Shown: one piece after another, positions 1 through 64,000 of the stretch
How the letters are laid out: every line of letters begins with the position of its first letter
Position numbering within the stretch: position 1 is the stretch's first letter
Source: Octopus sinensis
Taxonomy: Eukaryota
Reading direction: 5' to 3'
Length of the DNA stretch: 64,000 nucleotides
Assembly (NCBI RefSeq): GCF_006345805.1
Contig: NC_043004.1
Coordinates: forward strand, 25,420,001 to 25,484,000
Made by a program: the position numbers and the translations under genes
Notes under the pieces: generated by a model
Databases searched by the model: none
Told to the model about the DNA's origin: nothing
What the model saw: only the letters and a program-made list of their open reading frames with translations

Positions 1-252
1 GTAAACACACCAGCATCGGTTGTCAAGCAATGCTAGGGGAACAAACACACACACACAAACACACACACATACACATATATATATATACGACAGGCTTCTT
101 TCAGTTTCCATCTACCAAATCTACTCACAAGGCATTGGTCGGCCCGGGGCTATAGCAGAAGACACTTGCCCAAGATGCCACGCAGTGGGACTGAACCCGG
201 AACCATGTGGTTGGTTAGCAAGCTACTTACCACACAGCCACTCCTGCGCCTA
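1..252 (-). mobile_element. tRNA-derived SINE, family 1 (cut by window start)
   Basis: Minus-strand head has A box (TGGCTGTGTGG) and B box (GGTTCAGTCC); near-identical to copies at 30189 and 60881. Confidence 0.85.
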
Positions 253-1172
253 TCCACACAGCCACTCCTCCTCATTATAGAAATAATGAATATTGAATTA
301 TATTTTATACTCAATATCCAAATATTCTTAAGTCTCCAGGGATATTTGTCCATGATATTTCATTCCTTCCTCTAATCATCATCACCCTCAGCAGTAGCAT
401 CAGCTGCAACAGCAGTTTAAGAAGGACAAAGGTAAGCTAGAGTTGATTGAATGTAGGTTAAATAGAAAGCCATTATGATGTAAAGGAGTGATCTTATAAA
501 AAATATTCAGTCCAAGAGATAGTATCAATAAGATGTGGGTATGCTTATTATGAGTTTCTCATGCCACATGCAGTTGAAGACATTACCAATTGTCATTCAT
601 TGTGTGACTTTGAACCTGAAATCCTCTCTAGAGCTATACAGGTTGTATCTAGATAGAGGAAGACACCCAAATTGATAAATAAGGGGGTTACTTTTCTCAT
701 AGTGGAAAGTAGAATGACAGATGGGACACTTGGAGTATAGAGACACCAAGATTAAAGGATAGCGTTATAATTACAGGCCAACCTTTGATGATCTTACATG
801 TATTTAAATGATGGGTGATTTCCTTCAGGTGATGTGTTGTTTAACTGAAATATATAATTCCAAGACATTGATGAATAAATGTAGACTTCAACTGCTGACT
901 GTTATCTTAGAATTTCTTATTTTCTCCATCAGAGATAATACATTACTATAGAATTTCATGAACTATGCCAGAGAATATAAAAATAATCTATGCAAATATT
1001 CCTGAGGATTTTGATTGTTTATAGATCTTTAACTATTCAGTAAATTATACACCATTTTATGGTCTGATCTCTGCAGCAGGTTTAATTTGATGCTTTCTGT
1101 TATTTAGCTGCATCTCCTATCATCTGTCACTTAAAATTTTATCAGTACTCTCTTTCAATTTATTATTGATAT

Positions 1173-4100
1173 TGTAGGGTAACAGCATTATAGCAAAGAT
1201 TGTACCTAAAACCAACAACTTATATTTAATAAGAAACATATTTTTAAAATAGCCATGATATAGCTTTAGTTAAGCTATACACAAATAAATTAACGGAAAC
1301 CCAGATTTATTCAGTTAAATACATGAGGGTAACAGCTGCCAGTCACTTCTATCTTGTAGAAGCCGGCTTAACCAGAAGTCCACTTCGCTGCAGATCAGCT
1401 CCCTAGCTAGCCTGCAGCGAAGTTCATCTGTCATAAATCCTTGGGCAGTTCCCTACATACAGCTCCCCACCAGAACTGTTGACTGTCATTGGAATTGGGA
1501 AAAGTGTTTTAAATCCCCTGCTGTGCATGTGGTTACTTGACTCTTTGGTGACTGTTCCTTGCCAAGAGTTAGTGTGATTTACCTGGGGTGGCCGCTGTTT
1601 GGTGGTTGAGCTACTTGGATGGTGCTGTTAATATTGAGAAAGGCTGGTTTCAACCTATTTATGGAAACTGTGTCTTGTCGTCTGCCAATTAGGAGTTAGA
1701 AGGATTTGTCTCCCAGACATATGACTTTGTATGGGCCATCATAGGGTGACTGGAAGGGGTTTTGTCATGTGTCATGTTGAATGAATATGAAGTTAGCCAT
1801 GTGGAAGTCATTTGGTACAGATGATCTAGGTGTACCATGTGTTGACATGGGAATAAGGTGCAACTGGCCCACACTGTCTCTCAGTTGCATGAGGTACCTT
1901 TTGACAGCTGGGTTTGACTTCGTGTTCAGAAGGAACTCTCCTGGCACTGTAAGAGGGGCACCATACACCTTTTCCACATAAAAAATGTTGAGATTTTCCT
2001 TTGGGGTGGTGCAGATTCCTAGCATCTGAAAGATGATCGATCCAATTGGGCCCATTAAGTTTGGTTGTCAGGGATTCCTTCAGGCAGCAGTGAAATCTCT
2101 TTACTAATTCATTGGCCTGTGGATGGTAGGTTGTTGTGCACTTCATTGTTATTCCCAAAAGGTCACATGTCATTCTACAGTTTTTAAGTGAATTGTGGAC
2201 CCTGATTGGATGAGATGCTGTCTGGGACACCGAAATGGGCAACCCAGTTTGTGATGAAGGCTTGGTTGACTTCTTGTGTTTCTGTGCTGTGGAGAAGGAT
2301 GGCCTCAGGCCAGCATGTGTAGTAGTCTACGAAAGTCAGTAGGCATGAGCAACCCTGTGAAGATGGTAGTGGGCCCACAAGATCAATGTTGACATGGTTG
2401 AAACAGACCTGTGGTGGTTCATAGTTGCCAAGGAGTGCTTTGGTGTGCTGATGGTCCTTGGCTTGTTGATAGGGGATGCAGGTCTTGGTCCACTCCGCAA
2501 TTTGCTTGGCTACACTATTCCAGTCTATCAAAAGAGTCACTAGATGCTTCATGTGTAGCCCTGCATTTTGGCTTTCAATAAAGATATCATCTAAGTATGC
2601 AAAGACAAAATCAAGACCCCTGCACACGATATCCATCAAGCATTGGAAAGATTGTGCTGTATTTTTTAGGCCAAAGGGTGTATATAGGAATTCATACAGC
2701 CTGAAAGGAGTGATCACTACAGTTTTCAGTAAATTGTTGTCTTGTACCGGTATTTGGTGGTAACTTCGGATGAGATCAAACTTCAAGAAAACTGAGCGCC
2801 TGGCTAGCTGGGCTGAGAAGTCCTGTATGTGCAGAATGGGGTAGTGGTCAGGTGTCATGTCTGCATTGAGACAGTGGTAATCTCTGCCAGGACACCAACC
2901 TCCATTGGGCTTTGGTGCCACATGCAGGGGTGATGACCAAGAACTGCCTGATCAGCGAATTATGCCCAATGCCTCCATATTGTCAAACTTGGCCTTTGTG
3001 ATAGCAAGTTCCTCTGGTGATAGACGACATGCATGGCTGTGAACTGGGAGGCCAGTGGTGGGGATGTGGTGTGTCACTCTGTGGTGGGCTGTAGGTTTGG
3101 AGAATATCGAGGTAATGAGATTGGAGTGACTCACAAGGAAATTTGAGAATTTGTTTTCGGTCTGAGAGATGGTTGCTATGCAGGGGGTGGCATGTTCAGC
3201 TGTTGCCAGTGACCCAGAATCATATGTGTTGTTGTTGATGTGTCATCTTCCTTGCAAATCAACCAGTAGCAAGTGTTCTCAAAAAAAGTCTGCCTGATAA
3301 TGGGCTGATGGGCATTAGCGATGATGAATGCCCGTGTGTATTTTTGTGAACTGATATTGAGAAAACAGATGCAATGAAAATACACCTCGATTGTGGAGCC
3401 ATTGATAGCTGTTAAAGGTTGGCCCTGCTTTCTGTAACAGAGGTCCCTTGCCAATGCTGGTATCAAACTGACTTCTGCTCCAGTGTCAATTAGGAACCTA
3501 CATCTGGAGATTTGATTGTAGACATAGAGGAGCAGTTGATCGTGTCTGCCAGCCACAGGGTATTCAGTGGTGGCTGGCCCTGGAGTTTCCTGGGGCCGAT
3601 GGGCAAAAGGTCCTGAAGTTACATGGTTGTTTGTACTTCATAACCTTTTTCCCAAATTTTTTGTGGTATAAGCACAGGCTGTCTTGCTTAACTCTATTAT
3701 GTCTCGGAGTCAACCTTATAGCATTGACCATAACACCACTGGATAAAAAATGTTTGTCAGCTGCTTTCGCTAACTGCCACAGGTCCTTGACCTCAATCTG
3801 AGTTATGAGGGCCTGGACCTGGAGTGGCAACTTGTGGAGGAATATTTCCCTAAACAAAAAGGAAGGTGACACACTAGTGGGGAACTAATGCCACCATCTT
3901 GTCCAATTCTTCCTCCAGTATCTTGGCTGCCACTTCCCGGTCGCTCTGCCAGAATTTATTAACCAACTTGTCTTTTAACATAGTGTATTTGTGCATTGCT
4001 TGGGTTTAGGTTAAAATGTCCAGCACCCTTGTTGCCATGTCCTTCTCTAATACCACCACTATGTAAGACTATTTTGTTAGGTGTGTAGTTATTTTGCATA

Positions 4101-4326
4101 TGTTAAATTGTGCTCCCACCTGCACAAGCCATAGCTCAGCCCTCTTCAGCCAGAATTGTGGTAGCTTCAGTGCTGTTGTGTGATCACTTGCCATGTTGCT
4201 TTGATTTTCTGTTTACTTTGATATGTGAAACAAAAGCTGTTGTTCTTCCGTGGGATCACTAGCTAGCCCGCAGCAAAATTCTTGTCTACAGTTTGTCTGT
4301 CATAAATCCTTGGGTGGTACCCTACA
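1173..4326 (-). mobile_element. Degenerate Gypsy LTR retrotransposon (gag, protease, RT, integrase remnants)
   Basis: 3' LTR 1173..1457 (tgtagggtaac...gttccctaca) with adjacent PPT. 5' LTR remnant ~4260..4326 next to a PBS-like site. Motifs FLIDTGAEVS, PFGLKN, AYLDD and integrase HPQANELV..FH. Confidence 0.88.
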
Positions 4327-4409
4327 ATGAAATGATAAATTTATACTGAACCACTGAGAACTTGCCAGGTCCACTTCATTCCCATGAATCATCGTATCCA
4401 CTGCAACCT

Positions 4410-4780
4410 CACTACCATTCCACAGCCATTCATCAATGTATGTTCAATTATACCCTTATCACCACTCTATGAATGAATGATCTATGAATGATCCAACGCC
4501 ATCTCAATAACTTACTCCTGTTAGTCTATGTACAGTCAACAACCACCTCACTACTTCACCACACTTGTTAACATTTGTATGATCAAATACCACCACACTA
4601 CCAGTCCACTCCCCTTAAGTTATGTATGGCCAACTACCACCTCACTACCACTCACTTACATTATTCCGTGTATAGTTAATTATCCTCTCACTACCACCCT
4701 TCTCCCATTAATCTATGTATGGTCAAGTAACGCCACACTTCCACTCAATTCTTGTTAACCTATTTATGGTCAACTACTAT
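4410..4780. repeat. Degenerate ~40-bp minisatellite (tatgtatggtcaactaccac core)
   Basis: Recurring tatgtatggtcaa/ccactc motifs. Confidence 0.5.
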
Positions 4781-4880
4781 ACATAATGGAAGTGAGGTGG
4801 CTGTTGACCTTACATTAGGATCAAGGGACTTGTCCAGAAAAAGATAACAAATATGATAAGAAATATGTCAAAATATTTAA

Positions 4881-5100
4881 CCCTTTAGCATTTAGATTAT
4901 TCTGTAAAATGTAAAGCTTATGTATTCACACCATATAAAATTAATCTTGCATCATTTCATGGCTTTGAGATTTCAATGATGTTATTGTTTATTTTTAAAA
5001 AGACACAATAAGATAGCTATGAATGACCATATCTGGCCAGTTTGAACATAAAATAGGTAGAATATTTTGGCCAGATAGGGCCGGTTTAAACACTAAAGGG
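4881..5100. mobile_element. piggyBac-type MITE
   Basis: TTAA|ccctttagcattt ... aaacactaaaggg|TTAA. Confidence 0.8.
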
Positions 5101-5315
5101 TTAAACCAAAATACATCAGCTGTTGGACATACATCTCTAGATTTTCATGTAAGAGCCGGAAATAGATACCTGTTTCCACTGTTAGCAGAAAATGTTGTTA
5201 ATCCAATAGTGATGGTTAATTTCCATTTTTTCTTCCTTGCTATATTTGACAATATACTGCTGTGTAACAAATTCTTGAGTATAACATTTTAGAATGAAAC
5301 ATATCTAAATGTAAC

Positions 5316-5319
<4 letters not shown>

Positions 5320-5388
<69 letters not shown>

Positions 5389-5600
5389 TCTGTCTGTCTC
5401 TGTCTGTCTGTCTATCTGTCTATCTGTCTGTCTGTATGTCTGTCTCTCTTCTGTCTGTATGTCTCTTTCTTTTTCTCTTTCTTTCTTCTTTCCTTCCTCC
5501 CCCTAACTCCCTCCCTCTCCTTCCTTCCTTCCTTCCTCCCTCCCTTCCTCCCTCTTCATCCCCTTCTTTCCTCTCTTCTTCCTTCCCTTCTTCTTCTTTC
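5320..5600. repeat. (CT)n/(CTGT)n/(CCTT)n polypyrimidine microsatellite
   Basis: Directly visible, just upstream of exon A. Confidence 0.9.
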
Positions 5601-5641
5601 TAAACACCATTATTTACCATGTCCTCTTCTCTGTCCTTCAG

Positions 5642-5793
5642 ATTAACAATCCCAACAATTGTGGCAACACCATACTTCATTTTGCAAGTGTTAAGGGCAA
5701 CACCAACATTATTCTAATGTTATTGAAAGCAGGAGCGAGTGTAACATCAACAGATCAAGATGGCAATACACCTTTACACTGGGCAGCACTAAA
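5642..5793 (+). CDS. Exon A: ankyrin repeats (INNPNNCGNTILHFASVKG...DQDGNTPLHWAAL)
   Basis: Polypyrimidine tract + ttcag acceptor; gtaaga donor; TILH and TPLH ankyrin motifs; absent from the ORF track. Confidence 0.85.
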
Positions 5794-5829
5794 GTAAGAT
5801 CACAACAATTTGTTTTTTATTTTTTTATT

Positions 5830-5894
<65 letters not shown>

Positions 5895-8800
5895 TGTATA
5901 TGTAAGAGAGTGTGTCTTTATACACACGAACCACACTATGCATGTATATGTCTGTATAAATGTATATGTACTACTATAGTAGCTGCCAAAATGACAGAGT
6001 TTATTTGAAAAACATTAGAAGGTGACAGAACCATAAAAACAGAAAAAATACAATGTAGAAAAGGGAAATTATTTGTAAAGAGAGAGAAAGAGAAAGGTAT
6101 TGTTAAGCTGGTGGTAGATTTAAGAGTGTGTGAAGGTGCATGGCTTAGTGGTTAGGGTATTCAGCTCATGATTGAAAGGTTGTGAGTTCAATTCCTGGCA
6201 GCGAATTGTGTCATTGAGCAAAACACTTTATTTCATACAGTTCTATATTTAAGAGATAAGGAAATTATGTATATTATTTACACTTGATGGATATTTGTTG
6301 TCATCTTGTTTGTGGTAAATAATGTAAATAATGTATTTTATTTCATGTTGCTCCAGACAACTCTGCTGGCAAAAATTAATAGTATCTGTTATTCAAAGGG
6401 CTAGCCTTGTCACAACGTGTGTCACACTGAACCTCCCTGAGAACTATGTTAAGGGTATGCATGACTGTGGAGCGCTCAGCCACTTGTATACTAATTTCAT
6501 GAGTAGGCTTTTCTATTGATTAGATCAACTGCAACCTCTGTCATTGTAACTGATGGAGTTCCGGATTTAAGTGTAATAAATACCAGAGAAGGAGAGGAAC
6601 ATAGCCATCAATGTGTTAGTGTAAGATCAATTAGGTGAGCTCTATGTCACTCTAATGCTGGGAAGCTATTTGTCACTATGTCTAATTATATCTATTTGTC
6701 TATATGTCTGTCTGTTTCATTAAGTGTCTATCTGTCTCTATCTCATCAAACACATGCACATGTATATATATACATATGCACACATACACTAACATACATG
6801 TTTGTGTGTGTAGTATATATATAAAAAGTGTAGAAATCCCTTTCAGTCATGAATGACCATGGGATTGTATCTAGAAAGTTCCTCTCTGAGGCACAAGTTC
6901 AGGCAAGGTTGTTTTGTGGAAGATCAACAGTTGGCCATGCATACCAGTTTCTCCTCTGCATGCCATCGATGTTGTCCTAGGGAAAGGCAAAAGCTGATAC
7001 AGCTGATACTGGAGCAATGTGAAATAAAATGTCTTGCTCAAGAACATAAGGCACAGTATAGTATGGAAATCAAACTCACAACGTTACGGTTGTAAGCCCA
7101 ACACTCTAATCATATAGTTAGATATGCTTGTATAATCTATATACTATTAAAACTTCCTTGCATGCTTGTCTGTAATTTAACACAGCCAAACTGGTGCATA
7201 ATGGAAAAATACTCTCAAAGTAAGGTACTTCTGAAATGTGAATACAAACAGAATAAAACAAGATTCCCATAAATCAGACCACTAATTCCTGAGATATGTG
7301 ATTTTTTGGGGTTTGTTTCCACAAATTTAAGCAGTGAAACCTGGAGTTATTACCCTTTACTGTGAATACTTTTATAACTAGCCAAACTGGCACATAATGG
7401 GAAAATACACTGAAAGTAAGGTGCCATTGAAATGTGAATAGAAACGGAATAAAACAAGTTTTGCATAAATCAAACCATGGGTTCCCAAGATTTGCGGTTT
7501 CTTCAGGCACCTTGAACTATTAGTGACCCAACGGGTCATGGATAGTTCAATATATAATATATACAATTATATCACGACATACTAAATATATATAACCTGA
7601 CTATTATTTCAGTCTTTGTAATATCTTTATTTTTACCTTCCTCATTCTTTCAGCAACCAACATGAAGTGGTGGCATTGTTGCTATACTATGGAGCTGATG
7701 TCAATATTCTCAATAAAAATGGGTGTAGTCCACTCCATGAAGCTATCCTTAAAAACAATATAAAGGTGGTGGAGATGGTACTTAATACAATAAATGTATA
7801 TAATGCTCAGGTTAGTGAATATATATATATATATATCCACTGTTACTAATATATTGATCTTAGAGAATGTTGTTCAATATTATTATCATCACTGATTAAG
7901 TAATACAACACACATCCTGTACAGAGAACTTTATGATAGTCATGATGATGATGAGGATGAGGATGATGGTGGTGGTGGTGGTGGTGGTGGTGGTGGTGGT
8001 GGTGGTGAGTTTGTGTGTGTGTGAATACTTACATTCTGCCCTTCACATGATAAAACATTGAACTATGGCCAATGAACACATTTTCTGATAGTTCTATGCT
8101 TTTAAAGACAAGCAGAACATAATCTCTCTTACTTGAAAAACAATTAAGGGTTTGTTATACCTTCCATCTCTAAATGTTGTGGTACCACCATGATATTGTG
8201 ACGGATGGTCTAGATACACTGTACCAGTGTAGTAACAGTAAACAAGATAACGATGCAGCTGTAATAGTGACAATCTCTTCATGAACCAACAATCAATATT
8301 CCAAACAAACTAACCAACTGACACCTACCTTCTGACTTCATTGTGAACTCTGCTTGAACGAACACACAAACTTCACTTTGACCACTACTGTTTATAATCA
8401 CTCAGTCTAGTCTATTTCTTGCAAGGGGACATTGTGACTCTCATCACAACATCTCCCCTTTTGAGATTTCAACTTCTGTAAGAGGTGAAGTTGATATTAT
8501 TTTTTTATTTTTCCAGCACCTCTCCCTCTCCTTCTTTTTTCTTTTAATTTGATGTCTTTTTCATTTTAGCATTATTTCTAAATGTTCAGTCTGTTTCCTT
8601 TTTCAACTGTTGCTTCTACAAGGTTCAATCTCTTTCAGTGCTGGCACCTCAGACATGTTATAGCAGACTTCCATTGGTATTTTCTTTCGTTTTTCATTTT
8701 GTCTTGTCTTTAATTAGTTTAGGTATCCCTTATGTTCCCAACATTGTTCTTTAATTATATACATCATGTTTCCTAATCTTTTTGTTACAAAACCATCTTC

Positions 8801-11616
8801 CTAGCCTTCTTTACTATTTTAGTAATGTTTTGTTCCCTTTTCTGTTTCCTTTAAAGATATTTTTTCATTGCAATAATTTAACGAAGATCGATTTTATTTT
8901 CCACCTGAACTTTAACTCTGCCAGAGACTTTCCTGAACTGGTATTCAGATTGGGCATATACCCTCAAGAATTTTGTTAGTACTTTGTCATTATCTACATC
9001 ATTCCTTGCTTTTTTTAACACTCACTTGAAAATATCAACAAATCTTTCTACCTGCCTGTTTGACCTCAGGTGGTTGGGTGGGGTAAAAATATGCTTTATC
9101 ATATGTATTTTGCAGAAGTTTTTTAATTCACTACCCATAAATTGTGTCCCATTATCTGATACCAATGTGTCTTGAACACTGTATCAGGCAAATAATTCAT
9201 ACAGGAACTTTATTGTTGTCTTTGTGGTTGGTTTATTGCACCTGCGTACCTCTGGTCACAAATATCTCTGGCCACTTTGTACTGCTATCAACAACGATTA
9301 GATAGTATGTGCCATTCACTAGCATTGTCGATATGTACCATGGACCACGGAATATCCATCTCAGGTCACGACTGGTATTTCACTAGTGGTGCTTTGGCTG
9401 CTAGCACATGATTTTACACAATTTTCAATTTCCCAGTCCATTGTCAGTCAATATACATAGCTCCTTATTAAGGCTTTCATTCTTAATATTCTTGAGTGTC
9501 CACTGTGGAATTCCTGCAATACTACCACTCTTTGGTTGGTACTATCACTCTTTGCACATACATTAAACATCATCGCATAGTGAAAACTTATTTGAATTTG
9601 TATTTTCATTTTGCTTATTTTTCAACATTACCTTCTTTCTTGTAATGTAATTATCCTCTGCAGATTTCATTTTTATATCATGCGCTGTCACCAGCAGTTT
9701 GTCAATAACATTACACATAGCGTTTTTAATTAATTTTTTTCTTCAATTCAACTGCTGAGTTCTTTTCATTGGTGAGGCAGCCATTAAACTTTTTTCAGTA
9801 CCAGCTTATTGGGAAATCCCGTAAATCAAATAACTCCAGTCAGTCAGTACAAAACAGACTGGTTGTGTTCTTTACACTGAAAACTTTTGCTTTGCAAGTT
9901 TTCCCTTGAAATGTGACATCATTCCACATTTTTCCTACAAAATGTAGTTTGTCACCCATCATGCCACAAGCAGTTTTCAGTTTTTCTTAACATAGGTTTC
10001 CCCCTTTTTTTTTTTCCACGTGTTGGTGTTGATTATTGAAATGTCACTACCAGTATCCAGTTGTAATTTAATATTTACTCCATTTACTTTTATGTGTACA
10101 AATTTCCTTATTTGGGAGTCGATTTTACTTTCTGCTGAGAGCACTTTAGAATTTTTTGTGTTTGATCTTCATACTTTTGTTCTACATTATGAACACTGTG
10201 TCCAAATTTTTGACAACTATAACATTTTTGGTTTTTAAGAGGACAATCTTTTCTGAAATGTAAGCCTCCACATCCGTAACATGGATTAGGACCTGGCATT
10301 CTTCTTTGGTTATACTTGGTTGACATATCTGTATTTTTGCGAAATCCTTTCCTTGAATTTTTCTTACATCGTGTTTCAGGTTTACCATCCTTTGACACTT
10401 TTCTGCAACAGTCTGCAGAGTTAACTCTTGGTTCATTTGTTCAAGTTTTGAAAGAATTCTTGCCTGTATTTCTGTATCTTCATTTGCTGTAAGGCCTTGT
10501 ACAAAAATGAGACACTTAAACATCTCAGGAGTAAGTTCTTTAGGTTTAAAACTATCACACATTCTGTTGACAGTTCCTGCATATGTAATAAAGACTTTTT
10601 GGGCAAAATGAAATTACAGTGCCACTCATGTTCAGATGAAGCTAATTTACATAATAATAACCTTACTTTTTCTTCGTCCAACCATGTTTTGCAATCATCC
10701 TTAAAAATTTCCTTATACATTCTGTAGTACACTGCAAATGTTATACCCTCCTCTGGGTTATAACTGAATTCTTTTATGGAATTCAATAAGCCATCTGGCG
10801 AAAACAAACTTACCACATTTTTGGACTTCTTTGCATATAGCTCCAATAATTGTTGTTGTTGAAGTTGTTGCTGTAATAGTTGCTTCTGCAACTCCTGTTA
10901 CTGTTCTTGTTGTTGCTTTTGCAACTGTATTATAGAAGCTAGTATGTCTTCCATCATTTAACAAATTGTATCATGACCAAATTGTTAAGTAACCTATGTG
11001 AGCTTCGCAACCCTCATTGCCAGATGTTGTACCCTCCATCTCCAAATGTCATGGTAACATCACAATGTGATGGATGTTTTAGATACACTGTGCCAGTGTG
11101 CCAACAGTAAACAAGATAATGATCCAGCTGTAATAGCAGTGTAATGATCCAACAATCTCTTCATGAACCAACAATCAATATTCCAAACAAACCAACTGAC
11201 ACCTTCCCACTTCACTTTGAACTCAACTTGAACTAATACAAACTTCACTCTGACTGCTACTATTTATAATTGCTCAGTCCAGTCTATTTCTAGCAAGGGG
11301 GCATCATGACTCTCATTACAACAGGGTTACAAGGGCATCCAGCTATAAAAACAATGCTTCAATAATATACATTAATCTAATCCATGCTAGCATAGAAAAA
11401 TAGACATAAAACAAACAAGCAAATGAATGTACATGTATATATGTTTGCAAATTTGTACTTATTTATGTATTTTATGTATGTTTGTAAGCATGCATGCATC
11501 CATGTACATATGTATATATATGTATGTATGTCTATATGTATGTACATATGTATGTACGTATGCATGTATGTATGCATGTATACATCTATCTATCTATCTA
11601 TCTGTCTGTCTGTCTT

Positions 11617-11654
<38 letters not shown>

Positions 11655-12124
11655 CATCTATCCATCTATCTATCTATCTATCTATCTTATTTTTTTATCC
11701 TGTACTTGTTTCAGTCATTAGACTAACTATGCTGGGTACAGCCTTGAGGAATTTTTAGTCGAATGAATCGACTCCAGTATTTATTTATTTTTGAGCCTGG
11801 TACTTATTCTATTGGTTTCTTTTGCTGAACTGCTAAGTTACAGAAATGTAAATGCATCAACACTAGTTGTCAAGTGGTGGTGGGGACAAACACAGACACT
11901 ACCCACACACACACACACACACACACATGTATGATGAGCTTCTTTCAGTTTCTGTCCACCAAATCCACTCACAAGGCTTTGATTAGCTAAAGGCTGTAGT
12001 AGAAGAAATTTACTCAAGGTACCACGTAGTGGGACTGAATCTGGAACCATGTGGTTGGGAAGCATGCTTCTTATCACACAGCCACACTGGCACCTGTGTG
12101 TGTATGTGTGTGTGCATGTGTTTG

Positions 12125-12159
<35 letters not shown>

Positions 12160-15100
12160 ATGTATGTGTGTGTTTGCCTGCATGTTTAGATATGCATGCA
12201 CATATCTGAAAAGATTGTACAACCTCAAATTATCCAAAAAGAACCTCATGGCACTGGGTAACCGAATCTGGAAAATACACGACCAAAACTTTGACTGTAG
12301 CTTTAAACAGCAAACTCTCAAAAGAGCAAAGCCATACACAAATGACACAAGGAACTGCAGCTTTTGCATAGCAGAAAAAATGTACATACCACTTAGAACA
12401 AATTGCTCCAACAACTGACAACAAGAAAGGAGATATTCACATCAGATGTATTCTGATTAGCAGTACAACACAGACAAAGCTGAACGCATCCACTATTTTA
12501 TTGTCCTTCTTTCACAATAACCTAATGAATGCAACCAAGACTATGTTGACCTGAGCTGCTACCTTTGGATTTTAATTTTACTTATACTGAAATTTTTTTT
12601 TTACAACTTTGATTGACAACAGAACTTTCATAAGGAGCAGAAACTCAGATTTATAAAAGCCAAGGTTTGTGTAAATCAAAACCTTTATCACAATATTGAC
12701 AAATACTATGTTTTCTTGTGTGTTCTAACATATCATCAATGACCATCATTGCTATTCTCCAAGACATTTTGATGACTGAAATAAGTGAAGAGGCTCTGCT
12801 CTTATTCCAAACCATGCCTATTACAGTAGAACCTTGCAGTACAAGTGTACCATTGTATGAGCTGAGGCTTGTGCAAATTTTTGTCTTGAAGTACAACTGG
12901 TAATCAACAGTATGAGTGAATTTCATACAAGTGACTGCTATCTGGCACTGAGCTCACATACACTCTCCTAACAAGCACAACCTCCACTCACTCATTTCAT
13001 GTGTTTAATCTCATGCAACATCCCTACTGTGTTCTTCCCAATGTCTTTTTTTAGTTTTATGCATTTTTTGCTCTTATTTTATGATAATTACTTGTGTTAG
13101 CCATAGGTCTTAGAAAGGTTAGTGCAAAGGACAGTGCTGAGAAGAAGAAAAAGCTGATTACGATAGAACTGAAGAAGGAAATCATGGATAAACATGAGAG
13201 AGGAGTGCATGTAGTGGACATAGCATGTGAATACAACTGAAGCACATCAACGATCTGCACCATCCTGAAGAAAAAGGACGAGATCAAGGTCATTGCAACA
13301 GCAAAGGGTGTCTCCAGGCTCTCTAAGCAATGCACATCTATCCACAAAGACATGGAAAAATTTCTTCTCCTGTAGATCAAAGAAAGGCAACTCACGGGGG
13401 ATATGATTACCATCATCTGCAAGAAAGCGCTCTATGGGGATTTCCTGAGGCAGAACCCTGGAACATCGACAGAGGAGACATCAGAAGACACATTAAAGGC
13501 CAATCATGGGTGGTTTGATAATTTCAAGAAGAGGACTGGTGTTCATAGCATCAGGTATAGAGAAACAACAAGTTCTGACATGATGGCAGCTGAGGATTTT
13601 GTGTGTGAATTCCATCAGCTCTTTGTAACCAAGGGGTACATCACACAACAGGTATTCAACTGTGATAAAACTGGCCTTTTTTGGAAAAGAAAATGCCTAG
13701 AAAAACCTACATAATTGCAGAGGAAAGACAATGCCAGGCTACAAGCCAATGAAAGATAGGCTAACTCTCACCCTTTGTGCTAGTGCAAGTGGAGACTTTA
13801 AGATTAAGCTGCTCCTTGTCTACCATTCAGAAAACCCATGAGCATCCAAGTCACACAAAATCTTGAAAGAGAAGCCTCAGATCATGTGAAGGACAACGTT
13901 AAGGCCTGGTCATCAGGCAATTCTTCACTGAGTGTGTCAACCTTGTCTTTGGAGCAGTAGTGAAGAAGTACTTTCTAGAGAACCATCTTCATCTCAAGAT
14001 TGTCCTTGACAATGCTCCTGCTCACCTTCCTATCCTTGAAGATGATATCCTGGATGAATTTAAATACATAAAACTCCTCTACCTTTCATGCAACACCACC
14101 CCTATCTTGCAGCCCAAGGACAAATAGGTGATTTCGAATTTTAAGAAATTGTACACCAAACACCAAAAATACAAATCTAACCCTTCATGACTTTTGGAAA
14201 GAGCACTACAACATTGTTAACTGCCTGAAAATCATCAATATGGCCTGGCAGGGTGTAATGAGAAGAAAACTGAATTCTGCATGGTGGAAACTGGTGTAAC
14301 TACGTGTCTGAAAGAGACTCTGAGGGGTTTGAATCTGAGACACCTATAGTCAAGGAGACAGTGTCTCTTGGGCCACAAAGTTGACATTGGGGACATTAAT
14401 GATCTCGTTGAGAAACACTCAAGGGAGCTGACAACAGATGAACCCCTGCAGCTTCAAGAGCAGCAGCATTCAGATGCAGTGGAAGACACTGGTTCTCTGG
14501 AGGAGAACATTGTAGTGGAGACGGCTATCTCTACAACTGACATAAAGGCAGTATTGGCAAAGTGGCAGTATGTTTCTGAATTTGTAGAAAAATAATCATC
14601 CTGGAAAAGTATCTACAGGTCGTGCAACTGCTTTATTATAACTGCATGATTTTTTTTTATCTGGCAGCTAGGTTGCATTGACAGTAATTCATTCAGTTGC
14701 TTCCCCTTTTGAAGTTTTATCTTGTGAAGATTGGGCAGCATGTTTTTCTGTGCATCTTCACAGTCCTACAAGCATCAGTCCTCCTCGCATGCAGCTGCAG
14801 GAAGAGGTCTGGACTGGAAAACTAGTTATTCATATAAATATTGTAGTCTTTGTCAAACATGACATCAGTTGATGCTAGAGTAGACGCTGGAAGATTCAAT
14901 CTGTCCTGATCAGTGTAAATTTTGTAATTCCACATGTACCCACAGGCTATGCTAGTTGACTGGCATACTTTATAAACCTTGACTCCAAAGCAGGCACATT
15001 TGGTCGGGTTGTATTGTTTGAATTTCAGCCTTCTCTTGAATTTCCATAAACTCTTGTCCATACAAATGTCTTGTGAGGGGACATAAACCATTCTGAAATT

Positions 15101-18100
15101 TTCAGCCACTTTGTCGATAGGACGTATTTTGTGCAGCCTGTCATCCTGGTTCTTGGCTGAGTTGAAATGTAGATTTTGAAGAAGCATCAAAAATCCATCA
15201 CCTGGCATCGTTTCCTGAAAGAAAGGTGTTGACATGGTTGGATCCCAATTCAAATATGACGCCAGGGTTAATTTCTTTATGATGCCCATCAGTATCGGCA
15301 AGGCAAGCAGAACTTTGGATTTTGTCGCTTGTGGTTGGAAACCAGTTACTGCCATGCCCAGGTCTGATATGCTGGGGATGGTTTTCAGCATAGTCATTCA
15401 TTTTGTCTGCTATATATTGGAACATTTCATCTGTCAAAAACTCGTGGAAGATTTCCAATGGCAAACTTCCATGTTCAAGGTTTGCCAGGTGTACCAGTAA
15501 ACTCATGCCATTGGACAAAATTGTCTCTCGCTCACCACAAGACATTCTCTTGTCCAAAGCCATTCACTGCTGCCCGCTGTACCTTTGATTCACTGGAATA
15601 TCATCATTGCTATTGGAATTATCTGATTCTGAACTAAGAAAATACTCACTCCCTGAGTTATCATCCAAGCCAGAAGAACTGGTGAGGTGATGGAGCTTGG
15701 TGTAGCTTGGCATGATGACTGTAAATTAGATGAAACAAGATGCAATGATGAAGTTGACGGCACCAGAGTGGTAGGATGCAACGACCATAAATTCAAGGAA
15801 ACAGGACATGATGACAAAGTTGACAGAGCAAGAGTGGCAAGACCAGCTTATCGGATTGTAAATATTTACATGAAACATCTAATCAGCCTGTTAGTTGGCT
15901 GGTGGACCAGTACTAACTCAGGCAATAGGTTCTAAGTCAGACAGTGTAAAATTATGTTGACTGATTTAAAGCATGTACATTGCAAGTGTAAATTTACAAC
16001 CATTTTAAAAGGGTTAATGACTCTGCTCTGGTGTATTTTCATAACATTTTGAAAAGCAGGAAAAAGTAGACTTTTCTTGATATGTTACTGACGAAATGAC
16101 CTGCAAGTGTGAAAAGTGAAGAAAGTTTATCCAAAAAGCTTGAATTAAGTGAAGTGAGGGAGAAAATCCCAAAAATTGTTCTTCTTGAAGTCTTAATGGA
16201 AGAAGATTGTCCTTCCAAACAATAATCCTCCTCCTCCTCCCCACTCCATCAACTTCTTTGCACACTAATCATCTCATCTTCAAGGTAATTAAATTAATAA
16301 AACCAGTTTATATATTTCTTTTGCATTCTCTTTTAGTATGTTTTTATAATTGTCATTTTCGTTGTAACTGCACCTTTTCTGTTTTAAAACCCATAAAAAA
16401 TTATTTTTGGGTGGTTTTGAGGGGCTGGAATGGATTAAATATAAAATTGTTTTGCAAAATGAGTAAATCGTAAAACAAATTAAACTCATACTGCAAGGTA
16501 TCACTGTATTTTCTTATGTACGTGAAACTTGAGTTACTGTTCAAATTTATAAAGTTACTGTATATGAAAATAACTCTGTGTGTGACTTTGTGTGTGTGTG
16601 TGTGTGTATCTATACATACACACACACACACACACATACAATCATCACCATCATCATCTATAGGAATTTAAAATTTTAATTACATGACAAATAACCAGTA
16701 TTTAGAACTGCACAAATACTTCCATATGTCTGAAGTAAAGCTTGTATTGTGTTCTAAGTGTCAATAGACCAAGTTTCATTTGGTTAAGTATTCTTCTGAT
16801 TAAAGTCACATAAATGCCAAAATGAACAGCTGATTGTTTGGCAATTTCCATAAATATTTTTTATTTATCTACTTTTATTTTCAGGTTCTGTTGAAGCCAA
16901 CACATGCTTTTCACCAAAAGATTCATCTCAATGAGTACATTCTTTCAAAACCAATTAATCTATACTTTTCTTTTAAAATAACTGATTAATTTTGATTCAA
17001 AGTCAATTTTTCACCTTACACACACTTTTTAACCTCACATATTTTGACCTAACATTTTTTAATGAATCAATTTTCAAATATCTGATCTCAAAGTATAGCT
17101 GAAGACTGGACCATCATTGCTTAAAAAAATGCATTCAGTTTGGTGGAGAACTGTCTCTACCCCTCCTACTTCCTTATAACCTCATTTCACCTTTTTTATT
17201 AATCTAATTTTTTCCCCTTTTTTTGTTACATTGTTTTGGTTTATTACTTTTCCTTTTTACCATTCCCCTTTCTCTACCCACCATTTTAATGTCTTTATTT
17301 TTCCAGATCAATCAACAAGATTCTCACAGTAGGACACCTCTATATATGGCATGTGAGGATGGATACCATAACTTAGTTGAATTGTTACTGAAGTCTAATG
17401 TTGATGTCAATATGGCTGATAAACATGGTAGAACACCTCTACATATGGCCTGTCGTGGTGGACACACAGAAATAGTACAAATGTTATTGCAGTTTAAAGC
17501 CAATGTCAATATGGTGGATGAGTATGGGAAAACACCTTTACATATGGCCTGTAGTGAAGGATACTCTGCCACAGTTTTAGTCTTATTGCAATTTAAATCT
17601 GACATTAATGTGGTAGATAACTGTTATAACACACCTTTACATATGGCCTGTCTTAGAGGACATCACAATACAGTAGAGGTGTTATTGCAGTCTAAAGCTG
17701 ATATTAATGTGGAGGATAGATATGGCAGAAGCCCTCTACATGTGGCCTGTTTTAGTGGACACTCTAGCACTGTAGAGGTGTTACTAAAATTTACAGCTGA
17801 TGTCAATATAAAAAATAAGTATAATAATACACCTCTACATTTGGCCTGTTATGGAAAACACTCTGGTATAGTAGAGATTTTATTGAAGTCTACAGCTGAT
17901 GTCAAAGTGGTGAATAACAAAGGTGATACACCGTTACATGTGGCCTGTGGTAATGGTGGAGATGCAGACACAGTGAAAATATTGTTGCAACATAAACCTG
18001 ATGTTAATTTGAAGAATAAATATAATAGCACACCTCTACATCTGGCAGTTCTACAGTAAGTTCAAGAACAGATCAAGAATCTTGACATCTGTTTCTTTTA

Positions 18101-18361
18101 TCTTTGGTTTTTCTGTTTCAAATAATATTTGTTTTCATTGAGTCGTTAATGTTGTCTCTCCACAGGTTATCAACGACTCATAACACTACTTCATTAAGTA
18201 ATTATCATCATCACCACCACTACCACCACCACTATCACAATCATCATCATCACCATCATCTTCATCATCACCTTTACCATCAGTGAGATTTGAGGAAATT
18301 TGCCACCAAACCTCAGGATAACACCTCTGCTAATTAAATTAGCATGTAATAGCTCTTTTAT

Positions 18362-18407
<46 letters not shown>

Positions 18408-18410
18408 GTA

Positions 18411-18466
<56 letters not shown>

Positions 18467-21400
18467 CAGAAAGGTTTATCATCGCAGCCCAAGATCAATG
18501 CTTACCTACAAGAAGCTACCAGGCCAACATATTAAAGAACGGTAGCTTCCCAACATGTGTATGTTGGGACAAAATGAAACCAATGAGCATGTTGTCTCCA
18601 TGTGCAGTCTTCTTGCGCCTACAGAGTATCTCAACAGGCATGATAGAGCTGCACAATATATTCACTGGGTAATTTGCAAAAACCTGGACCTCCCCCATGA
18701 TAAAAACTGGTGGGAACACAAACCACCGACAGTGCTTGAAAATGATCACATCTCACTCCTCTGGAACTTCACCATTCAAACTGACAGAAAGATAGATGCA
18801 AATAGGCCAGACATCATATTGAAAGACTTCAGACAAAAATCATGCCTCCTCATTGATATGACTGTCCTAATTGATATAAACATATCTGTCAAGACCTACC
18901 AAAAACTGAGCAAATATAAAGATCTTGAAATCGAAATTAGCAAAATGTGGAACCTGAAGACTAAAACAATACCTGTTGTCATAGGTGCCCTAGGAATGAT
19001 AGCAAAAGGGGTTGATTGCTACCTAGCTCAGATACCAGGAAACCCCAAAATGGCAGAAATTCAAAAGATAGTGCTCATGGGAACTGCCCATATCCTACAT
19101 AAAATAGTCTATGTAATTTCAAATTTTAAAACAAACACATAATTTTCTTATGGTTTCTTAAAGATTCTCTAAAACAACACTATGTACAAAGCCAAATATA
19201 TGGCACCCTAGGCATAACACTAACATGAACTTCTAACTTGTTGTCTCTTGAGGTCCCTGGGTGAGACTTGGAGCCAACTTGTACAAATGTAAAGCAAAAG
19301 TCAAACATAGAATAATAACAACAACAACAACAACAACAACAAAGAGTATAAATCAAGATATGACAGAGTTGGTCAATAGCTACATTGGATAATGTGTTGG
19401 CATTATAAAATCAAAACTGCTGACAAATGGTTCAGGCACCACCCTGAGGCTGTAACTGAGGGAGAAAATGTAACTATTCTTTGGGACTTCCCAGATGTAC
19501 AGACCAGACCATCAAAGCAAATAAACCAGATATTGTTGTGAAAGACTAAAACAATAAAGTCAGTTTATTGATTAACATAAGCGTACCCTGTGACCATAAT
19601 ATCTCAGCAAAAGAATTTGATAAACTCAGAAAATATAAAGATTTGCTAATCAAAATCGAGATGTGGCATCTCAAGATGGTTACAATACCAGTGGTTGTAG
19701 GAGCGCTTGGAATGATCAAAAAAAGAACTGAAAATTATTTAAGAATGATCCCTGGTTTACCATCCATGCAGGAAGTGCAAAAGATTGTCTTAACTAATAT
19801 GTCACATGTACTGAGAAGAGCATTGTTGCTGTGACTTTTCTTTCTTTTTTCCCTTTATTTTCTTTGTTTACTTTTTTTCTCTCTGCCTTTCTTCCCTTTC
19901 TTCTCTATCACATAAATTTGTAAATGAACAATCTGGTGAGTTTATTTTAATGGCCTACCAATGTATACAATGAGTTTCTCTGGTGTAGGTGTAAGGAAGA
20001 CAGTGTGTAATTTTGGTATTTCTATTTCCTTAAGAACCAGTGAGATATCCTTCAGACCTCCTTAACATGAATGACAAGGGGCTTATAGAAAGTATAAACA
20101 TCACAAAGAGGCTGTCTCCTTGGAATATGCCTTTGCAATACTGTATTCTATCAGTGATAATACAGTCACTCTTTGTGTTTAATTTCAAGATGGTGGCCCA
20201 CGATGAAGACAGGTCAGCTATGGCTTTGACTATGTTCACTGGAACTTTAGCAAGTTGAAGGGTTTCTAGCATCCATAAGTGGAGAATAGAGTCAAAGGCT
20301 TTCTTGTAGTCTAGCCATATTGAAACCAGATTCCTGCTACGCTGTCACACCTCTGACATCACAGTTTTGTTGATTAACAATTGCTCAGCACATCTCCAGA
20401 TTTATTTCTAGCTGCTTGTTCTGCTGTAATGATGGAATTGGTTTCACAATGGTCCTGGAGGAAGAAGTTTAAACATGCTGTATACATCTTATACATTAAG
20501 TTCTGGCATGCAACTGGCCAGCAGTTTTTTGCCATGTGGGTGGACCTGCATTTGGGGGTCAATTTTTTCTCTGCCAGAGCTAACCAGTGTGGTGTGCTAT
20601 TGTTCCTAATGAGAGCTTGCTGTATGTATGTATGTATGTATGTATGTATGTATGTATGTATGTATGTATGTATGTATTAATGCAACAGAAACAATTGTTG
20701 GCTTTATAATGTGAGAATCTATAATAAAGATGTAATTTTCTCTAGACGTATTTTTTGTTGTCAAATACTTTGAATTTCTCAAAATTCTGTGAAAGGATAT
20801 TTGGATTTATCTGTCATGCATAAGGATGCATCTGGCATCTATATTCTACTTACATTTACTGGTGTATGATTGTTGAACATTGATGACCAAATTCTTTTAA
20901 TACTCAATGCTTTATTGACATCGGCCAGAACTTTTTTCTTTCTTACATATATATATCATACTTCTGTTGTATCATATATACATTCCTATATAGTTCATGT
21001 GTGTATATATATTCATGTGTTGCTTAGATGTGTGTATTGAGGTCGTTATCGATGGAATTTGCTTTTATTCACTTATATTCATTGAAATCATTAAATTATA
21101 ACATTGTTATTAATTACCCCAATGTCTATGGTATTTGTATATTTTATTTTTACTTTTCTCTTTCTACTGTTTCAGGAACAATTATGATGTGGTGGCATTG
21201 ATACTATCCCAGGTTAGTGAACACATACACACACACACACACATATGTATATATGTGTGTATTGGTATGTGTGTATGTGTGTGTGTGTTGTTGTTGTTGT
21301 TGGTGGTGGTGGTAGTGGTGCTGCTGCTGTACACTACCAGAATTGGATACTTTGGTATATCTGTGTTGTGAGTTCAACTGTCAATAATATAATGGAATTA

Positions 21401-24400
21401 CTCCCCATTTGTAAAAATATTGACTTTGTTTCTAGTCAACAGGCTCTGCCATTTTTTATTGGTTTCAGTGTTAACCAATATTGTAGATATTGATACAACA
21501 GTCAATTCAATTTTGGTATTGGTTCAACTACTATCATTATTTAATTTAAGTAATATGAAAGTGATGTTGTGGTTATTTGACCATTAGCAACAATAGTGAA
21601 CTCAGGACAAAACTGCCATAAAATGGTTCCATCTGGAGGTCTTTGCTCTCCATAAAGCAGACTTTAGAGATTTATCATGTCTCTAACTCTCACCCATTGC
21701 AAGTTATAGGGGGACCTATGAAGGTTGACTTCACTGACAACATCATATGTACTTGATCAATTTAATCAATTACACTGGTCCACAAAATGAAACTTTTTTA
21801 ATCATCAGAGTTTCTGATTGACTTTTCTGGGTTAATTTTTGATGCTGATTACGAATCTGAAGTCTAGTTTCCTCTATCAGGTCACATTTTCATGTTAATG
21901 ATGCCTGCTGTTTTAACTTATAGGATACGTAAAGCATGTCTATATAAAGTATATTGAATACAAGATACAATAATTTCATGGTTTTTTATTGTACAAAATT
22001 TAAATCATTGTGTACAAATAAGTTAGAATGCACTAAAATGCATAACAACTTAAAATCTTTGGGATTTGGACTTTCTATGGTGTTTTGTCTCAGGTTCATC
22101 CCTGTATAACATCCAAGAGTAGTCAGCTAACATTACTGCATTCCAAAATCCTTGATATCATTGTTCTATTGATGCAATATCTTGATGAAAGCATTCCCCT
22201 TGCTCATCAGATACTGCTCCAAGTTTCTCTACAAAAGAGTCCAGATTTGAATCAAGGAAATGGACTTTTAGTGACATCCAACAGCCCAATGCAGCGTAAG
22301 AGTCTAGAAGACATTTCACTCCATTTCTAAACTCTAAAGATCTCTTGTTGCCTAGGAAATTTTCACAGAGCCATTTGAAGGATTCCCAGGCTTTAAGCTC
22401 AATTTCATCCAGTGCTATGAGGAAGTGGTTGTCCTTCAGGAGTTCTTTTATCTGTGGACCTATGAATATGCCCTCCTTCAGTTTCGCCTTGGTGATTTTT
22501 TGAAATTTGGCCTTCACATATTCAAAACCTTTTGAGCTTTTCCTGGTATCTTCACAAATTGTTTCATGAGGCCAAGCTTTATGTGAAGAGGGGGAAGAAG
22601 AACATTTTCTGGGTTTAAAAGTGGCTTATTCTGGATGCCAGAAACTCCCAGCTCATATGATTTTTGCAAAGGCCACTCTGATTGCACATAGTGCTTGTTA
22701 GTTGCCTGACTGTCCCACAGGCATAAAAAGCAACAATATTTCGTTAACCCAGATTGCATTCCCATCAACATTCCAATCACCTTCAAGTCTCCATATATTT
22801 TCCAGCCGTAGTTTGTATACTTTATGGCATTGAGGAGTACTTGCATGTTTTCATAACACTCCTTCATGTGCACTGAATGTCCTATGGGAATGGATGGTTC
22901 CTTATTGCTGTTGTGTAGTAGTACTGCCTTGAGGCCTCTCTTCGATGAATCAATGAATAAGCACCATTCAGCTGGAACATGCTCTTGGAGCAAACAGCGA
23001 AATAACTCATCAGTGTTATTACTGAAACGAAGTGGTCCATCAACAGAAAAGCATGAAGTCAGATACCTATTTCTCTTCCTGAAATGAGTAATACAAACAT
23101 CTTTCTTAAGCAGACACTTTTCTTATAGGCAAGATGCTAATAGGTCAGCTTTATCCTTCAACAATGACATGTCCCTAACTAAATCATTTAACTCTCCTTG
23201 AGAAAATGTCTGTGGTATGTCTTCATTTTCAATCGTGCAATCTGCATCCACTTCAGTGTTTTCCACAGCAGTAGTATTTTCTTCAGGAAATACATCTTCA
23301 TCAGACATCTAAAGGCCATTTTCTGGTGGTATTGGAATAGGAAGATCATCATCGTTGTGTGGTACTGGTCTTCTTGCTGATTCCAAGTTGGGATACACAA
23401 TCTTATGCTTGGTCTTTATAGTAAACCCACATATATTAACGTTGCAGAAATAACAGTTCATGAAATGATCCTTTGGCTCTCTCCATATCATAGGTATTGC
23501 AAACGGCATTGCTCTCTTCCTCTTATTTAGCAAATCATTTTAGTGCATTTGAACAAGCTGAGCAGATGATGTGCAAGGCCCAACTCTTATCTTGATCCTT
23601 GAGAGAGCAGCCAAAGTATAACTGGTAGATCTTCTTGATTTCACTTGTGATAGAACGTTGCTGAGCTTTGGTGGTAAATGAACCACAAACATGACAAAAT
23701 ATATCAGGACTGTTCTTGCAAAGCCTTGACATCCTGAGTAGAATTTGATGATGATGATGACTTGGCACCTTAAACAGAAGGTAAAATTTATGAAAAGGAA
23801 AGATTATGAAAACATAAAATTACAAAATTAATACAAATAGTTATAACACAGAAGTCAGAATTTACCTGTATAAGACGTTTACCAGTAGCGATACTGCTGA
23901 TGGGAGTTATACACCTCTCTTATCTCATCAGAAAACTGTGTCTGATAGAAGGAAACCGATTACATTTTTGAAATCTGCGGACAAAACTACATATAAAACA
24001 CCATATAATATCCCTGATGAGAATTGGCTATTGACTAGGTAATTACCCAGTAGAAGATAGTAATGACAAAACAATAGTCACCGTAAATTTTGTATTCATT
24101 TTCACAATTTTTCTTTTTAACTCTACACAGGACCAAATACAAATGGATATTAAGGACTGTTGCCAACAGACGCCATTTCTTCTATCTCTCTCTGAAGGCC
24201 ATCTTGGAATGGTTCATATGTTCGTATCAAAAGGGGCAGATGTCAATGCAGTTGATAAAGATGGTAATAACTGTCTTCATCATGTATTGAAAAGAAAGTT
24301 ATTTCACTCTGAAAGTGAAGAGATGGATGTCCTAAATGAGGTAAGTTTTAAAATCGTAAGAGAGAGAGGGAAAGAAACAGATGTTACTTGTCATGCCTCG

Positions 24401-24656
24401 CTTCACACCAATTAATCCCTTTGTCCATTACCATCAAGTAATCCAGTCTCTCCTAATAACTCTAGTTACATTATGTAATTCACAATATTCTTTCTTTCCA
24501 CCCTCAAAAACATGACTCCACTGTTAATGAAGGTAACCCATCCAGGATGCTGGTCATATAAACACAACCATCAGAGTGGTTTTGTTTATATGAGTGGGAA
24601 GAGACCTATTGAAAAGAGGAGGTATTCCAAAATAACAAAGATACAAGCTGAAGAAG

Positions 24657-24688
<32 letters not shown>

Positions 24689-27600
24689 CATGTTAGACAA
24701 CCTTTATAGTGCTGATGCCATAATAACGAAATTCAGTACATTCTACAAAGAATTTTGACTGAAGCAGTTCTCTATCACACTTCTTCTACCACATATCCCT
24801 ACCCTAACATCTCAACTACCTCACCAGACATTCCTCTTTGCTTTCTTGCTGCTACTGTTAATGAGATTGTTTAATGATGACTGTAGGTTAATCATACCAG
24901 ACACCATTGCTACTATGTGCAGTAGTATAAACATGATGCTGTATTAATAGTAATGTTCATACAGAATTATCAGATCTACAGTACTACATGATTCCTTGGC
25001 TGTGCTTTTATAACAGGTGACTTCAATATTCATGTTGGACAACAACAGGAGAGCTTCCAAAGTGTACATGATTGCTGTGGGTATGATGCAAAGAATGACA
25101 AGAGACCAGGGCTCCTGGAATCAGGCACGGCAAATGACTTATTTACAACACTAACTTCAGAACCAGCCAACCACCTAATCATCTGTGAATATTGTGAACA
25201 TAAAGCTAGATAGACTTCATTCTCACAAAAAACAGGATAGATATATGGTTGTGACTATATAGCGGCTGTCATTGGCTGTTCAAGTCTGTGTTGTTAAATG
25301 GAAAAACAGTTAGTATGAATCACCATAAGACATTTTTGTGTATAAATATATTGTTTATTCTGTGTCCACCTTTTCTGGTGGCAGCATGTAGTAAGATACA
25401 AAAACATATGTGTTTACATACAAAGAAAGTTTTGAATTTTGAAAGAAGTAACATATAATATTTGTATTATAGTATGTATGCGTGTGTGTAATGAGAACAA
25501 TCATTTTGAGAATGTGTGTGTACTAAAATATCTTTGTTTATGAACCATATATCGTGTGTTGAGGTAAATAGACATATGAGTCACAAGTGGGAGAAAAAAC
25601 TGAGAGAAAAACTGTGTCAGAGGAATCAGATATTTGTAAAATGGAAGACTGTGATGGCATGGACATATGCTATGAGTGGATGGTGCCTGGGAAAGAGTAA
25701 GATCTAGAAAGACATGAGATGAAGGGATAAAAACTGATATCAGAATGCTGAACCATTACAAAAGGGATGGCAAAGGATCACATTTTGTACAGGAGAAAAC
25801 CCACACTCTCAGGTAAGCATGGCAGAGAGTTAGAATGAAATCTCAGAGGGCTGATGTTCTAGGAAGGACTGGACATAGTAATTAATGTGAGGCCTAGGGA
25901 GTTGAACACAGTCTAGGATGTCTGTACATACAGCAGTACCATCCTAGGTATTAGAGCAATATCCCATTGTAGACTTCACCAGAGCTTTAACAGAGTATCA
26001 ATAATTGCTGGGGCCTGAAGTATTTTCTGGTCAGAATAGAATATTGCTATGTTAAAGATGTGCATTTCTCAGGTGAAATCCACAATGACAGTGAGCCCCC
26101 AAAACTGGAAGCTCTATCTAAGCACTGATCATGATTAATGGGTGATTCTTTTTTTGAAGAGAAAGTCCTGACCACAGAAGTGGGATTGAAGGGACTGTGG
26201 ACAAATCTACCTATGATCTCATCAAGCGGTTCTCAGTTTCTGGGGAAAAGAGAACTAGAGTTCTTAAGACACTAGGAGAAGCAGCTCAGCAGAGTTCCAG
26301 AACAAGGCGGAATGGAAGTGAGTTTCAGAAGACATAGTATAGCCTATGTTCAAATGGCATCTCACGCTGATCTGGTTATGACATCCAAGATATCTTGATT
26401 TTGGGATGCCTTAACCATCCAGGAAGTCATAATGCAGGCAACCTTTAACCTTGGTTGGTAATCTACCTAGGAGAAGGAAATCTCCAGAATAAAACCCGAG
26501 GCCTGGAAGTTCCTGGTTTTGTTAATTTTCATGTCACACCGGTGAAAGTCTTCTTGGGTCAATAGGTGAGGGTAGTGCAGTGCAAGCTACACCCACTGAA
26601 AATTATTCATCTGCACAGCTACTTCCTGTACTTCAAATCTTAGCAAAATCATTTAATTGGTTGGTTGGAAGAAACTTAAAAATGCACTTGTAACTTACTC
26701 TAAAATGTCTCAAACAAATTCAGTAAATGGCAAAAAAGGCTTGGGAATGTCAAGGGAACAGGTTTGGCTCAGCAGGTGTCCCAGTGCATCACAGGTTGGA
26801 CCCAGTCATCATCCTGCCACTGTGGTCAAACAATCTTCAAGAAAAAGTAAAAATAAACATCCTTTGAATTTTGGTTGTTGGAATGTGGGCACACTTCTTG
26901 ATGGTAATTTCAAGAAAAGGCCAGAAAGGCGTACTGCACTTATTGCGTGTAAGCTTAAGAAATATTCCCTTGGTATAGTTGCGCTCTCTGAAACTAGTCA
27001 CTCTGGTGAGGGTCAAGTAAATTAACCTATTTATGGATATACTAACTTTTGGAGAGGCCTACCTAAGGGTCAGCGTAGAGAGTCTGATGTTGGGTTTGCT
27101 TTCAAGAATACATTAGTATCTTTTATTGCAGAGCTTCCAAGTAGTATATCTGAGCGGATCATGTCATGCCATATTAAACTGGCAAAAAGTAGGTTTCTTA
27201 CTGTTGCCAGTATTTATGTACCAACAATATCCCATTCTGATGAAACTGTAGGACAGTTTGATAATGATGAAGCACAATTATTGGGGAAAGTACCAATTTA
27301 TGACAAGTCGGTCATATTGGGAGATTTCAATGCAAGAGTTGGAAAGGACTATGTTTCATGGTCTGTTTTAGGTCGACATGGGTTTGGAAAATGCAATAAA
27401 AAATGGAGTAGCTTTTTTGACGTTTTGTACTGAGAATAATTTAGTTGTCATTAACACTCTATTTAAGCAGAAAAATAAATATAAAACCGCCTGGATGCAC
27501 CCAAGATCTAAGCACTGGCATGTCATAGATTATATTCTGATCAGAAAATGTGATATGAAAGACATTTCTAGCGTTCGGGCCATGTGAGGGACAGAGAGCT

Positions 27601-30600
27601 GGACTGACCATCATCAAGTGTGTGGAAAAATAGATTTTTCGATAATGCTTAAAAATCGACAGTCTGGTCCTAAGGTACCCAAAAAGCTAAATGATGCAAA
27701 CTTTAAATCATCAAGCAACTTGCAAAGATTCCACGATACTATAGAAAGTATCAATCTTGACCCAAACAATCTATGGGAAGATTTCAAAATAAAAGTACTT
27801 CAGGCTGCATGTTCATCAGTGGGATTTAAATCACATAAGTCCAGTGACTGGTTTTCAGATAGATCAGCAGAAATTCATGATCTACTTTTAGAAAAACAAA
27901 ACTTAGGCAACACACTTCTTTCTTAGTCCTTGAACCCCAACTCAAACGAGGCTTACAGAAAGCTGAAAGGGAAAGTGTAGACTGCTCTAAGGAAAATTAA
28001 ACAGGAATGGTGGAATATTAGAGCAAAAGGTACACAAGAAGCAGCTGACAGAAATGATGCCAAGGGTTTGGACTCTTATCTTAAGGAGGTATATGGCCCA
28101 AAATAGCTCCAGTGAGAACAGCAAATGGGTGTTTTCTTCTGACTGACACCACTTCAATTCATAAGCGTTGGGTAAAACATTTTTCTGCACCTTTAACAGA
28201 CCATCATCCGTTGACATGAGGACAATAGAAAAAATTGAACACCTTCCAGTTATAAAAGAGATGGCATTTGAACCAACTCTAAATGACACTTATTTAGCTG
28301 TGAATAAGCTGAATAACAATAAGTCTCCAGGGTCTGATGGAATCTGTGCAGAAGTCTTGAAATATGGAGGTGATAAAATGTTTGAACTCTTAAATATATT
28401 AATTTGTCACTGTTGGAGAAACTGAGAAGGTGCCTCAAGACTAGATTGATGCCATTTTAGTCTCCTTGTATAAATCAGGGCTAAAGGATCTCTGTGGTAA
28501 TTTTCGTGGGACTTTGCTCTTGTCTGTGGTTGGAAAGGTACTTGCCCACATTTTGTTAGAACATTTAAATACTCTTATAGTTCCAAATATGGTATCTGAG
28601 TCTCAGTGTGGTTTTCGTTCCGCCAGGAATTGTATCTTTACTGTCAGACAATTACAAGAAAAGTGCATTGAACAGAATCTTGCTCTATACCATTGCTTTG
28701 TTGATTTGAGCAAAGCATTCAATACTATTAATCGAAATGCTCTGTGGCTAATTCTAAGGAAAATAGGTTGCCCAGAAAAATTTGTAAACATGATCAGGGC
28801 TTTACATCAAGATATGATAGCTAAAGTTAATTTTGGTGTTAGGCTCTCAGAATTTGCTGTGGAAAATGGAGTAAAGTAAGGAGACCTTTGCTGTTGTGTT
28901 GTCACATGCTTTTCAAAACTCTGAGTAGGGTATTTGCATAAAATATCAAACAACAGGGAATGTTTTAATCTGAGCAGACTGAAATTCAAAATGAAGGTTT
29001 TTATTTCACTCATTAGGGAACTTTTGTACACTGACGATTGTGATCTTGTCAGTCATTCTGAAACAAATCTGCAATCTCTTGTATCTGCATTTGACTCAGC
29101 TTGTGATAATTTTGGCTTGACCATCGACTTGAAAAAACAATTGTAATGCATCAACCTGCATGTGGTGCTGTTTGTAACCCCACTAAAATTTTTGTTACAG
29201 TTAAGTTACTTGAGGTTGTCAATTTGTTCAACTACCTTGGAAACTCTGTTCAAAATTATGGAAATCTTGATAAAGAAATACAGCTGTGAATTCAAAGGGC
29301 AGAAAAAACATTTGGTGGCTTGGAGTCATGCATTTGGTGTTGGCGACATATAAATAAGAATACAAAGCTGGCTCTTTACAAATCATTGTCTTACCGTTCT
29401 TGTTGTATTCCTGTGAAACTTGGAATTGTTATGGAAGGCATTTTAAATTGTTAGAACAATTCCACCAAAAATGCCTTCATCGCATTTTAAAAATTAAATG
29501 GAGTTCTTTTACTCTAAACACAGATGTCCTTGCATCTGCATGCACCACCTCAATTAAAGCTATGATTTTAAGGAACCAATTGAGATGGTATGGCCATATT
29601 GTTTGAATGGCAGATGAACAGCTGGCAGAGGGGAAATGCTATCGGTGTAAACCTAAAAACAGGTTCAAGGACGGCATAAGGACTACTATGAAGTCACTTG
29701 AAATGGTTCCAGAAGATATAGAAACCCTTGCTTCAGATCAAGTTGGATGGCGAACAAAGGTGTGCAGTGGAAGCATTTGAAGAAGCCAGGATAATGCAAG
29801 TAAGACTCAAAAGAAGATCTAAGGAAGAATGTAACCCATACCATGCTGGTATGGGTTGGACAGTTTGACTGGGGACTGACAAGCCAAGAGGCCTCACTAG
29901 GCTCCAATCTGATCTGGCAATGTTCTACTACAGGATACCTTTCCTAACGCCAACTACTCCAAGAGTGTAGTGGGTGCTTTTTACGTGCCACTGTCACAGG
30001 AGCCAGTCAGATGGCACTGGCATCGGCCATGTTCGGATGGTGCTTTTTATGTGCTACCGATATAGGAGCCAGTTGGGGCAGTGGGGCTGGCATCAACCAC
30101 GTTATATAGTACATAAACTATATATGTGTGTGTGTATACACACATACGTGCACCCACACACACACCCACACACACACACCTATATATATACTCTTTTACT
30201 TGTTTCAGTCATTTGACTGCGGCCATGCTGGAGCACCGCCTTTAGTCAAGCAAATCAACCCTGGGACTTATTCTTTGGAAGCCCAGTACTTATTCTATCG
30301 GTCTCTTTTGCCGAACCGCTAAGTGACGGGGACGTAAACACACCAGCATCGGTTGTCAAGCAATGCTAGGGGGACAAATACAGACACACAAAAACACACA
30401 CGCATACATATATATATATACATATATCCAACAGGCTTCTTTCAGTTTCCGTCTACCAAATCCACTCACAAGGCATTGGTCGGCCCGGGGCTATAGCAGA
30501 AGACACTTTCCCAAGATGCCACGCAGTGGGACTGAACCTGGAACCATGTGGTTGGTTAGCAAGCTACTTACCACACAGCCACTATTTTTTTTCTAAATAT

Positions 30601-30638
30601 ATATATATATATATAGATAGATAGATAGATAGATAGAT

Positions 30639-30703
<65 letters not shown>

Positions 30704-30831
30704 ATTTACCCATTGGAGGAATTTACAGTCATAGATGTTAAATACTAATCGATGTGGTTAACTGTAACCTGGAACATAACTGATAGCCAGCACACTATCC
30801 ACCCAGATGATATATCCCTCCAAACTCACAG

Positions 30832-30866
<35 letters not shown>

Positions 30867-33800
30867 TTATTTTGAACTGCTACAAGTTCAAAATAACTTT
30901 AAAAATATTCTTCAGTCAGAAGATAAATTCTAATACCTTAATGTTCTTAAAATTCAAATCGACATCTCTGTCTATATATCTACCCTCTTTATAATGTTAT
31001 CAATCAATATGAAAATATGTATTAATGGAAACCCTCTATAAATGGCTGATGGTTGCTCAACATTTTAAAACTGTTGTAATAACTTACAATGTTTAAGTAA
31101 AATGAGGTAGCGTGAAACGATCGTACCAAATTACCGAAGATATTCTTGTTGCTTATTTTGATTATAATCACCCCATGGATTTATATGAATAACACCATGC
31201 AAAATTCTGGTGCATCTAACTTAAGTACCATATTCATTTGAATCTAAATTTTGCTGAACTTATAATATATATATATCATATATCATATATATAATATATA
31301 TATATATATTGGCCTGGTGCAGCCTTCGGGCTTCCCGGACCCCAGTTGAACCGTCCAACCCATGCTAGCATGGAAAGCGGACGTTAAACGATGATGATGA
31401 TGATGACATACGTAAGCAGGCAAACAGCTAGGCAGGCAGGCAAGCAGGCAGGTAGGTAGGTAGGTAGGTAGGTAGGTAGGTAGGTAAGTAGGTAGGTAGG
31501 CACACATATAAACAATATATACATGCACAGTGCTTCAAGGAGTCAGATCAGCTGCAATGGGTGGGTCTTCTCGAGTTTCTTGTATCACCAGAGATTCTGG
31601 TCCTTTGTCATTTCAATTATCAGACTCAGAATCCTGTGGTCAGCCTTCATCATATCACCCTGGGTCTTACTTGTCCACAAGTAACAGCCACATTTAATGA
31701 TCAGCATTTCTTTATATAGCTGTCTTGATCCATACTCATCACATGCTTGTAACTGCACAATCTTATTTCTTGCACATTATATCTGATTCCTCTGTTGCTC
31801 AGTTTTTCTCTCAACTCATTTATACTATGTCATTCTTTCAGTTTCCATCTACCAAACACCTCTCATAAGCCTGTGGCTATATTAGTAGATAGTGCCTAAG
31901 ATGCTGTGCAGTGAAACATAATTTGAACCATGGTTTTGCAATTGTGAGTGTCGTACTCTAACCAATAGGCCACATATTTTCACATACACACATATGTATG
32001 TATATATTTGTGTGTGTGTGTATGTATGCAGATGTACTGATATTTGTATGTATATGTGTGTATGTGGGGGTGGGCTATTTGTTGTGTAACTGTAGTGTAA
32101 ATATTGTTGTGTCTGTTAAGGTGTTTGTGTATGTTATGGCATTCAGTTAATGCAATGGGACTGAAACATTATTTCATTGTTTATAGATTTGCTCTCAACT
32201 CAGCTTGAACAAGGAAGACAGACTATCTGCTGTTGCTGTAGCTTGTTATTTAGCAGAAGAAGGAGCAAATTTTCATCACAAAAACAAAAAAAATAGGACC
32301 CCTCTTGACATCATTTGTAATTCGAATTTAAAAGAGAAACTCAACAGATTTGTGTCCATTCAGTACGTATTCACTAAACATTGGGGCATAACCCAGCAAA
32401 TTGTTTTGTATTTTGTATTTTGTACATTATTACATTTAAGGGAATTAATGAAGCAGTAGCAGTGTTTATTTTAGACACTACAGTGTAATCATGGGAAAAT
32501 AAAATTTAATTAGTTTTAATAAGTTTTAATTGATTTACACATTAAGCAACACCAGTTTGTTCAAGACTGTACTCTTGAATGTATAAAGCACAATTAGCTT
32601 TAATTAGTTTATACTTGGATCAATAGCAAATTTCTTTTTAGTCACTACTGTGTATTTTTGAACAGAGAAAGTTCATTTAATTTTAATTAGTTTAATTAGT
32701 TTACTCATGAAGCAATAACTGTTTGTTTTTGACACTACACTGTACTCAAAGAGATAAAATGTAATTAATTTTACTGTTTACACCTGAAGTGTCAGCTTAA
32801 ATCTCTCTAGAATTACCCACTTGTACACTTTACCAACAAAATTAGACACTGTACTACTGTACAATTTAACATAATACATACTTTTTCACATAATTAACAT
32901 AATTTATTTTTATTTCTATCAATGCTGTTGCTACAAATAACCCTTAAACTAACTCCTACATTTTTACTATAACGACATCACAGAGTTTAGTGATGTTTTC
33001 TTTATTATAACAACACCAATGGAATTAGTTATTGATCTTTTCTGTTTGACTGCACCTGTGGAAATTTCAAAGTTTTTTGAAAATTTTGAAATTTGGTGTA
33101 CTTATGTAATTTTCCATGCTGAATCTTGGGAGATAATTCACTTTTTCCAGAAATTTTTTTAAAAAGTTACAGTGGTTTAAAGTTTGATCATTTTTAGCCT
33201 GTTAGAAAATAGGATTTGGAAGCTGTCATTTTGTGCATGACTGTACGTGTTGTCAACTGTAAACAAATGAAACATTAACGGAATTCTGCGTCACACATAC
33301 CATATAACCCCTCATAACTTTTATTTTTGGGAATTTTCAGAAAATTTTTGCAAATTTGTATTCTAATCAAGGAAATTCATATGATAATGCAAAACCAAAT
33401 AGAAATTTTGTGCATGATTTAAGGCCTATTTAGCTGTTATTTTTAGCACATCTCACACCGCATGTATTTTAAGCATTTAATAAGTAACAAAAAGAATGCA
33501 TGGTTAGCAGCTCATTGACAGTTTGGCTTCTTACTATGGAAACAAGCAACTATATGTCTGGCTTTCGAATTGGCTAAAATAACCCAAAATTTGGCAATTT
33601 TAAAAGCTATTAACTCTTTAGTTAATGATTTATGGGGAAATTGAATTTCATGTCAATGATTACTTTACAAAACTACACCCACTTACCAAACATTCATATT
33701 TGGAACAAAAAATAGAAACTGAAAAGTGGCAGCCAAGCAGAAAAGATCCTTAGATATATTTTTCTTCCTTATAACAACAGCTGTGGGATTAATTATGTTG

Positions 33801-36800
33801 TCTTCACTTTAACAACATCACAGGAATTAGTTATATCTTCTTCAAGGTAACAATGGCAGTGGGATTAATTATATCTTCTTTACAATAACAGTATCACAGG
33901 GATTAGCTATGCCTTTTGTTACTGTAACATCAATGGATTCCTTCTTAAAGGGTTAATAATGTTACTTAATGATGTTTTTACAAAAGATGTTTAATGTGAA
34001 TATTATAATAATATTGTCTGTAATCTGCTTGATACTTGTAATGTTTTTGGTATTTTTATTTGATAGTCTGCAATGCTTATTGTGCAAAGATAACCAGGCC
34101 ACTGTAAAATTCTATCCATGCAAACATACAGTGACATGTTCAAATTGCTATTCCAAAAAGAAGCTTAAAAAATGTATCCGGTGCCAACAACCTATAACCA
34201 ACAAGAGCGGATTTGGTAAGAAATTCTTCGATAATCTGTCCGTTTGTCTCATCAATTTGTGCTGAGGCTACGTATTTTTATGATGTTATTGTTGTTGTTT
34301 AACCTCAGCTCAATTCTGACTTAGCAGTCTTATGATAAAAAGTTTTCCAGGTGTGAGTACCCTGTCTTTTCTCACTATCTATCACTATATCCACTACACA
34401 TTGTCTTCATCCAAATAGAAGACTTGTGTCACTTGAAGAGAGTACTGTCTATTAGTCTTATCTAATAAACAACATTGTAAGATAAGTGGTGGCTAACAGG
34501 AATATCAATAAATCTCCAGTTCTGACAGTAAACGTCTATTTTTAACACTCAACTGTGAGGCATTAGAGGTGGATAATGATTTAACAATATCTTGGGAATC
34601 TGATACTTAAAGTCAAAGGTAATTACTATTTTCAAAGTTTCGGCTTTGGTAAAACAGGAGATTCAATCACAAAATTTCAACTGCTAATTTAAAGACCAAT
34701 ATTAGAGACTAAATGTTAACTCAGTTGTGAATGTTTGTAATCATTAAAAGGTGATATGGATAATTGAAATTGTCTGTGTGTCTGTGAATATTGGCAATTG
34801 ATTAAAAGTGACTTGGATGATTACTGTATCGTGGCTGTCATTGGCTGTTCAAGTGCATGTTATTAAATGGAAAAACAGTTAGTATGAATCACTGTAAGAC
34901 ATTTTCGTGTATAAATATATTGTTTATTTTGTGTTCACCTTTTGTGGTCGATGCATGTAGTATGTTACAAAAACATGTGTGTTTACATACAAAGAAAGTT
35001 TTGATGTTTGCTTTTGCACTGAAAGAAGTAACATATGATATTTGTATTACTATATGTATGCATGTGTGTAATGGGAACAGTCATTTTGAGAATGTGTGTG
35101 TGATAAAATATCATTGTTTATGAACCGTATATCTTGTATCAAGGTGAATAGACATGTGAGTCACATGTAGGAAACTTGCACGTGGAGCTACAGAGAAGAC
35201 ATGTGTCTTTGAGTGAAATCTGGCAGGAACTGGTTGCCATGTAGCTCAGAATGAGGCTAGTGTCTCAGAACGAGGCTACTGTATCAAAGCGAGGCTAGTG
35301 TATCAAAGTGAGGCGAGATGCCTCATCAATGTATTCGCCTACTCACATGTTACTATGTAATATGTAGCTCTGCTGCATAGCCTCCTGCTAGACTTGAAAG
35401 AGTCAAAAAAAAGTAGAGATGGCATATGTAAATATGCAGTGCAAAAAGCAGGTAAGGACATGGAATACAAACATAAGGATGCAATACAATAAAAAATGTG
35501 CAACTGAAATGAAAAGGCAAAGCATGGTTAGAGTAAATAGAATATGAACACAAAGAAATAAGCAAATTTTTCAAGTCGATTAGGTAAAGTTCGAAGGAAT
35601 ACTGTGAAGAACAAAACTGCAATGTTGGTGATACATGTTGAAAAGCTTTTGCTAAGTTCACTAATAGTTCATTATAGTTCAGATGTGTATAGTTTTAAAT
35701 AGTTTGGTGGGTCAATGTACATGGTGACCACTATGAGTAGTAGTGATGTATGTAAATAGAGGAGGGGTTGGTGTGTGTGATGGTGTTGGTGGTTGTTGCA
35801 GTGGAGTAGCATTTGTTTTATGTTGTACTGTGAATGTGGGAGGTGTATGAGGTGGTATTGTGTATGCCCGCTTAAGCCTGTCTATTGAGACAGTTTCCTT
35901 TTTACCATTAATGTCTATAGTATATAGTTTGTCTGTGTGTGACAGGACGCAATAGGGTCCCATGTATGGAGGTGTGAGAGGGGTTTTCACAGCGTCTTTT
36001 CATAGAAACACATGGGTCCAAGAATCAATGTCTTTTGGAACTGATGATTTAGTGGTTTGGTGTTGTGTTGACATGGGTGACAGTTCTTGCATGTATTTGC
36101 AAAGTCTGTGTATGTACATAGTGGGGTCTTGTGTGGACAGATCCACTGGGGCCATCATCTGACCTGGCAATGAAAGAGGTGAGCTATAAACAAGTTCTGC
36201 TGGGGAATAAACGAGATGCTCCTTTATTGAGGCTCGACAGCCAAGGAGGACTATTGGAAGATATTTGCTCCAACGCTGCTGATCTGGGTAAGCATGCGAA
36301 GCAGCTTTCATTTGACAGTGGGATCATTCCACCATACCGTTGAATTGTGGATGGTTACTGGTGGTTCGAATCCAATGTGCGCCTATGGTCTTCGTGAGCT
36401 CATGGAAGAGTTGTGATTCAAACTGTTTTCCACGGTCAGTAGTGATGGTGGTATGGAATCCGTACCGTGATATCCATCCTGTAAGAAAAGCTTTGGCAAC
36501 AGATTCTGCAGTGATATCTACTAAAGGAATAGCTTCTGGCCAACGTGTGAAACAATCAATGCAGGTGAGCAGGTAGGTATATCCCTGGCTGACTGGTCAA
36601 GGTCCGACAAGGTCGATGTGTACATGGTTGAAATGCACATCTAGTGTGTTGAATGTGCCAAGGGGTGCACGGACGTGCCTATGCACCTTTGACAGAAAAG
36701 GCAGGAGCGTGACCAAGCAGTGATGTCTCATCTCATATTTGGTCAAAAGAATCTAGCCAAAATGAGTTTCACTGTGGCAGAGTTTCACTGTAGGTCTCCG

Positions 36801-39800
36801 GAATGAAAGGACAAGAAGAATTCATGGAAGTACTGCACAAAATTTGTGCATCAGATGTGGGTACTAGAAAGTACTTGAAGTTGCATGTGGCAAAGGCGGG
36901 TGAGGACATATCAATTGTCTCTAAGCGAGGTTGATCTTTAGCCAGAAGATGCAGGTCGATGTCTGTTGGTGACAACAGCGAATTCAGTGGTAGGCGTGAT
37001 AAGGCATCTGCTGCAGTGTTATATACACCAGAGATATGGCAAATGTCAGAGGTAAATTGAGAAATGAAATCCAAATGTCTGGTTACCCACAGAGAGTAAT
37101 TGTCAGGCTTCAAGCACAGGGCAAAGGTGAGTGGAATGTAGTTGGTAAAAATTGTGAATTGGCGTCCCTCGAGTGTGTGCTGTAAGTGTTTGACTGTTAA
37201 ATACATAGCTAACAGCTCCTGTATGAAAGTGCTGTAGTGAGTTTCGGCTGGTTTAAGCTGCCGAGAGAAAAAGGCAAGAGGCTGGAGTTGTTGCTGGTGA
37301 AATTGTTGTAACATTATGCCTATGCCTATGGCAGTGTTGGAAGCATCCACTACAAAGGTTAGCTGAGCGTCTGCGACAGGGTGAGCAAGAAGCGATGCCT
37401 GAGTGAGTTGCTGCTTTGCTGTGTTGAAGGAGTCAAGTTGGGTGGAGTCCAATGCTACTGGCTCATCCCTATTTTCCTATTCTGAAGAAGTGTGTTTAGC
37501 GGATATAGGATTTCAGCTGAATGCAGAACAAAGTGCCAGTAGAAGTTAAATAGTCCCAAGAAATGTTGAACTGACATAACGATATGGGTGGAAGCAACTT
37601 GTCAGACAGTGGTGATATGCCTTTGGGGCTGATGATGTGACCTAGGAAGGTCAAAGAAGATGCAGCGAAAATACATTTGGTAGGGTTGATCCACACTTGG
37701 TAAGTCTTGAACCACTCGAACAGCTGACAACCATGATGGCGATGTCCCTCAGTTGAGGCGCTAGCTATCACGATGTCGTCGATGTATGCATAGACGAAGT
37801 CTAAGTCTCAGACGACTTCACCTATGAACCTTTGAAATGTGCTGGCTGAATTCCATAAACCAAATGACATAGTTAGGAATTCGAAGGTGCCAAAAGGAGT
37901 GGTTATGGCAGTCTTTGGAATATCCTCTGGATTCCCAGTCCAGTTTGGTTAATATTGGGTAAGGTAGATCTGCAACTGTAAAAATTTACCTGAAGTCATA
38001 TCGTAGATCTAAATCCAACAAACGAGATATCTGGAATTGGTGAATGGTTCACCACCTGTAGAGTCACTGGTGATAATAGTGGTTTATCCGTGAGGAGTTT
38101 TAATGGCCAGATACTGCAGGCAGCACCTTTATCTACAAGACAGCAGGCATGGGATATCTGGTCTGTTATGAAAAATGCACAGTTGGCCGCTGGCTGCTGC
38201 AGAGAATGCACTGAGCTCAATTCTTTGGCTGGTTGTTTCCCTGATGAGAAGAAGTACAGGGTCGGGTACATTTATGTGCTGAAGCTCCAAACTTGGCATG
38301 GTACCAGCACATGGATAAATGAGCAGAGGATGAGCGACGGTGAGGTGAGAAGGAGCAATCAAAAGAATGCTGTCTGGGTTAACTTGACCTGGAAGTGCGA
38401 AGGAGCTGCACTTTTCTTGTTAATTCAGCTATCACCTTTAGGATAGCAGCTGAGGCAAGGTCCTTATCTGTGGAAACGGATGCTACTGGTGGGTGTGCAG
38501 ATGCATCTGGTGGTACTGGGGTTGGCTTGGTGGTGCTGCTGGTATATTCTCTGATTCTGTCGGCAGTGGAGGCGATTTGCTCATGGTTAGGTTGGCTTGG
38601 ACGTCAGAGAACAACTGGGAAAAAAATAGTCGTTTTAATAAAGCACTATTAGTAGGTGCATTTTGGGCCAATTCCTTTATGCGGTGCAGAAGTTGCGAGG
38701 GTTTACAGTCACCCAAGTGCTCGTCATTGATGAGGGTTTGAAATCTTTCTTCTAACAAGGACATGCATCAAAGAATCTCCTGTTTAATGCTCCTATATGT
38801 GGCATCATGTGGGGGTTCAGTTATCAGGTCCCTCCTGGTCAGAAACAGTGGTATTGCACCAAGTAATATATGGAGCTGTTGGGCTTCAGAGGCAATATTG
38901 TTCGCAGGAAATGTCAATTTGATCTGTGTAAACCACACTTTCACATCACCCATGAAACAAGATAAGGAACCGTTATTCATGGTGAGATGTAACAGAAAGA
39001 TATCAATTACTGGGAATATAGTTATGGTGTTGCTGTGAATGTAAATAATTGGTAAAAGGTGGTATAGATAATTACAGCTTTATGTGTGGCTATGAATAAT
39101 GGTAACTGGTAAAAGATGGCTGACATAATTACCATTTTGAGTTTGACTGTGAATGTTTGTAATTGGTAAAATATATCATGAATTATTGAATTAGGGGTTT
39201 GGATTTGGATGTGGATGTGAATATTAGTAATAGGTAAAAAAAAACGACATGGATAATTACGATATTTTACAATCGTTGCTAATTTTACGATATGGTTGTT
39301 AATGGTTACGATATTTTACAATGGTTGCTAATTTATTGCTGATGAAGAGCTCAAATGGTTGCAGTAGTTTGGTATGAAATGTTGTTTATAATTGAGATTT
39401 GTATCCTGACTGTCTCATTTCAAGATAGCATCTCCAATATTATATAAAAAGAAGAAAAGGAAATATTCTTTATTCTTTTACTTGTTTCAGTCATTTGACT
39501 GCAGCCATGCTGGAACACTGCCTTAAAGGGGTTTAACTGAAGAAATCAATCCCAGGAATTATTCTTTGAAAGCCCAGTACTTATTCTATCGGTCTCTTTT
39601 GCCGAACACTAAGTTATAGGAACATAAACACATCAGCAACAGTTGCCAAGTGGTGGCAAGGAGACAAGCACAGATACATGCACACACATATATACAATGG
39701 ACTTCTTTCAGTTTCCATCTACCAAATCCACTCAAAGCTTTGGTTGGCCTGAGGCTTTAGTAGAAGACATTTGCCCAAGGTGCCATGCAGTGGGATTGAA

Positions 39801-42800
39801 CCTGGAACCATGTGATTGGGAAGCAAGCTTCTTCTACACGGCCCTGCTCAATCTGTAGAAAAGGCATAGGAAGAAACCCCATAAGACATACCCAGTGTAA
39901 GCTATGAACACATAAGAGGTGCAACAATATCAGGGGAAGGTTAACAGGGAAAATAGTTTTTGTGTGTGGAATGTGCACAAGTACAATAATCACTAAAAAT
40001 GTTCAGAAAATAGACTCCCTCCAAAGCTAGGGGAGAAATCTAGAAGTAGTTGATAACTTCCATTAGCTAGGTGACCAAGACAGTAGTGGAGGTAGATGCT
40101 CCAAGAGCATAGCTGTGAGAATGAAAATAGGCTAGGCAAAGTTCAGAGAGTTCCTACCTCTGTTAGTAACAAAGGGTCTCTCCCTCAGAAGGAAAGATGG
40201 ACTGTATGATGCCTGTGTGTGAACAACCATGCTACATGGCAATAAAACATGGGCTGTAACCACTGAGGACATGCATAGGCATTAAAGAAATTAAGCTAGT
40301 ATGCTTTGCTGGATGTGCAATGTCAGTGTGCATGTATGGCAGTGTTAGCATCTTGAGAGAAAAGATGGGCACAAGAGGGATCATTTATGCTGAGTTGGGA
40401 AATTAGAGTTTAGAATTTTAAAGAAAAGTTTAGGTAAGGATTTAACTTGGAGAGAGAAAGGTGGCTGTCAGACTTGTAACACCATACCCCTTTAATTTTC
40501 TTTGTTGTTTCTACTCTGTGTAAATTTGCTCTGTTAACATATACATATCTACTTGAATATTCATTGTCTGAAGATTTTCAGTCTTTGTTTTCTCTCTATT
40601 TACTTGTATACATGTACATATATTTTGTATATCAGACCCGAGCAGTTTTATTTCTTTATTTGCATCATTGTCTCCATATCTGCTCACCTAGATTCATCTT
40701 ATAGTCACTCTTTACCCCAACAGACTTGGTCCCACATAAAGAGATCAGAGTGTAGGTTCAAATCATTTGAGCACTACTAAGTGCTTTCTATATTTATAAT
40801 CTCTGGATCTCATCTGGTGATCTGGTGAATCTATATATGCCTGTGTGTGCGTGTGTGTGTGTGTATGTATGTGCATATGTATACATATAGTATTGCAATA
40901 TATCAAGAAATGTGGTATTGTGCTGCCTACAGGCCCCAATTAAGTAGGTATAATTCAATAACTTTCTTAGTCTTGTGCACTTGGAGTGTACCTTGCTTTG
41001 GAATTCAGAAGATGATTATAGTGAAAGACAGAGGTGAGAGAACACTATTATGTTGTAGATTTAGCACAGATAACAGAAACGAAAGGCAAAGAAAGAAAAC
41101 TAAAGTCTAATTGGCGAATAGTTAAATGAGATAATTGCATCATTGTAAAATCATGTAGGCATCTTAATTCACAGCAGACATTTAGAAGGGCAAGTGTATT
41201 TTGTTTTGATCCTAAATATTCAGCTATTACATGGTACCAGTATAGAAAGTATAAAAATGTTGACCAAAACCAGTTGATTTGATAATAAGAACATCATACA
41301 ACAATAAAATATGGATTCTTTTCTTTTCTACTCTAGGCACAAAATTTTTGGGGAGTGGGCTAGTCAATTAGATCGACACCAGTACACAAATTTATTGACC
41401 CCGAAAGGATGAAAGGCAAAGTCAACCTCAGCGGAATTTGAACTCAGAATGTAAAGACAGACAAAATACCGCTAAGCATTTCACCCGGCATGCTAACATT
41501 TCTGCCAGCTCGCCGGCTTCAATAAAATATAGATTATATAAATAGAAAAGCTTTACTATAAAGGGTAAAATATGAACTTATTTTGTTTTCAGAGTGTCAA
41601 AAACTTGAAGAACAAGACCTCATGAAGATTAGTTATCTGTTGGGAAGTAAATGGTGGCAAGCAGGTGCGTATAAAATAACTTTACCAAATTGATTTCTAT
41701 AAATCATCATCATCATCGTTTAACGTCTGCTTTCCATGCTAGCATGGGTTGGACGGTTCAACTGGGGTCTGGGAAGCCCGAAGGCTGCACCAGGCCAGTC
41801 ATATCTGGTGGTGTTTCTACAGCTGGATGCCCTTCCTAATGCCAACCACTCCATGAGTGTAGTGGGTGCTCTTTATGTGCCACCGACACAGGTGCCAGAC
41901 GAGGCTGGCGAACAGCCACGCTCGGATGGTGCTTTTTACGTGCCACCAACACAGGTGCCTTTTAACTGAAAATTTATCTGAAAATCTGTGTATATTACTC
42001 ATATTTGATTAAACATTTACCAAATTTAACATAGTGGTAAGGACAAATGGCACAATAAATTAAATATTGTTTCTTGGAGTAAGAAACAAAAATATCTCAT
42101 TCTGTAGGGGCAATGGTTTTGTTTGTGTTTCTTTTTTTATTACATTTACTGATAGAGGTTGGAGGATGGTGGAATTTAACCTTGTTTTGATAGTATTATA
42201 TGCTTTCAGAGATATTCTTTTCTAAATATGCCTGTCTAACTAATTAGAACTTGATACTGTCAGTCAACCCCTCTCAATTATCACTATGACATGTATGGTC
42301 AAATTTTGGGTAGAAATCAAAGATCAATGACATGTACGATCAAAGTCACTGTCACCTGACTATCCATCTGGTTAAGGACTATACTTTCACTGACATGCTT
42401 GTGGTGCAATGTTGTAGTTTTGACATGTTGCTATATCTCCATTGTCCAGTTTCCATCTAGGTGAGGATGACACTTCACTGACAAGTCGTGGTTATTTGTA
42501 AATGGTGTAATGTTGCAGTCTACATATGTTGTTGTCTCCCAATTATCCGGTCTAGTTGAAGATCATACTTAAATGACATGCACTGGTTAACTGTGAGTGT
42601 GGTGCAACATTACTGTCTAGACACACCATGTCTCTCCATTGTTCAGTTTCCATCTAGTTGAGAACTACTACACTTTACTGACATGCAATGGTTAATTTAT
42701 GTGGTGCAGTGTTGTAAACAAGATATGTTGTAGTCTTTCCACTGTCCAGTCTAGGTGAGGACTACACTTCGCTGACATGTGGTGGTTAATTGTATATTGA

Positions 42801-43096
42801 GCAGTGTAGGCATATTTTATGTTATTAATGTTGTTGTTACTGCTATAGTAATTCATATTATTGTATTTTTTGTAGGTATCTTCTTAGGAATTAAAGTTGT
42901 TGAACTGGAAATTATCATGTGTGATCATCCACTTAAAACTGTAGATCAGAGTTTCCAAATGTTATACAAATGGTTAAACCGTAGTGCAACTGGGGAATGC
43001 ACAGTTAACCTCCTAAGAAAAGCTCTTGAGGAAGCTGAATGTTTTTATGCACTTGATTACCTTCAGGAAAATCGGGAATTTCAATGTAAGTGCTGA
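5642..43096 (+). CDS. Multi-exon gene, 5' end not seen: ankyrin-repeat / RING / death-domain protein, Mind bomb (MIB2)-like E3 ligase derivative; join(5642..5793,7654..7810,17307..18055,21176..21212,24131..24340,32187..32362,34067..34215,41593..41664,42876..43096)
   Basis: All eight internal introns are GT-AG with compatible phases (2,0,2,0,0,2,1,1). Exon lengths sum to 1923 nt = 640 aa + stop with no internal stops. Translation gives ~13 ankyrin repeats, AVACYLAEEGANFHHKNKKNRTPLD (Mind bomb-like), a C3HC4 RING and a death-domain-like C-terminus. Confidence 0.8.
6135..6562 (+). mobile_element. tRNA-derived SINE (another family)
   Basis: Head ggtgcatggcttagtggttaggg...gagttcaattcc with A and B boxes, followed by a ttgagcaaaacactttatttca core. 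Confidence 0.6.
6835..7115 (-). mobile_element. Degenerate SINE
   Basis: gagcaatgtgaaataaaatgtcttgctcaagaac core (reverse of the core in the 6135 element) and a tRNA-like head at the right end. Confidence 0.5.
7136..7545 (+). mobile_element. Non-autonomous Helitron-like element
   Basis: A|TCTATATACT 5' end; hairpin tgaccc-aac-gggtca (7524-7538) just before a CTAG-like end (here ATAG|T); internal ~100-bp direct duplication (7183-7280 / 7379-7478). Confidence 0.6.
7654..7810 (+). CDS. Exon B: ankyrin repeats (NQHEVVALLLYYGADVNILNKNGCSPLHEA...)
   Basis: tttcag acceptor, cag|gttagt donor, phase 2 to 0; overlaps ORF 7667..7849. Confidence 0.85.
8153..11323 (-). mobile_element. Gypsy (Mag-like) LTR retrotransposon, internally deleted
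   Basis: LTRs 8153..8451 and 11025..11323 (TG...CA); 5-bp TSD GGGTT; PBS-like tggcaatgagg; PPT aaaaggggaga; gag knuckles CYGCGGLHFRKDC; protease LQLDTGSD; integrase remnant. Confidence 0.92.
11700..12095 (-). mobile_element. SINE family 1, older diverged copy
   Basis: Colinear with the 30189 copy. Confidence 0.75.
12205..12700 (+). mobile_element. Penelope-like element 3' fragment (GIY-YIG C-terminus)
   Basis: IWKIHDQN...RAKPYTNDTRNCSFCIAEKMYI resembles the PLE endonuclease C-terminus. Confidence 0.65.
12824..16506 (+). mobile_element. Tigger/pogo DNA transposon (pseudogenised HTH + DDE transposase)
   Basis: TA|cagtagaaccttgcagta ... tactgcaaggtatcactg|TA. Motifs KANHGWFDNFKKRTG, QVFNCDKTGLFWK, LDNAPAH. 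Confidence 0.88.
14640..16013 (-). mobile_element. piggyBac transposase fragment nested in the Tigger
   Basis: ORF 14822..15397 DRLHKIRP...ICMDKSLWKFKRRLKFKQYNPTK..FGVK; right end aaaaggg|TTAA; left TIR not found. Confidence 0.85.
17307..18055 (+). CDS. Exon C: large ankyrin exon with 8 TPL(H/Y)/SPLH motifs
   Basis: ttccag acceptor, ca|gtaag donor; ORF 17223..18059 shows 33-aa periodicity. Confidence 0.92.
18362..18465. repeat. (AAT)n microsatellite
   Basis: Directly visible. Confidence 0.95.
18466..19310 (+). mobile_element. 5'-truncated R4/Dong-like non-LTR retrotransposon (CCHC + RLE endonuclease)
   Basis: ORF 18555..19142: EHVVSMC...RHD...RPDIIL...LLID...K..KY..L; flanked by AAT and AAC repeats. 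Confidence 0.8.
19342..20030 (+). mobile_element. Second, more degraded R4/Dong-like 3' fragment
   Basis: KPDIVV...K..KYKDL...IPVVVGALG; homologous to the previous copy. Confidence 0.75.
20030..20620 (-). mobile_element. Non-LTR reverse transcriptase fragment (R4-like)
   Basis: WLDYKKAFDSI and GIFQGDSL motifs. Confidence 0.75.
21176..21212 (+). CDS. Exon D: 37-nt mini-exon (NNYDVVALILSQ), second ankyrin helix
   Basis: tttcag acceptor, cag|gttagt donor, phase 2 to 0; completes the repeat begun in exon C. Confidence 0.75.
21773..24040 (-). mobile_element. CMC/Chapaev3-like DNA transposon, near full length, pseudogenised
   Basis: TTA|CACTGGTC left end, degenerate right end. Motifs FCHVCG, WREP..H...CYFC, LFIDSS, GDLKV, LHIKLGLMK, SDEQGECFHQDI. 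Superfamily assignment is from recalled motifs. Confidence 0.75.
24131..24340 (+). CDS. Exon E: ankyrin repeats (QTPFLLSLSEGHLGMVHMFVSKGADVNAVDKDGNNCLH)
   Basis: acacag acceptor, gag|gtaagt donor, 210 nt, phase 0 to 0. Confidence 0.85.
24985..25250 (+). mobile_element. RTE-like endonuclease fragment
   Basis: ITGDFNIHVGQQ motif. Confidence 0.5.
25255..25590. repeat. Dispersed ~340-bp repeat, copy 1 (possible solo LTR)
   Basis: Colinear with 34824..35170. Confidence 0.75.
26657..29830 (+). mobile_element. RTE (BovB-like) LINE, near full-length ORF, pseudogenised
   Basis: WNVGTL...RPERRTALIA...ALSET, GDFNARVG, TAWMHPRSKHWH.IDY, SQCGFR, FVDLSKAF, LYTDD, YSCETW. Confidence 0.92.
29836..30100 (-). 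mobile_element. SINE family 3, diverged copy
   Basis: Similar to 50150..50665. Confidence 0.6.
30189..30583 (-). mobile_element. SINE family 1, near full length
   Basis: Near-identical to 1..252 and 60881..61256. Confidence 0.88.
30597..30702. repeat. (TA)n(GATA)n microsatellite
   Basis: Directly visible. Confidence 0.95.
31043..31128 (+). ncRNA. Degenerate Penelope-type hammerhead motif
   Basis: tgg CTGATGG, long stem II (catttta/taaaatg, ttgtaa/ttacaa), GAAA cgatc GTA cca; palindrome ACGATCGT; A9 is changed to G. Confidence 0.5.
31310..31406 (+). mobile_element. SINE family 3, 3' end with (GAT)n tail
   Basis: Reverse complement of 41703..41790. Confidence 0.7.
32187..32362 (+). CDS. Exon F: Mind bomb-like terminal ankyrin segment (SAVAVACYLAEEGANFHHKNKKNRTPLDII)
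   Basis: ttatag acceptor, ca|gtacgt donor; resembles the recalled MIB motif [25 protein letters not shown]. Confidence 0.82.
34067..34215 (+). CDS. Exon G: C3HC4 RING finger (CLLC...PCKHTVTCSNC...CIRC)
   Basis: gatag acceptor, g|gtaag donor; all eight zinc ligands present with MIB/IAP-type spacing. Confidence 0.85.
34824..35170. repeat. Dispersed ~340-bp repeat, copy 2
   Basis: Colinear with 25255..25590. Confidence 0.75.
35712..38980 (-). mobile_element. Degenerate Gypsy internal region (gag, protease, RT, RNase H, integrase)
   Basis: LGDCKPSQLL, LVDKGAACS, AYIDD, VDASNTAIG...YSTFIQELLAMY, PYMGPY...VSIDRLK. LTRs not securely identified. Confidence 0.88.
39470..39848 (-). mobile_element. 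SINE family 1, diverged copy
   Basis: Colinear with the other copies. Confidence 0.75.
39855..40390 (+). mobile_element. RTE-like LINE 3' ORF fragment
   Basis: LEVVDNF..LGD...AKFREFLPLL..KGLSL...LYDACV..TMLHG.KTW. Confidence 0.7.
41318..41517 (-). mobile_element. SINE family 2
   Basis: gaccccgaaaggatgaaaggcaaagtc...gaactcag; also at 49263 and 54463. Confidence 0.75.
41593..41664 (+). CDS. Exon H: death domain N-terminal part (LEEQDLMKISYLLGSKWWQAG)
   Basis: ttttcag acceptor, cag|gtgcgt donor, phase 1 to 1; L-x2-I-x3-LG-x2-W pattern of death-domain helices 1-2. Confidence 0.72.
41703..41960 (-). mobile_element. SINE family 3
   Basis: (CAT)n tail + gtttaacgtc...ccatgctagcatggg; similar to the 50150 copy. 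Confidence 0.75.
42362..42795. repeat. ~95-100-bp tandem repeat, 4-5 diverged units
   Basis: Recurring tctag(g/t)tgag..ctacactt..ctgacatg..gtggtgca.tgttgtag. Confidence 0.75.
42876..43096 (+). CDS. Exon I: death domain C-terminal part (IFLGIKVVELEIIMCDHP...DQSFQMLYKW...TVNLLRKALEEAE)
   Basis: tgtag acceptor; LG, QML-x2-W and TV-x2-L-x2-AL death-domain pattern. Ends at TGA 43094-43096 or splices at gtaagt after 43085. Confidence 0.78.
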
Positions 43097-44074
43097 TTAT
43101 GAGTGTGTATTTTAACTTAGAATGGAGGAGTGTGAGGGAGAAAGATAAACTTTTAAAATAAAGATAAACACTTATATCCTGCAGTGCAATGATGATATAA
43201 GTACCTTTCCTAACACTTCTGTAGGAGATCGCTTTCCTCTGTTTAGTCAAGATTCGAAACCCAATCCACACACCTGTTGCTTGTCGGACGAATGTCTGAT
43301 CCTTTGTCTTTTATCTCTATGTTGGGAAATAAATGAGAAATACCTGGCCCCTGCAGAGATCAATCCATTATTTTAGGTTTGGCCTACTGTCTGAACCTTA
43401 TATAACCAATTGAAAGGTTTGCTTCAACCACTTTGGTTTTCAACCGGGTAACTGAGAGCATGTCTATCCCCCCCACTTTTCAGTCGTCTGACCAAGAGCA
43501 TTTGCTGAATGGAAAGGGACAACGCAGTTTTTAATCTTTGTTAGCAGACCATAACTTGGCTTACACACACAGCTTCCAACACACACTAAGAGTGCACGAG
43601 CAACACATTATACCATTGTCATCAATACAACTACTGCTATGTCTGTGATACTTACCACTGTCAGCCAATAAACCTGTAAATATCATTCTTTTCTTTCAAT
43701 GTTGTTATTACACTGCCTCATCCTACTTTCAGCTATCTACATTTAGCAACCCCAATTGCGAAAAAGAATCACTATTTCTATATGAAGTACATTTCATCTG
43801 TACATTGCAATTCATAACTCCAACATGACAAACACAACCATACATTACATTTGGTAACCCAGCACATCTCTACTATTAGATTTGGTGACCTCACACACTT
43901 GTATGTTGCATCTGACGACCTAAGCATAAGAAACATATCCTACCATTACACTTCTATTGTTATATAGAGAGTTTTAATAGTTTTTGTGTTACATATATAC
44001 TCCCTTCATTATTGATAAGGGTACAATAGCCATTTTATATCTATATCAATTCTCTTGATATGTTTGTTATAACG

Positions 44075-44400
44075 TTTCTCTTGTATGATGCACCTTAGGG
44101 TCTAGTCTCTACCCATTTTCTCTTTCTCTCTCCTTGGAACATGTATATGATGTATCTTAGGACCAAGTTTCTCTCCCTTCACCCATTCTTTCTCCTATAA
44201 CAATTCTGTTGTATGAAGTACCTTAGGGACTAATTTATCTCACCCTTCTCTTTCTCAATTTATCTATCTAACACTTCTTTTATATGATGTACCTTAAGGC
44301 TTAGTCTCTCCCTTTCTTTTACCTAATAACATTACTTTTAAATGTACTTTAGGGTCTATTCTTCCTTCCCACTCCTTTCCTTGCTCTTTATGTAGATTTC
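44075..44400. repeat. ~60-bp tandem repeat, about 5 units
   Basis: Recurring tatgatgtaccttaggg.cta.tctct. Confidence 0.7.
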
Positions 44401-44744
44401 TGTAAGTTCACTGTTTGATGAACCGTATCAGTAACAACTCAACAGTTACCTCCCTCCAGTCATTTCAAAATAAGGTGTATGCATTTCAGTTAAGAACATT
44501 TTATATCTATTCAGATGTCTTGATAAACTAGGCTTTGTAAATATAATGCAAACAAAAACAGTGGACATTATAGTGAAAAAGAGATCGAGAAGATAATATT
44601 GTTTTTGGGGAATACAATTGATGATAGTAGGCATTGTGGAGAAATTGAATGAAAATGGCAGAGAGAGGGAGAGGAGGCGAGAGGCGCTCCCCTCTCCTCC
44701 AGTTAGCAGTGACCAGAATGATTAGAACGACAGCTATATCAACA

Positions 44745-45082
44745 ATATTATAGTTATCTCCAAGCTAACATGGCAGTCCAGGAAAATAGGACGAATGCTG
44801 CCGTTGATTAGCTCCAAGAGGCTATCGCCTCTAGCTAGCTATGTGACACGCAGACCTGTGTCCATTATAACCTTCAAAAAGGGGAGGTCAGCAGCTTCCA
44901 CTTGCTGGTTTGGCATCTACAGACTAGTTTCGGGGTAGTTGCCCCTTATCAATGTAGAGTAGCCAAACCCAGCAGGCATCGCTGCTGACTGTCTGTTCGA
45001 GGGATTATTTACCTAAATTCAGTGGAATACATCCACTAGTACTGGATATTGATAGTTATCACCAAGCTAACATGGCAGTCCA
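44745..45082 (-). mobile_element. 302-bp terminally redundant unit carrying the hammerhead (retrozyme or Penelope pLTR-like)
   Basis: tagttatc(t/a)ccaagctaacatggcagtcca occurs at 44751-44780 and 45053-45082 and flanks the hammerhead. Confidence 0.6.
44901..44976 (-). ncRNA. Type I hammerhead ribozyme, variant core UUGAUAA (U3:A8)
   Basis: Minus strand reads cctgctgggtttggc-tac-tctaca TTGATAA gggg-caacta-cccc GAAA cta GTC tgtaga-t-gccaaaccagcaag. It has a long stem I, a 4-bp stem II, palindromic stem III ACTAGT and a GUC site (cleavage between 44922 and 44921). Confidence 0.8.
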
Positions 45083-46399
45083 CTCTCACGACTCCTTTCC
45101 ACACCAATTTATTGCTCTGTTCCCTCAAACCTTCTACCTATACTTGCCCCTTATAGTGTTGGTTGCTCAACCGACCCTATTACCTTTCAATACTATCCCC
45201 TCCTTTTTTTCAACAACCCCTGCCAATAATTCCTTTCCTGTTTCCTGACCTATTCCTCCATCTCTTACCATGCCTTCACCTAGACATTAGAGCTCAACAG
45301 TCTTCTGGTTCATTGTATCTTGTCAAACAGTTCAACCTATGCTAGCATGAAAGCCATATGCTAAATGATGATGATAATAGTCAATTTTTAGACAAGACTG
45401 AGGGTCCTGACTTCCTGGGACCCTTCTTCAAAAGTGCTTCAGGAACATCTAAAATTCACCATGCTTCAGTCTTCTGTTACCAAAAGACTGGTTCGATGAA
45501 ATAACCAAGAAATCCAAATCTTGTTAATTAAGAGACCATCCCACCGGATCCACTTTTAAGAAAGCAGTCTTCTGCCTTATGTACAGCAGAGGTTTTGAAA
45601 GATTTAGAAAATGTTGTGGACTAACTTTATTGGTTACTACAGAAGATTTTTATTGGTTACTACAGAAGGTAGTGTATAACTCTTGGCACAAAATTCAGAG
45701 CCCCTTGTGCAATGCAGATGAACAGATGATAAAGTGCTCACTTTAACCCTTTAGTATACAGATTAACCTGTCAAATGTAATGCTTATTTGTTCACATTAT
45801 TTGGAATTATTCAGGTTCAAGAGGGGTGTCAACAATATTTACTTGTAATTTTGTTAATTTTTTATATACAGATTTGAATTTTTGCCAGTGAATTTTAGCT
45901 GAGCTTGCTGATTGAATTTGACATTTATGGGCAGGTAAATTCAATTAACAGGTGTAAAAGCAATAACATTATGGATAAACACTAAAATTGAAATTCTAAA
46001 TGCACCTTACCTGTTTGATTTGTTACTAAAATTATTCCAGATAGCAAATGACAAAAATTTTGCCACTTTTTAAGATGAGGTACATTCATTTGAATTAATT
46101 AAAATACAGGTATAATCAGTACAAGATTTTATTCTTTCTCTATATTTCATTCAAATATTTTCATTGAAAATAAAGTACAAAACTCTTTTACTGGTCAATA
46201 TACCACTGGCTGTGTACTCTTTCAATTTAATGAATACATTTACATAACAGATTGCATCTAATAAAAAAAAAGCATATTAACAGGTGAGGCAAAGGTAAAT
46301 ACAGATGTGTAATATACTGAAAATTAATACGTATTTCTTACTTTCACATATTATTTGTAATAAAATGAAAGGAATAGTATTACTATCAAACAACAAAAT

Positions 46400-47290
46400 A
46401 TAGTTATGCCATATTTCTATCGTGAAACTGTTCAAAGCATCCTTTACACAAAGGTACTTTGCAAAATCAACACATATATGATGTTTCGACCTGATATCCT
46501 CTCGCAGTTTTTCTGCAGTGAACACAGTCTGCAATCTTTTTTTCCTTCCAATTATTTTTTACACCTTATGGAAGTCAATATTTTCTGTTGACATCCACCT
46601 CAGTTAATTTTACTTTTCTCCCAGTTCTGTGCTTTCTGGAAGAACAGCCCTCATGTAACTGAGACGTAATGTCAACCTAAAATTTCAAATGGTCGCAGAG
46701 GTACCTTGTGGCTTTTTACATAAATAATATATGAATTAACTATAGTTAGACATAATGCTGGAGATATATGGATCAACATAACTTATATATCAGGACTCCA
46801 GCAGTTCCACAGTTGAAGAAACTGCTTGATACCAAACAATGTTTATAGTAAAAAAAGCTCACTATGGCAGTACCAGTTGGCTGCCATAGTGGATTGGGTT
46901 GTCCACAAATTGAAATTATGAATTGAGCATATTTGTTTCCTCCGTGATAGTTTCAAAAAAAAAAAACTTTGCAGTAAAAATAAAAATAAATAGTCCAATG
47001 GTTGAGTATTGGGAGGTAGACTGTATTGTGGACTAGTCTTTTCTGTGAAATTGAAAATTATGGTTGATGTCGTAATCTTCAACCATGTTGTAATGTTTGC
47101 AATATCATTTTATAATCAAAATCTTCCTCGGCAACACAGATTCATAAATGTCAATATGATTCGTAAAACCTTCAAAGTTGGAATACTACTAGTGGATGCC
47201 ATATCGTTAAAAACTAAGATATACACTTCTCTTCAAATGCTGAAAAGACCAGCAAGTCTCAAAAATTTCCCTATTTTTATTTGAATAAAG
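46400..47290 (-). mobile_element. Degraded piggyBac transposase 3' part
   Basis: Minus frame reads DCVHCRKTARGYQVETSYMC*FCKVPLCKGCFEQFH, a piggyBac-type Cys-rich C-terminal domain. Confidence 0.6.
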
Positions 47291-47954
47291 GCAGGAAGAG
47301 CCTTATCTTGCATTATCTCAAAGCTATGAGAATTCAATAATGTGATATGATTATTTTTTTAGCGATTTCATAAAGGAATCAGATATGGCCGGATTTAGCC
47401 AGTTCAAACAAATAAAGGGAGAATAATTTTTGGCCAGTTTTGGGGTCTAAACTTGTGGTTAGAACATTTTCAGTCTCCTGATGGCCTCACTATATCTGAT
47501 TCCACTTATGCCCAGTTTTTCTTTCAACATATTTGTACTTTGTCATATAAGCACAATGATGTTGCAAATCCAGCAGAGCATACTTGGTTTGTTTCTGCAT
47601 TTAAGGCCTACATCTCACTACCATGTAGTATTGTTGTTCATATATAAGTAACATAGTTCGATTTTTTTTATTACCAGAGGTAAAAGCTTTCTGAACTTTC
47701 TCCTGCCTGTTCTTACCAAAGCAACTATACTTTCAGAACATCTTGTATCACTGCAGATTAAGTCACCTATCATTTAGTTCTAGAGATCTTCCCAGGCATG
47801 AGTGAATCTGTTTCCACTATACTCTTGCACATCTGCTATCTACAAAATCTTTCTCTACATGAATTGAATATTTCTGTCTTCCTCTTCATTATGAAAGGAT
47901 TGTCAAGAATTGGGATTTGTTTTGTCTTGGTTAAGGCATTATTTATTAAGTCTT

Positions 47955-48110
47955 TCTTTTACGTCCCGAGTTCAAATTCTGCCAAGGTTGACTTTGCCTT
48001 TCATCTTTCAGGATCGATAAATAAAGTACCAGTTGCGTACTGGGGATCGATCCAATCAACTGGGACCCCTCCCCCAAAATTTCAGGCCTTGTACCTATAA
48101 TAGAAAGAAT
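47955..48110 (+). mobile_element. SINE family 2, partial
   Basis: gagttcaaattctgccaaggttgactttgcctttcatc. Confidence 0.65.
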
Positions 48111-49262
48111 TATTTATTAAGTCTTTCTGATATTTTTGTCTCAAGAGGAATATTTTAAAATCTTCCAGATGTCATTACCTAGTTCAACCTATAACTACTG
48201 CACATATAAAATTGTGTATTCTATATATAAAATGGTAAGAGAATAACTTAAGAGTAAACCAACTTTATTCAATTTTCTCCATTATAAAGAATATTTTTAA
48301 AGAGTTAATAGATCTGAACAAAGGATTCTGAGTGTCACCTCCATAAAGATGACAAGAGATTGAAAAAATGTAATGATATCATGCAAGCCATGCATGTCCA
48401 ACCTTTACCAGCTTGCGGAATGGGCACTAAAACATTGATGATGATTTACAAGGTTTTTCTATAACCCATTTTGCTTATGTCCTAAGTTGAAGATTACACT
48501 ACACTGATAAATTAATATTCAGTTTAGCCCTCAAGTCATGAAGGAATCATATTATAAAGAAACGATAAAATTATATAAAACTACAACAACCAACCTATTC
48601 ATTTGAAGGGAGATATATATATATATAACAAAACAATTGAAACAAAAATATATGTAACATGAAAGAATATAGGGAAACTGAGGTAGAAAAAAAAAACATC
48701 TTTAGACAGAAGCTAATTTTGTTAATAAACTAAGGAAAGTAATGAACTGGCAGAATCACTAGACCATAGAAAAAATGCTTTGTTCTTCATTTCTGTTCAA
48801 ATTCCACAAAAGTCAACTTTGCTCTTTATCCTTTCAATAAAATACCAGTCCAAGAAGTGGGATTGATGATGTCAACTAATTTCCTCCTCTTGAGTATAAA
48901 CCAGAAATGATTAACATACATGGGTTAAAAAATAAGTTGGCTATGAAATAGATATTACTTTATAGAAATGGCAGTTGCTGGCTACCCCATCCCTAATTCA
49001 CTCTGTCTCACTCCCAGTACATAGTAAATCATCTCATTGGGAACAATGACTTAAAGCTGAATGATTCAAACAAATCCCAGGATAAAACATCACATTTTAT
49101 TAAAATATTGTTGAATCATTGACTACATTACAAATAAATAAACAAACCATAAAATCTCAGATAAAAAGAAACAATAAAAGAGTTGTTTTAGTTTCCTAGT
49201 TTGAACAAATGTAATGTATTGACAGGATTATTTTTAATAGAAAGACTTGAATGCTTATATTT

Positions 49263-49492
49263 ATTTCTTTATTGCCCACAGGGGGCTAAACACAGAGGGA
49301 ACAAACAAGGACAGACAAACAGATTAAGTCGAGTATATTGACCCCAGTGCGTAACTGGTACTTAATTTATCGACTCCGAAAGGATGAAAGGCAAAGTCGA
49401 CCTCAGCAGATTTTGAACTCAGAACGTAATGGCAGACGAAATACCGCTAAGCATTTCATCAGGCGTGCTAACGATTCTGCCAGCTCGCCGCC
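49263..49492 (-). mobile_element. SINE family 2, full length
   Basis: Head ggcggcgagctggcagaa, B box gagttcaaa. Confidence 0.8.
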
Positions 49493-50149
49493 TTGAATGC
49501 TTATATTATGAAACAAAACTATTTAGTGATGTCAATAGAAAATTCAAAGTGGCATGTCACTTATCTGTTTTCGAATGGGATTTGCTAAGATGCTATCTAT
49601 GTACTCAAACAGAATTTCTGTAATGTCCTCAGCATAAGGAAACACAAAACAGTAAAAACTAGTGGGTTCCCCCCCCCCACCTTTAAAAGAAATGTATTGT
49701 GGTTGTGCATCTTGTGGGATTTTAATGACTTGGTTGAAGTAGTGGCAAATGGTTTTCTCTGTAGGAATTAGACAAAAGCAGTATCTCCCTGTATTACATT
49801 ATATATTTCTTTAGATGAAATTTTATCATAATTATTAGTAGCAGCCTGTAAATCAATAACATTCAAGTATGAATTGTCATCACAGAACACAGAAGAGTCA
49901 GCACCGTTATCAGATGAAATTTCTTTAACAAACAAGATCATCTTTTGCAATGTTGGACTGAGATTCTTCTCTTCAGTTTCCTCATACATTTTTATTGGTT
50001 TCAAAATGAGTGTGGTACTCGTTTTTTTTTTCTTTCTCTGTTGCCTTTTGCTTTCCTTCGAGTTGCTTTAAGAAAGAGATTGATCTGTTCTGACAAGATA
50101 ATGATGGTAGACCTACCACAAAACCAATGTAAAATGACTGGGCACAGCA

Positions 50150-50665
50150 ATCATCATCATCATCATCATCATCGTTTAACGTCCGTTCTCCATGCTAGCA
50201 TGGGTTGGACGGTTCGACCGGGGATCTGGGAAGCCAGAAGGCTGCACCAGGCTCCAGTCTTATCTGGCAGTGTTTCTACAGCTGGATGCCCTTCCTAACG
50301 CCAACCATTCCGTGAGTGTAGTGGGTGCTTTTTACGTGCCACCTGCACAGGTGCGAGGCGAGGCTGGCAACGGCCACGGTCGGATTGGTGTATTTTATGT
50401 GCCACCGGCACGGAAGACAGACGAGGCGGAGCTGGCATCGGCCACGAGTCGGATAGTGCTTTTTACACCACGAGTCGGATAGTGCTTTTTACGTACCACC
50501 AGACCAGGGATCCTGGCTGGTTCAATTCGATTTTGATTTCGCTTGCCCCAACATGTCTTCGCAATCAAGGGGGTTGGCATGGGTGTATTTTACGTGCCAC
50601 CGGCACGGAAGCCAGTGGAGGCGGCGCTGGCATCGGCCACGAGTCGGATAGTGCTTTTTACGTAC
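50150..50665 (-). mobile_element. SINE family 3 with internal ~60-bp repeats
   Basis: (CAT)n tail; repeated ggatagtgctttttacgt/gccaccggcacggaag units. Confidence 0.8.
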
Positions 50666-51975
50666 CAATATATGAATAATTCTGTAGATTTTGTTGATGC
50701 TTGTAGCTTGACAAACTTGTAGCCTCAGGAGTCCTTAACGAAGTCACTTCTCACTTCATGAACAATAAAAACCTACCAACTGGTTAATGTTCCATGATGC
50801 TGGGTATTTTCTGTCATTTCTATAGGCAAACTCTTAGAAAAGCTTTCTTCCTTTCATTTAAAGATGTACATATCTATGTATTTATACTCCTTCATGAGTC
50901 CAATATTAATATAAACTCATTCAGAGTATTTTATTAATACACCTGATTCCATTATCAACAATAGAGTTTCTAATTTTCTTTTCCAACATACAGTGTCAAA
51001 AACCACTTTTTGTCAAAAACTAAAATTTTTTTTAAAATGTATTTTCCAACATGAAGATTAAAATTTGAAACCAATTTACAACTGAGAAAATTATAATGCT
51101 CCAAAAATAAGTTACAGTAGCTTCTTATTCTATATTCTAATTCTATAATTAAACAGTACAACTAAACCTCTGACTTTTAACTTTAAACCCATATTAGAGG
51201 GAGAATTCTAAAGCCTGATACCAGAAATCACCACTTTTCTCTTCCTCTGTATATTACCATTGAGAATGAGAATCTTATGTCCCTCTAACGAGCAAACACA
51301 GTGATTGCTGTTTGAACAAGAAATAATTCCATAACAATCTTAATTTCACCTTATACAGCACTTCATTTTTTTTTTAATTCTGAAAAGTTGTAACTCTGTA
51401 ATAATGAAAGGAAGAGTACCTCTAAATAATATTTTTCACTTCAATTTGTGTCCTTCAGCTTGCACAATATACATCAATGCTCAACTAAGCAGAGCTTTCA
51501 CAAAATAAGTTGGCAGATGTGTCAATAGGAATGGCAGTCAACCTGTTTCCTTTGTAAAATAATTTTTCTTTGTAAGGTCCAGAATATATAAGATATTGTA
51601 CATATTTATATACATATATTCTATTATGGCATGATGAAATATTTTCTTTCATAGTTTGTGTATACATTTGTAACACAATAACTGTAATATTAATGCTGTC
51701 CCTCAATATTACAGTACATTTCTCAGTTATTTACCCACAATGTCAAATAAATAAACACTAGCTTTTAGTTCTTTATGAAAATATGTCAAACAGGACATAC
51801 ATGAGAATTCTGAGAGTACAGTGTTATCAAAAATGGTAAGTTATCTCATTAATGTAGACCTAGCTGTAATCATAAAAAATAGTGTTGGCAGGCTGTTATC
51901 ACATTATTGCATCTTTGTGTGAAAACATCTATAACTTCTTTAATTAAAACAGATTTTCTTATGACATTGAAATAG

Positions 51976-52752
51976 CTACTTTTTTGTCCATACACAAGCA
52001 TGTTTAGTTAAGTGACTATTTTGAGAGAATGATCTACCACAAATATTACAGTGATATGGTTTTTCTCCTGTATGAATACGTTTGTGTTTAGTTACATCAC
52101 TGTTTTGAAGAAATGATTTACCACAGACATCACATTGATATGGTTTCTCTCCTGTATGAATACGTTTGTGAGTCATTAAAGTACTATTTACAGCAAATGA
52201 TTTGCCACAGATATCACAGTGATATGGTCTCTCACCTGTATGAACACGTATGTGAGTAGTTAACTCATCATTTCGATAAAATGATTTACCACAGACATTA
52301 CAATGATATGGCTTCTCACCTGTATGAATGCGTTTGTGAACAGTTAACTCATTTCGAGAGAATGACTTACAACAGATATAACACTGATATGGTTTTTCTC
52401 CAGTATGAATGCGTTTGTGAGTAGTAAGATTACCTTTCTGAGAGAATGACTTTTTACAGATATCACAGTGATATGGTGCCTCTCCTGTATGAATACGTTT
52501 GTGTGTAGTTACATCACTACTTCCAGAGAAGGATTTACCACAGACATCACACTGATATGGTTTTTCTCCTGTATGAATACGTTTGTGAGTAGTCAGGTTA
52601 CATTTTAGAGAGAATGATTTACCACAGATATCACAGTGATGTGGTTTATCTCCTGAATGAATACGTTTGTGGGTAGTTAGGTTACCTCTTTGAGAGAATG
52701 ATTTATCACAAATATCACAGTGATATGATGATTTTCCCAACTCATTCGGCAT
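51976..52752 (-). CDS. Tandem C2H2 (Kruppel-type) zinc-finger protein, 258 aa, 8 complete fingers + 1 degenerate terminal finger
   Basis: Repeating CxxC-x12-HxxxH units with TGEKP linkers. First in-frame ATG after upstream stops is at 52752. Likely splice acceptor (ttatttcag) at 53167 opens this exon. No KRAB, SCAN or BTB domain is visible. Confidence 0.92.
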   Translation of the reverse strand: MPNELGKSSYHCDICDKSFSQRGNLTTHKRIHSGDKPHHCDICGKSFSLKCNLTTHKRIHTGEKPYQCDVCGKSFSGSSDVTTHKRIHTGEAPYHCDICKKSFSQKGNLTTHKRIHTGEKPYQCYICCKSFSRNELTVHKRIHTGEKPYHCNVCGKSFYRNDELTTHIRVHTGERPYHCDICGKSFAVNSTLMTHKRIHTGEKPYQCDVCGKSFLQNSDVTKHKRIHTGEKPYHCNICGRSFSQNSHLTKHACVWTKK

Positions 52753-53454
52753 CTCTTCAGGAAACAAAATCAATTTCTAAGTTACACAGAGTATTCACTT
52801 GTCCATAATTTTTTTTGTCTCATTACAATAAATAATTAATTTTCTTGTTTTTTTAACGGTTGTATTTACTTTTCTATAGTTACATCATATGTGACCTGTG
52901 TCAATACCTGAAGATGCTGCAAACTTCTTTGTAAATTTATCCAAGTTAAATTGCAATCAAAATCATCTTGTACTCATTCCAAGCAGTAGAGAATTGATGA
53001 CAATAATTGCAGTTCAAACAAAATATTTCACAGTAATTCTACCATAGATTTATATAACTTGGGTTATATTTGTTATACACAGCATCTTCCTTCAGTTTGT
53101 AAAAGATGATAAATATGGACGATAATGTATCCCATGTAAAATGTTGTAATAATGCCATCTGATATTCTGAAATAAATGAGAAATAGTGTAAGATATAGAA
53201 GATACTTAAAATGTAGAGATTCGACGAAATATTTTACTATATTCATATATAAACATTAACTGAATTCAATATATCCCACTCTTCTCATGATGAACAAGAA
53301 AGATTGAAAAGTAAGGAGACAAATATATAAATAATATATAAAATATATAAAAATATATAAAAGTAAAACATAGTGGAAAGTGTAGAATTATTAAAGTAAA
53401 CAATAACAATGAGTAGAATGAAAATAAACAGACCAAATGAAAAGAAATAGAATG

Positions 53455-53805
53455 CTTCTACTGCAGTTGCCTTACTACAAAGATAGCATCACTAGTGCTT
53501 CTCCCTGGCACAAAACCAAATTGCATCTCATCTAGGTTAACTCTCTTCCATAGTTGAACAATGACCCTTTCTCTAACTTTCATCACCTGGTCCAGCAATA
53601 CACCTCTGTAATTACTTCTGTCCAAGGCTCCCTTTACTTTCATAGCAGTTGACAACAATACTGCTACAACAGTTGTTGGATATGACCTTCTCCTGGATAA
53701 CCTGATTAATTATGTGGGCAACTAAACGACATCCCACTCCACAAGATACTTTAAGCATCTCAGCAGTAATTTCTGATAGGTAAGGGACCTTCTTCTGGCC
53801 CATCA
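53455..53805 (-). mobile_element. RTE-like RT fragment (probably in the ZNF intron)
   Basis: KGALDRSNYRG...MQFGFVPGRSTSDAIFVVRQLQ. Confidence 0.8.
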
Positions 53806-54190
53806 GTAATTATTGCTTACAAGAGAAGGAAAGGGTGAGAGTATGTTGAGATGATATATATATATATATATATCCCAACATACACAAACATCCATACAGA
53901 CATATACATATATACAGACAAATGTACATACAAATATATATACATACACACACTATATATAGATAGATAGATATGAAAATTACATATAGAAATATTCCAT
54001 TGACATTCAATAATTTATTTATATTACAATTTTACATTAAATGCTATGAATATAATATAAATAATTATAAAAACCATAAAAGGCCAACAAATTGTTTCGA
54101 CATATATATTTTTTCTAATCACAGTTCAAATTATATATAAGTCACTTTTACAATCCGGCCATCCTTCCCAGACCGTGTTTGGTTTCTTTC

Positions 54191-54278
54191 TTTCCCTGAT
54201 GAGATGATTGCATTGTTTTACATCATTTTATACTTTCTGGAATAATACCAATGTTTTCTTCGAAACATATGTCGGAAG
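54191..54278 (+). ncRNA. Minimal type I hammerhead ribozyme, Penelope type, canonical core
   Basis: tttcc CTGATGA [ga..cattg..caatg..tc] GAAA catat GTC ggaag; palindromic stem III ACATATGT; cleavage after 54273. Confidence 0.7.
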
Positions 54279-54462
54279 TAAAAAAATCTGAATAGCACCT
54301 GCGTTTAACTCCATTCATTTATTTATTTATTTATTTCTCTCTCTTTCTCTCTATCTCTCTCTATCTCTGTATATATATATATAATTTGTTTGTTGGGTTT
54401 TTTTCCATTTCTGATTTATATTTATGTGTGTGTGTGTGGTGTGTGTGTGTGTGTGTGTGTAT

Positions 54463-54682
54463 ATATTTCTTTACTACCACAAGAGGCTAAAGACAGAGGA
54501 CAAACAAAGGGATTAAGTCAATTACATCAACCCCATTGTGTAACTGGTACTTATTTAATCGACCCCGAAAGGATGAAAGGCAAAGTCGACCTCGGCGGAA
54601 TTTGAACTCAGAATGCAGCAGCAGACGAAATACCGCTTAGCATTTCGCCTGGTGTGCTAACGTTTCTGCCAGCTCGCCGCCT
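54463..54682 (-). mobile_element. SINE family 2, full length
   Basis: Matches 49263..49492. Confidence 0.8.
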
Positions 54683-54755
54683 TAATATATATATGTATTA
54701 ATATATATGTATATATATGTATGTGTGTGTGTATATATATATATATGTGTGTGTG

Positions 54756-54809
<54 letters not shown>

Positions 54810-55990
54810 ATGGCTTCTGTAGAACCACTGAGCAGATAGAAAGAAAAATGAATTCTCCCAATACTATGCCCTTATTAGATCACACATTGATACTCTTAAT
54901 GTCATCATGGAAAACTACTGTGGCAAGGCTGATAAGGATAGGGAAAGCAAAGTAAAAATCAAAAGTCTCTTTGATCCAGTGGTTCCTCAAAAGAATGGAT
55001 CCCCCACCCCTGTGAACAACCAGGATAGGGAAGCAAAGGAAGCAACAACCAGAAGGCCTTCTGTGCCAGTGGTCCTACAAAGGAATGGAGTCCTCACCCC
55101 ATTGGACAACCAGAGGAATGCAAGTGCTACCACCAGAAAAGAAGGAAAGAACATGAGCACAAACAGGGGAGAAAAAAGAAAAGGAAAAAAATGAAATAAC
55201 TAAAACTGAAACCCCAAACCACAAAACAAAAAACAGAAAACTCAAATAGGGAGGCTCTGATGGAATCCAAAACCCTAGAGCAGAGAAGAAATTTGGAGTG
55301 AACTCAAGGACCTGCAAAGCAAATCTTGGCATGGGAAGATGGTACAAACTGCCAGTTTGTTCACCCAAGATACTGCCAAAACTAGAAGGGCCTTAAGGAG
55401 AAATACTTCCATGAGGAAAGGCACCAATTTCCTCCACAGAAAATACATACAAATGCAGTGTGCTCTTCAGATGTTATGTGCAAGGCAACAGCTGAGCAAG
55501 AGTCTTTTTTGTGCATGGTGCAAAAGTTTGTGCAGCAGTTGACCTGGCTACATCAAGTGCAAACAAGGAACCTTGCCCGCCACAATCAACAGACACGAGA
55601 TGGCTTCCCCTAATGTCTGCACAGTTGTCATGCCAATATTTTTACTAAATATTGGGGGCCTGTTGCATCACAATAAAAGCAAAATTTTTTTCCTGAGAGA
55701 CCTTGCTGCATGCAATCAAGCCCTATGCATAGCACTTGTGGAAACTCATCTGATATAGAGGATGCTGAAGTACACATACCAAAATATACCATACTGCAAA
55801 CAGACAGAAGAGAAAGGAGCCATGGTGGAGTTGCTGTATACATCCGTGAAGACCTCACACCCCAGGTCATATAGTCATACTGAAATTCAATATGTGACAC
55901 TCTAATTGTATACATAAGACAAAACAATATAATCATATGCAATGCATATCACCCACCAGATGCTCCAAACCACATAAGCAAGTTTGAAGT
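54810..55990 (+). mobile_element. CR1/Jockey-like LINE 5' fragment (ORF1 remnant + AP endonuclease)
   Basis: LLNIGGL...IALVETHL...YTILQTDRRERSHGGVAVYI...YHPP. Confidence 0.7.
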
Positions 55991-56476
55991 TGCAATGTTT
56001 TCTCTCTCTCTCTCTCACTGCAATGTTTACAGATGGGCTGAATTGTAATCTCTAAGTTGCTTTGAGGGGAAGGTAAAAACTTCACAAATTTGGCCTCCCT
56101 CTGCTGTTGGACTACCGTGATGTTTGTTTAAAAGAGAGAAATTATGACATAAAATAAAGAAAGCAATATTTACTAAGCAAATGAGCACTATTATACAAAG
56201 ATAAGATATAAAATTCATTAGAATTGGAAATCAAATGTGAAAATATCAAGGGGCTAGTGTTATTAACGAACTTTTCCTGATAGATGGTGTAAATAACCAT
56301 TCCCCCACCTTTTTTTTTTTTTTTTTTTGCATTGTTTGATAATTGTGATTTGCTCTCACGAAAACGAATTGCTAGAACATTTAATTCAAAATACCAGTAT
56401 TTTAAAGAAAGCTACCAGGGAAAAGATTCGATAGTTGAGGGGTAAGGGGCACATAGTTCTGTAGTTTTGCCGACTT

Positions 56477-56833
56477 GGATCTTTTTGGTTTGAACGGCAG
56501 TTTTCTAGCGGTGTCATATGAAATTGTCACCCATAATTATGACCCTAGTATCGATCTATTGCATTTCAATCTCTTTTAGGGTTAGGGTATCTTTTTTTCT
56601 TCACAAATGTAAATAAACCCAATCTGTTTCTTAAATGAGGGACATATTCATACGGCACAGAATGTTTTTTTTACCTCAATAGACGTCAGTAATTGGTTGA
56701 AATTGCAGAATTTTCTCAATAAAGCCAAGAGAAAAAGATGTTTTATAAACACATTCTACCAGTATACGAAGTTTAACATTTTTTAGTTACCTAGAAATTA
56801 TGTTAAAAACTGCCGTTCAAACCGAAAAGATCC
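56477..56833. mobile_element. Merlin-like MITE A
   Basis: TIR GGATCTTTT(T/C)GGTTTGAACGGCAGTTTT; perfect 8-bp TSD gccgactt. Confidence 0.85.
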
Positions 56834-58210
56834 GCCGACTTTTGCCCAGATTTCAACGAGCGATATCTTAAATAAATCCAAAATAAAACAACGCTGGAAA
56901 TATGTAGGAAATGATTCTCAGAAAGACACAGCAGACATTTATTACAGCAACATTGAAAGAAACTTGTCTTGGAAGCTTCTAAAACAAAATAATAAAAAAT
57001 GTGCAAAAGAGTAAGGCCAGTATTAGAAAATATATCTTTTGTGCCAAATAGCCAACTGCCAATAAAGGTTTTCTATCGATTTGGAGTGAGGGTAAGGACA
57101 CAAATCATTGAAAACTGGTTCTAATTTAATCTGTTAAAATTATTTAGTGGTATTCTTTCGAAGTTAGAATTTAAGTTAATGTAATGAAGTTGTGATAATA
57201 TTTTGCAAACGTCCCAGTCAGCCCTGGGACTGACCTCAAATCTAAATACGGCCAAAAACTGTCATTTCTGAAAATATTTATAATTTAAGCATCAGAAATT
57301 AAGATTCTTCAAAAATATTTCACAAATTAATTGGCGGATTTTATTTACAAAAATAATTTTTCAAGAGATTTCGACGAATTTTTCGATGAAACATACAACT
57401 TAATGGGCTTTGACGTAACATGTTTGGATAATTGTAATCTATAATGTTTTAAAAAATTTATATGTGAAAAATAATTCGAAAATGTCAAAAGACGAAAAAT
57501 TACAGAAAATGTCAAAAGGCGAAAAATTACAGAAAGGAGGCGAAAACAAAAAAAGAATGATTTCAATTTTTTTTTTTTTTTCCGAATCATAAACTTAAAT
57601 GTTTCAAACAGTTTTGTCGAATTAATTTCCGACTTTATTTTACAAGAATCTCTTCCGAGTCAGTGGAAACACAAACACAAAAAAAAAAAAAGAAAAGAAA
57701 AGAAAGAAAGAAATTATTTTCCTTTCGTGATTTTCAGTCTGGGATGTTAGGGAAAGCACAAAATTAGTAAATTCTGTTTTAAGTTATACTGACCATTTCT
57801 TATGTCCAATGTTTTTAATGGTTAGGCCATTAAATTAAAATGACGAGGTGAGGAATAATTATCGCTGCAAATTTTCATGCGTTGTTCGTATAAAATAAAC
57901 ATTCTCAATAATATTTCGACATTGTAGACAAACACGTTATCAGAGTTCTCTAATAAGAAAATTATTTGGCAACCAAAGATCATTACCAATTTCAATACTT
58001 TTGTAAATTTTATTCGTAAAAATATGAATTACTACCGGTAAGGGGAGGTAACTCGAGCTACGATATTTTTCCATTTCCGGGTCATTTTTGGCATTTTGTT
58101 TTTCCTCACATACATGTCTGTAATTAAGTTCTCCTATAAGTAATTTGGGCGATCCTTCGGTATAGGTACACACGTGACTTTGTTTACATTTCTGAAGATA
58201 ACAGGAACCC

Positions 58211-58612
58211 GGCAATCTTTCGTCTCTAGTAGACCTTTCCGTCGATTTCCGTAAAAATTTTTTTTTTTTACATATGGGCTTGCGGGAACATTTGAAGTAA
58301 TGAGAGCGAAAGAGACTAAGAGAAAGCGATTGTATGACGAGGGAAGTTCTTTTGAAGTTACCGTCCAGGGGAAGCATTGATGTACATGTGTGTACGTGTG
58401 CGTGTGTGTTTGATGGGGTGTGGGAGACAGTATGTTGTGTAAGTGAAGTGCTTCTGTTAGTGTGTGTGAAAGAAAGAGATAACTGAAATTTTTTACTCGG
58501 TGTATGTGTATATGTATGTATATTACTTCAAAAGTTCCCGCAAGCCCATATGTAAAAAAAAAAAAAAATTACGGAAATCGACGGAAAGGTCTACTAGAGA
58601 CGAAAGATTGCC
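58211..58612. mobile_element. Merlin-like MITE C (nested in B)
   Basis: ~80-bp TIR GGCAATCTTTCGTCTCTAGTAGACC; TSD aggaaccc. Confidence 0.88.
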
Positions 58613-58622
58613 AGGAACCCTT

Positions 58623-59367
58623 GGTTAATATAGGGCGTTACGATTATCAGAAAATAAAAAAAAAAATGTGTGTAATAGGTGTAAAACAACTTCCTATGAA
58701 CGAATATGAAAAAAAAAATTCGCGCACGCGAAAGGGGGGTGGGGGAGAGGCCTCGGAAAATTCACATCGGGAAGTTCCGAAAGCGTCTGAGGGACTGTGT
58801 ACAAAAATACGGAGTTTATGATTCATGTGTGAGTGTGTGTTCTTGATACTCGTTTAGAACAAGTAGTTTTACACCAATTACACTATTTTTTCTTAGTTTA
58901 AAGGCCGTGGACTGAAGATGTGAAATTTCCGAAGCCTCTCCCCCACCCCCCTTTCGCGAGCGCGCATTTTTTTCATGATAGTCGTTTAGAGCAATTTTTT
59001 TTACACCTATTACGCTGTTTTTGTTTTCGTTTTTGTGCCCGGTTCAGACGCTTTCGGAAGTTCCCGATATAAATTTTCCGAGGCCTCTCCCCCACCCCTC
59101 TTTCGCGAGAGCGCATTTTTTTTGTCATATTCGTTTAGAGCAAGTTGTTTTACACATATTACACTATTTTTTTTTTGTTTTGGTGCCCGGGTCAGCTCCT
59201 CAGACGCTTTCGGAACTTTCCGATGTGAATTTTCCGAGGCATTTCCCCCACCCCCCTTTCGCGTGCGCGAATTTTTTTTTTCATATTCGTTCATAGGAAG
59301 TTGTTTTACACCTATTACACACATTTTTTTTTTGATTTTCTGATAATCGTAACGCCCTATATTAACC
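58623..59367. mobile_element. Merlin-like MITE D (nested in B)
   Basis: ~170-bp TIR GGTTAATATAGGGCGTTACG; internal ~125-bp repeats; TSD gaaccctt. Confidence 0.88.
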
Positions 59368-59871
59368 GAACCCTTTTCTCCCACCCCTAACCTCCCATAT
59401 ATAAAAAAAAAATACTTTCTTGAAATGTATCCGGTACTTATACCGAAGTTACGCCGTAATTTGTAGTCTACAGCAATAGAGGCACCAATCCCTAAATTCT
59501 TCCTTACGAGACATAATAGTTGTCAATTCTTTCACCCACAGCACTATGAGTAAACAACGATACACTGGAGTTGCTATGACAACAATGCCTCTAACTTTGT
59601 TAATTTTCCAAAAAAATTGGCAGTCCTTTGTTTTAACTCGGTGGCGTGCGCGCGCTACATTACGGCGTTCGGTAAATTCCGTAAAAAAACTTTTATTTAT
59701 TTATTTTGTGGGAGGATATGTTCATTTCGTTGGATGTCAGCAAAAAGTGAAAGAGAGAAAATGGAAAGAGACATGCGTATGTGTTACTGGGGGTGCGAGA
59801 CAGAAAGTGTGTTGTGTGTATATGAGAGAGAAAGAGAGAGAGAGACAGCGTACATTGTTTTTACTTATTTT

Positions 59872-60449
59872 GGATCTTTTCGGTTTGAACGGCAATTTTT
59901 TTTTATAATTTCCACGTAACTAAACACTTTTAAACTTCGTATACTGGTAGAATGTGTTTATAAAACCTTTTTCTTTTGGCTTTATTGAGAAAATTCTATG
60001 GTTTGTAAGATATTTGTTGTTTTTTTCTGCAATTTGAACCAATCAATGACGTCTATTGAAGGTGAAAACATTCTGTGCCGTATTAATATGTGGCGATGCT
60101 TCGGTATATGTACACACGTGACTTTGTTTACATTTCTGAAGATAACAGAAACCCTTTTCTCCCGCCCCTAACCCTAACGCCCCATATATTAAAAAAAAAC
60201 CACTTTTTTTAAATGTATCCGGTACTTACACCGGTACATATACCGAAGGTTCGCCGAATATGTCCCTCGTTTAAGAAACAGATTGGGTTTATTTACATTT
60301 CTGAAGAAAAAAGATACCCTTCACCCCACCCCTAACTAATCCTAACCCTAAAACAGATTGAAATGCAATAGATCGATACTAGGGTTATAATTACGGGTGA
60401 CAATTTCATATGACACCGCTAGAAAAAACTGCCGTTCAAACCGAAGAGT
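59872..60449. mobile_element. MITE A copy 2 (inverted) containing a MITE B copy at 60092..60255
   Basis: Reverse complement of 56477..56833; insert flanked by taatatgt/gaatatgt; the empty site is visible in copy 1. Confidence 0.85.
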
Positions 60450-60591
60450 TTCGAGTGATGTGGTTTGAGGGAGAGAGTGATAGCGTAAATTTTATTTACT
60501 TTTTCTAGCATCTTTTTTTAGTAAGCGTGTTTGACTGAGAGAGAGAAAGAGAGAGGTGTATTGTCAGAAAGAGAGGTATGTCTTGCTCTGT

Positions 60592-60624
<33 letters not shown>

Positions 60625-60880
60625 AGAGTGAGAAAGGAGGGGAGAGTGATAACGTAAATTTTTTTTTATTTAGTTAGTTTTTCTCGCATCTTTTACGTTT
60701 CACTCTCTCCCTCTCCCTCCCTCTCACTCACACACACGCGGAGCAAGACACACCACTCTCTCAGTCAAACAAAAGATCTAAAAACACTAAAAAAAGATGC
60801 GAGAAAAAGTAAATAAATAAAATTTACGCTATCACTCTCACTCTCAGTCAATCACTCACTCAAAAAAGATCCGAGAAATA

Positions 60881-61069
60881 TACTCTGTTACTTGTTTCAG
60901 TCATTTGACTGCGGCCATGCTGGAGCACCGCCTTTACTCGAGCAAATCGACCCCGGGACTTATTCTTGGTAAGCCCAGTACTTATTCTATCGGTCTCTTT
61001 TGCCGAACCGCTAAGTTACGGGGACGTAAACACACCAGCATCGGTTGTCAAGCAATGCTAGGGGGACAA

Positions 61070-61100
<31 letters not shown>

Positions 61101-61256
61101 CATATATACGACAGTTTCCGTCTACCAAATCCACTCACAAGGCATTGGTCGGCCCGGGGCTATAGCAGAAGACACTTGCCCAAGATGCCACGCAGTGGGA
61201 CTGAACCCATAACCATGTGGTTGGTTAGCAAGCTACTTACCACACAGCCACTCCTG
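60881..61256 (-). mobile_element. SINE family 1, near full length
   Basis: Near-identical to the 30189 copy. Confidence 0.88.
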
Positions 61257-61465
61257 GTACGTTGACACTCTCTTCCTCCCTCACACACACCTCCCCGCTC
61301 TCTCTCTCTCACACACACTAACACAGACAACACACTTTCTGTCTCGCACCCCCCACCAACACAAACACACGTCCCTGTCCATTTTCTCTCTCTTTCACTT
61401 TATGCTGACATCAAAGGAAATGTACACATCCTGTCACGAAAATAAATAAATTTTACGGAATTTAC

Positions 61466-61680
61466 ATCATCATCATCATCATTGTTCGACCGTGGTCGAG
61501 ACAATGGAATTTACCATGCTACGCCAGACTTCACGGTCCATCATGGCATTACGGAGGTCCTGTTGCTGGATGCCTGTATCCCTGGAGATTACATCAGGGT
61601 AGGAGAGTGTGCGCCCTCTGGTATTGCGAGTAGATGGCTTCCAGAGGAGAAGAGTAGAAATTACCTCTCTGTACCTTAGC
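61466..61680 (-). mobile_element. RTE-like LINE 3' end with (GAT)n tail
   Basis: LLLWKPSTRNTRGRTLSYPDVISRDTG...AMMDREVWR followed by a stop and the tail. Confidence 0.7.
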
Positions 61681-61899
61681 TGATGGATCAGCTATTCCAG
61701 TTTGGCATTTCTGCGAGTCATATCGAAGGATAGCCAAAAAATTCGTTACCAGTATTCGAAACTCCATCAAAATACATGATTTGAAAATTTTCAGATTAAA
61801 ATTTGTGGTTAGAAGAAAACAAAAATGGTTTTGAATAAAATACAATTTCAGAAGAAATGATATAATTCAAGGTTCTCTATAAACTTTCGGATCTTCAGT

Positions 61900-62430
61900 C
61901 CAGGACATGAGCTCCTCCCTCCGGTCCTCTAGCTTCTTTAAGAAGCTCTGTATTGCCCCACCCTTATGGTAGAAGATAACAAAATCATCTCTCCTCGCTC
62001 TGGGAGGGGTCACAGTTTCCTCTATCGGCAGCACACCTCCCACCGACGAGGTTTCAGGGCATGCCGCAGTGTACCATCAACCGTCGGCAATGTCCCGTTC
62101 TTTATATTTTTATTTTTTATTTTTCTCCCCTTTGCTACGTGGGGTGTAGTACCTCTGCTTTATCCGGAGGATGTTCCTTCCCCCCCCCCGCAGCTTTAGG
62201 GTCATTCGGTGGGCAACCATTGTTGCCTACCTTTCTTTTTTCTCCTTTTTTCGAGGAGGTCTCCACCTCCTCGACTGCCTCCATCTCTCCCTCCAATGGG
62301 GGGGGGGGCTGCTACTTTTATTAACTGCTCCAGGACTTTACCTTGGTCCTGGGGACAGTTCTTTTTAATGTGACCTGGTTTCAGGCACAGGCGACACTTG
62401 GTGGCGGGGGCGCCCCTCAAGAATCAACGG
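61900..62430 (-). mobile_element. Non-LTR ORF1/gag-like fragment with zinc knuckle
   Basis: CRLCLKPGHIKKNC (CX2CX4HX4C). Confidence 0.55.
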
Positions 62431-62979
62431 ATACATAGAACCGGCCATTCTAAAAAAATCTGGGAAAACCAGCTTATTGGCTGATTGGGTCCACAGGGTC
62501 AAAATCGCTTTTGACCCCACCCAATCAGCTGCAGGCTGAATTTTAACATTTAGGAGCCTGGCTCCGCTGCCACCCAGACCCCGGCAGATAGTGTCTTCGA
62601 TCCACTCGGGTTCTATCCTGGGTGGTAGCCCACAGACCCAAGCTCTTGTTAATTTCTTCCCACAATATGTGGGAAGAAACAGAATATTTTGCCCTTCTAA
62701 GGGCTACTCGCGATATTGCGAGCCTCCTCAGAGGTGTCAAATAGCAACCACACCGTTGCATACTTGACACTCCTGGCAATAAACTTAATAGTTGGCAAAA
62801 TATCTGCCAACTCTTTTTCAAGCTACTTACCACACATCCATTCCTGCGCCTATATTTATTGATGTTTTTCAGTATTTTTCTTTCCATAAACACATTTATG
62901 CTATAAAAGAAAAATTTGAAAATATATGATTTTTTTTCAACCCCACTCCCCACCGTCGATTGTTTCTGCCCCCCCCCCA

Positions 62980-63445
62980 CCTCATAACTTTTAGGAAAAT
63001 GGATATCTTTTATTGAAATTTATATAAATCCGTTTCAAGCAGCATAGATTACGATTATAAAGAAATTTGTGGGGAAAATGTTTTCCAAAGGGGTGAGGAA
63101 TTTTTTTCTCTCATAACTTATAGGAAAATGGATATCTTTTACTGAAATTTTATATAAATACCTTTCAAACAGCATAGAATACGATTATAAAGAAATTTGA
63201 GTTAATGTTTACTTTAACTCTCGGTCACAAAAAAAAAAAAAGAACAGGTGCAATAGGTGTAAAAAGAAATGTGTATTAAAGGAATATGAAAGAAAAAATT
63301 TGCACTGAGGAGTAGGGAGAGGACTTTCGGAAAAGAAAGACTTCCTCCCCTCAGAAAAAAGTGGGGTGGGAGGTACAAAAGGAAGTCTTGCCAAATACCT
63401 TTCAAATGGCATAGATTACGACTATAAAGAAATTTGTGAGGAAAT
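62980..63445. repeat. ~130-bp subterminal-type repeats (DNA transposon remnant)
   Basis: ctcataactt.taggaaaatggatatc...catagattacgattataaagaaatttg, two full copies and one partial. Confidence 0.6.
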
Positions 63446-63446
63446 T

Positions 63447-64000
63447 GGATCTTTACCTTTTGACCTACAGATTTTAAAAATAATTTTTTGCAACTAAACA
63501 CTTTCAAACTTCGGACAGTGGTAGAATGTGTCATATATAACATCTTTTACTCTTAGTATTTTTGAGAAAAACTTATATTTACGAAGTTATTTCGCGTTAA
63601 CGTTGTCCTATTTCGGTAATTTCAACCAATCAATGACGTGTATTCAGCTGAATAAAATTATTGCTGTTGTTTGTCAACAAGAACTTCCGGCGGTGCATAT
63701 TTCGTTTGTGACTGTTATTTATGACAACTCTAACCCTAAAGCCTTAAATCTAAAACCAGTACAAACGCACAAGCGATGTCATAAATAACAGTGACAAGCG
63801 AAAAATACACCGCCGATAGTTGTTGTTGACAAACAACGGCAGTAATTTTATTCAGCTGAGGACTACTTTGACGTGAAATAACTTTGTAAATATAAGTTTT
63901 TCTCAAAAATGCTAAGAGTAAAAGATGTTTTATATGACACATTCTACTAATGTCCAAAGTTTGAAAGTGTTTAGTAACAAAAAATTATTTTTTAAATCTG
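63447..64000. mobile_element. Long-TIR MITE related to MITE A (cut by window end)
   Basis: Starts GGATCTTT; ~63468-63590 is the inverted counterpart of ~63880-64000. Confidence 0.75.

What the first reader, a model, noticed from the sequence alone, without database searches (positions are those of the whole stretch)
5642..43096. Mind bomb-derived ANK(n)-RING-death domain gene: a possible invertebrate immune or cell-death E3 ligase
Seen: nine phase-compatible exons join into one open frame. It encodes ~13 ankyrin repeats, the Mind bomb-type split last ankyrin, one intact C3HC4 RING and then a death domain. Established: canonical MIB1/MIB2 end in three or two RINGs and have no death domain; MIB2 ubiquitylates RIPK1 and cFLIP in death-receptor signalling. 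Inference: exon shuffling at a phase-1 intron put a death domain in place of the distal RING(s). That would give a sensor/scaffold + ligase + homotypic-adaptor protein that could plug directly into MyD88/IRAK/FADD-like complexes.
Basis: partly seen in the sequence, partly recalled or inferred. Interest (0 to 1): 0.8.

Follow-up and report, generated by a model that had tools for sequence, protein, structure and literature searches.

The report
Octopus Mind-bomb offshoots with death domains
This octopus gene is a cut-down relative of the ubiquitin ligase Mind bomb 2 that ends in a death domain where its parent has the ring needed for activity in humans, and it is one of at least 37 similar gene copies that likely work as adaptors in cell-death or immune signalling rather than as ordinary ligases.

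Summary
Nine GT-AG exons join into one frame equal to residues 29-668 of an NCBI Octopus protein with a misleading automatic name. The start exon lies 330 bp upstream of the window. Contigs from two studies bridge RING exon to death-domain exons with gaps of exactly the expected length. The tail folds as a death domain (Z 13-15), and the family profile is closest to RIPK1.

The parent is MIB2, matched exon for exon. But the RING kept is RING1, which is dispensable in human MIB2; the matching MIB1 fragment is inactive. This RING lacks three of five E2-contact residues, and the substrate-binding MZM/REP region is gone. So 'E3 ligase' is doubtful and 'death-domain adaptor' is more likely.

The larger finding is the family: at least 37 collinear ANK-RING-death loci, with two-RING intermediates and broken retrocopies. 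All named members are Octopus. The window gene is an early-branching member with orthologues in three species. Ten literature searches found no description. Function is untested.

The parts
5642..5793 (+). Exon A (second coding exon; ATG exon lies 330 bp upstream of the window), ankyrin repeats
   Evidence: 152 nt vs 149 nt MIB2 exon, same phases 0/2, 20 of 50 aa identical
7654..7810 (+). Exon B, ankyrin repeats
   Evidence: 157 nt in both this gene and MIB2, phases 2/0, 24 of 53 aa identical
17307..18055 (+). Exon C, internally expanded run of about 7.5 ankyrin repeats
   Evidence: the MIB2 exon at this place is 155 nt
21176..21212 (+). Exon D, 37-nt mini-exon completing an ankyrin repeat
   Evidence: phases 2/0; matches P0001 381-393
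24131..24340 (+). Exon E, penultimate ankyrin and first half of the Mind bomb-type split ankyrin
   Evidence: 210 nt in both this gene and MIB2, 35 of 70 aa identical
32187..32362 (+). Exon F, second half of split ankyrin and cap
   Evidence: 176 nt in both, 32 of 58 aa identical; held in X4 contig 17; best Foldseek match of the orthologue model is MIB1 ANK 8v0e
34067..34215 (+). Exon G, C3HC4 RING homologous to MIB2 RING1; eight zinc ligands intact, loop-2 motif C-I-R-C-Q
   Evidence: Pfam PF13920 E 1.6e-9; 29 identities to the MIB2 RING1 exon, phase-1 end as in MIB2; RING alignment
41593..41664 (+). Exon H, phase 1/1, death-domain helices 1-2
   Evidence: 71-letter gap in X9 contig 24; model
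42876..43096 (+). Exon I coding part, death-domain helices 3-6 and stop
   Evidence: 82 matches in own genome
43097..43682 (+). 3' untranslated part of the last exon (minimum extent)
   Evidence: contigs of X1 (to 43682) and X4 (to 43601) run on from exon I; contigs cannot show the true end

Best explanation
This is a spliced octopus gene derived from Mind bomb 2 that encodes ankyrin repeats, MIB2's first RING and a death domain, and it likely acts as a death-domain adaptor with little or no ligase activity of its own. Shown: exon structure, MIB2 ancestry, death fold, splicing in contigs, orthologues in three Octopus species, and at least 37 collinear paralogous loci. Inferred history: a MIB2 duplicate lost the MZM/REP exons and expanded its ankyrin array, giving ANK-RING1-RING2 genes that still exist; then the last phase-1 exon (coiled coil + catalytic RING2) was replaced by a two-exon phase-1 death-domain module, and that form multiplied. 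Inferred mechanism: the concave ankyrin face binds a cytosolic partner or cue, the RING1 stays as a structural or binding unit, and the RIPK1-like death domain joins homotypic assemblies with adaptors such as FADD or the CARD-death (CRADD-like) proteins present in this genome, which links the bound partner to caspase or NF-kB output.
For: MIB2 match exon for exon in length and phase. Tree of the last ankyrins + RING1: family plus the two-RING P0023 at 100/100, grouped with octopus MIB2 paralogues at 95/95, apart from MIB1. No RING2 remnant in the window. No MZM/REP Pfam hit in P0001, and the protein starts in the exon matching MIB2's first ankyrin exon. Human data: second RING required, first-RING mutant active; ANK-RING1-2 of MIB1 inactive and mostly monomeric. 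Of the five MIB1 RING3 E2 contacts (V965, M989, P993, I994, R996; numbering checked on octopus MIB1 RING3), the window RING has L527 and L555 but I559, R560 and Q562. Death fold and RIPK1 DD as best PDB profile hit, E 6e-11, ahead of ankyrin-3 2.7e-7 and PIDD 2.6e-6. Three CARD+death ORFs on C14 (two confirmed by Pfam). FADD and CRADD reported in molluscs (bioRxiv 2023.12.11.571055 passages). Long-term purifying selection on RING, ANK and DD exons, median dN/dS 0.28-0.35 for distant pairs.
Against: No partner, tissue, stimulus or phenotype was measured. The immune or cell-death role rests on domain content and on the pattern of expansion. The inactivity of RING1 is extrapolated from human proteins tested with one E2 or one substrate. 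All eight zinc ligands are kept here, and 9 of 36 intact family RINGs carry a full C-P-hydrophobic-C-R motif (these include near-copies). Octopus MIB2 RING2 itself has His at the Pro position, so motif reading is imperfect. Ankyrin-G DD, a non-apoptotic death domain, ties with FADD, PIDD and RIPK1 in fold score. P0018 sits inside the expanded clade yet ends in a second RING, so a single clean swap is not proven.
Confidence: 0.5

Rival explanations
1. It is an active E3 ligase. The death domain replaces both the MZM substrate module and the coiled-coil dimeriser: it docks the protein on death-domain complexes and clusters RING1, which then ubiquitylates RIPK-like or other components.
For: Eight zinc ligands are intact and the RING exon is under purifying selection. 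9 of 36 intact family RINGs have C-P-[ILVM]-C-R, mostly one subclade, so the family can regain a canonical E2 surface. Oyster IAPs combine death domain and RING (PMC8917759 passages).
Against: The retained RING is the one dispensable in human MIB2, and the MIB1 ANK-RING1-2 fragment is inactive. The window RING has Arg at the hydrophobic E2-contact site and Gln at the linchpin Arg. The catalytic exon is absent.
Confidence: 0.2
2. It is a decoy or brake. It occupies death-domain surfaces or MIB2's ankyrin partners without passing a signal on, and so dampens death-receptor or NF-kB signalling.
For: It keeps the MIB parts described as dispensable or mildly autoinhibitory (ANK, RING1) and loses both active ends. 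IAPs are least expanded in Octopus among ten molluscs, which leaves room for another brake family.
Against: The ankyrin array was lengthened and varies widely between copies (crude motif count 0-11 in partly truncated models). This fits binding diversity better than a generic brake. No functional data.
Confidence: 0.15
3. The family is a birth-and-death by-product in repeat-rich small chromosomes, or serves a non-immune role (for example a cytoskeletal or neuronal scaffold like ankyrin's own death domain); most copies do little.
For: Many broken copies: intronless arrays with stops on C1 and a tandem array of RING exons on C29. No significant positive selection in close DD subclades (omega 0.4-1.9, none significant). 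Part of the count is on unplaced contigs that may be haplotype duplicates (16 of 37 triplets).
Against: The window gene is intact, spliced and kept in three species (85% identity to the O. bimaculoides orthologue over its 271 aa). 20 of 20 DD exons sampled were stop-free over the 60-62 codons compared, and distant pairs show dN/dS near 0.3.
Confidence: 0.15

Closest known systems
Mind bomb 2 (MIB2; MZM-REP-ANK-RING1-cc-RING2)
   Same: Direct parent: same exon lengths and phases over the ankyrin and RING1 exons, split last ankyrin, 40-58% identity per matched exon, sister in the tree.
   Different: No MZM/REP substrate region, longer ankyrin array, no linker before RING1, and coiled coil + catalytic RING2 replaced by a death domain.
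Mind bomb 1 (MIB1)
   Same: Split last ankyrin; best solved non-designed sequence match (8v0e, E 4e-18) and top Foldseek match.
   Different: Different intron positions in octopus (RING1 exon ends in phase 0), three RINGs, far more distant in the tree.
ANKDD1A/ANKDD1B (ankyrin repeat and death domain proteins)
   Same: Ankyrin array plus death domain; appear as look-alikes of paralogue P0007 in the ESM Atlas at 0.91-0.92.
   Different: No RING among the families shown for those clusters; the octopus genes come from MIB2 by exon structure, so the likeness is probably convergent (not tested by tree).
Oyster IAP types BIRC10/BIRC11 (BIR-DD, BIR-DD-RING)
   Same: Mollusc lineage-specific expansion that combines a death domain with a RING (PMC8917759 passages).
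   Different: BIR instead of ankyrin, RING is C-terminal, unrelated origin; IAPs are least expanded in Octopus.
RIPK1 / PIDD death-domain scaffolds
   Same: Death-domain profile closest to RIPK1, then ankyrin-3, PIDD, Fas; repeat array plus C-terminal death domain resembles PIDD's layout (recalled).
   Different: No kinase, RHIM, ZU5 or LRR parts detected by Pfam; binding partners untested.

Membership tests
Mind bomb E3 ligases (MIB1/MIB2) | N-terminal MZM (MIB_HERC2/ZZ) and REP substrate-binding region | tested here: not met
   No PF06701/PF18346 in P0001; genome-wide hits for both families include none on C8; protein starts at the first-ankyrin exon
Mind bomb E3 ligases (MIB1/MIB2) | Ankyrin array with split last repeat followed by RING1 | tested here: met
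Mind bomb E3 ligases (MIB1/MIB2) | C-terminal coiled coil + catalytic RING (MIB1 RING3 / MIB2 RING2) | tested here: not met
   No match of the MIB2 last exon in the window or among 16 genome matches on C8; death-domain exons follow RING1 in contigs
Active RING-HC E3 ligases | C3HC4 zinc ligands | tested here: met
   C525, C528, C540, H542, C546, C549, C558, C561; PF13920 E 1.6e-9
Active RING-HC E3 ligases | E2-contact residues and linchpin Arg (MIB1 V965, M989, P993, I994, R996) | tested here: not met
   L527 and L555 fit; I559, R560, Q562 do not. Sequence reading only; some ligases deviate
Active RING-HC E3 ligases | Ubiquitin transfer in vitro | not testable with these tools
   needs an assay
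Death domain (DD subfamily) | Six-helix death fold | tested here: met
   Models; Z 13-14.7 to four DD structures for the orthologue model
Death domain (DD subfamily) | Pfam PF00531 above cut-off | tested here: inconclusive
   No hit in whole P0001; exon I alone 18.2 bits vs cut-off 22.6; 7 of 7 paralogous sequences reach 22.6-42.7 bits
Death domain (DD subfamily) | Homotypic binding to another death domain | not testable with these tools
   needs pull-down or proximity labelling
ANKDD1A/B | Orthology to ANKDD1 | not tested
   No ANKDD1 sequence was placed in a tree; exon structure points to MIB2

The most novel reading that the evidence does not exclude
Octopuses built a large repertoire of intracellular sensor-adaptors out of the half of Mind bomb that Notch signalling does not need: dozens to over a hundred genes with variable ankyrin arrays wired to a RIPK1-like death domain. 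They would be an NLR-like innate recognition system of independent origin, and one branch turned the silent RING1 back into a working ligase. The window gene is the conserved, early-branching representative.
Probability: 0.25. Interest if true: 0.85.

Novelty: new variant of a known kind. Interest (0 to 1): 0.62.

Why it matters
Cephalopod gene-family expansions highlighted so far are mostly neural or sensory (protocadherins, C2H2 zinc fingers, S-crystallins, receptor-like channels; PMC9068888 passages). This family has at least 37 full-architecture loci and 146 last-ankyrin exon matches, hidden under mixed automatic names (MIB2-like, secG-like, ankyrin-3-like, PSMD10-like), and points to death-domain signalling. 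It gives a concrete candidate system for octopus innate immunity or cell death. It preserves the steps of a domain swap (MIB2, then ANK-RING-RING, then ANK-RING-death). It also makes an open question testable: what the conserved but Notch-dispensable ANK/RING1 half of Mind bomb does (raised in the discussion of bioRxiv 2024.03.01.582834), since this family kept only that half and some members carry a restored E2-binding motif.

Tried and rejected
Pfam on the whole protein missed the death domain; resolved by paralogues, profile and fold.

Donor of the death module was not identified. The same two-exon module, with the same phase-1 intron, occurs without nearby ankyrin/RING matches at C26:23.37-23.41 Mb (two tandem copies) and C2:61.19 Mb. 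The DD tree (64 columns, long branches, DAPK misplaced, 7 family rows dropped because the cutting pattern failed) is too weak to give direction. A suspected TNFR-like exon upstream of the C26 module looked like a transposase fragment on a wider reading (motif recalled) and was dropped.

Positive selection on DD exons: not significant in 4 of 4 subclades. Homodimer prediction of residues 398-662 gave 'no answer', score 0.00, alignment not used; no evidence either way. No run was on record as RNA; the four laid are guesses. ESM Atlas for residues 455-668 gave only leads under 0.9, and no listed cluster showed Ank + RING + Death together, but small clusters cannot appear. In the tree row P0178 was mis-cut (32 bits) and fell with bryozoan sequences; it was ignored. 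Earlier scan findings: none by place, words or sequence. The 2015 O. bimaculoides genome paper was not held.
Full report
Observation. Joined, they reproduce residues 29-668 of P0001 letter for letter. P0001 is an NCBI model named 'ankyrin repeat, PH and SEC7 domain containing protein secG-like' from Octopus sinensis; orthologues in O. vulgaris and O. bimaculoides are named 'MIB2-like'. The ATG exon is 330 bp upstream of the window. Pfam finds 12 ankyrin stretches and one C3HC4 RING but no death domain in the whole protein. The AlphaFold2 model (46 aligned sequences, mean pLDDT 88.5, low confidence at 298-350) shows about 14 ankyrin helix pairs including the split one, a cap, the RING and a helical bundle at 578-660.

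Death domain. Exon I alone scores 18.2 bits against PF00531, under the cut-off, while 7 of 7 paralogous sequences tested reach it. The model of the orthologue P0004 (82% identical over exon I; pLDDT 91.2) was compared with 48,161 PDB representatives. The six best rows are all death domains: ankyrin-G Z 14.7, THOC1/p84 14.1, FADD 13.7 and 13.6, the PIDD-RAIDD complex 13.6, RIPK1 13.0. The tool warns that Z near 13 can be reached by unrelated helical bundles, but the sequence profile agrees independently. A 13-sequence family profile ranks RIPK1 DD first (E 6e-11), then ankyrin-3, PIDD, Fas, CRADD, TRADD and FADD.

Splicing. Four runs of guessed RNA type from four studies were laid on 31700-44500. 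In X4, one 2068-letter contig holds exon F and exon I with its UTR, separated by 219 letters, the sum of exons G and H minus a two-letter overlap. In X9, one contig holds exon G and exon I, separated by 71 letters. X1 has a contig with 100 unplaced letters before exon I; no listed X19 piece bridges. These are assembled contigs and the inner pieces were not printed, so the junctions are inferred from coordinates. Intronless broken copies on C1, in which ankyrin, RING-start and death-domain parts run contiguously, show that a paralogous mRNA of this layout also existed.

Parent gene. Two canonical Mind bomb genes carry both MIB_HERC2 and SH3_15 matches: C26:20.27-20.32 Mb and C13:61.8-62.0 Mb. 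By sequence they are MIB2 (two RINGs) and MIB1 (three RINGs). The window gene matches MIB2 exon for exon: 152/149, 157/157, 210/210 and 176/176 nt with the same phases, and 29 identities in the RING1 exon, which ends in phase 1 in both. The exon before A also matches MIB2's first ankyrin exon. Exons C and D differ: the ankyrin array was lengthened. MIB2's last exon begins in phase 1 and encodes the coiled coil and RING2; here two phase-1 death-domain exons stand in its place, and no RING2 remnant is found in the window or on C8. In a tree of 47 rows and 172 columns rooted on MIB1, 35 of 36 family rows plus the two-RING protein P0023 form a clade (100/100) that groups with octopus MIB2 and its REP-bearing paralogues (95/95). 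The 36th row, P0178, was mis-cut. The window gene and its O. bimaculoides orthologue branch outside the 33-row expanded clade (100/99); their order relative to P0023 is unresolved (87/48).

Family. Own-genome searches gave 82 matches for exon I (137 candidates scored), 114 for exon G (150 scored) and 146 for exon F (150 of 156 scored); all are lower bounds. Ordering these hits by strand with gaps up to 40 kb gives 37 ANK-RING-death runs, 21 of them on chromosome-scale contigs (mostly C27 and C29), and 91 ANK-RING pairs. Intactness of each locus was not checked, and unplaced contigs may duplicate haplotypes. MIB2-type RING2 exons occur at 10 further loci, among them C18 (three), C28 and C29 (two), which are ANK-RING1-RING2 genes. 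P0023 has that layout and starts like the window protein, a likely intermediate. P0018 lies inside the expanded clade but ends in RING2, so later recombination or more than one swap is possible. Taxonomy: 10 of 10 ANK/RING-death proteins looked up are Octopus, and all 28 hits of the profile search carry Octopus names where shown, some cut short. The four named non-octopus relatives looked up (flatworm, amphipod, two bryozoan) have no death-domain hit. Squid and cuttlefish genomes were not searched directly, so 'octopus-specific' is provisional.

Mechanism. The literature read here points the other way for this member. In human MIB2, mutating the second RING abolishes cFLIP ubiquitylation while the first-RING mutant stays active, and the N-terminal zinc-finger region binds the substrate (PMC7815719, section 8 read). 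RIPK1 binding needs the MZM domain (PMC5912950, passages). Purified MIB1 ANK-RING1-2 does not self-ubiquitylate with UbcH5B and is mostly monomeric, and MZM-REP tethered to ccRING3 suffices for Notch (bioRxiv 2024.03.01.582834, first fifth and passages). The octopus gene kept the dispensable half and lost both active ends. Mapping that paper's E2 contacts through octopus MIB1 RING3, the window RING keeps two of five (L527, L555) and has I559, R560, Q562 at the others. Among 63 protein records with RING and death domain (49 distinct RINGs, 36 matching all eight ligands; six of these were mis-registered by the pattern, none in the positive class), 9 have C-P-hydrophobic-C-R, mostly one subclade and partly near-copies. 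I therefore read the window protein as a likely ankyrin-to-death-domain adaptor (0.5), with active ligase (0.2), decoy (0.15) and non-immune or near-neutral family (0.15) as rivals. Candidate partners exist (CARD-death ORFs on C14; FADD and CRADD in molluscs, bioRxiv 2023.12.11.571055 passages), but none was tested. Selection: distant pairs give median dN/dS 0.28-0.35 for exons F, G and I. Close death-domain subclades give 0.4-1.9, none significantly above 1, with changes recurring around the helix 3-4 region.

Novelty. Ten full-text searches were read as listings with abstract openings; none showed a description of this architecture or expansion. The 2022 cephalopod genome paper has no 'ankyrin', 'mind bomb' or 'ubiquitin' in its main text and none in the one short supplement held (PMC9068888). 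Its other supplements, the 2015 octopus genome paper (not held) and subscription journals were not seen and could list the family. The gene models and Pfam calls are already in public databases, under mixed names. Nearest known kinds are MIB2 (parent), ANKDD1A/B (ankyrin + death) and oyster BIR-DD-RING IAPs (PMC8917759, passages). It fails membership of the Mind bomb ligases on two defining features and is best filed as a new MIB2-derived variant family. Interest 0.62: a real, sizeable, apparently undescribed expansion with a clear origin and a direct test, but no functional data.

Noticed in passing
G000:C1:41735007-41762743 and C1:107079844-107101647 (L117): Tandem arrays of intronless, stop-ridden copies of the family (ankyrin end, RING start, linker, death domain contiguous), about 9 units in the first array: processed pseudogenes amplified in tandem.
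   Followed up: partly
G000:C29:13056251-13062543 (L121): At least nine tandem copies of a RING1-type exon within 6.3 kb, some frameshifted, with repeated exon-E fragments downstream; either decayed duplications or an alternative-exon array.
   Followed up: partly
G000:C14:63829000-63872000 (L093, L094): Three single-ORF CARD + death domain (CRADD/RAIDD-like) genes in a cluster; two confirmed by Pfam.
   Followed up: partly
G000:C26:23375000-23407000 (L097-L100): Two tandem copies of the same two-exon death module, separated and preceded by low-complexity exons, with no ankyrin or RING match within the 120 kb read; 3 Mb from MIB2; candidate donor or derivative.
   Followed up: partly
G000:C9:40288658-40302392 (L118, L090): Long ORF with leucine-rich repeats and a Roc/COR-like GTPase region followed 10 kb later by a death-domain exon (MFHAS1-like layout by eye; not scanned with Pfam except the death domain).
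   Followed up: no
G000:C26:19.38-19.58 Mb, C26:20356401, C9915, C10200, C6102, C6146: Further MIB2 paralogues that carry REP repeats without MIB_HERC2 matches (REP-ANK-RING types).
   Followed up: partly
window 51979-52776 (-): 266-aa open frame with at least 7 C2H2 zinc fingers, a member of the known octopus zinc-finger expansion.
   Followed up: no
window 1768-3884 (-), 9980-10970 (-), about 35900-39000 (-): Broken LTR-retrotransposon-like remnants by eye; the last lies in the intron between RING and death-domain exons and is covered by contigs in run X1.
   Followed up: no
window 13250-14600 (+), 18466-19831 (+), 26657-29900 (+): Broken DNA-transposon-like and LINE-like remnants in introns, recognised by eye from translations.
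   Followed up: no
P0003 (O. bimaculoides isoform X2) and P0002 (O. vulgaris model): Both models drop part of the RING exon, which may reflect alternative splice sites inside exon G or model errors.
   Followed up: no
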